From Octopus sinensis (taxonomy: Eukaryota): a DNA stretch of 60,390 nucleotides. The stretch lies in contig NW_021835015.1 of NCBI RefSeq assembly GCF_006345805.1, positions 1-60,390 of the forward strand. The letters are read 5' to 3'. The position numbers were made by a program, and so were the translations under genes. The stretch's first letter is position 1. Each line of letters starts with the position of its first letter. The notes below the pieces were generated by a model that was not told the origin of the DNA, did no database searches, and saw nothing but the letters and a program-made list of their open reading frames with translations. This document shows, piece by piece, positions 1 to 60,390 of the stretch.

Positions 1-34
<34 letters not shown>

Positions 35-479
35 GGTTCCGTTTTCAGCAGAGAAAGACGTGATTGCCTTTGCTCTGTGAAAAAGTTTGCATAGAACGGC
101 GAATAACCCACTGTAGTTGCAAAACGTAAAACTCTAACTCATAGAGATCACTACAACACTTTGGTTCTAAAATATTTAAAAAAATATATATATAAATATA
201 TACATATACACAGTAATTTTCATTATCGCCGAAACGCACATGGTGCAAAAATAACTGAATCAAGTTATCTCCTGCAAGAAAGAAAAAAGAAGCATCTCTC
301 CTGAAAAAAATCCCGTAAACCAAAAAAAATAATCCAGACCACATTGTTGGATTAAGTATCAATTTCATCTATTTCATATTTTATTTATTATTCTATTTTA
401 TCTTTCACTTAGGCCCACATCTTAGTTAAAGTTGCGATCGTCATTTTGTTTGTTTACATTTTCAATATCTGTTCTCGAT

Positions 480-1820
480 ATAATAATTTTCCAGATACTC
501 TATCTTCTAATTAGCCTTAAGATTAATTAAATAACGTTTAATATTGATACCGTCAAATTAGCCTTAGGATTAAGTTAAATAACGTTTAATATTGTTTTAA
601 TATTGTAATAATTATTGTTAATTAGCCTTAAGATTAAATTAAATAACGTTTATATTGTTTTAATATTGTTAATAATTTTTCAGATACTCTATCTTCTAAT
701 TAGCCTTAAGATTAAATTAAATAACGTTTAATATTAAAAACGTCAAATTAGCCTTAGGATTAAATTAAATAACGTTTAATATTGTTAATAATTATTGTTA
801 ATTAGCCTTAGGTTTAAATTAAATAACGTTTAACATTGTTTAATATTGTTAATAATTACTGTTAATTAGCCTTAAGATTAAATTAAATAACGTTTAATAT
901 TGTTTTAATATGTTAATAATTATTGTTATTAGCCTAAGATTAAATTAAATAACGTTTATATTGTTTTAATATTGTTAATAATTTTTCAGATACTCTATCT
1001 TCTAATTAGCCTTAAGATTAAATTAAATAACGTTTAATATTAAAAACGTCAAATTAGCCTTAGGATTAAATTAAATAACGTTTAAATGTTAATAATTATT
1101 GTTAATTAGCTTAGGTTTAAATTAAATAACGTTTAACATTGTTTAATATTGTTAATAATTACTGTTAATTAGCCTTAAGATTAAATTAAATAACGTTTAA
1201 TATTGTTTTAATATTGTAATAATTCTTCAGATACTCTATCTTCTAATTAGCCTTAAGATTAAATTAAATAACGTTTAATATTACCCACACTCTAATATAA
1301 TATTAACATTGCTAATATATTTTCAGATACTCTATCTCCTGATTAGCCTTAAGATTAAATAACGTTTTTATCCACACTCTAATATAATATTAATATTGCT
1401 AATATATTTTCAGATACTCTATCTTCTAATTAGCCTTAAGATTAAATTAAATAACGTTTAATATTACCCACACTCTAATATAATATTAATATTGCTAATA
1501 TATTTTCAGATACTCTATCTCCAAATTAGCCTTAAGATTAAATAACGTTTTTTTTTTTTTTTTTTTACCCACACTCTAATATAATATTAATATTGCTAAT
1601 ATATTTTCAGATGCTCTATCTCCTAATTAGCCTTAAGATTAAACAACGTTTTTATCCACACTCTAATATAATATTAATATTGCTAATACATTTTCAGATA
1701 CTCTATCCCCTAATTAGCCTTAAGATTAAATAACGTTTTTACCCAAATAACGTTTTTACACAAACTTTAATATTGTTAATATTCTTTTTCAAGTACTCTA
1801 TCTTCTAATTAGCCTTATAT
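480..1820. repeat. AT-rich modular minisatellite (~60-100 bp units with higher-order blocks)
   Basis: Recurrent modules TTTTCAGATACTCTATCTTCTAATTAGCCTTAAGATTAAATTAAATAACGTTTAATATT; no unique spacers. Confidence 0.95.
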
Positions 1821-1878
1821 CTTCCTGTCTTCTCTCGAACATAATTAGATAGATAAACGGATAGACGGATTATCCAGC

Positions 1879-2790
1879 ATGTCCAGAGCATGGAGACGTG
1901 ACGAACTGGATTTATTCGTACGAGCATGGGAGTGCGCCGGCGGAGATAGCCCTAGGGAGGTGATTGCGGCTGCACTGAAGAGCAGAGGCTACAAGAGGAC
2001 AGCGGCTCAGATGGAGCGAAAGAGACAGGAATTCGTGCGCGCTCATATGCGCTTGTACGGTCGCACATTGGCGCACTTGATGCCATCTTTGAGAACGAGC
2101 GGGCAAAGATGGCAAGAATGGAGACGATGAAAGAAGTCACCCCCACCTGGTGGACGCCCGGGAGGAGGTTTTGAATGAGAAACCTGCCCGGGAAGTGAAC
2201 CCAGGTGCAAGTTCTCCAACCGGCAGCAAGGGCCATGGAGACGGAGAACCCGGTGAAGAGGTAGAGGGAGGAAGAAGAACTAAAAGAGGACTGGAAGAGC
2301 TAAAGGAAAAGAAAAAGCTCAAGCAGGACCAAAGTGTGAAACAACCAGAAATAGAAGTGGAACCGCAAAGGATGGAACCAAACAGCGCACACGGGTGTGT
2401 ATGTTCTACCTGAGAGGTTCCTGCTGGCATGGAAAGGAAGGTGCAGGCTGCCGCTTTGCACATCGGGGACCCTGCCACAGAGACACGAGGCAGATGGACA
2501 AACCATCAACACAAAGAAAAGGGATGGACCACGCACCACCTGCCCCAAAGCGGAGGTACGCAGATGTTGTGCGCGCCACAAACAGCCAACATGATGTTGT
2601 CGAAAGAGCAGCTGCTGAGCAACAATCTTTTTTGTGCATGGCACAAAAGATTGTACAGCAGCTGACCTGGCTTCATCAAACCCAAGCCCGCAGGTGGGAC
2701 TACCCACTATATACCAGACCACCACAGCAAACAGACACAGGATGGACACCGCCGGCAAAAACGTACACCTCACCTCGATACTCCTACTGA
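1879..2790 (+). pseudogene. LINE ORF1 (frameshifted): Myb/SANT-trihelix-like N-terminus, charged linker, CCCH zinc finger
   Basis: WRRDELDLFVRAW...LKSRGYKRTAAQMERKRQ; CMFYLRGSCWHGKEGAGCRFAH (C-x7-C-x8-C-x3-H); pieces in three frames align with copy 2 at 57361-58270. Confidence 0.75.
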
Positions 2791-5740
2791 ACATCAGAGG
2801 ACTGCAAACACTCAGTAACAGGACAAAGATCCCGTTCCTGAGAGACTTTGTTGCATGCAATCAAGCCTTATGCATAGCACTTACAGAAACGCACCTGAAA
2901 CCGGACATAGCAGATGCGGAGTTACACATACCACAGTATGCTGTACTACGGACCGATAGGAAAGAAAGGAGTCATGGAGGTGTTGCTATGTACATCCGTG
3001 AGGACCTCACACCCCAGGTCCTCTTGTCATACTCAAACTCGGTGTGTGACACACTATTGTACATATAGGCAACTTGATGTAGTTGTGTGTGCTACATATC
3101 GCCCTCCAGATGCCCCAAGCCATGTGGGCAAGTTTGAAGACTGCCTTATAAAAATAGAAGAAATTCTAACCACATTAGAACAACACATAGGTGTGCTTCT
3201 TATGGGAGACTTCAATCTGCCCAATGTCAGATGGCCCGAGGGCCTTTCTCTCCCAGGAATGACAAGATGTGAACGAGGACAGGCGAGGTCCCTCCTGAAC
3301 CTCATCAACACCCTGTACATGGAGCAGGTAATACTCCAACCAACCAGGGCAGGTAACACACTGGATCTCTGCTTCACAAATGACATGGATCTCATCCATA
3401 ATGTGAAAGTGACACCGACACTACTCTCGGATCACAACATGATAGAGCTGACCATGTACGGGCCAAAAGAGAGCACAGACATGCAGCCTACAAGAAACCC
3501 TCAAAATCTTTCCAGCTTGAACTACCATAAGGCAAACTGGAAACAAATTGAGAAAGAGATCCTCAAACAAAACTGGCCTAAATGTCTCTCCTCGCCAGAC
3601 ATCGACGTGAAACTTCAACAATTCATGTCTGTAATGCAAGCCATATGCTACAAATGTGTCCCAGAGAGAAAGGCCACTGTACACAAGAACAAAATCCCCA
3701 GAGAGAGGAAAATTTTAATGAGACGGCGTACGTACGAATTTTCAAATCGCCTAAACAAACAGATTGAAAGCAGTGAAAAGTCCCGCCTAAAAATAAAACT
3801 GTTGGAAATCGAAAAATGTCTGCAACTCTCCCATGAAAAAGAAAGAGCAGACAAAGAAGCCTGGGCTATAGAAAACATAAAATCTAACCCCAGAGCTTTC
3901 TACAGGTATGCCAAAGAAACAGCTACAGTGCACTGTAGAATAGGGCCACTCTTCGAAAAGGATGGCACACTTACAGGAAAACCAATGAGGGTAAGTGAAA
4001 TACTGAATGAGCAATTCAAGAGTGTTTTCACTCCACCCCTTGGGCATCTCCAAATCACCAATCCAACTGACTTTTTTACCACTGCAGATATTAAATCAGA
4101 GGCGGCGACGATAGATTACATCGATATAAAGGAAGACGATGTAACCAAGGCTATAGATGAAATGAAAACAGACTCAGCTACTAGCCCCGATGGATTCCCG
4201 GCAATCCTCCTAAAAGCATGTAAGAGAGTCCTAGCAAGACCACTGCAGTTCCTCTTTCAGAGCTTCCTTGCAGCTGGCAAACTTCCAGGAAAACTGAAGG
4301 AAGGTAAAATATGCCCCATTCATAAAGGAGGTAGCAGAGCGGAAGCCAAGAACTACAGACCTATCTCTCTGACCTCACACATCAGCAAGGTCATGGAACG
4401 AATAGTCAGAAGGAAGCTGATCACCTTCCTTGAAGAGAATGACTTGCTGCCCGACACCCAACATGGTTTCCGACCAGGGAGAAGCTGTTTAACTCAGCTC
4501 CTACAACACTATGACTGGGTGCTGAAACGGCTGCTCAACCACTCAAATGTGGAAGTGATATATCTCGACTTTGCAAAGGCCTTTGATAAAGTCGATCATG
4601 GAATGATATGTCACAAACTGCGTGATCTCAACATAGTTGGAAAACTGGGAGAATGGCTTCATGACTTTCTGAAGGATAGAAGTCAGGTGGTAGTAGCCAA
4701 TGGGGTCACCTCCATTAACACACAAATAGTGAGCGGTGTTCCGCAGGGCACTGTTGGGACCACTACTGTTCATAATGGCCCTCTCAGACATGCCCTCAGC
4801 CACGCAGAGAGCCACGATCACAAGTTATGCAGATGATACAAAAGTTTCACAGGCAATACAGAACCCTGAGGACACTAAACACCTGCAATGTGAGCTGGAC
4901 GAAATATACAAGGGGCTGAAAAGAATATGAGAATGCAGTTCAATGCTGGAAAGTTTCAAGCTTTATAACTATCAGCATGCAAAACTGAATGCAATACCCA
5001 ATGAATACACTGGACCCGGAGGGATTGCAATCCCAGAGGCACAATCAGTGCGTGACCTGGGTATTCACATGAGTGATGACGCGACCTTTCATGTACATGT
5101 TGCTAAACTGACAATGAAATGTAGACGGCTGGCTGGATGGATTCTTAGAACCTTTAGAACAAGAGAACAAAAAACCATGATGGTCCTCTGGAAGACACTT
5201 GTCCTAAGCCACTTTGACTATTGCTCTCAGCTATGGTCACCATCCAGTGTCAAGTTGATCACAGAACTTGAGGCGATCCAACGAAGCTACACAAAGAAGA
5301 TAGCCTCTATGCAGAATGTAAGCTACTGGGAAAGACTCAAGAGATTAAAATTATATTCTCTGGAGCGTAGGCGGGAAAGATATGCCATAATATACATCTG
5401 GAAGATCCTGGAGGGAAGTGTCCTGAACTTTGGCATCGAGAGTTACGCAAATGCCAGAACTGGGCGCCACTGCGTGGTGCCTAGGACTCCAAACCTGCCA
5501 TCAAGATGTAGGACAAGATTCTGTGATAGCCTGGGCTTCCGAGGCCCACAGCTCTTCAATATCCTCCCGAAGAACCTGAGAGACCTGCATGGGGTGGATA
5601 CAGATGTCTTTAAAATGAAGCTGGATCTCTTCCTGTCAGGTGTCCCAGATGAACCAACTTCACGGCAGGAGGGCCAGATGAGGGCAGCTGCATCGAACTC
5701 TCTCATGCACCAAATAGCAGTTGCTAGAAAGCCTCCATGA
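2742..5740 (+). pseudogene. LINE ORF2 (AP endonuclease + reverse transcriptase) with a few small indels
   Basis: ORF-track segments 2634-3068, 2914-4836, 4736-4930 and 4943-5740 join into one APE-RT protein; breaks near 3060, 4750, 4905-4930 and 4965 are 1-2 bp indels relative to the other copies. Confidence 0.93.
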
Positions 5741-5808
5741 AGTGAAACCAAGTAGCAACACCAAATGGCGGTGCCCCAGCATGGCCACAGCTCATAAGCT
5801 GAAACTAG

Positions 5809-5833
5809 AATCAATCAATCAATCAATCAATCA
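5809..5833 (+). repeat. (ATCA)n 3' tail of the LINE, running into (TA)n
   Basis: CTAGAATCAATCAATCAATCAATCAATCATATATAT, 70 bp after the ORF2 stop. Confidence 0.85.
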
Positions 5834-5888
5834 TATATATATATATTTAAGAAATGAAGTTGAACGAAGATTGAACAGAAATCGTTTT

Positions 5889-5979
5889 ATTTCATTCTAC
5901 ACGTGTTTCGAAAGGCACAATTTACCAAATTCCGATTGAATAATGAGACCATATTGTGTCTTTCTGTTCAGGAAGAAAT
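5889..5979 (-). ncRNA. Minimal type I hammerhead ribozyme, G8C core variant (predicted impaired)
   Basis: Reverse complement of 12617-12707, but the core reads CUGAACA instead of CUGAAGA (nt 5966). Confidence 0.75.
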
Positions 5980-6646
5980 AGGAAATCCGTTGGAAAAAAC
6001 AAAAACAGAACAGAGGCGGAGCAAAACAATCGAACTAGGCTCCTAAGAGCCCATGGCCAAACTGTTTATCAGTGAATGTTGAAAACGTGTGGTGGGTGCG
6101 TGAAGATTTTAACGGGTCAGGCAGCGGTCATTCCGTGGGTGAGGGCACGGGGTGTGTAGATGTTCTTTGTGACCGAGAGTAAAGTTCTGACTATTTAAAG
6201 AATATTAAATGTATTATATGGGGCGAGCCAAAATCTTGTTAGAGACATGTGTGTGTTTACTGTTCTATATATGTATGCGCAAGTTGGTAAGAAGCGCTAC
6301 ATTCTGGTCACTGCTGAGAAATCCGTCAAGGGGTAGGAAACATTTTATGTGTACGTGTGTGCGTTTGATCGCGCGGCTGTCAGTTGGTAAACAGCTCTAC
6401 ACAATGGTCACTGCTGTAGAATCCGTCGGGCGGCAGAAAAATATTTTATGTGTGCGTATGTTCGTCTAATCATGCCTTGTCAAAGAAACACCCCCGTCGT
6501 CAAAAACAAAGCTCCATTCATCTCACAGGAGTAATTCCCCTTGCAATGGTTAATCATATTTCTCTTAAGGGCTTTTTCAGAATTTATTACCAATGGACTA
6601 TTTTCATGTAAGTAGTGTAACCGGGTGCAGGTATTATTTATAAGCG

Positions 6647-9600
6647 TTATTTATAAGCAAGATAAGTATAACGCCGCCAATGGGGGCATCGAAAAGCCGA
6701 CTGTAAAAGTCCGTTTACCATCGGTCTCTGGCGAACAATATATGGAAGAGTTCGGAGACACAAAGGTTGCACTTCCTTCTGCCCCTATCAAATGGGAGGG
6801 CCACCGACAAAATTGACCATTCCAGCCTGTAGCTTGAGTTCGTATTCTTCAATCGCCATATTAGCTTGCTAAGTCCCGTGGTCTGGCGTTTATTCATGTC
6901 TCGAAAAGTTGCGTAATGGTTGGAGATTCGTAAAGCCAATCTTGACGATGAGGCCCCGACATAGGCGAAGACATCTGAGTCCGTGTAAACCTTGCATTGG
7001 TAGACGGCGTTTCTGATCTTGGAGTTCGCCGACGTGAATCTTATTCTGCTAGGATTAGTTTCTGAAATTAGAACTGCGTTACCGTCACTATATTTGTTGC
7101 GAGAACTGCAGCCGCTTACTACTTTATTTTCCACTACGTCACTATTAACTAACGGAATAACCCCTGATTCTCCACTATCTATCAGAGTGCTGTCATTGCT
7201 AGTGCCTGTGGTGCTGCTATTGCCGGAAACGATGCTGGGGTTGCTATTGGGACTCTCTACCCTAACGAGCGGAGCTGCGCTCACCTCACTACTGCCATTG
7301 TTACCGTCAACTACAGTCAGGTGGTAGTAGCCAATGGGGCCACCTCCATTAACACACAAATAGTGAGCGGTGTTCCGCAGGGCACTGTTCTGGGACCACT
7401 ACTGTTCATAATGGCCCTCTCAGACATGCCCTCAGCCACGCAGAGAGCCACGATCACAAGTTATGCAGATGATACAAAAGTTTCACAGGCAATACAGAAC
7501 CCTGAGGACACTAAACACCTGCAATGTGAGCTGGACGAAATATACAAGTGGGCTGAAAAGAATAGCATGCAGTTCAATGCTGGAAAGTTTCAAGCTTTAT
7601 ACTATCAGCATGCCCTAGTATAACTATACCCCTAGTATATAATCCCTGGTTGGAGCTGAGATTATGAGTCACTGTACTGGCTCTCATATCATTATTACTA
7701 CTATTATTATTCCTACTGATCATTAAACCGGGAGCGGAAGAAGCTGTGCCTCCGGAAAAAGGTGATAGGGTCTTAGTAAGCAGCCTATTATTATGGGAGG
7801 CGATTATCTGGGCGAGGTTTTTAGTGTTGGAGAAAGCTATCCTAACTTTATGCGAGTTAACCGTGGAGTAATATTTGGAATTTCTGAGGAAGTTATTGGC
7901 GATGGGCTTGTCGAAACATGAGGGGGAGGTTAGTTCTAATCTGCTTACCAAAGGGAATTACAAACCATATATGCTTATTCCTATCTATGTGATGGGTCGG
8001 GACGCAGCTCTCGCATTCGGGTGGGTGATTCTCGGATGAATAACGGGTTTTGGGTTAGTGTGAGATCCCCCGGACCGATATTATCCTTGTTCGCTAAATT
8101 AAATGCGGGAGCGACTGCCCCAGCACCCGCCGCGCTCCCGTCACTACTTAAATTGTTTATGTTATTATAGACGGCCCTATCCTGATGACCGAATGATGGC
8201 ATCGGAAGGGCCGGATCAATATAAATTACCTTCTGTCTATAACCGGCCTTGGATAGTGCGGCGTTATAAAATTCCGCTTTCTGCATAAAAATATCGGCAC
8301 TAGCGGACAAGCCAGACAATCTTAGAGAGATGTTTTTAACCAAATTGTCTGTTACGGTTTTGGCATGATTTGAGAAGACACTGACATACTTCAAATTAGT
8401 GGAAGGCTTATGGTAAGGGCAGTATGAGTCGCTATTAAGGTTAAGTGTAACGTCTAGGAAATTAGCCTTGGTGAGTTCATTATCAAAAACTATATTCATG
8501 CCCATTCTATTAAAAAACCTAGCTAACCTGCTCTTAGTTTTCTGCACTATTCTGTTCGTGGTGTTTTGCAGGTAAAACAGACAATCGTCACGATACAGGC
8601 CGCTCGCGATCTCCGGGAATTGGTCGGACAATTCGTAGAGAATATATATTCCGACCAAATCGGCTATCTGCGCACTATCCGAACTACCCATAGGCACATC
8701 AAATTCATTGGGAGTATCTTTACGGATCCACAACTTATTATCAAACTTAATAAACGATTTCCTGGCAACTAAAATGATATCTATTTCTTCTCTGGTGAGG
8801 CCAGCCTTGTTGTGAGCATGCCAAAGGGCCTTATTTAGTACACTAGGGTTAATCGAGGGGTAGAAGCTAGCGATATCAAACTGAATGAACCTAGTACGGT
8901 TCTTATTGGGGATGGAAGAGAACCACTTCACTACCTGCGAGGAGTTAGCCCAGAGGCTGAGCTTCAGCTTGTTTACTAAACTAGGGATATATTTTTCTAA
9001 AATGTACTTACTGATTATCCCGATATCAGAGCTAGCAGGGCATATGAGTCTTAGCGCTGGGTTGGTGTGGAAGTTTGGTTTATGGTCCTTCACTATAAAT
9101 CTAGGTTGCTTAGGGCTAAGCGGCTGCGTTCTCATTTGAATTCCGTGTTTAAACATTATTTCCTTAATTTCCAAGTTTACCTTCCTCAGGGTACTCCAAT
9201 TGGTTTTTCTATAATTTTTCTTGATCTCTTTACCGAGTAAATCTAGGTACTGCTTAATGGGTAGCTTGTATGTGTTCCTGGTCTTGTCGGACTGGACCAG
9301 GACTCCGTCCGTTCTATTAATGTCCTTATCTAGGTATCTGAGGTGGGCATTTCTCCTGGGTGACTTCCTGAACTTAATCTTTCTAACTATGTCCCACAAG
9401 TCGTCCTCAAACTTCTTCAGTCTTGGGTTAGGTGGCGGCGTATCCAATGTTTTAAAAAGCCGGCCGTATTCGGACGATGCTGTTGTCCGGTTCGATTTTA
9501 GATCTTCGTTCTCGTGGAAGAAAACGAGCCATCTTATCCGGTTTATGAATGCGTTGGTTTTACAAACCAACTCCTTAAGGAAGGCGTCCTTCGGTGGTAT

Positions 9601-9654
9601 AGGAATATCCTTAAGGGACGCATCAATCTCGAACAGTACCTAGATTTACTCGGT
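6647..9654 (-). pseudogene. PLE-A RT + GIY-YIG ORF (left arm), interrupted by a LINE fragment and single-base indels
   Basis: ORF-track pieces 7981-9570, 7574-7951 and 6715-7359. Confidence 0.9.
7315..7613 (+). mobile_element. 299-bp internal LINE RT fragment (PQG to YADD region) inserted in the PLE-A left arm
   Basis: Near-identical to 4681-4980; no tail and no TSD; absent from the right arm (site ~11260-11280). Confidence 0.92.
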
Positions 9655-11946
9655 AAAGAGATCAAGAAAAATTATAGAAAAACCAATTGGAGTACCCTGA
9701 GGAAGGTAAACTTGGAAATTAAGGAAATAATGTTTAAACACGGAATTCAAATGAGAACGCAGCCGCTTAGCCCTAAGCAACCTAGATTTATAGTGAAGGA
9801 CCATAAACCGAACTTCCACACCAACCCAGCGCTAAGACTCATATGCCCTGCTAGCTCTGATATCGGGATAATCAGTAAGTACATTTTAGAAAAATATATC
9901 CCTAGTTTAGTAAACAAGCTGAAGCTCAGCCTCTGGGCTAACTCCTCGCAGGTAGTGAAGTGGTTCTCTTCCATCCCCAATAAGAACCGTACTAGGTTCA
10001 TTCAGTTTGATATCGCTAGCTTCTACCCCTCGATTAACCCTAGTGTACTAAATAAGGCCCTTTGGCATGCTCACAACAAGGCTGGCCTCACCAGAGAAGA
10101 AATAGATATCATTTTAGTTGCCAGGAAATCGTTTATTAAGTTTGATAATAAGTTGTGGATCCGTAAAGATACTCCCAATGAATTTGATGTGCCTATGGGT
10201 AGTTCGGATAGTGCGCAGATAGCCGATTTGGTCGGAATATATATTCTCTACGAATTGTCCGACCAATTCCCGGAGATCGCGAGCGGCCTGTATCGTGACG
10301 ATTGTCTGTTTTACCTGCAAAACACCACGAACAGAATAGTGCAGAAAACTAAGAGCAGGTTAGCTAGGTTTTTTAATAGAATGGGCATGAATATAGTTTT
10401 TGATAATGAACTCACCAAGGCTAATTTCCTAGACGTTACACTTAACCTTAATAGCGACTCATACTGCCCTTACCATAAGCCTTCCACTAATTTGAAGTAT
10501 GTCAGTGTCTTCTCAAATCATGCCAAAACCGTAACAGACAATTTGGTTAAAAACATCTCTCTAAGATGTCTGGCTTGTCCGCTAGTGCCGATATTTTTAT
10601 GCAGAAAGCGGAATTTTATAACGCCGCACTATCCAAAGCCGGTTATAGACAGAAGGTAATTTATATTGATCCGGCCCTTCCGATGCCATCATTCGGTCAT
10701 CAGGATAGGGCCGTCTATAATAACATAAACAATTTAAGTAGTGACGGGAGCGCGGCGGGTGCTGGGGCAGTCGCTCCCGCATTTAATTTAGCGAACAAGG
10801 ATAATTATCGGTCCGGGGGATCTCACACTAACCCAAAACCCGTTATTCATCCGAGAATCACCCACCCGAATGCGAGAGCTGGCGTCCCGACCATCACATA
10901 GATAGGAATAAGCATATATGGTTTGTAATTCCCTTGGTAAGCAGATTAGAACTAACCTCCCCCTCATGTTTCGACAAGCCATCGCCAATAACTTCCTCAG
11001 AAATTCCAAATATTACTCCACGGTTAACTCGCATAAAGTTAGGATAGCTTTCTCCAACACTAAAAACCTCGCCCAGATAATCGCCTCCCATAATAATAGG
11101 CTGCTTACTAAGACCCTATCACCTTTTTCCGGAGGCACAGCTTCTTCCGCTCCCGGTTTAATGATCAGTAGGAATAGTAATAGTAGTAATAATGATATGA
11201 GAGCCAGTACAGTGACTCATAATCTCAGCTCCAACCAGGGATTATATACTAGGGGTATAGTTATAAATAGGGGTGTTGTAGTTGACGGTAACAATGGCAG
11301 TAGTGAGGTGAGCGCAGCTCCGCTCGTTAGGGTAGAGAGTCCCAATAGCAACCCCAGCATCGTTTCCGGCAATAGCAGCACCACGGGCACTAGCAATGAC
11401 AGCACTCTGCTAGATAGTGGAGAATCAGGGGTTATTCCGTTAGTTAATAGTGACGTAGTGGAAAATAAAGTAGTAAGCGGCTGCAGTTCTCGCAACAAAT
11501 ATAGTGACAGTAACGCAGTTCTAATTTCAGAAACTAATCCTAGCAGAATAAGATTCACGTCGGCGAACTCCAAGATCAGAAACGCCGTCTACCAATGCAA
11601 GGTTTACACGGACTCAGATGTCTTCGCCTATGTCGGGGCCTCATCGTCAAGATTGGCTTTACGAATCTCCAACCATTACGCAACTTTTCGAGACATGAAT
11701 AAACGCCAGACCACGGGACTTAGCAAGCTAATATGGCGATTGAAGAATACGAACTCAAGCTACAGGCTGGAATGGTCAATTTTGTCGGTGGCCCTCCCAT
11801 ATGATAGGGGCAGAAGGAAGTGCAACCTTTGTGTCTCCGAACTCTTCCATATATTGTTCGCCAGAGACCGGATGGTAAACGGACTTTTACAGTCGGCTTT
11901 TCGATGCCCCCATTGGCGGCGTTATACTTATCTTGCTTATAAATAA
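9655..11946 (+). pseudogene. PLE-A RT + GIY-YIG ORF (right arm), with single-base indels at ~10566 and ~10933
   Basis: ORF-track pieces 9514-10659, 10566-10901 and 10918-11946. Confidence 0.9.
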
Positions 11947-12616
11947 CGCTTATAAATAATACCTGCACCCGGTTACACTACTTACATGAAAATAGTCCAT
12001 TGGTAATAAATTCTGAAAAAGCCTTTAAGAGAAATATGATTAACCATTGCAAGGGGAATTACTCCTGTGAGATGAATGGGGCTTTGTTTTTGACGACGGG
12101 GGGGTTTCTTTGACAAGGCATGATTAGACGAACACACGCACACATAAAATATTTTTCTGCCGCCCGACGGATTCTACAGCAGTGACCATTGTGTAGAGCT
12201 GTTTACCAACTGACAGCCGCGCGATCAAACGCACACACGTACACATAAAATGTTTCCTACCCCTTGACGGATTTCTCAGCAGTGACCAGAATGTAGCGCT
12301 TCTTACCAACTTGCGCACACATATATAGAACAGTAAACACACACATGTCTCTAACAAGATTTTGGCTCGCCCCATATAATACATTTAATATTCTTTAAAT
12401 AGTCAGAACTTTACTCTCGGTCACAAAGAACATCTACACACCCCGTGCCCTCACCCACCGGAATGACCGCTGCCTGACCCGTTAAAATCTTCAACGCACC
12501 CACCACACGTTTTCAACATTCACTGATAAACAGTTTGGCCATGGGCTCTTAGGAGCCTAGTTCGATTTGTTTTGCTCCGCCTCTGTTCTGTTTTTGTTTT
12601 TTCCAACGGATTTCCT

Positions 12617-12707
12617 ATTTCTTCCTGAAGAGAAAGACACAATATGGTCTCATTATTCAATCGGAATTTGGTAAATTGTGCCTTTCGAAACACGTGTAGA
12701 ATGAAAT
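12617..12707 (+). ncRNA. Minimal type I hammerhead ribozyme with intact core
   Basis: Stem I ATTTC-TTC/GAA-T-GAAAT; CUGAAGA 12625-31; stem II GAAAG..CACAAT/ATTGTG..CTTTC; GAAA 12687-90; C-ACGT-G palindromic stem III; UA cleavage site at 12697-98. Confidence 0.88.
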
Positions 12708-12912
12708 AAAACGATTTCTGTTCAATCTTCGTTCAACTCCATTTCTTAAATTCACTAATAATATTAAAATTCAATTATCCGCACCAACGCACGGTTGCAA
12801 CACCATATGGTTGTACCTCCAACCGTGCTGTCTTCTGCTGTGATTTTTGCTACCAAGGTATCGATTAAACTTTTGATTAATCTGCAACAAGATTATTCAT
12901 CTTTCTATTTCA

Positions 12913-12917
<5 letters not shown>

Positions 12918-12958
<41 letters not shown>
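12918..12958. repeat. (TA)n between PLE-A and PLE-B
   Basis: Pure TA tract. Confidence 0.95.
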
Positions 12959-12959
<1 letters not shown>

Positions 12960-12962
<3 letters not shown>

Positions 12963-15900
12963 CACCCATTGAGGAATAATCCGTACGAAAGAAAGTTAAA
13001 GGAACTAATAACTCTTAAGGGTAAGAATGGTATTTTAACCCATTCTGATAAAACCAGTAACATTTATAATATTGACATCCTTACATACCATGAATTACTG
13101 CATAAGGAAATTACAAAGAAATATAAAATTGTACCTTTTAATACACTTAGGGAACTAAACTTGGAGGTTAGGGAAATAATTATTGATTATTATCTGGAAG
13201 ATAAAACTGAACCTTATACCCCCATTAGACCGAGAATTACACTTAAGGACCATAAAGAAAACTTTCTTGGTAACACCCAGGTCAGATTAATTTGCCCTAC
13301 CAAGTCTGACTTAGGTAAATTGAGTAAACTTATTCTCGATAAATATTTACCGACTATACGTTACAAAATTAAACTAAGCCTTTGGAAAAATACTCAAAGT
13401 GCATTAGATTGGTTCTCTACCATTAAGGTTAGTGATAGCAGTAGCGGTAAATTCATTCAATTGGATATACAAAATTACTACTCCTCCATTAACCCTATTA
13501 TATTAAATAAGGCTTTAATTTTTGGTAGGAGACACACCAACTTAAGTATGGGGGAAGTAAAGGTTATCTTAACAGCTAGAAAAACATTAATAGAGTTTGA
13601 TAACAAACTATGGGCTAGAAAGGACACACCCAATTTATTCGACATTACCATGGGCTCGCCGGATTCAGCGGAAGTGACGGATTTGGTTGGGATGTATTTA
13701 CTCGATAACCTTAATAGGGAATTCCCTGAATTAAAGGGCGGACTATATAGAGACGACGCTTTATTTTTGGTCAATAACACATCTAATAGGAGGCTAGATT
13801 TACTAAAAAAAAGACTACATAAATTTTTTTAAAGTTTTGGCTTATCCATAATTATTGAAATCGAAAATTATTCCGCCAATTATTTGGATGTCAATTGCAA
13901 CCTTACTAATGGGATACATGAACCTTATATTAAACCTAATTCTAACTTAGTATATATAAACTACTCTAGCAATCACCCCCCTCAAATTAAAAAGTCACTA
14001 GTACGTAGCATTAGTCAGAGAATCTCTTATCTATCCTCAAACGGGGACATATTTAGTAAGCATTGTGAAAGATATAATACGGCATTACTTAAGGTAGGCT
14101 ACAAAAGTAAAATTTGGTATATACCCAATAATAATCATTCGAATACAGGTGGAACTATTGCGAATAACATAAATAAATTTCGGAGAAACAATAATAACTG
14201 TAGGGTAAAGAAAGATATGATATATAAAAATACATATGGCAATAATATGAGTTTTAGTACTTTTGGAGCTGTTGACGTTAGTTTAAATAACTTAGCGCAC
14301 AAAAGTGATATGATATTATGTATGGTAATACTAAAGTTTATTTACGCAATAATAATTATAGTAATTATAATAATAATAATAACAATAATAATAAAACTAA
14401 TTTTAAGATAGATCCTTGGCATAACATTGACAATGTTAAAGGTAGAAAGCATATGGGGTGGAAGGGAAATAAGGTCTTTACCAAAAATAACAATTTGATA
14501 GGTAACCCACATAGCGATAACGATACACTATGGCTAATAATCCCATATGCAATGCAGATAAAAACAGATATAGTTGGAAATATATATAATTTATTATATA
14601 GGCACTTTGTTAAGGGTGGAAATAAATTTGGTCAAATAATTAACAATAGAACTGTTAGAATAGGATATAGTATTACGCATAATTCAGCCACTATCATCTC
14701 CTCATTTAATAACAGGAAATTAGATTGCTTCTATAATGATAGAAAGATGAATTTGGGTAATAGTAATTTGCCTCTCTATAATCGTAGAGGCAATAAATCT
14801 TTTAGAACTAACGTGAACAACCCTCTTAATAATTATGATAGTCCCATACCTGTAAAGGAAAATACTAATTTAATAGATGATACCACTATCAGCAATACTA
14901 TTCCTGTGGATAAGAATATCACCAATAATATTAAACATAAACACTCGTTAACTGTAAGATTAGATAGTGAAAATAATTATAATACTATTAATAGGAATAG
15001 AGTTACAGGGAATTTTGCCATGGTTAAACTACCTCAATCTGTTGATAACTGCAATTTCAGAAATAGGAATCAATGTGTGTTTGGTAATGAATGCCTCAAG
15101 AAAGAGGTAGTTTATCAATGCACTGTAGATACACAATATAGCAGTAGGGTATACATCGGTGCAACTAAGAATAGCATAAAACAAAGACTAAGCTACCATA
15201 GATATACTTTTAAAAATAAAAATAGGATGTATTCCACGGGATTAAGTACATATATTTGGGAACTCAAAAGTAAGAAAATAGATTTTAAATTAAATTGGGA
15301 AATACTAATTTCTGCACCTGTATACAATAATATAAATAAAAAATGCTCTCTATGTATTAATGAAATTTTTTTCATCATCAAAGCTGGATTACCCATTATT
15401 AATAATATTAACGAGCGGAATTTTTTTTGCATTCATAAATTAGCGTATACTTTCTCTAGATTTAAATAGCACCTAGCTTTTCTACCAGTAATCTTTTAAC
15501 ATTCCTCTATATTAGATTGTACTATTGGTCTTTATTATTTGAAACTTATGTTTTATAAATTTATAACTTTGTATCTATATCTACATATATATGTTCTATA
15601 TTGATTGTTTTTTTGTCCCGACTTGTAAAAAATATACTAAATATATATATATGTATTTTGGTATATGCATGACACTATGATCTTCATGGAAGATTCTACG
15701 GATGGCGGGTGTACATGAGTATCATATCTTGGGGAGTTGGTTTGAGATTCTGTTATATTAATATATAATGAATGCGAGTCTATGTTGAGTATATGTTGTT
15801 AATTTTGGATGAGCATATGGGTTTTTGCATGTATTTGTTTGGCAGTCTTATATATTAAGTTTATCTTTGTACTCATCTTAATTTGTATTTTATGTTATTT

Positions 15901-16177
15901 ATCTATTTATTTATTTATCCATTTATATATAGATATATACATATATTTCTATTTATTTTTTACTTGCTTATTTATTTATTTATTTAATTAATTTTAATTT
16001 ATTTTATTTCATTTCATTTCATTTCATTTCAATTTATTTTATTTATTTATTTATTTCTATTTTATTTTATTTTATATATTTTTTAACTTTATTATTTTTA
16101 TTGTATTTTATTTTATTTTATGTTATTTTTTTATTTTATTCTATTTTTTAAAGTAATAACACTTGGTAATTTATAAT
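12960..16177 (+). mobile_element. Penelope-like element family B, copy 1, 5' part (RT, GIY-YIG, proximal 3' UTR)
   Basis: FIQLDIQNYYSSI, TMGSPDS, GLYRDD, NYLDV; CNFRNRNQCVFGNEC; VVYQC..YIG..RLSYH; KCSLCINE; collinear with the reverse complement of 54700-57294. Confidence 0.92.
12969..15469 (+). pseudogene. PLE-B RT + GIY-YIG ORF, 5'-truncated and frameshifted
   Basis: ORF-track pieces 12969-13832, 13884-14411 and 14318-15469. Confidence 0.9.
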
Positions 16178-16273
16178 GGATCTTTTCATTTTCAAGGCCT
16201 GATTGTCAGATTTTTCTAGTTAACTAAATAATTTGAAACTTCGTATACTGGTAGAGTGTCTCAAAAGAAAACA
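16178..16273 (+). repeat. Left terminal inverted repeat (Merlin-like)
   Basis: Reverse complement of 46958-47055; begins GG. Confidence 0.85.
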
Positions 16274-16409
16274 CTAATTTCAACTTGTTTATTTGAGAAA
16301 AATGTATTTTATAACTTTAAACGTAGATTAAATCTGCGAATTTTAACCAATCGTATTGTTTGTTTTCATTTGAAATAATTAACTGCATTATCTTAGTGTG
16401 ACGTAGACA

Positions 16410-17370
16410 GCTGTGCGTAGGTCTGTGTTTTGTGTTTTTATAGAAAACGAATTTTGAATGTATTATTTTAATTTTTATTATTTTTTGAATTTATTAGTTT
16501 AATTTTTATTATTTAATTTCTGTGTTTTGTGTTTTTATAGAAAACGAATTTTGATGAATGTATTAGTTTAATTTTTATTTAGAGCGTGAAACCGCGTGCG
16601 TAGGTCTGTGTTTTGTGTTTTTATAGAAAACGACGCGTGCGTAGGTCTGTGTTTTGTTTTTATAGAAAACGAATTTTGAATGTATTATTTTAATTTTTAT
16701 TATTTTTTTGAATTTATTAGTTTAATTTTTATTATTTAATTTCTGTGTTTTGTGTTTTTATAGAAAACGAATTTTGATGAATGTATTAGTTTAATTTTTA
16801 TTAAGAGCGTAAAACCGCGTGCGTAGGTCTGTGTTTTGTGTTTTTATAGAAAACGAATTTTGAATGTATTAGTTTAATTTTTATTATTTAATTTCTGTGT
16901 TTTGTGTTTTTATAGAAAACGAATTTTGATGAATGTATTAGTTTAATTTTTATTAAGAGCGTGAAACCGCGTGCGTAGGTCTGTGTTTTGTGTTTTTATA
17001 GAAAACGAATTTTGAATGTATTAGTTTATTTTTTATTATTTTTTGAATGTATTAGTTAAATTTTTATTATTTAATTTCTGTCTTTTGTGTTTTTATAGAA
17101 AACGAATTTTGATGAATGTATTAGTTTAATTTTTATTAAGAGCGTGAAACCGCGTGCGTAGGTCTGTGTTTTGTGTTTTTATAGAAAACGACGCGTGCGT
17201 AGGTCTGTGTTTTGTTTTTATAGAAAACGAATTTTGATGAATGTATTAGTTTAATTTTTATTAAGAGCGTGAAACCGCGTGCGTAGGTCTGAATGTATTA
17301 GTTTATTTTTTATCATTTTTTTAATGTATTATTTAAATTTTTATCATTTAATTTCTGTGTTTTGTGTTTT
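16410..17370. repeat. Modular minisatellite inside the Merlin-like element
   Basis: Modules GCGTGCGTAGGTCTGTGTTTTGTGTTTTTATAGAAAACG and AATTTTGAATGTATTAGTTTAATTTTTATT, reshuffled in higher-order blocks. Confidence 0.93.
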
Positions 17371-17606
17371 TATTTCGACATAGAACGGTGAACCACAGCG
17401 TTGAGTTTGTTAACTCCGTTGACAAAACACACACCCAACAAATAGAGAGCACTTGGGCGTGTTTAAAACGGGGTAACAAGCGGCGTTGTGGTACACATCG
17501 TTCTATGATTGACTCGTATCTCTGCGAATTCATGTGGCGGCGCAGACACGAGAAAAGTGACCTTTGGGAGGAATTGCTGGCATGCATTAGAAATTTCTCC
17601 AATTAG
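17364..17606 (+). pseudogene. Merlin/ISXO2 (IS1016-like) DDE transposase C-terminal remnant
   Basis: [11 protein letters not shown]...[11 protein letters not shown]...G....[12 protein letters not shown] matches the ISXO2/Merlin C-terminal motifs, including the catalytic E. Confidence 0.85.
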
Positions 17607-18074
17607 TTAATCCTTTCTGCCCAAAATACACCCCTCATAGGTTTCAATCGAATTGTAAAATAATCATGAATATAGACTAGTTTCATTTGAACTGGGTTTA
17701 TTAGCAGATCATGGGTGCCTATTCCTCGCACGTAAGTGTTATAGGCCACAGCTGCATTGTGGATCATCCCCAGTTCTACTAGGGTTGTGGGTAACTACAA
17801 GTTATTTTTTTCTTTTTTTTTTGTCCAGCTTCTTCACATTCTGCGTAACAGTTTGTTTCCGCAGTGATCAATTCAAATAAGCATGCTGAAAAATTGTTAA
17901 TAACAAAAAATTGTTGATAAAAACATTTTAAAAGTTTATACAACATTATGGTGTAAATTATATTGTTGCCTCTTTCAGTTTCTTCAGAATCACTGCTTTC
18001 CCCTTTCATTCTTTTAAATATATTTGTGTAGGAATTGCCCTTCTTCATGCCCTTACTTACAATTCTTAGTGCAG

Positions 18075-18170
18075 GTTTTTTCCCTGCTGCCGTGGTCGAT
18101 AGATTAAGTACCCGTTGCTAACTGGGCACATTGTAATCGACTGGTCCACTTCCTCCAAAATTTCGGAACT
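18075..18170 (+). mobile_element. Degenerate SINE tail fragment
   Basis: GATAGATTAAGTACC..ACTGGG..TGTAATCGACT resembles the SINE 3' region at 34600-34650. Confidence 0.45.
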
Positions 18171-19789
18171 TTTCCCTAACTACCAAAAAAGTAAATTAAA
18201 AATTGGTTCAATCACTGTTTGTATCTTTCAATGACTCTTCTCTGTATTCTTTGCATTTGCATCACAAATTGTAATATCCTGCTTGCATCTATGTATCATG
18301 CTTCCAAATGTATTACACACCTGTTGTACAATTGCAGTGCTGCCATGGACTCTTCTTCTATTCTTTGCATTTGCATCACAAATTGTAATATCCTGCATTA
18401 AAATTGATTTACTTTTTATTTGGTTTTGTTTCTGTTTTTGTTTACATTGTGTGCATGCCTTGTTATGGTTTATGTTAGGGTTAGAGCTATGGTCTAGAAT
18501 TGGCAACAGATAGCATACTAAATTGTAAATGGCCACGTTTACTGTATGCTAAACTGGCACTAGAGATTTAATGAAACCGTTTACCTATCAGAATTTAAGT
18601 CATGAAAGGGTTAGTTAGCATTGTCAACGCACTTCACATTTCTCTGTTTCTGTGGGCAATGAAATAAAACACTAGATAAGGAGCGGGTCAATATAGTTGA
18701 CATTATTTCCTCCTATAAAATTTTTGGCTATGTACCTTTCTAAGAAATTCTTATTTGTATTAATATAAAGTGCGAGCAAGAGAACAGCTGCAGACTTTCC
18801 TAAACTGTTAATGTGAATGTAGATGATGTCTTTTTTCAACTTGTGTAAATTAATGTCTGATGAGAATGTGATTCCATGTAGAAGCTGCCATTCTGAAGAT
18901 AAATGATTGGCTAAAATATTTAGTAAAAGGGTTCTAGCTGTGAGACATGTTAAAGATGATGATGTGGGCTCAGTTTGATATAGTTTACAGCTTACTAATT
19001 CACAGGAATAGTAGTGGGTGTTAGGGGTTTTTTTCCCATGTTTTATTTGAACAATTTGGCTGGATAAAGGGGGCTGTATCCTTGCCTTTTACATTCCTTC
19101 TGAGACAAGAGGTGTGCCTTCAAAACTGGTAAGATTGACGTAGTTGATCTTGAATAAAATGTGTGGATGGCTGCAGAGGAAATAACATGGACAAGGGAAT
19201 TTCAGAAGACTGACAATCTGGTAAGAAAGAATTTAATGCTTAGTTTGCAGGTGAATTACATGCTACGTGATCTTCAAGCCTTTTGTCGCCAGATGCTGTA
19301 ACATGGTTTGTATCCAATATAGTAGTACCACCACTATTGCGATAATGGCCTGAAATATGTGGTACCAGTGTGATAAAATAAGATAATGCAGCAGCAATAA
19401 CAACATAACTATCTCTCAAGAACCAACAAATATTCCAAATGAACAAACCAACCCACACTCTCGAACTTCACTATGAAATAACACAAACTATATACACTCT
19501 CTCGGTTCAGTCCATTCCTCACAAGAGGGTACCTTGGCTCTCATCACAACACTGAGAGTGTAAGGGGTTACTAACTTTGTTCTGCCAACAAATTTCCATT
19601 TATTTATTCTTAAGCTTCTCTTACTGCTAGAAACCACCTCTGCCTGGTACTGGCATTTATGTGAACAATGTAGACAATTGACAAGTATCAAATGCCACAA
19701 TACATAAATTCATTATTTATTAAAATTATCTTCAATTGTAGAAGTATCATAATTACTAAATGGTAATCGATTAGCATATTCAGGGCCAT

Positions 19790-22058
19790 TTAGTCACCTA
19801 CCAATCTGGTAGACACACTAGTCAAATTGACTACATCCTCACTAGGAAACAGGAAAGACGACTACTTGTAAATGCCCAAACCTTCCCAGGTGAAGAATGT
19901 ACCCCACAATATAGACTAGTAGTTAGCGACTTCAGGATCAGGGCTAAATGGATGCCCAGAAGACGACCAGAATGGAGGAGAAGGGTCTGGAAGCTTAAGG
20001 ATCCTGCAAAAAGAGATTGAGAGACATATTACTCAAAGCTGTGGAAGACAAGTGGAGTTTTCTACAGGACAAACTTTTGAGGGCTAGTGACCAGATCTGT
20101 GGATGGTGCAAAGTCTCCTCTCAACCCAAGGTAACGTGGTGGTGGAACAATGTTGTTGACAGGGCTAGTAAGGAAAAGAAACAGGCTTTGAAGGACTGGA
20201 AGACCGGTGATAGCAGGGAATTGTATCAGACTGCCAAAAGGGAAGCTAGGAGATAGGTTTATTTGGCCAGAGGGGAAGCAGATAAGGAAAAATTTGCCAA
20301 TGTTCTGCGCTGTGATGACCAAAGACTTGAAGTATTTTCCTGTTGCCAGACAGTGTGTGAGAGAGAATCGCGATGTCCTAGGGGAGAAATGTGTCCTCAT
20401 GGGTGATGGTTCACTTGCTTTAAACGAAGCTGCAAAGAGACAGGTTTGGAGACGCCATTATGAAAGTTTGCTAAATAAAGTGAATGAATGTGAGAAAGAG
20501 AGTCTGCTGAATGCCGGCCCAACAGAGGGACCAGCTATCTATCTAAATTGACAGTGCCTTGGTAGGTAAAGCAATTAAGGGTATGAAGACAGGGAAAGCC
20601 CCCGGACAATCAGGAATCACCACAGAGATGCTCAAACTATCTAGCGGTGTCGGCTATAGCCTACTCAACTAGGTGATACATGAAGGAGTCATACCCAATG
20701 ACTGGTGTAGCAGCACCATAGTCAACTGCTAACAAAGGTAAAGGTGACGCATTAGATACAAATAATTACAGAGGTATCAAGTTGTTGGATCAGGTAATGA
20801 AAGTCACGGAGAGGGTCATAGCCCAAGTAATTAGGGAGAGAGGCAGTCTAGATGAGATGCAGTTTCGGTTCGTGCCAGGGGAAAGCACCACTGATGCTAT
20901 ATTTCTGATAAGACAGATGCAGGAGAAATAGCTAGTCCAAGATAAAACTCTGTACCTGGCTTTCATTGACAGGGTCCTCCGATCCCCTATCTGGTAGTCA
21001 ATGAGGAGACTAGGGATGGATGAATGTTTGAGAGCTGTACAAGCCATGTACAGTAAGGTGATGGTTGGCAACGAATACAGTGAAGAATATCGGGTAGGGG
21101 TAAGGGTCAACCTAAGATCAGTCCTCAGCCCCCTCTTATTCATTATAGTCCTCCAGGCAATAACAGAGGAATTCAAGACAGGCTGCTCCTCTATGCTGAT
21201 GACCTTGCACTAATAGCAGAGACACAGCCAGAACTGGAGCCAAAGGTTAGGGCGTGGAAGCAAAGTCTAGAATTGAATGGCCTTAGGGTTAACCTAGCCA
21301 AAACCAAAGTTTTAGTTAGTGTGCAGGCTGTCAAATCACAAACTCCTCTGTAGAAAAGGCATTGGTAGAAACTCCATACGATGCACCCGGTGTAAGCTAT
21401 GGACACATAAAAGGTGCAGCAATATCAAAGGAAGGTTAACTGGGAAAATTATTTCTTGTGTGTGGCAGATGCAGTGGGGCAATAAACACTGAAGGTGTTC
21501 AGAAAACAGCTTCCATTACATGCCTGGGGAAGAAACTAGAAGTAGTAAATACTTTCTACTACCTAGGCGACCAAGTATGTAGTGGGAGTGATTGTTCTGC
21601 GAGTGTAGCAACTAGAGTAATAATAGCCTGAGCAAATTCAGGGAGCTCCTACCTCTGCTGGCAGCTAAATGCCCCTCACTCAGGGGGAAAGGTGGACTGT
21701 ATGATGCATGTGTGTGAACTGCCATGCTATACGGTAGTGAAACATGGGCCATGAATGCCGAGGACATGCGTAAGCTTGCAGTATGCTTGAGTCAAGTAAA
21801 ACCAATACCGTAGCTGAAGGCCGGTGACCCGCTAGCTGGCTCCTGTGCTGATGAGACATGAAGAACACCCACTACACTCTCAGAATAGTTGGCGTTAGGA
21901 AGGGCATTTAGATGTAGAAATTATGCTAGACTAGATTGGAGCCTGTTGCAGCAGCTGGCTCTCCAAGACTTCAGTCAAACTGTCCAACCCATGCCATCAT
22001 GGAAAACGGACGTTAATCGATGATGATGATGATGATGATGACGACGACGACAACGACG
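19790..22058 (+). mobile_element. Decayed RTE-clade LINE with (GAT)n tail
   Basis: QIDYILTR, PGEECTPQ, VWKLKDP, WWWN, NYRGIKLL, STTDAIF, LSPLLFIIV, ADDLAL, C-x2-C..WTHKRC; many stops and frameshifts; ends CCAACCCATGCC..ATGGAAAACGGACGTTAA(TGA)n. Confidence 0.88.
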
Positions 22059-22729
22059 ATAATTATATTAGGAATAAAGTTGTGTGCAGGCAAGCGATTT
22101 GTAGTAGAGAGCAGTAGCGTTTGGAGCGAGCAAAGAGTTGGCGGCCAGCGATGCGATCGATCGAAAAGCTGTCATCTCGGCGGCAATATCGCCTGTGAGT
22201 GTGTGTCCGGTAGGGTACGTAACACACGGACGCATCGCGTTTATGCACGCGGCTAAGGCAGCTATTGCTCTCTAATAATCGCTTGCTTATTATTTACTTA
22301 ATGCATTCTTCATTTCGGCATACTGGGCAGAGATCGCATCGCATTCATGCACGCATTAGCTGTCTATCACCGCCTTAGCTATCATAAACAAACACAAGTT
22401 CATGTATGATATTAATCTTTCTTCTACTTCAATTATTACATGGTTTTCTCTTATAAAAATACACACATACAGGAGAAGTAAATTATACATATAATACTTT
22501 AAATGTGGCTCTCGATAAACAGTCAAAGTAATTACCTGATCAACAATGGGTTTTACTGCTAGTATATATGTATACTAGCAGTATACAGGTGACCAAATCT
22601 GATTTTCTACCTTGCAGTTAAGCAGATTCACTCAAGTATAATATTTTTTTTAAACTCAGAAAGTCTTACCAAAATTTTCTTAGCTGTATCAGTTTGTCTT
22701 GGAGTTGTAATGAGTCATCTGACTCTTGA

Positions 22730-24166
22730 ACATGAAAAAGTGGATTAATGGCTCCCACAAATTCACAAGTCTTTCAAGGCTCATGCCTTTTGACCCATCT
22801 TACTTCTGTGTGAAGCAATAGGGTTTTAAAATCTTCATCTTCACAGAATTGCATAAAAAATCTATTATTCACAGAGTTTGAATTGACAATGTTATTTGTA
22901 TGTATGGAAGTGTTGAGTGCATTTTCCATGTGTCCTCCAATATTCTTAGCAACCACATGCTGTCTGTGGATAATGCAACATATATTTAAAATGTGAGGAG
23001 CAACTGATTTCATTCTAGAAACAAAGCCTTTCACTTTTCCAGTCATAGCTGCAGCTCCATATGATGCAGTGTTGATCAAATTAGTCGATGGAATATTTTT
23101 ATCATTAAAATACTGCATTACTTCATTGAATATATCTTCTCCATTAGTTGTTTAAAAAAAAACTTTTAATGAATACCATTTCTTCCTTTATATCATCTTC
23201 ATGGTTGAATCTGACATAGACCAGAAGGATAACTTGGTTATGAATTGTGCTATCATCAACCTGGATAGAAAAATTGGTCGTTCGGAGAATTTCCACAATC
23301 TTCTTTCTCCTCAACAAAATTAGACATTTCATCCTGTCTTCTTGTAATTGTGTTATTTGAAAGTGGAATTGTACTCAGAGTAGGTTCAGCATCTTTTCCC
23401 AGAACCTCATTTGCACAAGCAGGCTTGACAAGATTCTCACCTTAAATCTGAGGTGCTGCAACCTTGGCAATAATTTCAGAAACCAAATAACTTGGTTTGA
23501 GTATCTTTACTTTTTCAATATTTATCTTCTTTACAAAGTCAGGTAGTTTGATTAGCTGTATTTTCTTTTTATTCTCAAAATATTCCCGACCTTTACCAAC
23601 AGATGATGGATGCCTTAATTTCTGGTGCTGCTCCAGCTTAACTTTCTTCATGGAATAATTTGTCATGATGGCATTATATTCAAGATACATAGGTTTTGAG
23701 TCTACAGATACAAAACCAAACACGATAAAATCTTCTTTGCATTTCTTCAGTTTTACCTTTTTAGCAGTTGGTTCAGATATTATTACAACTGATCATAAAA
23801 AAAATAAAAATAATAAATATTTTATTTCTATAAATTTAAAGTATCAAATTTATTATTAAACAATATTATGTAGTGATCTATTAAAAATATCGAATTTATT
23901 ATGAAACTGTTGTGATTATAAAATTTAAATTATGTAGTTCTTGATTGTAATATATCATTGATTATATATTATACATTATGATTCTTATGGAATAATTATT
24001 GAATTTTGTTTTCTTATTATTATTCTGTCTTCATATAAATATTATTAACTAACAGTGTCTTTATTATCGAACAATATGTGTAAATCTGAAATGGCTTCAA
24101 TTTTTTACGGCTACGAATTCTCTGGGGACCACTGGTAGGTTCCAGGGACCACATTGGGAATCACTG
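22730..24166 (-). mobile_element. hAT transposon (Buster/Charlie-type), truncated and decayed
   Basis: Terminus CAGTGATTCCCAA at 24166; FSIQVDDST, LLVYVRF, CIIHRQH, LLLHTEVRW. Confidence 0.87.
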
Positions 24167-24469
24167 CTTTAAACAATACTGGATGAAATGAATATCGAAA
24201 TTATTTACAAATTTTGTTAGTACATGAAACATGTTATAATATACAAGTTCCAGTAGAATATGTGACAAAGATAATATTCCTAGCTGAACTTATCCCCTTT
24301 AATTTTCTTGTACCAGAAACTTCCAGCCCCAGTCAATATTAACGCCAGATAACTTACACAGGACATTTTCATAATAAAGAAGAAAAAATTAAAAGGCTTT
24401 GATCTTTTTCTTTTAAACAAAAGAATTTTGATAAAAATATATACAAAGGATAGCTTTGTGGTTGAAAAA

Positions 24470-24640
24470 TTTGCTTCACACCCATGGGTTTCTGGGTTCA
24501 ATTCTGCTGTGTGGTATATTCGGTAAGTGTCTTTTACTGTAGTCTTAGGTTGATCAATGTCATGTGAGTCAAATTGGGAGAATGATTCTATGAACAAGCC
24601 CACAAGATGTGTTTGTGTGTATGTGTGTGTGTTCATTTAC
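24470..24640 (+). mobile_element. Degenerate tRNA-type SINE
   Basis: GGGTTCAATTCTGCTGTGTGG..GTAAGTGTCTTTTACTGTAG aligns with the SINE at 34360-34420. Confidence 0.6.
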
Positions 24641-25236
24641 ATGTTTACTGCTCTAGTATACTAGGCTATCAAAGGTTACTTTCAATGAACAGGCATCATT
24701 AAAATGGGACCCTGCCCTATGTTTGAAATTATCTCTAATATTGATAGGGTCAATGAAAGACACCCAAAGACAGTGCCTGAGCATGGTCATAGCACACTGA
24801 CTGAAATTAATAAAGAAGAAACAATTCTAGGTTTCAAAACTTTTTTAATGATAAACATCCAAATGTAAAGACAATGTTAAATGACTTTTCTCGGTGTAAA
24901 TGTATGCATACACGCATAAATGGAATTTCCTTCTAAGTAGAAGTTCACCCGAAACAAAAGTCATGGAAATTATTAGGATGAATATTCTTTGGGTGGGAGA
25001 TCAGAATAAATAAAAGAATGCAAGTGAATGTGTCATGTAAAGTGGGATGGGTGGGTTGGTGAGGTGCATAGCTGCCTTCAGAGACAACAGTAAAAAATCT
25101 TTGGTTGAATCATTCGCCCAAAACAATGAGATTTTTGTTTCTTTTTTAAGACATGTAATAGTAGACATGTAGTGGGGGAATATTTATATTGATAGGAATC
25201 ATTAATTAACAAGAAAATAATTATACATACATATAT

Positions 25237-25636
25237 ACTAGCAGTATCGCCCAGCGTTGCTCGAATTTGTAAGGGAAATAACTATATAAACATTTTTAGA
25301 GATGTAAAGTATAATAGCCATCTCAATATGGCTAACCACAAAGGGGGGGGGTGTTACTGTAGCTTTTTACGTTCTGAGATTTAATAATAAATTTTTAGAG
25401 AGTTACTTCCCTTATATATGCCAAAAATGCATTAAAAATGGGAAAAATTGAAGGTAATTTTTTTTTTAAATCGTAGCCTCATCGTAGACGCGCGCTTATA
25501 CCCAGAAGGGCTCAATATGAATCACGACTATAAGATACCCGGTTTCGGTTAAACTGCACCGCAAAATGTGGGAGTAGTTAGGAATCTAAATCGTAGGTGA
25601 CAGACAGCACACAACCTCAATTTTATATATAAAGAT
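25237..25636 (+). mobile_element. Non-autonomous Helitron-like element (400 bp)
   Basis: 5' ACTAGCAGTATCGCCC.GCGTTGCTCG shared with 50304; 3' TTTTATATATAAAGAT; no TSD. Confidence 0.6.
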
Positions 25637-26227
25637 ATATGCTTTTCTCAGACTATCCTTTTCCTTCTCTCCAGTCATTTTACGCTTTCCTTTCTGACAA
25701 AGAACCATGCTTGAAATGTCACACCCCCATCTTTTTTCCATCTTACTTTCTCTGAGCATCAATCTCATATATTCGCTGTGTACATCCTTTTGAATTTTGT
25801 TATTTTTCCTATTTTTGTTTTTTACTTGCCTACATATATATATATGTGTTATATATATATTATATATATATCAGCCTAACCCACAACCCACCTTTGCTTT
25901 CCCCACTCTCACCTGTCCCTCCACACACACACACCATGCACACACTAGCTGACTACTTCCCACACCCACACCATCATCCACACACCCATATATGCTCTCG
26001 TATACACACGCACGTGCACCTTCATTTTGGGATCACCACTACTTTATTATCTTCCCTCTTCCTAGCTCTCCTGTGTGACCCCTTTGTCCGGCATTCACCA
26101 TGATAGATCGCTAGCCACTACACTGTATTTTCTCTCCGTTTCTTTCACTTTTTCACTTCCCGAGCATTAACTAATACATCTGTTGTCTAAACCATCTGAG
26201 TTCGTCTTTTGTTTTTTTGTGAATTCT

Positions 26228-26333
<106 letters not shown>

Positions 26334-26639
26334 TACATATATGTATATATTGTGTGTACAGTTAGATGCACAACTGCTACTGTTGAGTTTCAAACTCCAT
26401 GCATAATATCAGCATCCAATCTGCTTCCAGTAAAGTGGTGTGGTTACTACTATACTTAGTAGTGTTACTGAACATATATAAAATAATGCAATAAAGTGTT
26501 GTCTTGATGATATACTGTGGTGTTCAGTAACCAATTGCACTTGGAACATAGGGTGCAAAGGTTAAAAATTTGAAAATAAACACAACTGAAATGTATGGAG
26601 AAAACAAACTTGCATTTAATCATTTCTTCAGCATATATA

Positions 26640-27050
26640 CAGGGTGTGATGGGTAAATTGTCACCATTTCATAGTTTTAATTTTACACATGTGCATTGTT
26701 TGTTTTTGATTTTGTTAATTACACAGTATACTAGGGTCAGTTGAGCACCATCTGTGTGAAAAACAGTACCATGACACGATTTACTCTGCCAGAAATTTGG
26801 AAATGAGATGCCTTACTGGTTGGCATTCATGCCGGACACTCCAATAAAAACAGATGGTGAATGCACAGAATCACTGACTTGCCATGTCCCCAAATTATGT
26901 ACCGAGCGTGATAAAAATCAAACATCCAGCCAACATCATGGTGTTTGGAGTGATCACTAGCAATGGCAATGTTATGCTTCCATTCATATTCCCACATGGT
27001 CTCAGACTGAACACAGAGGCTTACATCAAATGCCTGGAGGAGGTATATAT
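26640..27050 (+). mobile_element. Tc1/mariner (maT-like) fragment
   Basis: TA|CAGGGTGT terminus; KHPANIMVFGVITSNGNVMLPFIFPHGLRLNTEAYIKCLEEV. Confidence 0.75.
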
Positions 27051-27059
27051 ATCGTTTTT

Positions 27060-27700
27060 AGAAAAACATAAATCCAGCGAAGCACACTCTAAGAAGTAGA
27101 GTGGTCTATATTTTTCCTGGTGAAGGCCGATTTTTGGGGTTATCCTGGGTTTCCTGTCCATAAAGGGTTTAATTTTATGGCATATCATCAGGCTCCAAAA
27201 CCTGATGACCTATGACCTCTTTAAAATATGGAAGGGAAAGTCTGAATTATCTCCTTTCGCCAATAGCTTCCAACCATAATGCCATCATTCAGCTGAGGGT
27301 AAATAATAGGGGATTATCTCCCTCTCCTGTTAGCTATCACCTTCTAGCAGTTCCCAAAAGGCCAGTAGAAATCTCCTAAAGTGCAAGCATGGCCCAAGAA
27401 TCTCCATTCTGGAGTTAAGTATAGCCCCTGGTTCGAATGAGTCCCTTAGGATTCCCATGCATTCAGCTATGCATAGCTTGCAGCGTTTCATCCCATTTAT
27501 GTAGAGGTCTGAGTTTTTGAGGATTTTCCATAAGATGGAGTGTGGAACTCTGTTGTCTTCTAGTTGCCATATGTGGCTGGCCAGCGATGTTATGTATCTC
27601 CTTTCCAGGACTTTGAAGGATCCAACAATTTCTGGTCCAACAAATATATTTCTGTAGACTTGCAATGTCAGTGTTGTACCTATTATTGTTGTTCACGCCA
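27060..27700 (-). mobile_element. PLE family C 3' fragment (GIY-YIG C-terminus + 3' UTR)
   Basis: LASHIWQL..ILWKIL..KRCKLCIAE..LNSRME..CLHFRRFLL. Confidence 0.75.
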
Positions 27701-27900
27701 CTGTAGCTGCTGTTGATGTTGCTATGTCAAAGCAAGGGCTGCTGGTATTAGTGGTGGTGGTTGCATCGGTAATGTTACTGCCCCTGCATATGTTACCAGC
27801 AAAGCACTTCTTTATGTTGTTACTAATGCTGCCAATGTTGTTGCTGCCATACATACACACATATATATACACACACCTGTGGGTGTATGTGTGTGCGTAT

Positions 27901-28030
27901 TCTCTTTCTCTTTTTACTTGTTTCAGTCATTTTGACTGCGGCCATGCTGGAGCACCGCCTTTAATCGAGCAACTCGACACCAGGACTTATTCTTTGTAAG
28001 CCCAGTACTTATTCTATCAGTCTCTTTTGC
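27901..28030 (-). mobile_element. SINE 3' fragment
   Basis: Reverse complement of 34600-34715. Confidence 0.85.
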
Positions 28031-28770
28031 TAAACGAGCATTAGTGGTAACGACAATGATAGTGATGCTAGCATTATTGACATTTTGGAAATTAATAAGA
28101 ACTAATAAAAAGTAACCTTGACTCTCTATATCTGCATTTGGATATTAATATATGTATGTTTTTCTACATTGTAATTATCACAACATTAAGTTAAGAAACT
28201 GTAACATTGAATGTGGAGCATATATATGTTTATTAATTTTTATCATTTATATCATTATGTATATTTATATTTATATGTATATGAGTATGAGTATATGCAC
28301 TCATATGTATATGAGTATGAGTATATGCACTCATATGTATATGTATATGTTTTATTATGGGTATATACCCACACCTTTATAAGTATACATGTAATCTAAT
28401 TTGTAATCTCCGAAGAGGCCTTAAGATGTTTCTGTAAATGTCTCATTTATAACTACATATTGACCTACCATATATGGCTAATATGAGTTGAATGAGACAT
28501 GCTTATCTACATGGCCGAAACAGCTGTAAGATATAGTCTATATTTATATTTATATGTACTTATATTTATGTTCTATTATACGTATTCTACTTATTGTATA
28601 ACATTACTATTTTATGTACACTCCTTCATGTACACTGTTTTACCCTGCATTATTATGTTTAACCTTATAGTTTCTTATGTAGTGGTTTAATAAAGTATGT
28701 GATTGAGTATTATCTGGTAATTGATATTTGATTTGATGTATTTCTCCATTTTCTTATTTTGTATATATAT
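28030..28770 (+). mobile_element. PLE-B 3' end fragment ending in (TA)n
   Basis: Aligns with 48150-48850 and with the reverse complement of 53030-53500. Confidence 0.8.
28406..28532 (+). ncRNA. Minimal hammerhead ribozyme (PLE-B), U4C core variant
   Basis: ATCT-CCGAAGA-GGCC..GGCC-GAAA-C-AGCT-G-TA-AGAT. Confidence 0.8.
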
Positions 28771-28953
28771 ATTATATATATATATATATATATACAAAAT
28801 AAGAAAATGGAGAAATACATCAAATCAAATATCAATTATATATATAGAAATTCGGGGTGAGTACTTGATAATTGTAAGCACCTGTATATACCGTTTGGTG
28901 GTGTAGGTGGAGGAGTAAATTGATCAAAATAAAAACATGATGCCAAGGATTCA

Positions 28954-29031
28954 GCGGTACATATGTTTCGGGCCTTTATTAGACAGATTTATAACAATGC
29001 ATAATGTATGTCTGTGGCCTTCTTCAGCCGC
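28954..29031 (-). ncRNA. Minimal hammerhead ribozyme in the left arm of the palindrome
   Basis: GCGG-CUGAAGA-A-GGCC..GGCC-C-GAAA-C-AUAU-G-UA-CCGC; A-C mismatch at the base of stem II. Confidence 0.72.
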
Positions 29032-29305
29032 GCACAACAACTTCCACAAGGACATGTGTTACATCAAAAATTCTTGGTTGGGGATGCAAATCCTCTCATT
29101 TGCGTACGACATAATGCGGCAGCAGCATAGAATTGAAGCGTCCATCTCGTTCCTCTCTCAATGTAGAATTCTACATTGAGAGAAGAACGAGATGGACGCT
29201 TCAATTCTATGCTGCTGCCGCATTATGTCGTACGCGATTGAGAGGATTTGCATCCCCAACCAAGAATTTTTGATGTAACACATGTCCTTGTGGAAGTTGT
29301 TGTGC

Positions 29306-29383
29306 GCGGCTGAAGAAGGCCACAGACATACATAATGCATTGTTATAAATCTGTCTAATAAAGGCCCCAAACATATGTACCGC
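29306..29383 (+). ncRNA. Hammerhead copy in the right arm with GAAA>CAAA (G12C; predicted dead)
   Basis: Same fold as 28954-29031, but nt 29368 is C. Confidence 0.65.
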
Positions 29384-29416
29384 TGAATCCTTGGCATCAT
29401 GTTTTTTATTTTGATC

Positions 29417-29462
<46 letters not shown>

Positions 29463-29469
29463 TATATAT

Positions 29470-29895
29470 AGTTATTTATTTCTATTTGTTTATTTATCCG
29501 TGTATTTATTATGTTTTCGGGATCCTCTATCGTCATATGTTGTAGTGTGTGCTAGTGCTCCATTCTAGTTTTCTATTCAGGCTAGGTTTATTTTCTATTA
29601 TGTGTGTAGCTTCTGTAATTTGTCTAATTGTTGCATATGTTCTATGTGTGGACAATATTTTAATTTCTATGTTATTAATTGATCCCCCGTGTTCCTGTTC
29701 AGCGTGTTGATAGAGAATCGATGAGCTTTTACCTTCCTTGAATTGTCTCCAATGTTCATTTATATATGTATGTATATGTATGTATGTATATATATGTATG
29801 TATATGTATGTATATATATATGTATGTATATATATATGTATATATATACATATATATATATATATACAGAAATATATATACATATATATATATAC

Positions 29896-29941
<46 letters not shown>

Positions 29942-30265
29942 GCATAGAGATATAAGCATGCGCAAATGAAGACATACAATAGAAATACAAAATGGCTCAC
30001 GGTTAGTAAGGAGAGACACAAATAAGAAAGAAGAAAACAAAGAACCACTGATGTGGTCACAGGAGTGTGACGACAGAACTCTGGCCGAAATAAGATTAAG
30101 ATTAATGTAAAAAATAAATAACACTGAAGCAAAATAACACCAAATATATAGTGTGTGTGTTTTTATTGGCTAAACTGGCAAAATGACCATTCCGAAATAT
30201 AACAATATCTGTTTCAACACACGACTTCACATAAAAAATCTTGCACAACAAATATTTAAACGTAT
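29470..30265. mobile_element. Rearranged PLE family D fragments (GIY-YIG end on the minus strand, 3' UTR piece on the plus strand)
   Basis: 29470-29760 is the reverse complement of 32030-32340; 29940-30265 matches 32635-32960. Confidence 0.8.
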
Positions 30266-30297
30266 ATATACATATACATATACATATATATACATAC

Positions 30298-30364
<67 letters not shown>

Positions 30365-30369
30365 GTTAA

Positions 30370-31320
30370 TTAGAGACCTTTAAAAGATATGGTTTAAGTA
30401 TTACTATATATAAGGAGAATTATAATGTTAATTATTTAGATGTTAATTTTAATCTAATACTGGTAAAACACAACCATATCATAAACTTAATGAGAACCTT
30501 AGATATATAAATGTTAATAGTAATCACCCATTTTCTATTAAAAAATCGTTGATTAATAATATAAGTATACATATTCATTACTCTCTTATGATATAGAAGA
30601 TTTTTAATAAACATGCTAATTATTATAATGAGGCCCTTAGAGGGGCAGGTTATAATAGGAATATTAAATTTTATAATATTAGTGATAAAGATTTAAATGA
30701 TAATTTTCGAGATACTTTTAATAATAATTATAATTTTGTTAGTTTTAGTGGTAAAAATAATAGATATTATAAAAATAATAATAATAATGATAAAAATAAA
30801 AATAAGAATAAAAATAATAATAATAATAATACAAATAAGAATAATAAAAATAAAAATAAATTTAATAATAATTATAATAATTATATTGATAAAATTAATA
30901 ATATTAATAATTCCTTAAATGCTGTACATAGATATAATTCTGATAATAATTTTAATAAAATAAAGAATTATAAATATATTTATAATAATGACAATAATTA
31001 TAAGGTTAATAAGAATAAAATTTGGTTAATAGTTCCTTATGGAGATCAAGTAAAAACGAATATTATCAACGAGATTTTAGATGTTATAGAACTATTTATT
31101 AGAGATAATCGTAAATATAGAAACATTTTCTCTAGTAATAATTTTGGAGTAGGTTTTCCACCACTAATAATGTAGGTAACATTATTTCTTCATTTAATAA
31201 TTTAAACTGAATAATTTTATAAAAAGAAATTATTTGATAATAATAATAATAATGATAAGACTTATATTAATTGTACTTGTAGAGATAAATCTAATTGTAT
31301 ATTAAATAATAATTGTATAT
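30370..31320 (+). mobile_element. Extremely AT-rich PLE fragment (family E; RT thumb to Cys-linker)
   Basis: Frameshifted translation FKRYGLSITI, NYLDV, PYHKLNENLRYINVNSNHP, FWLIVPYGDQVKTNI, CTCRDKSNCILNNNC, collinear with PLE-A and PLE-B. Confidence 0.78.
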
Positions 31321-31325
31321 ATATA

Positions 31326-31380
<55 letters not shown>

Positions 31381-31385
<5 letters not shown>

Positions 31386-31842
31386 ATATTTCGGAATGGT
31401 CATATTGCCAGTTTAGCCAATAAAAACACACGCACTATATATTTGGTGTTATTTTGCTTCAGTGATATTTATTTTTTACATTAATCTTAATCTTATTTCG
31501 ACCGCATCAGTGGTCCTTTGTTTTCTTCTCACTTATTTGTGTCTCTCCTTACTAACCGTCAGCCATTTTGTATTTCTATTGCATGTCTTCATTGCGCATG
31601 CTTATATCTCTATGTGCGTCTATGTTTATTTAGTGTGTGTGTGGGGGGATGCCTGTAATATTTGTATCTTCTGTTTATATACATTCTTGTAATTTGTATT
31701 TTGTTTTTGTTGTTGTTGCTTTTGTTCTAATTTTGTTCATGTGTTTACATCCACCCATTATTATCATTACATATGCTTGTATGTATGTATAACAACAATA
31801 TTAGTAATAATAATAATAAATCTAATCGAAAGAAAAAATATA

Positions 31843-31884
<42 letters not shown>

Positions 31885-32960
31885 TACACATATACACATA
31901 TACATGGTACAGAATCGATGAGCTTTTACCTTCTTTGAGTTGTCTCCAATGTTCATTCACCCGCTCTCCAATACTTCTTGCAGTAACGAGACAGTAACAT
32001 ACGTAGGGGAAACAGCAAGAAGCATTGGAGAGCGGGTGAATGAACATTGGAGACAACTCAAGGAAGGTAAAAGCTCATCGATTCTGTACCAACACGCCGA
32101 ACAGGAACACGGGGGATCAATCAATAACATAGAGATTAAGATATTGTCCACACATAGAACAGATGCAACAATTAGACAAATTACAGAAGCTACACATATA
32201 ATAGAAAATAAACCTAGCCTGAATAGAAAACTAGAATGGAGCAATAGCACACACCACACATATGACGATAGAGATCCTGAAAACATAATAAATACACAGA
32301 TAAATAAACAGATAGAAATGAATAACTATATATATGTATATATATCTATGTATGTATATGTGTTATATATATATATGTATATGTGTTAATGTGTGTGTAT
32401 ATATATATATGTAATATATATTTTTTTTTCGATTAGATTTATTATTATTATTACTAATATTGTTGTTATACATCATACAAGCATATGTATGATAATATGG
32501 GTGGATGTAAACACATGAACAAAATTAGAACAAAAGCAACAACAACAAAAACAATACAACTTACAAGAATGTATATAAACAGAAGATACAAATATTACAG
32601 GCATCCCCCCACACACACACTAATAAACATAGACGCACATAGAGATATAAGCATGCGCAAATGAAGACATGCAATAGAAATACAAAAGGCTGACGGTTAG
32701 TAAGGAGAGACACAAATAAGTGAGAAGAAAACAAGGACCACTGATGTGGTCACAGGAGTGTGACGAAAGAACTTTGGCCGAAATAAGATTAATAATGTAA
32801 AAAATAATATCACTGAAGCAAAATAACACCAAATATATAGTGCGTGTGTTTTTATTGGCTAAACTGGCAATATGACCATTCCGAAATATAACAATATCTG
32901 TTTCAACACACACACGACTTCACATAAAAAATCTTGCACAACAAATATTTAAACGTATAT
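31381..32960. mobile_element. PLE family D fold-back (GIY-YIG + 3' UTR on the plus strand, with an inverted partial copy)
   Basis: [30 protein letters not shown]; inner arms 31905-31981/32015-32091; outer arms 31381-31850/32410-32895. Confidence 0.85.
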
Positions 32961-32969
32961 ATATACATG

Positions 32970-33028
<59 letters not shown>

Positions 33029-33082
33029 ATATATTATAATATTATACATACATATATATATATTATATCCATATATAACAAC

Positions 33083-33117
<35 letters not shown>

Positions 33118-33154
33118 CATACATACACACATACATACATACATACATACATAC

Positions 33155-33200
<46 letters not shown>

Positions 33201-33379
33201 ATTATCATATATATATATACACACATATACATATATATATAGATATGTATAAGATATCTATATATATATATATATATAAACATATATCATATATAATTAT
33301 CATATATATATATATATCATTTTTTTTTGCTCGTTTACTTTGTCTTCCCTCCTGGAGCTATATGAACATTTAATGTGGT

Positions 33380-33665
33380 TTTAGAGTCAAGTTTTGACTA
33401 CTATTTCTGCGTGGTGGTATCTCTTAGATACCCTAAATTATAATTTTATATATACGTTCCTCGTTCCACGTCCTCGCGCTGTTGTGTTTTGTCTTTGTTT
33501 TCATGTCTTTGTTTTCATCTTTCACTTTCCTATATTTCTGATGAAGAGCTCCAATCAAAATGTTAAATCCCCTTTCTTTCTTTTCCGGAGTGTTCAATAA
33601 CACTATACTCGTTCCACGTCCTCGCGCTGTTGTGTTTTGTCTTTGTTTTCATGTTTGGATTAACT
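33380..33665 (+). mobile_element. Non-autonomous PLE-type end (family F) with pLTR-like direct repeat and decayed HHR
   Basis: 47-bp direct repeat at 33460-33507 and 33608-33654; CTGATGAAGAGC..AAAATGTTA; homologous to 37180-37330. Confidence 0.55.
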
Positions 33666-33690
33666 ATATATCTATATATATATATATATA

Positions 33691-33794
33691 GGGATATTAG
33701 CCAAACGAATATGGCTAGGACAGGGCAGGGTGGTGGGGGTGTCACCCCCACCACCCTGCCCTGTCCCTAGCCATATTCAGTTGGCTAATATCCC
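33691..33794. repeat. 104-bp GC-rich near-perfect hairpin (MITE-like) within TA repeats
   Basis: GGGATATTAGCCAA...GGGGGTG-T-CACCCCC...TTGGCTAATATCCC. Confidence 0.85.
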
Positions 33795-34273
33795 TTATAT
33801 TACGGAGCAGTCACTGTCTATATCTCATTTAGAGAATTATTATTGCTATATATATATATATATATATATAATACATATCATATACATATATATATATATA
33901 TATACACACATATATATATATATATATACATATTATATATAAATATATGATATATTATCATATATATATATGTATCATATATATAGATATATATATATAT
34001 ATATGATATATATATCTGACATTATTCGTAGCATGATAAAACTCCGAGAATTGCAACATATTATATTTACAGATAAATCCTCTATTTACAGAATCGTCGA
34101 GGTCTCCATTCTTTTGTTGTCTTACCATTTCTCTCTCTCTCTCTCTCTCTATATCTATATATATATATATATATAATATGATATTTATATATATGATATG
34201 TGTATATATATATGATAGTATATATATATATATATATATATATATCTATATATATATATATATTATATATATA

Positions 34274-34311
<38 letters not shown>

Positions 34312-34313
34312 CA

Positions 34314-34720
34314 CAGGAGTGGCTGTGTGGTAAGTAGCTTGTTTACCAACCGTATGGTTCCGGGTTCAGTCCCACTGCGTGGCACCTTGGGCAAGTGTCT
34401 TCTACTATAGCCTCGGGCCGACCAAAGCCTTGTGTGTGAATTTGGTAGATGGAAACTGAAAGAAGCCCGTCGTATATATGTATATATATGTATATGTGTG
34501 TGTATGAGTTTGTATGTCTGTTTGTCCCCCCAACATCACTTGACAGCCGATGCTGGTGTGTTTATGTCCCCGTCACTTAGCGGTTCGGCAAAGAGACCAA
34601 TAGAATAAGTACTGGGCTTACAAAGAATAAGTCTCGGGGTCGAGTTGCTCGACTAAAGGCGGTGCTCCAGCATGGCCGCAGTCAAAATGGCTGAAACAAG
34701 TAAAAGAGTAAAAGAGAGAG
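34314..34720 (+). mobile_element. tRNA-derived SINE (octopus OK/OR-like), full length
   Basis: A-box-like TGGCTGTGTGG and B-box-like GGTTCAGTCCC; tail TGAAACAAGTAAAAGA. Confidence 0.85.
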
Positions 34721-34734
34721 TATATATACATATA

Positions 34735-35128
34735 TAGTAGCTTGCTAACCAACCACATGGTTGCGGGTTCAGTCCCACTGCGTGGCATCTTGGGCAAGTG
34801 TCTTCTGCTATAGCCCCCCGGGCCGACCAATGCCTTGTGAGTGTATTTGGTAGACGGAAACTGAAAGAAGGGTGTCGTATTTGTATGTATATATATATAT
34901 GTGTGTTTGTGTGTGTTTGGTGTGTCTGTTTTTGTCCCCCTAGCATTGCTTGACAACCGATGCTGGTGTGTCACTCCCCGTCCCCGCCACTTAGCGGTTC
35001 GGCAAAAGAGACCGATAGAATAGTACTGGGCTTACAAAGAATAAGTTCCGGGGTCGATTTCATCGACTAAAGGCGGTGCTCCAGCATGGCCGCAGTCAAA
35101 TGACTGAAACAAGTAAAAGAGTAAAAGA
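34735..35128 (+). mobile_element. Second tandem SINE copy, 5'-clipped
   Basis: Collinear with 34330-34715. Confidence 0.85.
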
Positions 35129-35129
35129 G

Positions 35130-35178
<49 letters not shown>

Positions 35179-35262
35179 TATACTATATATATATAATATA
35201 TAGATAGATAGATATACATATATATATGTACATATATATACATATCATATATATATATACAT

Positions 35263-35310
<48 letters not shown>

Positions 35311-35359
35311 AATATATATAATATATATATATATACATATATATATATTATATATATAT

Positions 35360-35397
<38 letters not shown>

Positions 35398-35496
35398 GAT
35401 AGATAGATAGATAGATAGATATACATATATATGTACATATATACGATCATATATATATACATATCATATATATATATACATATCATATAATATATA

Positions 35497-35542
<46 letters not shown>

Positions 35543-36850
35543 AAATATATATATATATATATACATATTTATTTACACACATACACCCGTACAACATACA
35601 CCACACTTACATACACACACATACATACACACTTACACACATACACACACCACATACATCACACAAAAACGACACGATAAACATATACATACACACACAC
35701 ATTCACACATACATATATACATACCATACATACACCCTACATACATAGATACTACATACACAAACATACATATAACATACATATACACACCACATACCAC
35801 ACACACACGCACAACTACTACATACACACAATACATACAATACATACATACACATACACACACACATACACACACATACATACATACATACGCACATACA
35901 TACACACACATATACACACATACACACACACATACACACACATATATATACATACATACATACACACACATACACACATACATGCATGCACACATACATA
36001 CATACATACATACATACATACATACACACACATACATATACATACATATGTACACACACGCACATACACACATACACGCATGCAAAAAAACATACATACA
36101 CACATACGTACATACATACATACACACACACTTACACACATACACACACACATACATACGTACGTACGTACATACATGCACACACACATACATACACACA
36201 CACATACATACATACATACATACATACATACATACATACATACATACATACACACACACATACACACATACATACATACACACACGCATACATACACACA
36301 TACACACAAACATACACACATACATACATACACACATGCATACATATACATACATACATACACACATACACACACATACACACATACACACATACAGACA
36401 CACACACATATAAACATATAAACACACATATAAGCCTCTACATTGTACACACACGCACACATATATACATACATTCACTCGCACGCACGTACACACACAC
36501 GCACACACACACATTTACATATATATACACTATACACTCACACACACATACACACGTACAAACACACACAAACTCACATACACACCGACAGATATACATA
36601 CACAATATACACCTATCCGCGCACACACACATACACACAAACACATACAAACGCACACATACACGCACACACATACACGTACATACATACACTCTCACAC
36701 AAATGAACCCACACATACATCCCTACACACACACACGCACGTACAAGCACACACGCACACACGCACTAGGTTAAGCAGTTACTCGCCACACACCCACACT
36801 CTACGCATACACACACGAACACACACATGCACACACACACTACAAACAAC
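35129..36850. repeat. Compound (TA)n/(CA)n/(TACA)n microsatellite field
   Basis: Direct inspection. Confidence 0.95.
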
Positions 36851-37180
36851 ACACACACATGATAAATATAGCCCTTTGTTTTTTGACCTGGCTTTGACAT
36901 GGCTTGATACAAACAGCTAGTAGTCATAAAGGAGTGCCTTATGACAGCTGACTTTGCCATTGCTTATTATTCACCAAAAATACACACACACACGCACAAA
37001 CACACTTGTCATCCTTGCACACACACACACACGCATTCCATTTTTGAAACTCTCTTGCTTTTAAAAACCACGATTCCACTACCTCTCAACTTCTTTTCTT
37101 TCAACATGTGATCTCTTGAGCACCACCAACTCAAATATTTTTTCCTCTGTCTTCCCTTCTTGGGATCTTTCATTCTCTTT

Positions 37181-37215
37181 GTTTCCGACGAAGAGCTCCG
37201 CTCGAAACGTTAAAT
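37181..37215 (+). ncRNA. Ultra-short hammerhead-like motif at a PLE-F end
   Basis: CCGACGA-A-GAGC-TCC-GCTC-GAAA-CGT-TA; AACGTT palindrome replaces stem III; stem I is weak. Confidence 0.5.
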
Positions 37216-37328
37216 CCTCCTTCCCTTCTTTCCTGAGCGTCAATAATACTTTAATTGTTCCACGTCCCGCGTTGCTGTGTTTTTTTTCCTTTTTTTTCTC
37301 TTTTTTCTGTGTTTTCTTGTTTGGATTA

Positions 37329-37371
<43 letters not shown>

Positions 37372-37450
37372 TACATACATACATATCAATATCTATATAT
37401 ACACACACACATATATATATATATATATATCACACATATATATACATATC

Positions 37451-37489
<39 letters not shown>

Positions 37490-37591
37490 CATATATATAT
37501 ATATATATTATATATACACATCATATATATATATATATCATATATATATATATATATATATTATATACATATCATATATATATATATATAT

Positions 37592-38246
37592 CTGGCTGGG
37601 TGGATCCTAAAAACATTCAGAACCAGAGATAAGAAAACTATGATGGTCCTCTGGCGGACATTCGTCCTCAGTCACCTGGATTACTGCTCACAGCTATGGT
37701 CACCCACCAGTGTAAAATTAACAGCGGACCTTGAAGCAATCCAGAGAAGATTCACAAAGAAGATCATCTCTTTGCAACAGCTCAGCTACTGGGAAAGGTT
37801 GAAACAGCTAAGACTCTACTCCCTGGAGAGAAGACGGGAGAGGTATGCAATAATATATGTCTGGAAGATCCTGGAAGGAATTGTGCCAAATTCTGGCATT
37901 GTAAGCTACACCAATGCTAGAACGGGACGACACTGCATAGTGCCAAAGATCCCAGCAATGCCATCATGCTTCAGGACCAGCTTCTGCAACAGCCTGGGTT
38001 TCAAGGGCCCACAGCTTTTTAATATTCTCCCAAAGAGTCTGCGGAACTTGCACAAAGTAGATGTAGTGGTTTTTAAATCAAAGCTGGACATCTTCCTGTC
38101 AAGAGTCCCAGATGAACCTACCTCATGGCAAGAGGCACAAATGAGAGTAGCTATATCAAACTCCATTCTTCACCAAGTGCCGAGGTTCGTCATAATAACA
38201 GTGTATCACAAAACGGCGGTGCATCAGCATGGCCGCAGCTCTGAGC
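37592..38246 (+). mobile_element. 5'-truncated CR1-group LINE fragment (diverged relative of copy 1)
   Basis: LAGWILKTFRTR..LYSLERRRERYA..GPQLFNILP..VPDEP; ends GCTGAAACTAGAAAAAAAA. Confidence 0.9.
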
Positions 38247-38679
38247 TGAAACTAGAAAAAAAATATATATATATACATATATATATGTACATATATATAA
38301 TATATATATATATATATATAATAATATATATATATAATATATATATTATATATATATATATTATTATATATATATATATATATATATAACATACATACAT
38401 ATATATTTCCATCATATATATACTATATCATATGTATATATACATATAAATATCATCAAATACATGTATGTATTTGAATATGTCTTGTTTGATTTACATG
38501 TTTTTCGAGTCAAGTATGTTTTAAATGAAAAAATGATTGAAGTATTCTTTCACAACCAGATGCCTTTCCTGTCATTAACACTTGACTGTGTTTTAATAAG
38601 GAATCTCTTAATTACACATGTCTTGAAAGGCTTGAAGTAAGCAGACAATTTGTCAACCAGAGAAATGACAACAGCAAAC

Positions 38680-38870
38680 CTTGTAGCTTGCAACATTTAT
38701 AGAGCACAAACATAAACAGATGTACACACATATTATAGATAGATTTCTTACAGGTTCCATCTATCAAATTCACTCACAAGGATTTGGTCAATCTGGCTAT
38801 CATAAGTGATACTTGGTGAAGTTGCCATGCACTGGGACTGAACTCAAAACCATATGATTAAGAAGGGAAC
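38680..38870 (-). mobile_element. Degenerate SINE
   Basis: CAAATTCACTCACAAGG..CACTGGGACTGAACTC matches the reverse complement of the SINE head. Confidence 0.6.
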
Positions 38871-38959
38871 TAACGTGCCTGTGCCTTCTATCAGTCTTTC
38901 TTTACGTATGTATGCGTGCATATATATATATATATATATATATGTATTTATATATATAT

Positions 38960-38990
<31 letters not shown>

Positions 38991-38991
38991 G

Positions 38992-39022
<31 letters not shown>

Positions 39023-39111
39023 TACACACATATATAGTATGTAGATAGGGTTGTAATCGAAGCCGTGTCCTCGTGAAGCACACCTGTATATTCCAGTATG
39101 CCAACATAGTA

Positions 39112-40380
39112 CAAGGGGCGTTCAATAAGTAATGCCCCTGACCCACTTCCCATAGCAGTAGAGCAACGAAACTTGGCACAGTTATTAGTCTTTTTCTACA
39201 TAGAAACCACCCAGAGTTATGCATTTCTCCCATTGCTTGATGCAGCTCTGGGACCGTTTTTGTAGAAGACCCCAGCTTGGTCATCCAACCACGACGTGAC
39301 TTCAGAAATCAAGGCTGCATCATCTGGGAAACGCTTTCCTTTCAAAAACAACTTCATAGCTGGGAAGAGGTGAAATTCAGAGGGTGCAAGGTCAGGATAG
39401 TAGGGGGATGGTGGAGGAGATCATAGCCGCACGCCTGTGCTTCTGATCTGGCGACACGCGAGTTGTAGACCGGAGCGTTGTCCTGCAGGAGGAGGATACC
39501 TTTGCTGATCTTGCCCCGCCTCTTGATTTTGATAGCTTCTCTTAATTTCCTCAAAAGTGAAGCATAAAAGGCTCCTGTAATTGTGGTACCCTTTGCCAGG
39601 AAATCTGTCATCACTATTCCGTCCTGGTCCCAGAAGACTGTGAGCATAACCTTGCCAGCGGAGGGCTGCACCCTTGTCTCCTTTGGAGGAGGTGAGTCAC
39701 GGTGCTTCCACTGCATTGACTGGGCTTTGGTCTCTGGATCATAGTGATGGACCCAGGTTTCATCCTGTGTAATCAGTCTTTTGAAAAATTTTGACTCATC
39801 TCCCAATTCATCCTCGAGCACTCGACTCATTCTTGCTTCTGGAAAGGTGTGAGCAGCCTGGGAATCCATCTGGCAGACACCTTTTGCATATGCAAATGGT
39901 CATGAATGATAGATTCCACAGACCCGGTACTAATCTTGACCTCATGGGCTATTTGGCGAATAGTTATGCATTGATCTAAAATGGCAGCCTCAACTTGACG
40001 GACAGATACCTCATCAATGGCAGAAGGGGGCGACCAGATCTGGGAGCTGTTTCCACAGAGTTCCGACCATGTTTGAATTCATGATGCCAGCGTTTTACAA
40101 GGTCATATGATGGAGCATCATCACCATAATTTACTTTCATTTTATCAAAAGTCTCCCGTGGTGTGCATCCCTTCAAATACAAAAACTGGATCACTGCTCG
40201 ACACTCAACAGGATCCATTTCACACTTGACTCAGTTCAAACACCTGTAAATCAGAAACCACAATTAGTTCAGAGCTGTAATTTGCCACTTCATCTATAGA
40301 GATATAAATGATTGCACATGGATCAGCTAGATCAAACAATTGCAAGTGGGTCAGAAACATTACTTATTGAACGTCCCTCG
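39112..40380 (-). mobile_element. Mariner transposon (1.27 kb), TA TSD, frameshifted transposase
   Basis: TIR C(A/G)AGGG(G/A)CGTTCAATAAGTAATG at both ends, flanked by TA; PRSGRP, ITQDETWVHHYDPE, KVMLTVFWD, LQDNAP. Confidence 0.92.
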
Positions 40381-40605
40381 TATGTAGATGTTATAATTGT
40401 GTGAGGTATGTATAAGAGTAGAAAAATATTGGAAAATAATATTTGCAGAGTAATTACGCATCAAAACAGTAGACTGGAAAATATTTTTAGTATTATTTAT
40501 TCACCATTGCACATGTTTCATTTGCTAGTACGAGTTAGAATATTATACATGTAAGAGAAAATTATAAAATATCTTTATTAAAAACTCCTCAGACAGCGAA
40601 TCAAT

Positions 40606-41824
40606 TATCAGATTGAATAAAAAATAAGCAACGTTTTGAACCATGAAGAATTTGTACCAGATTTTTGCAGGGTTTTGAATTTTTGTTAAACATTTTTTTG
40701 CAGTTGTCTGATAATACAGATATAAACTTACCCAAATGCATCAATAAATTAACATTTATATTTTTTTCCCATTTTACAATCATCTGAAAGGGAACGAATG
40801 TGAAAGTGCGATATTTGAGCAGTTTTGCAATTCAACTTCAAAAAAGGATGTAAAGCAGCTAAAACTGTTCATGATATCAATGAAACATTTGGTGGGGAAA
40901 TGACCAGTGAAAATGGTTTAAATGATTTTGCAGATTGTAAGCATTATGGACGCCCATCTGTCATCGATGACAGTCAAGTAGAGACTGTCATTGAGAAAGA
41001 TCCATATAAAACCACTTGAGAACTGGCAAAATAACTTCAAGTTAGTCAGAAAACTGCCTGCAACCATTTGCATGCAATCAGAAAATCAAAAAAGCTCGAC
41101 AAATTTGAATGAAAATCAGAAAATTCTTATTGCTTCTTCTCCGCAACCAGTCCAATCCATTTCTTGACCATATTGTAACTTGCAATGAAAAGTGGATCTG
41201 TACAATAAAAAACGTTCTTGCAGTGGTTGGAGCAAAATGAAGCACCGAAAACCTTCCCTAAGCCCAAGCTCTTCAAAAAGAAGGTTATGGTGAGTGCTTG
41301 GTGGTGTACTTTTGGAATCATCCATTATAACTTTTTAAAATCTGGAAAAAACATTACTGCAGTAACATATTGTCATGAAATTGCCAAAATGAAAGAAAAA
41401 CCGCTACTCCTCTGTCCCAGACTGGTCAACAGAAGAGGGCCAATCATTCTTCATAACAATGCTCGACCATAAATTTCACTAATGATGCTCCAAAAGTTGA
41501 AGGAACTTGGCTATGAATTTCTTCCCCACCCAGCTTATTCCCCAGACCTTTCTCCTACCGACTACCACTTTTTCAAGCACCTTGATGGTTCCTGAAAGAG
41601 AAGGAGTTCAAAATCAAACTGATGCTGAAACTGTGTTCAAAGAGTTCATCAGCTCCAGAACTCCAGATTTTATGTTACCAGAATAAACAAACTTGTAACT
41701 CATTGGCACAAATGTGTTGATTGTAATGGTACTTACTTTGATGAATAAAATTTCCACATTGCTGAAATATATTGTGATGAATTTCATGTTTCAAAACGTT
41801 GCTTACTTTTTACTCAGCATGATA
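40606..41824 (+). mobile_element. Second mariner transposon, decayed
   Basis: Imperfect TIRs ..AAAAAT/GTAAGCAACGTTTTG; EKWILY, KKVMVSAWW, LHNNARP, PAYSPDLSPTDYHFF. Confidence 0.88.
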
Positions 41825-42181
41825 ATACTCTCTGATTTTCTGTCTGAAGACTTTCTAACAGAAGATATCTTACATGTTTCTCTGTTAATACAATTTTGTA
41901 CCCCCTATTAGTAAATGAAACATGTGTAATGGTGAATAAATAATACCAAAAATTTTTTCTTATCTCCTGTTTTGATATATGTATATGTTTATTATATACA
42001 AGATATACTATATTATCATTAATTGATGGATGCAAAGAAATAAGAAACTTGAAGTAGTCAACTCAAAAATATAGTTGAAGTAGGTAGAGTGGGGAAGTAA
42101 ATGTCAATAAGAACTAACTCAGTCTTGCCAAACAGATGCCAGGACCAAAAAGTGATGATGATGATGATGATCATGATATAT

Positions 42182-42230
<49 letters not shown>

Positions 42231-42284
42231 TATATACATGTGTGTGTGTATATATATATATATGATATATGGCGTAAAAAGAAA

Positions 42285-42700
42285 GAAAATGGTAAATCTA
42301 GTTGAGTTCCTCATGAAGATAACATGGATGCTGCTCGAGCTCAAAAGATTGGCTGTTATGAAAACCTCCTAGAGGATGTGAAGACACAGGCTGGAAAGCA
42401 GAGCATTTTTCAATCAAGTTGGATGTAGAGGGTTTGTTGGACAGTGTGAAGTGACTATTGCCATCATTGACATAATTCATCGTAAAGCAAATACCACTAG
42501 GAGTAATATCCAAACTACACTGGAAAAGGCAAACCACTGGATTTGGTTAGAAAGCAACAATGAGCAATGGCTAGAAGAATATTGAGTGAAACCTGATGAC
42601 CAGTTGATCTAGCAAGCAGGGTCTCATTTCAGTGAGGGGTGCCCAATGATGCTGTCAAGAGATAGGTCCCGAAATGGCAGGCATTCTCTCCTAATGGCTC
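42285..42700 (+). mobile_element. 3' fragment of an RLE-type non-LTR element (HERO-like)
   Basis: Frameshifted VE..PHEDNMDAARAQK..Y..L..GWK..VGCRGFVG..EKANHWIWL resembles the HERO restriction-like endonuclease C-terminus. Confidence 0.55.
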
Positions 42701-42859
42701 CATAAACTTGCTAGCATCTGGTATGCAGAGCTTTCAACAGGTAACACTTGCATCTGCATGTTGTTTGCAAAAAATATTAAAAAATATATATTCGACCCTG
42801 TGCTTGAGGAAACCAATTGATTCAAGTACATCAACATCAAAAATCAATGGAAATTGTAG

Positions 42860-43170
42860 TTGTGATCCCTGTGCCGGTGGCATGTCAAAAGCAGCGTCCG
42901 GATGTGGCCAGTGCCAGCGCCGCCTTCTCTGGCTTCCATGCTGGTGGCATGTAAAAAGCACCAATCCAATTGTGGCCATTGCCAGCCTCGCCTGGCACGT
43001 AAAAAGTACCCACTACACTCACGGAGTGGTTGGCATTATGAAGGGCATCCAGCTGTAGAAACACTGCCAGATCAGACTGGAGCCTGGTGCAGCCTTCTGG
43101 CTTCCCAGATCCCGGTTGAACCGTCCAACCCATGCTAGCATGGAAAACGGACATTAAACGATGATGATGA
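42860..43170 (+). mobile_element. Non-autonomous element sharing the RTE 3' tail
   Basis: CCCACTACACTC..CCAACCCATGCTAGCATGGAAAACGGACATTAAAC(GAT)n, as at 21870-22040. Confidence 0.75.
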
Positions 43171-44143
43171 TATTCATGATCCGCATTATCATCACTTTTC
43201 TATGCTGGCATTAGTTGGGCAGAACTGAGCCAGTACCTCCACCTCACTCCCAACTGAGTTGCAGGACTACATTTTGTTCATACTTTCTCTTTGCAACATA
43301 AGTTTCTGTGTCTGGATTTAACACCAACCACCTTACAAAAAATGTATTGTGTGTGTGAGGGTGTAGTTGGTATAACAAATAGGAGAAAAACTATTCAATA
43401 ATATAGTAGGGGGTAAATATTTTAGTTGATCCAGTAGCATCATAGACAATGTCTTTGTGTTGTCCCTATCCCAAATTAACAATTGGTGTTGTTTTGTTTA
43501 TGTCCTTGCAATTTCACGGTTTAGCAAACGACACTGATAAATAACAAACTAAAAATATGTAGTGGGCGCAATTAGTTTCACTAACCTTTCAAGGTGGTGC
43601 CACAGTTCAATAACTGAAACAAGTAAAAGAGGTAATGTATGAATGTGTATATATAAGAACTACACACACAAACCTATCTGTAGATAGATAACAAAAAGAG
43701 AGGAGAGACACAGGCAGTAATAGAGAAAGCTAGTATATTAGTCAGCAATTGTTAACTTTTGAGAAAATCTAAAATATATAAGTTTAGTTGTATGTCTGTA
43801 TCCAACAATGTATATTATTCTCAGACTTGCACATTATTTGAAATACAAAAAGGTCACAAATTCCAGAACTTTCACATATATTGCTCAGATGAAACTTGGC
43901 TGAGTGACCAAGTGTTTATGTTCAGTAATCTTCCATTTATTAGACAAGACAAACAGGTAAGCACTGAGGTGCGACTGGCACTTTATTTATGATACTGAGA
44001 ATGATGGATTTTAGTTCAAATAAGAATGCAATTATTTTGTAACATTGTTACAGTAGTTTGTTTTAATATTAAAAGTGATGTAATTCAATTTAAAAGATCT
44101 CTGATATCACTGTTAAAAACCAGTGTTCAATTCTTGTTTCATC

Positions 44144-44344
44144 TTAACTCCTTAACATTCAGATGGTTATTCACATTGCTTTGAATTAATCATGCATTAC
44201 CTGTAGCTTGAGATTTAATTGATTGATTGCTTATTTTTAAATTGACTTTCTGGATAGGTCAAGAGGCCAGGCCTGACCGGTTTGAACATAAAACAGGTAG
44301 AATATTTGGGCCAGATATGGCCGGTTTAAATGCTAAAAGGAGAA
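44144..44344. mobile_element. Possible piggyBac-type MITE remnant
   Basis: TTAACTCCTTAACATT ... AATGCTAAAAGG, imperfect termini. Confidence 0.35.
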
Positions 44345-45585
44345 GAAACATCAATTATTAAATCTTCCGCTACATGGAGAGGAAGCCACTCTGTCATGTG
44401 TTAACATCATCAGATGATCTAGTTCTATTCCCAATGTTTCAATAATGTGAAGTGTCATCATGTAGTCAACATCATTTAACATCCATGTTTCATGCTGGCA
44501 TGGGTTGGACAGTTTGACGACGAAGAATTAATTGTTATGTCCAAATATACAATGAAACATCAATGCTTCATTGCATATATATAAGCAGATAAAAAAAATC
44601 ATAGTGACTGCCTGCAAGCGAGTATGACTTAGTAATGTATACCATGCTTTCACTCATTATTTTAAGTGTCTACATAGTTAGAAGCAGATAGACACTCTAT
44701 TGACCTTCTCACCTTTATCTCATAATTTTGTTGATCCAAACACCTGATTAATAATTAAAGAAAGTAGTTATTTTACTAAGACTGTTCAAATTGATTATGT
44801 TTATTACTTGGGAACATGACTATAAAAGAATTTAGCATCAAATTGATTCCAACTTACATTTTCCACAGCTATTCTAACAACAGTGTAATAATACTTATGT
44901 AACCTCTCAGAGGAAACATGACTCTTCCTTCACTCTCTCCACCATTCATTTATGGTTTGAGAATAATTCTATAATTGTTGTAAACTGGAATGGAACTTAC
45001 TCTCTTTCTGCTCACATCCATTCTCCATTTAATGCTACTTGGTTTGCATCTTTTAGAGAGATAGATTAGATATAATAAACTCAAAGAGCAACTAGAAAGT
45101 GAAAGTAGTATCTAACTTAGGATGTCTCATAGATAGTGGTGGCAATGGTGTTGGAGGTGGTAGATGTGGTTATCATGGCAGTGGTTGTGGTGGTATAGTG
45201 GTGACAGTGGATGTGTATGATGGCAGCAATTATAGTGTTGGTGTTTTTGCAGAGGTGGTGGTGGCGGCAGTGGATGATGATGATAATGATGATGATAGAA
45301 GTAGTGGCATTGATTATGTTAGGATGTCTCAGTAGTGGTTGTGAAGATGATTCTGATATTGATAGTCTTTGCATTGAGGTGGTGGCAGAGTCAGAGTAAA
45401 TAATAAGAGCCCAGTTAACACAAGATTCTTAAATTTCGGAGATCATAAGATAGAAAGCAAGAAGTTAAAAGTTCCAATACTGGCCCAATTCCTACACCCC
45501 AGATTCTTCAACTATTTTATAAGAAAGGGGTTAATGGCAGGTTGTATAACAAAAAATACATAAATAAATTACTGTTTTATTCTTT

Positions 45586-45680
45586 GGCAACACGTGTTTC
45601 ATGAGGTACATCCTCGGGTTCCTAAACCACATCTTGTTTCCCTGGAACCCCTCTCAAGATGCCACCCCAATCATCAAGCC
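45586..45680 (-). ncRNA. Decayed hammerhead-like motif at a PLE-type end
   Basis: GGC-UUGAUGA-..UGGGG/CCUCA..-GAAA-C-ACGU-G-UU-GCC followed by AATAAA; C3U change and poor cleavage triplet. Confidence 0.45.
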
Positions 45681-45794
45681 CTTATAACTTTATCAACGTT
45701 CAATACAATAAACAATATTTTAATTTTTAAATCCCATAAATATGTGCAAAATGAGTATGTTTAAATTGGGCAATCTTGGGCCTCTGCCCTCTTG

Positions 45795-46279
45795 GGCAAT
45801 CTTTCGTTTGTAGTAGACCTTTCCGTCGATTTCCGTAAAAAACTTTTATTTTTTTACATATGGGCTTGCGGTAAGTTTTGAAGTAATGAGAGCGAAAGAG
45901 ACTAAGAGAAAGCGAATTGTATGAGGAGGGAAGTTCTTTTGAAGTTACCGTTCATGGGGAGCATTGATGTACATGTGTGTGTGTGCGTGTGTTTGTGTGT
46001 TTCATGGGGTGTGGGAGACAGAAAGTATGTTGTGTAAGTGAAGTACTTCTGTTAGTGTGTGTGAAGAGACAGAGAGAGTAATGTGTGAAAGAGAGATAAC
46101 TGAAATTTTTTACTCGGTGTATGTGTATATGTATGTATGCATGTATGTGTGTGTGTATGTATCTATGTATGTGTGTGTGTGTGTGTTTATGTATGTGTGT
46201 GTATGTATGTGTGTGTGTGTGTATGTATGTATGGCCGATTCAGTGTTTACATTATTTCGAGTTAAAACGAAAGATTACC
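45795..46279 (+). mobile_element. MITE with TIR GG(C/T)AATCTTTCGTT
   Basis: Termini GGCAATCTTTCGTT and AACGAAAGATTACC. Confidence 0.6.
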
Positions 46280-46355
46280 AAAAAGAATTTTGTCTATATC
46301 TTCGATCACTGTCATTATTCCATTGATTCAACCTCATTATTTTCTACATAGCAAA

Positions 46356-46564
46356 GGTAATCTTTCGTTTTAACTCGAAATAAGGTAAACACTGAATCGG
46401 CCATACATACATACACACACATACATACACACACATAAATACACACACACACATACATACATAGATACATACACACACACACATACATACATATACACAT
46501 ACACCGAGTAAAAAATTTCAGTTATCACGGAAAGGTCTACTACAAACGAAAACGAAAGATTGCC
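46356..46564 (-). mobile_element. Internally deleted inverted copy of the same MITE
   Basis: Reverse complement of 46095-46279 joined to the reverse complement of 45795-45829. Confidence 0.65.
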
Positions 46565-46957
46565 AAAGATAAAAAGTTACAGAAATAAAAGTTATACGAA
46601 TAAAGTAAGGAATAAAAATCACAAAAAATATACGAAAATTTACAAAAACTAAGTTAGTTATATAATATATCAGTTTAATATATAAGTTAGTTAATAATAT
46701 ATTTAAAAAAATGTGAATTAAAACGAAAGGAATACGGTAACCGGGTGTTTACATTTCACGTATGTTAACTACGTCAGCAAAATAGCCGTTTACATTTCAC
46801 GTATGTTAACTACGTCAGCAAAATAGCCGTTTACGTCTATTGAGACGGAGTAAATAATATGAAGCCGAAAGACCGAATACCATTGGTTAAAATTCTAATT
46901 ATTAAACAACGTTAAACTTAGAAATTACAATTCCGTTTTCATTCTGGTTTACAGTTA

Positions 46958-47055
46958 TGTTTTCTTTTGACACATTCTACCAGTATACGAAGTTTCAAAT
47001 TGTTTGGTTAAGTAGGAAAAATCTGACAAATCAGGCCTTAAAAATGAAAAGATCC
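46958..47055 (-). repeat. Right terminal inverted repeat (Merlin-like)
   Basis: Ends ...AAAATGAAAAGATCC, followed by TTTATAAT. Confidence 0.85.
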
Positions 47056-48850
47056 TTTATAATTAATTTAATTTATAATTATTTACTTATATATTATTTA
47101 ATGGTAAGTCCGGTTAACTTATTGTATATGTATTTATACGTCCATTAATATTTAAATATATATATATATATGTATGCGAATGTTTGCATACGCAGCAAAG
47201 GTGAATGTGCGTATGTTTGTGAATATGCACGAATGTACGTGTGTGTGTGTGTGTGTGTGTGTGTAGATGTTAATATAATTTTCCTGTACCTATATTGGTT
47301 TGCTGGTGAGAGGTTGATTGGAAATAAAATGGTAATACAACGATATAGGAGTTTCAGTGATGTGATGCTATGTTTAAGAAATGTACAGTATTATTTTGAT
47401 TATATATCGTAGAACAATAACGTATTTTGACTATTTACAATTAATATACTTGTATCTTAATAATAGTATTTCTGTTAACTTATTGTGTATGTATTTAATA
47501 CGTCCTTTGATGGGCATACATGTATTTTATATTGTATAATTTAGTAAATATTTGAATAGAAACCATAGTGGAATGTAAAGATATAGAATTTCTTTTTAAT
47601 GGTAGAATAGTTTGTTTACGGAAAATACGGTGTTATTTTAATTATGTACCTTATGATAATTTACATTCTTCATCGGGGTATAAATGTATGTATGTATGAT
47701 TGCATATACGAATTTATGAATATATGTGAGTGGATCTGTTTGTAAGCATGTATGTGTGTGTAAGTGTGGGCTAATATCTCTTATGTTATGTTGTGATTTG
47801 GCTGCGTATGTGCGCACGTTTGCAAGTGTGCGCGTGTGGATGTCTCTCAACTAACCAACCGTAAAAAACAATTGTAATTTAAATTTAAAAGTATAAGCCA
47901 ATCAAATTCCGCCGTTCGTTTCATAACTATTTCGGAAATTAATAATATATTAGTGTCACAATAGAAATTATTAATTCACATTCATCTGTGGAAATTAACA
48001 CCATGTAAACTGGACTGCTTTTTGTATGTATGTGCAAATATTTAATGCCTTGCATAATACTGTGGTATTATGTTGGTCCCTAGTTTTGCTACTATATTGC
48101 TAATTATGTGATATATGTATTGTTTTATTAGTATTAATGTTATTAGAAATAAGAACAATGATATCGGTAGCATTAATGATATTGATAACAGTATTGATGT
48201 TAACATTAATGACTTTTTGTAAATTAATATAAGGTAATACTGACTCTATATATCTGCATTGAAGTATGAATATGTCTATGTTCTCTACGTTGTAATACCT
48301 TAATATTAAGTTGAAAAACATTGAATATGGAACATATATATATATTATTGATTTATATTATTTGTATTATTATGTATATGTGTATGTATAAGAATATGAG
48401 TATATGCACTCATATATATATATGTAAATGATTTTTTATGGGTATGTACCCACACTTATATGAGTATACGCGTATATGTAATTTGGTTTATACTTTAGAA
48501 TCTCCGAAGAGGCCTTAAGATATCTTTGTAAATGTCTCATTTTTAACTTCATATTGACATACTATACATGGCTAATATAGGTGAAATGAGGCATATTTAT
48601 CTGCATGGCCGAAACAGCTGTAAGATATAGTGTATATTTATATTTATATCTATTTATATTTATTTATTTATATCATCTTATAATGATTGTACCTATTGTG
48701 TTGTATTACTCATTCAGGTACGTTGTTTTGTTATATATTTTTATGTTTAACCTTAATGTTCTTATGTAGTGGTTCAATAAGGTATGTGATTGGGTATTAT
48801 CTGGTAGTTGATTAATGATTTAGATGTCTTTCTCCATTTTCTGATTGTGT
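47056..48850 (+). mobile_element. PLE-B distal 3' UTR (likely continuation of 12960-16177)
   Basis: Collinear with the reverse complement of 53030-54707, starting exactly at the TSD-equivalent position; ends in (TA)n. Confidence 0.82.
48500..48626 (+). ncRNA. Minimal hammerhead ribozyme (PLE-B), U4C core variant
   Basis: ATCT-CCGAAGA-GGCC..GGCC-GAAA-C-AGCT-G-TA-AGAT. Confidence 0.8.
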
Positions 48851-49537
<687 letters not shown>

Positions 49538-50277
49538 TGTTATGGTTTGGCTAGTGCAGTATTTCTTGACCCACTTTCTGGGAGCGGCGCCGGCACGTCT
49601 AGAAGAAAGGCAACAGCCCTTTGCTTACTGGAAGAGTAATGGCTTTTTGGAGGGACCTTTTGGCCTTGTGCGGTCGATTGGGGGTCAGAGAGATGTGAGG
49701 GCCGAGGAAGAGGAAAGTGGTGAGAAAGATAGAGTAAGGAATCTGAGAGCAGATAGAGAGGATATTAGCAGTAGAGACAGATTGAGGGGTAGTGATAGAG
49801 GGACAGTTGGTATTCGGTCGTCAAAGAGAACAGTCGGATTTTGGAAGTCAGGGCAAGTGTTTGGGATGCGAGAGCTTGGCAGGTTGGAGCTGGCGGCGCA
49901 GAAAGGGATATATACAGAGGAATAAGCGGTACAGAGAGAGATGGAGTGCAATATGGGACACTGGCTATTCTAATTAGGAATTAAGGTATTTAATTGTATT
50001 GATACGTGTTACGATGTAAAAGAAAAAAGAGAAAGAAGAAAGAGAGAGAAAAAGAAGGACTCTGATGTAGTCGTTTAAAGACTTTGAATTGTAATAATTG
50101 ATTGTCATAAACTGGTTGTTAAATGTAAGCCAGTTGTTGCCTTGCCGTTTTGTGTCTCGCTCGGTTGCCTCTGTATCTCTGTGCTGCTGCTGCTGTCGTT
50201 GTTCTATCTCTCCTCTCTCTGGGTTCCGTGGCGAACTTGCCCCGTTCGGGCAAGCGGCGACGGGTGATTCCGTAACA
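49538..50277. mobile_element. Probable solo LTR (740 bp) in (TA)n
   Basis: TGTTATGG...CCGTAACA termini; ATAT on both sides; no internal ORF. Confidence 0.6.
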
Positions 50278-50303
50278 ATATATATATATGCATATATATA
50301 TGT

Positions 50304-51391
50304 ACTAGCAGTATCGCCCGGCGTTGCTCGGGTTTGTTTCGACCCGCTGGAATTGTAATTTTGAAAAGTAAAAATTTTGTGAACATTTTTCTGGTCGAAA
50401 TACAGCGAAAAGTGGCGACACAGCAGTGAAAAAATCGTAAAAATAGGGATTTTCATAGAAAAAAGCATCTTTTTGATGTAAATAATTTTTGTGTGTTAAC
50501 ATGGTCCGATTTGAATTTATGTTCTACGGAAGGAAGAGCAACCCTTCTTCTACCATACTCTCAATTTTGGTCAACTTGCGCCGCAGGGTCTCGGAGGAGA
50601 TAGTGTTAGTTGAAGGTTACCATTCTCGGTGCCTGAGTAACAACCTCGCGGATTTACAGATAAATGATTAATTACTATTTTACAGAATAAAATTAAATAA
50701 TTCTTGAAAATTAATTAATATTAATATTTTTTGAACAAAGTAAATAATTTTTAAAACTTAAATAATAATTTTTTTTACACAAACGCGAACGGGGAAAAGG
50801 GGGTGGCGAATTCGATTTACATACCTAAATTTTTTCTTTTTCATGACATTGTAGCAAAATAGTAGTGAATTATATAAATACCAGCAGTACATTTTTTTTT
50901 CTGGGGTATTTTTTTTCAACCTCGTCACATATTTGCCCCTTTCAATTTAAACAAAGTCTTAATTAAGCAATTACGGCAGCTTAGCAATGGTTTCAATACA
51001 GGCGTGACATGTGTATCTCAATTGTCAAAACCCTTCGAATTTTTTCGCACGTGATGATATCATAGTGAAAACTTTCAATTACGCGCGCTTAGAAGTACGC
51101 TCGCAAATTAATACTACCAAAATTTTGAAGTTCGCGCTCCGCTTGTGTGTGTGTGTGTGTGCGTGCTTTAGGTGTACGTAGGTATGTGTTTTTGTGTGTG
51201 TGTGTCACTGAAGCCATACATACATATATACATACATAACCTCTCTCTCTCTTTTCTCTCTCAGTCACTCACTACAAAAAGTGAATAAAAAAAGTTCAGT
51301 TATTTCTGTCTTTCACTCTGTCTGTCTCTTTACACACACTAACAAAAGCACTTCACTTACACACCACACTTTCTGTGTCGCACAACCCATC

Positions 51392-51434
<43 letters not shown>

Positions 51435-51977
51435 GCACGCACACATGTACTCAATGCTTTCGGAGTGAAATGTTAAAAATATTGAGTTTTCTCGAATTTT
51501 GTCTTAATTGGGGGTGAAATTGAAAAAAATATATTATGGCATGACCGAATGGAGTACTTTGAAAAATCTTAGGTAAACTCTAATTGAAGAAATTGTGTGA
51601 GGGGTAAATCGTTATGTATTTATTTGTTTCTGTTTGCTGTGTTTTTTTATTTTTTGAGTAGTGGATTAAATACTTTCAGTTTAGTCTTCCTCAAATCACT
51701 CTGTCGCTATTTACTTTCATTTTATTCGTTGCACACTGTGTGTGTGCGTGTGCGTGTGGTGTAAACCACATTAAGAAAAGCATTTGACATACACACCAGA
51801 ATGTGAGTTTTCTGTAAATTTTGCTTAATTGGAGTTTAAATTTTAAAAACTGGACCTGGCATGACCCGATGCATTCTACTCTAAAAAATGCTAGGTAAAC
51901 TGTAATTGAAGAAATCCTATATTGTAGATTTCTATAAGTTACAAAGGAGGCAGATAAAATCTGCCTTTTATAATAAG

Positions 51978-51979
<2 letters not shown>
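50304..51979 (+). mobile_element. Non-autonomous Helitron-like element (1.7 kb)
   Basis: 5' ACTAGCAGTATCGCCCGGCGTTGCTCGGG; 3' hairpin AGGCAGAT-AAA-ATCTGCCT (51948-66) followed by TTTATAATAAGAT. Confidence 0.65.
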
Positions 51980-52008
<29 letters not shown>

Positions 52009-52039
52009 TGTATAATATATATGCATAATATATATATGT

Positions 52040-52083
<44 letters not shown>

Positions 52084-52259
52084 TATATATATATGTATAT
52101 ATATATTATGGATATATATATACATACATATATATATGTATATATATGTATATATATACATATATATATATATGTATATAAATATGTATATATATACATA
52201 TATATATATATATGTATATATGTATATATATATGTTATATATATGTATATATATATGTA

Positions 52260-52296
<37 letters not shown>

Positions 52297-52303
52297 GTAT
52301 ATA

Positions 52304-52348
<45 letters not shown>

Positions 52349-52371
52349 GATATATATTCACTATACACTAT

Positions 52372-52575
52372 TACTTGTTTCAGTCATTTGACTGCAGCCA
52401 TGCTGGAGCACCGCCTTTAATCGAGCAACTCGACCCGGGACTTACTGTTTTGTAAGCCCAGTACTTATTCTATCGGTCTCTTTTGCCGAACCGCTAAGTA
52501 CGGGGACATAAACACACCAGCATCGGTGGGTCAAGCAATGCTAGTGGGACAAACACAGACACACAAACACACACA

Positions 52576-52609
<34 letters not shown>

Positions 52610-52789
52610 ATATATATATATATATATACGACAGGCTTCTTTCAGTTTCCGTCTACCAAATCCACTCACAAGCATTGGTCGGCCCGGGCTATAGCAGAAG
52701 ACACTTGCCCAAGGTGCCACGCAGTGGGACTGAACCCGGAGCCATGTGCTTGGTAAACAAGCTACTTACCACACAGCCACTCCTGCGCC

Positions 52790-52792
<3 letters not shown>
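52372..52792 (-). mobile_element. tRNA-derived SINE, full length
   Basis: Reverse complement of 34314-34715. Confidence 0.88.
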
Positions 52793-52859
<67 letters not shown>

Positions 52860-52992
52860 ATATATATATATATACATATATATACATATATATATATATA
52901 CATATAGATACATATATATATACATATACTAAATATATATAATATATATAGATATATATAAAGATACATATACTATATAGATACAATATATA

Positions 52993-53031
<39 letters not shown>

Positions 53032-53222
53032 CAAAATGAGAAATGGAGAAGAAATATATATAAAATCAATCATCAACTATCAGATAATACCGCATCATAT
53101 AATTTATTAAACACTACACAATAGCAATGATATTATACATTAATACAGTACAATAATTACAATCAATATGGTGAAATATAACTAAATAAATATAACAAGA
53201 CACAAAAATACATTTACATTGT

Positions 53223-53335
53223 AGCTGACAGCTGTTTCGGCCATGAAGACAGGTATGTCTCATTTATCCTATTAGCTATATAATGCAGGTATAAATGAGA
53301 CATTAACAAGAATATCTTACCTCCTCTTCAGAGAT
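53223..53335 (-). ncRNA. Minimal hammerhead ribozyme (PLE-B copy 2), canonical core with weakened stems
   Basis: AUCU-CUGAAGA-GG..GGCC-GAAA-C-AGCU-G-UC-AG. Confidence 0.65.
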
Positions 53336-55380
53336 TCTAATGCAAGTATGAGTACAAATCCTAAATAATTTACATATAGATATAAATATGAGTGCATACA
53401 TACTCATATTCTTACATAAATATATATACACACAATAATACAATATAAACAATATACATCAATATACATCAACAAACACAATAATGTTCCATATTGAACT
53501 CCACAGCTCCTCAACCAACATCAAGAAACCACAACAGACACACTCACACTCAATGCAGTTAAACAGTTCAATATATTAAACAGTTCAATATATTAAACAG
53601 TTCAATATATTAAAATGTGTCACTTCACAAAAGGCCAATAAAGTTAATACCACCACCATAATACCATCCAAGGCAAGTGGATATCTGCATATATATGCAA
53701 TCAGTTAAATTCCTCTGTTTGCATGTTATAAATTTTCACAGATGCATTCGATTGGCCTATACTTTTAAATTTGAATTACAATAGATATTTTACGGTTAGT
53801 TAGCTAGGAAACATACACACGCGCACGCACATCCACAAAACGTGCGCACATACAGACATAGTCATATGTTTACACGCACACACCCACACACATACACACA
53901 TACACACAGACATACCCACATACACAACCAAATCATAAATAAATAAATAAATAACATAAGAGGTACTATCCCAACTATACACTAAGTGTTTACAAACAGA
54001 TCCACTCACATATGTCCATAAATCCGTAAATGCAATCATACATATAATTATACCTAGATGGAGAGTGTAATTTGTCATAAGGTACATAATTCATGTGACA
54101 CCGTATTTTTCGTAAACAAATATTTTAGAACTAAAAATGTCCGCATCATTACCGCTATGTTTCATTCAAATATTTACTAAATTATAAAATATAGAATACC
54201 CGTTTATGTTTGTCTATCAAAAGACATAAAAATACATATATACTAAGTTAACAGAGGTTTATAATAATTAAATTATAAGAAATTATTGTAAAAAGTCAAA
54301 ATACGCTAATATTCTAAGATATATAATCAAAATAACTCCTTATAACTTATACAGATAACTCCACTACGTAAGAAGTCTAGTATTATTACATTACTATTAT
54401 ATTCCTATTTAAACCATCACCAACGAACTAATAGAATTATACTCACATCTACATATCCATATGTATACTCATATGTAACAACAAACATATATATACTATA
54501 TATTTTCACATATGATGTGTATGTAAACATTCGTAGTACTTATATATATATATTTTTAAGTATCAGTGAACACATAAATACATATATAATAATTAACAGG
54601 ATTTAGCATTAAATATCAGTGGACGTATAAATACATATATAGTAATTAACAGGACTTACCAATAAATAGTATATAAGTAAATAATTATAAATTAAATTAA
54701 TTATAAGTTAATAATTGTTATTACTTAAAATTAAAATGTAATAAAATAAAATAAGATGAAATAATTAAAAATAAAAATGAAAATATAAGTAAAAACATGT
54801 ATATATATATATATATTAATAAAAAATGGATATGTATGTATATATCTACGTATAAATAAATGAATAAATAAATAGATAAATACCATAAAATACAAATTAA
54901 GATAAATACAAAGATAAACTTAATATATAATACTGCTAATATGTATATATCCACATATACATAAATGAATAGATAAATAGATAACTAACATAAAATGAAA
55001 TAAAAATATACATTAAAATGAGTACATAGATAAACTTAGTATACAGGCTGCTAATATGTAAATATTTACATATAAATAAATGAATAAATAAATAGATAAA
55101 TAACATAAAGTACAAATCAAGATGAGTACAAATATAAACTAAATATATAAGACTGCTAATATGTATAAAGCCACATATAAGTAAATGAATAAATAACATA
55201 AGATACAAATTAAGATGAGTACAAAGATAAACTTAATATATAATATATAATACTGCCAAATAAATACCTGCAAAACCCCATATACTCATCCAAAACAAAC
55301 AATGTACATTCAATAATGACCACAAGTACAATCAAATGTAGAGGAAAGTTAAAATATTACTAGTAGAAAAGCTAAGTTCT

Positions 55381-57294
55381 ATTTAAATCTAGAGAAAGTA
55401 TACGCTAGTTTATGAAGGCAAAAAAAATCTGCTCGTTAATATTATTTATAATAGGCATTCCAGCTTTGATGATGAAAAAAATTTCATTAATACATAGAGA
55501 GCATTTTTTATTTTTACTATTATATACAGGTGCAGAAGTTAGTATTTTCCAATTTAATTTAAAATCTATGTTCTTACTTTTGAGTTCCCAAATATATGCA
55601 CTTAACCCCGTAGAGTACATCCTATTTTTTATTTCTAAAAGTATATCTATGATAATTAAGTCTCTGTTTCATGCTATTCATAGTTGCTCCGATGTATACC
55701 CTACTGCTATATTGTGTATCCACAGTGCATTGATAAACTACCTCTTTATTGAGGCATTGATTACCAAACACACATTGATTCCTGTTTCTGAAATTACAGT
55801 TATCAACAGGTTGGGGTAATCTAACATTGGCCAAAATTTCTGTAACTATATTCCCATTAATAGTGTTATAATTATTTTTACTATCCAATCCTAAATTCAA
55901 CGAGTGATTGCATTTATTATTATTGGCGTTATTGGTGGTAGTGGTATCATCTATTACAGTAATATTTTTCCTTACAGGTACGGTACTATCATAATTTGCA
56001 AGAGGGTTGTTCACGTTAGCTCCAAAAGATATATTGTCCCTACGATTATAGAGAGGCAAATTACTATTATCTAAATTTAACTTTCTATCATTATAGAAGC
56101 AATCCAGTTTCCTGTTATTAAATGAGGAGATGATAGTGGCTAAATTATGTGTAATGCTATAACCTATTCAACAGTTCTATTGTTAATTAATTGACCAAAT
56201 TTATTCCTACCCTTAACAAAGAGCCTAAATACTATATATTGTGCAAAGCTCTAACTATATCTGTTTTTATCTGCAATGCATATGGGATTATCAGCCATAG
56301 TGTATCCTTATCAGTATTTGGGTTGCCTATCAAATTGTTATTTTTAGTAAAAACCTTGTTCCTCCTCCATCCCATATGTTTACTATCCTTAACATTGTCA
56401 TTGTCATGCCTATCATTATCAATATTACCGTAATTATTATTGCGTAAATAAACTTTACTATTATCATACATACCATTAGTTTTGATATGCATATTAAAAA
56501 TTTTACTACCATCACTTATGTGCGCTAATTTATTTAAACTAACGTCAACAGCTCCGAAATTACCAACACCTATATAATTATCATATGCGTTTTTATATAT
56601 CCTATTTTTCCTTATCCTACAGTTGTTATTGTTTGTCCTAAATTTATTGGTGTTGTTCGTAATAGTTCCACCTGTATTTGAAGGATTAGTTTTGGGTATA
56701 TACCAAATTTTACTTTTGTAGCCTGCTTTCAGCAATGCTGTATTATATCTATCACAATGCTAATTAAATATGTCTCCGTTTGAGGATAGATAAGAGATTC
56801 TCTGACTAATGCTACGCACTAGTGACCTTTTAATTTGAGGGGGGTGATTGCTAGAACTGTTTATATATACTAAATTAGAATTGGGGTTAATATAAGGTTC
56901 ATGTATCCCATTAGTAAGGTTGCAATTGACATCCAAATAATTGGCAGGATAATTTTCATTTTCAATAATTATGGATAGGCCAAAACTTTTAAAAAATTTA
57001 TGTAGTTTTTTTTTTAGTAGGTCCAGTCTCCTATTTGATGTATTATTTACCAAAAATAAAGCGTCATCCCTATATAGTCCTCCTTTTAATTCAGGGAATT
57101 CCCTACTAAGGTTATCGAGTAAATACATCCCAACCAAATCAGTCACTTCCGCTGAATCCGGCAATCCCATGGTGATGTCGAATAAATTGGGTGTGTCTTT
57201 TCTGGCCCAAAGTTTGTTATCAAACTCTATTAATGTTTTTCTAGCTGTTAAGATAACCCTAATCTCCCCCATACTTAATTTGGTGTGTCTCCTA
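55381..57294 (-). pseudogene. PLE-B copy 2 RT + GIY-YIG ORF, frameshifted
   Basis: GLYRDD, NYLDV, CNFRNRNQC..C, YIG, KCSLCINE. Confidence 0.88.
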
Positions 57295-57322
57295 TTGCAC
57301 TATTAGATTAATATAAATTAAT

Positions 57323-60300
57323 ATAATTAGATAGATAGATAGATAGATAAAATATCAAGAATGTCCAGAACCTGGAAACGTGACGAACTGGCGTGGTTCC
57401 TGCGAGGATGGCAATGCGCTGACGGAGAAATCCAAAAATATAATTACGGCTGCGCTGAGAAACAACAACGGAAACGCGTCCAAACAACGGATACAAAAGA
57501 CGTCAGCTCAAATAGAGCGGAGAAGCAAGAATTTATACGCTCTTACGCACTTGTCAGATCGCACATTAAAACGCTGGATGCCATTTTTGACAGCGAAAAA
57601 CGCGAACAAAGTAAAGATAGCAAGGATAGAGACGCGGGCGCTGATGAGGAGGGTCACCCCCACCTGGTAGACGCCCAGGAAGAAAACTCCAGTGAGAGGC
57701 CTGCCGGGAGATGAACCCAGGTGCGGATGCTCCTACCAGTACCAAAAGCCATGGACATGGAGATGAAAAAACCAAAAAAAGGAAGAAAAAACTGAAGCTA
57801 AAACTCAGACAAAGCCAAGGGGCAAGGCAGCCAGGGATAGAGGCAAACCTAACTATCCATATGCCAAAAAGGATGGAAACAAGCAGCGCACACGGGTATG
57901 TAGGTTCTACCTGAAAGGTGCCTGCCGGCATGGAGAGGAAGGTGCAGGCTGCCGCTTTGCACATCCGGACCCTGCCACAGAAACCAACCACCGAAAGGAA
58001 ATGGGATGGACCACGCATCACCTGCCCCAAAAACGGAGGTACGCAGATGTGGTGCGTGCCACAAACCACCAACGTGTTGTTGAAAGGGCAGCTGCTGAGC
58101 AGGAATCTTTTTTGTGCATGGCACAAAAGATTGTACAGCAGCTAACCTGGCTCCATCAGGCTCAGGCTCGCAGATGGAACTGCCCACAGTTCACAAGACC
58201 GCCACAGCAGATGGACCCAGGGTGGACACCACCGGCAACAGCATACACCTCACCTCGATGCTCCTACTGAACATCAGAGGACTACTAACACACAGTAACA
58301 GGACAAAAGTCCCGTTCCTGAGAGACTTTGTCGCATGCAATCAAGCCTTATGCATAGCACTCACGGAAACGCATCTGAAACCGGACATAGCAGATGCGGA
58401 ATTACACATACCACAGTATGTTGTACTACGGACCGACAGAAAAGAAAGGAGTCATGGAGGAGTTGCTATGTACATCCGTGAGGACCTCACACCCCAGGTC
58501 CTTTTGTCATACTCAAACTCGGTGTGTGACACACTAATTGTACACATAAGGCAACTTGATGTAGTTGTGTGTGCTACATATCGCCCTCCAGATGCCCCAA
58601 GTCATATGGGCAAGTTTGAGGACTGCCTTTTAAAGATAGAAGAAGTTCTAATCACATTAGAACAACACATAAGTGTACTTCTCATGGGAGACTTCAATCT
58701 ATCCAATGTCAGATGGCCCGAGGGCCTTTCTCTCCAGGAATGACAAGATGTGAACGAGGACAGGCGAGGTCCCTCCTGAACCTCATCAACACCCGTACAT
58801 GGAGCAAGTATACTCCAACCAACCAGAGCAGGTAACACACTGGATCTCTGCTTCACAAATAATAGGATCTCATCCATAATGTGAAAGTGACACCGACACT
58901 ACTCTCGGATCAAAACATGGTAGAGCTGACCATGTACGGGCCAAAAGAGAGCACGGACATGCAGCCTACAAGAAACCCTCAGAATCTTTCCAGCTTGAAC
59001 TTCAATAAGGCAAACTGGAAACAAATTGAGAAAGAGATCCTCAAACAAAACTGGCCTGAATGTCTCTCCTCGCCGGACATCGAATGATACTTCAACAATT
59101 CATGTCTGTAATGCAAGCCATATGCTACAAATGTGTCCCAGAGAGAAAGGCCACTGTACACAAGAACAAAATCCCCAGAGAGAGGAAAATTTTAATGAGA
59201 CGGCGTACAAAAATTTCAAATCGCCTAAACAAACAAATTGAAGCAGTGAAAAGTCCCGCCTGAAAATAAAACTGTTGGAAATTGAAAATTGTCTGCAACT
59301 CTCCCATGAGAAGGAAGGAGCAGACAAAGAAGCCTGGGCTATAGACAACATAAAAACTAACCCCAGAGCTTTCTATAGGTATGCCAAAGAAACAGCTACG
59401 GTGCACTGTAGGATAGGGCCACTCCTTGAAAAGGATGGCACACTCACAGGAAAACCAATGAGGGTAAGTGAAATACTGAATGTACAATTCAAAAGTGTTT
59501 TCACTCCACCCCTTGGGCATTTCCAAATCAGCAATCCAACTGACTTCTTTACCACTGCAGATATAGAATCAGAGGCGGCGACGATAAATTACATCGATAT
59601 AAAGGAAGACGATGTAATAAAGGCTATAGATGAAATGAAAACAGACTCAGCTATTGGCCCCGATGGATTCCCGGCAATCCTCCTAAAAGTATGTAAGAGA
59701 GTCCTAGCAAGACCACTGCAGTTCCTCTTTCAGAGCTTCCTTGCAGCTGGCAAACTTCCAAGAAACTGAAGGAAGGTAAAATATGCCCTATTCATAAAGG
59801 AGGTAGCAGAGCGGAGGCCAAGAACTACAGACCTATCCCTCTGACCTCACACATCAGCAAGGTCATGGAACGAATAGTCAGAAGGAAACTAATCACCTCC
59901 TTGAAGAAATGACTTGCTGCCTGACACCCAACATGGTTTCCGACCAGGAAGAAGCTGCTTAACTCAGCTCCTGCAACACTATGACTGGGTGCTGAAACAA
60001 CTGCTCAACCACTCAAATGTGGAAGTCATATCTCGACTTCGCAAAGGCCTTCGATAAAGTCGATCATGGAATGATATGTCACAAACTGCGTGATCTTGGC
60101 ATAGTTGGAAAACTAGGAGAATGGCTTCATGACTTTCTGAAGAATAGAAGTCAGGTGGTACAGCCAATGTGGCCACTTCCATTAGCACGCAAATAGTGAG
60201 CAGGTTCCGCAGGGCACTGTTCTGGGACCACTACTGTTCATAATGGCCCTCTCAGACATGCCCTCAGCCACGCAGAGAGCCACGATCACAAGTTATGCAG

Positions 60301-60390
60301 ATGATACAAAAGTTTCACAGGACACTACAGAACCCTGAAGACACTAAGCACCTGCAATGTGAGCTGGACGAAATATACAAGTGGGCTGAA
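57323..60390 (+). mobile_element. CR1-group LINE copy 2 (runs off the window end), more heavily frameshifted
   Basis: Collinear with 1841-4920: MSRTWKRDEL.., CCCH region, LLLNIRGL, RT up to YADD. Confidence 0.93.

What the first reader, a model, noticed from the sequence alone, without database searches (positions are those of the whole stretch)
16170..47063. 30.9-kb Merlin-bounded segment with a perfect 8-bp TSD splits a Penelope element: possible giant composite transposon or macro-transposition
Seen: GG-starting TIRs at 16178-16273 and 46958-47055 (~92% identical by eye, first 15 nt identical); TTTATAAT directly outside both; an ISXO2/Merlin transposase C-terminus just inside the left end. 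PLE-B sequence stops at the left TSD and resumes at the right TSD, and the paralogous PLE-B has a single empty site (CTTATAAT, 54700-54707, minus strand). Known: Merlin elements have GG termini and 8-9 bp TSDs but are normally a few kb long. Inference: either ~29 kb of insertions piled into one Merlin, or two Merlin ends mobilised a block of pre-existing DNA. The cargo includes heavily decayed, truncated RTE, Buster, maT and HERO relics that look at least as old as the host PLE and TIR pair, which favours capture of old DNA. A third option is two separately truncated copies of a PLE-B lineage carrying a Merlin passenger.
Basis: partly seen in the sequence, partly recalled or inferred. Interest (0 to 1): 0.88.

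Follow-up and report, generated by a model that had tools for sequence, protein, structure and literature searches.

The report
Old Merlin transposon swollen by later insertions
A dead, internally deleted Merlin DNA transposon sits inside a Penelope-like retroelement in an octopus genome, and its inside has most likely been stretched to 31 kb by later repeat insertions, which is ordinary for so repeat-rich a genome and is not shown to be a giant transposon.

Summary
GG-starting inverted ends (16178-16273 and 47055-46958; 92% over 98 nt) are flanked by a perfect 8-bp duplication, TTTATAAT. A mechanical scan of the segment finds no other end pair with a perfect duplication.

The Merlin part is a deletion derivative: left end, a 0.96-kb tandem array, then only the last ~75 codons of an IS1595/Merlin transposase (17373-17606, + strand). 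There is no second transposase piece and no internal end anywhere in the window.

The ~29 kb between the stop codon and the right end contains LINE, mariner, PLE and SINE-like relics, 6.6 kb of tandem repeats, and about 7 kb that I could not assign. At least 4 kb of it is young: inverted arms are 97-98% alike, and copies in O. sinensis are 92-94% identical.

Nothing positively supports movement as one block. Nesting is the simplest reading (about 0.78). A macrotransposon cannot be excluded from this window alone (about 0.1). The passenger model is disfavoured.

The parts
16170..16177 (.). Left copy of the 8-bp target-site duplication TTTATAAT
   Evidence: identical to 47056-47063. The paralog has a single CTTATAAT at 54700-54707.
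16178..16357 (+). Left terminal inverted repeat of the Merlin element (well-matched core 16178-16273, starts GG)
   Evidence: 91.8% over 98 nt, E 1.8e-28; 79.7% over 192 columns.
16413..17373 (+). Subterminal tandem-repeat array (units of about 152-223 bp) in the place of the missing N-terminal two thirds of the transposase gene
   Evidence: TRF periods 152/183/223, 71-98% matches; self-matches.
17373..17606 (+). Transposase remnant: the last ~75 codons of an IS1595/Merlin DDE transposase, open, ending in a stop codon
   Evidence: tblastn with eight relatives gives this single hit (E 2e-14 to 6e-26). In the near-full-length relatives (285-298 aa) it matches residues ~211-296, the C-terminal end. 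Pfam DDE_Tnp_IS1595 positions 94-152 of 153, E 3.2e-4, 21.1 bits, below the 27-bit cut-off; the profile finds 4158 relatives.
17607..46565 (.). About 29 kb of fill between the transposase stop codon and the right arm: TE relics, tandem repeats and about 7 kb unassigned (roughly 18120-19770, 24000-26800, 43200-45790)
   Evidence: Where Merlin sequence ends on each side could not be fixed because no second copy of the family was available.
19775..22060 (+). LINE (RTE-like by eye) relic with a (GAT)n 3' tail
   Evidence: RVT_1, E 3.8e-11, mapped to 20998-21350; 3' tail sequence. Its last ~200 nt recur at 42993-43180 and in L001 354-559.
28037..28794 (+). 5'-truncated third copy of the PLE-B 3' tail
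   Evidence: 75% to host tail 48169-48882; 66% to paralog 53469-53000.
28837..33066 (.). Young material: a perfect-centre palindrome (28926-29168 / 29169-29411) followed by a PLE-like complex with inverted and direct partial copies
   Evidence: arms 97%, 97% and 98% complementary; 92-94% identity to O. sinensis locus L001 (3-353, 2590-2929)..
34142..36859 (.). SINE-like 414-bp dimer followed by 1.7 kb of (TA)n/(CA)n-type microsatellite
   Evidence: period 414, 2 copies, 86%; 83% to 52964-51978.
37592..38289 (+). LINE 3' tail fragment
   Evidence: 72.5% to 5129-5845, the tail of the LINE whose 640-aa ORF carries Exo_endo_phos_2 and RVT_1.
38847..40230 (-). Mariner relic M1 (frameshifted; 3' part invaded by a microsatellite)
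   Evidence: Transposase_1 E 8.7e-24, HTH_48 E 7.3e-8.
40460..41976 (+). Mariner relic M2 with inverted ends of about 190 nt
   Evidence: Transposase_1 E 1.7e-17; ends 40460-40647 / 41976-41783, 78%.
45794..46565 (.). Foldback-type MITE with microsatellite-bearing arms and an internally deleted right arm; no flanking duplication seen here
   Evidence: relatives at L001 15368-16543 (flanked by (TA)n there) and at window 51283-51421.
46566..47055 (-). Right arm of the Merlin element: AT-rich subterminal stretch with a 41-bp tandem repeat (46747-46834) and the right inverted repeat (46876-47055, core 46958-47055)
47056..47063 (.). Right copy of the 8-bp target-site duplication TTTATAAT
12918..16169 (+). 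Host Penelope-like element (PLE-B), 5' part up to the insertion site
   Evidence: 13526-15536 is 86% identical to 57294-55312; best protein hit is O. sinensis P0003 at 78%..
47064..48882 (+). Host PLE-B, 3' tail resuming after the insertion
52790..57294 (-). Paralogous PLE-B copy with the uninterrupted (empty) site at 54700-54707

Best explanation
A non-autonomous Merlin (IS1595-superfamily) DNA transposon was cut and pasted into the AT-rich 3' tail of a Penelope-like retroelement copy. A Merlin transposase supplied in trans did this, and 8 bp (TTTATAAT) were duplicated. The element consisted of a left end, a tandem-repeat array, the last ~75 codons of the transposase and a right end.

The copy then stayed in place. 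The stretch between its stop codon and its right end took one insertion, then more insertions into those insertions: LINE, mariner, PLE-like, SINE-like and MITE elements. Microsatellite growth and local deletions or duplications were added. The two ends now lie 30.9 kb apart, and the element is an immobile relic.

Shown: the insertion itself, its Merlin character, its deletion-derivative structure, and the repeat-rich and partly young make-up of the fill.

Inferred: that the fill arrived after the insertion rather than with it.
For: - Ends, duplication and empty site.
- Anatomy of a single element: one transposase remnant only, on the + strand, so the order left end -> stop codon -> right end is that of one Merlin. 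There is no third end in the window.
- Make-up of the fill: 6.6 kb (21%) is tandem repeat, of which 4.7 kb is microsatellite that can grow in place. RVT_1 and two mariner transposases are detected. Several pieces belong to families also present outside the segment or in O. sinensis.
- Youth of some fill: at least 4 kb looks younger than the Merlin end pair (arms 97-98%; 92-94% to copies elsewhere; the Merlin ends are 92% alike).
- Background: about 66% of the O. vulgaris genome is repeats. Its recently active, near-full-length Merlin copies average about 2.6 kb (11 insertions, 28,998 bp; PMC13282606). Heavy nesting into old elements is therefore expected, and a scan that picks out striking cases will find the extreme ones.
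Against: - No cargo element could be shown to carry its own flanking duplication. The mechanical scan found none with a perfect 8-bp repeat, and the MITE next to the right arm shows none.
- By eye, the leftmost fill (about 17700-18117, minus strand) looks like the N-terminal part of a piggyBac-type transposase whose continuation would run into the Merlin left arm. That would need an extra deletion. No tool supports the piggyBac assignment.
- About 7 kb of the fill is unassigned and could be unique DNA.
- All the growth fell in the short stretch between the stop codon and the right end, and none in about 5 kb of flanking host element.
- Mariner M2's ends are as diverged as the Merlin ends, so M2 is not demonstrably younger.
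Confidence: 0.78

Rival explanations
1. Macrotransposon. The left end of one Merlin remnant and the right end of another, about 29 kb apart at a donor locus, were used together by a Merlin transposase. The whole block of pre-existing repeat-rich DNA was then pasted into the PLE-B tail, as happens with Ac macrotransposons in maize.
For: - One perfect 8-bp duplication flanks the whole 30.9 kb.
- The fill looks like ordinary octopus intergenic DNA, with truncated relics and about 7 kb unassigned.
- No own duplications were found for cargo elements.
- By eye, a truncated relic abuts the left arm.
- Macrotransposons of 10.3 and 28 kb that excise and reinsert with 8-bp duplications are documented for Ac (PMC9910405).
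Against: - There are no internal Merlin ends and no second transposase remnant anywhere in the window, so both donor elements would have had to be one-ended fragments.
- The single remnant and the right end are oriented as parts of one element.
- At least 4 kb of the fill is young.
- Such events are far rarer than nesting.
- No second copy or donor could be looked for.
Confidence: 0.1
2. Filler capture. The deletion derivative arose by interrupted gap repair after an excision, with template switching that copied foreign DNA into the element's interior. Part of the fill therefore moved with the element, and the rest was nested later.
For: The element is an internal-deletion derivative: a tandem array replaces the first two thirds of the transposase gene. 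Filler DNA in deletion derivatives is established for Ac/Ds and P elements (my own knowledge).
Against: Known fillers are tens to hundreds of bases, rarely a few kb, not 29 kb. Nothing in the window marks a filler junction. The test needs other copies of the family.
Confidence: 0.05
3. Passenger model. A PLE-B lineage already carried this Merlin, and the window holds retro-copies of that lineage. The 8-bp repeat would then be inherited, not made at this locus.
For: Only the general possibility. PLE-B is a multi-copy family.
Against: - The paralog in the window is uninterrupted at the site, and the O. sinensis copy in L001 appears to be as well. Its low-identity (58%) alignment leaves no room for a large insert.
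- The 5' and 3' host parts show the same relationships (closest to the paralog, L001 the outlier).
- A 31-kb or even 2-kb DNA transposon inside a retroelement transcript would be unusual.
Confidence: 0.02

Closest known systems
Merlin superfamily DNA transposons (eukaryotic relatives of bacterial IS1016/IS1595; Feschotte 2004, as summarised in PMC8101967)
   Same: Ends start with 5'-GG. Inverted repeats fall within the known 24-462 bp range. The target duplication is 8 bp. The transposase remnant is of the DDE_Tnp_IS1595 type. Tandem repeats inside some copies are also reported (PMC8101967).
   Different: Only the last quarter of the transposase is left. The ends are 30.9 kb apart, against about 2.6 kb for near-full-length Merlin copies in O. 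vulgaris (PMC13282606).
Nested transposable-element clusters in repeat-rich genomes (my own knowledge; about 66% repeats in O. vulgaris, PMC13282606)
   Same: An old element keeps intact ends and its duplication, while its interior is filled by later elements, some of which are themselves interrupted.
   Different: The order of events could not be proved here. Own duplications of the inner elements were not found, and about a quarter of the fill is unassigned.
Ac macrotransposons of maize (hAT superfamily; PMC9910405, citing Huang and Dooner 2008)
   Same: Two transposon ends in the right orientation bound tens of kb, and an 8-bp duplication flanks the whole.
   Different: In maize the movement was observed directly, and the inner parts of the flanking elements are known. 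Here there are no internal ends, no second element body and no evidence that the block moved. The superfamily also differs.

Membership tests
Merlin superfamily | Terminal inverted repeats (24-462 bp) with terminal 5'-GG | tested here: met
   Both ends start GGATCTTTTCATTTT; 92% over 98 nt, weaker to about 180 nt. Criterion from PMC8101967.
Merlin superfamily | 8- or 9-bp target-site duplication | tested here: met
   Perfect TTTATAAT on both sides. A single copy of the site (CTTATAAT) is in the paralog.
Merlin superfamily | Transposase with the DDE_Tnp_IS1595 domain | tested here: inconclusive
   Only the C-terminal ~75 residues are present. Pfam gives E 3.2e-4 and 21.1 bits, below the 27-bit cut-off. 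tblastn against eight relatives found with the profile gives E 2e-14 to 6e-26, and hits of the later word-indexed search with the same family profile are annotated PF12762. The two aspartates of the catalytic triad lie in the missing part, so the copy cannot encode an active enzyme.
Merlin superfamily | Other genomic copies sharing the same ends (a family) | not testable with these tools
   No octopus genome could be searched by DNA. No close Merlin protein from an octopus was returned.
Macrotransposon / composite transposon | Two separate element bodies or at least internal ends at the inner borders of the carried DNA | tested here: not met
   No third end and only one transposase remnant in the whole window.
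Macrotransposon / composite transposon | Evidence that the block moved as a unit (second copy, donor footprint, cargo older than the insertion) | not testable with these tools
   This needs genome-wide and cross-species searches. Pairwise identities cannot date insertions. Intrinsic clocks are indistinguishable (my counts from the alignments).
Nested insertion cluster | Host element with intact ends, a duplication and contiguous flanks | tested here: met
Nested insertion cluster | Inner elements younger than the host insertion, each with its own target duplication | tested here: inconclusive
   At least 4 kb looks young. No inner element with a perfect 8-bp duplication was found. The MITE at 45794-46565 has none.
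Penelope-like elements (host, 'PLE-B') | Reverse transcriptase followed by a GIY-YIG endonuclease | tested here: inconclusive
   Pfam finds nothing in the host ORFs. Homologues carry PF26215, some PF28514 and one PF00078. By eye the ORFs show GLYRDD and, after a Cys-rich motif, VVYQC...VYIGAT...R...H, which fits a GIY-YIG endonuclease (my own knowledge).

The most novel reading that the evidence does not exclude
The 30.9-kb segment is a true Merlin macrotransposon. Two one-ended Merlin remnants mobilised about 29 kb of pre-existing repeat-rich DNA in a single cut-and-paste event. That would be the first such case for this superfamily and for a mollusc.
Probability: 0.1. Interest if true: 0.5.

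Novelty: new member of a known kind. Interest (0 to 1): 0.15.

Why it matters
As read here, it matters little. It is a clean, datable example of a Merlin insertion in an octopus genome, with its empty site preserved 8 kb away, and of how far nesting and microsatellite growth can stretch an old element.

If the minority reading were right, Merlin transposases could move tens of kb. DNA transposons could then reshuffle large blocks in cephalopod genomes, as Ac does in maize.

Tried and rejected
- **Second copy of the Merlin family.** A search with the 77-aa remnant gave two short hits. A profile search of 1.8 billion representatives gave many relatives but no genomic context. A profile search of the word-indexed collection returned no octopus protein and at most 62% identity. 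So I could not fix which bases of the segment are Merlin.
- **Exact look-up of ten window ORFs** (both junctions, cargo, flanks): none is in the collection. The source or orthologous locus could not be fetched.
- **Anatomy of a full-length relative** (P0275, locus L002): no clear inverted ends. A 50-nt direct repeat flanks the gene region instead. I dropped this.
- **Other TE assignments.** Pfam and PDB searches for the hAT-like, piggyBac-like and Tc1-like pieces and for the GIY-YIG pieces found nothing, even at E up to 10 for most of them. These assignments rest on reading by eye.
- **RNA features.** Rfam and tRNA scans of the window found nothing.
- **TIR-plus-duplication scans.** A scan without microsatellite masking gave only microsatellite noise, and a reversed-sequence control gave more hits than the real sequence. 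The masked version was used.
- **LINE duplication.** A k-mer search for a duplication around the LINE relic found only (GAT)n.
- **Dating.** I abandoned dating the cargo from pairwise identities. Two copies of a family are about equally far from their common ancestor whenever they inserted, so this cannot order the events.


Full report
**1. The observation**

The left boundary reads ...cacttggtaa|TTTATAAT|GGATCTTTTCATTTTCAAGGCC. The right boundary, on the + strand, reads ...GGCCTTAAAAATGAAAAGATCC|TTTATAAT|taatttaattt.

The two ends are inverted copies: 91.8% over 98 nt, the first 15 nt identical, E 1.8e-28 against the window. Similarity continues more weakly to about 180 nt.

I joined the flanks, keeping one copy of the 8-mer, and aligned them to the reverse complement of 51.5-58.5 kb. 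A single HSP runs from 15839 through the junction to 47789, against 54939-53951. The paralog carries a single CTTATAAT at 54700-54707.

A mechanical scan of 16000-47200 looked for 12-nt inverted ends with a perfect 8-bp flanking repeat outside microsatellites. It returns only this pair.

**2. Source organism and host element**

The translated host ORFs find an Octopus sinensis protein at 78% identity as the best hit, then several hundred relatives. The locus of that protein is L001 (O. sinensis CM016888.1, 5,008,481-5,029,994). It carries a third PLE-B copy, 75-78% identical in the coding part.

The 3' tail of the L001 copy aligns colinearly with the joined flanks: 15400..48862 against L001 11848-14345. 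At 58% identity the alignment is weak, but the lengths leave no room for an insert of kilobases.

In both the 5' part and the 3' part, the window's host copy is closest to the paralog, and L001 is the outlier. The two host parts therefore belong to one lineage. Two other copies appear uninterrupted at the site, which speaks against the passenger model, though the sample is small.

Pfam does not recognise the host ORFs. The Penelope-like assignment rests on motifs read by eye and on the family of its homologues.

**3. The Merlin part**

Pfam places the ORF at 17352-17603 in DDE_Tnp_IS1595, positions 94-152 of 153, but below the curated cut-off.

I built a profile from the remnant and its two first hits. 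It finds 4158 relatives, and in near-full-length relatives of 285-310 aa the match lies at the very C-terminus.

tblastn of eight such proteins against the whole window gives one hit only, 17373-17600 on the + strand. In the near-full-length relatives it covers residues ~211-296. The next best hit has E of 0.09 or worse.

Upstream of the remnant lies a 0.96-kb tandem array. The element is therefore an internally deleted, non-autonomous Merlin.

The order is left end, array, transposase C-terminus with stop codon, and, 29 kb later, the right end. That is the order of a single element. The window holds no third end.

The criteria used (5'-GG, inverted repeats of 24-462 bp, 8-9 bp duplication, IS1595-type domain) are those summarised in PMC8101967.

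**4. The fill between the stop codon and the right arm**

Supported by tools:
- A LINE relic with RVT_1 at 20998-21350 and a (GAT)n tail.
- Two mariner relics at 38.8-40.2 kb (minus strand) and 40.5-42.0 kb (plus strand).
- A LINE tail at 37592-38289.
- A third, 5'-truncated PLE-B tail at 28037-28794.
- A palindrome and a PLE-like complex at 28.8-33.1 kb.
- A SINE-like dimer at 34.1-35.1 kb.
- A foldback MITE at 45794-46565, with relatives in L001.
- 6.6 kb of tandem repeats, of which 4.7 kb is microsatellite.

Read by eye only, with no tool support:
- A hAT-like relic at 22.8-23.8 kb.
- A Tc1-like fragment at 26.9-27.1 kb.
- A possible piggyBac-like N-terminal relic at 17.7-18.1 kb.

About 7 kb remains unassigned.

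**5. Nesting or block movement**

Against a composite of two elements, there are no internal ends and no second transposase remnant.

- The palindrome arms are 97% alike.
- Arms within the PLE-like complex are 97-98% alike.
- These pieces are 92-94% identical to copies at an unrelated O. sinensis locus. They are no more diverged than the Merlin ends are from each other.

For the remaining cargo I could not order the events:
- Pairwise identity between two copies of a family does not depend on when each inserted.
- The only intrinsic clock, mariner M2's long ends, is indistinguishable from the Merlin ends (my counts from the alignments).

Some points sit less comfortably with simple nesting:
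- No inner element shows its own perfect duplication.
- The MITE next to the right arm has none.
- The leftmost relic, if real, is truncated against the Merlin arm.
- A quarter of the fill is unassigned.

All of these are also what deletions and decay produce in old repeat clusters.

The background favours nesting. About 66% of the O. vulgaris genome is repeats, and near-full-length Merlin copies there average about 2.6 kb (PMC13282606). A screen that reports striking cases will preferentially find extreme ones.

Block movement by two ends is a real mechanism, with Ac macrotransposons of 10.3 and 28 kb documented (PMC9910405). It is rare, and here it needs two one-ended donor fragments.

I put nesting at about 0.78, a macrotransposon at about 0.10, filler capture at about 0.05 and the passenger model at about 0.02.

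**6. Comparison and novelty**

The thing is a member of the Merlin superfamily by its ends and duplication, and by what is left of its transposase. It behaves as a host of a nested repeat cluster. It resembles a macrotransposon only in outline, and the defining inner structure was tested and not found.

It is a new member of a known kind and is of low interest unless the genome-wide and cross-species tests listed under the decisive next steps favour block movement.

Noticed in passing
window 5845-12751: Near-perfect inverted duplication of a different, young Penelope-like element. Arms 5845-7315 / 12751-11277 are 99.0% identical and arms 7619-9252 / 11265-9634 are 99.5%. It has long open frames (529, 381 and 342 aa) and looks like a head-to-head dimer of a recently active element.
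   Followed up: partly
window 1838-5845 and 57320-60390: Two copies (87% identical) of a LINE. The left copy keeps a 640-aa open frame with Exo_endo_phos_2 and RVT_1 domains. Each lies next to a PLE-B copy.
   Followed up: partly
window 28037-28794 + 33.0-35.6 kb; 48169-49540; 53469-51978: The PLE-B 3' tail is followed by the same TA-rich complex microsatellite and/or the 414-bp SINE-like dimer in three places. This suggests either a preferred target or a composite repeat unit.
   Followed up: no
window 28926-29411: A palindrome with no spacer: 243-nt arms, 97% complementary. A single-arm relative lies at L001 2590-2929 (92%).
   Followed up: no
window 45794-46565; L001 15368-16543: Foldback-type MITE family with microsatellites inside its arms. 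The O. sinensis copy sits in a (TA)n tract. The window copy has an internally deleted right arm and no visible flanking duplication.
   Followed up: partly
proteins P0001 (73 aa) and P0138 (70 aa): The closest relatives of the transposase remnant (59-74% identity) are themselves short C-terminal-only ORFs. This hints that a deletion-derivative family with this remnant is widespread. No genomic context was available for either.
   Followed up: no
L002 3631-3680 and 5620-5669 (ENA metagenome contig): A full-length Merlin-type transposase gene (316 aa) lies between two 50-nt direct repeats rather than between obvious inverted ends. Unexplained.
   Followed up: no
window 17782-18117, minus strand: An ORF contains ...LFELITAETNCYAE..., which by eye resembles the start of the piggyBac transposase domain. 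Its continuation would run into the Merlin left arm. Pfam and PDB searches give no support.
   Followed up: partly
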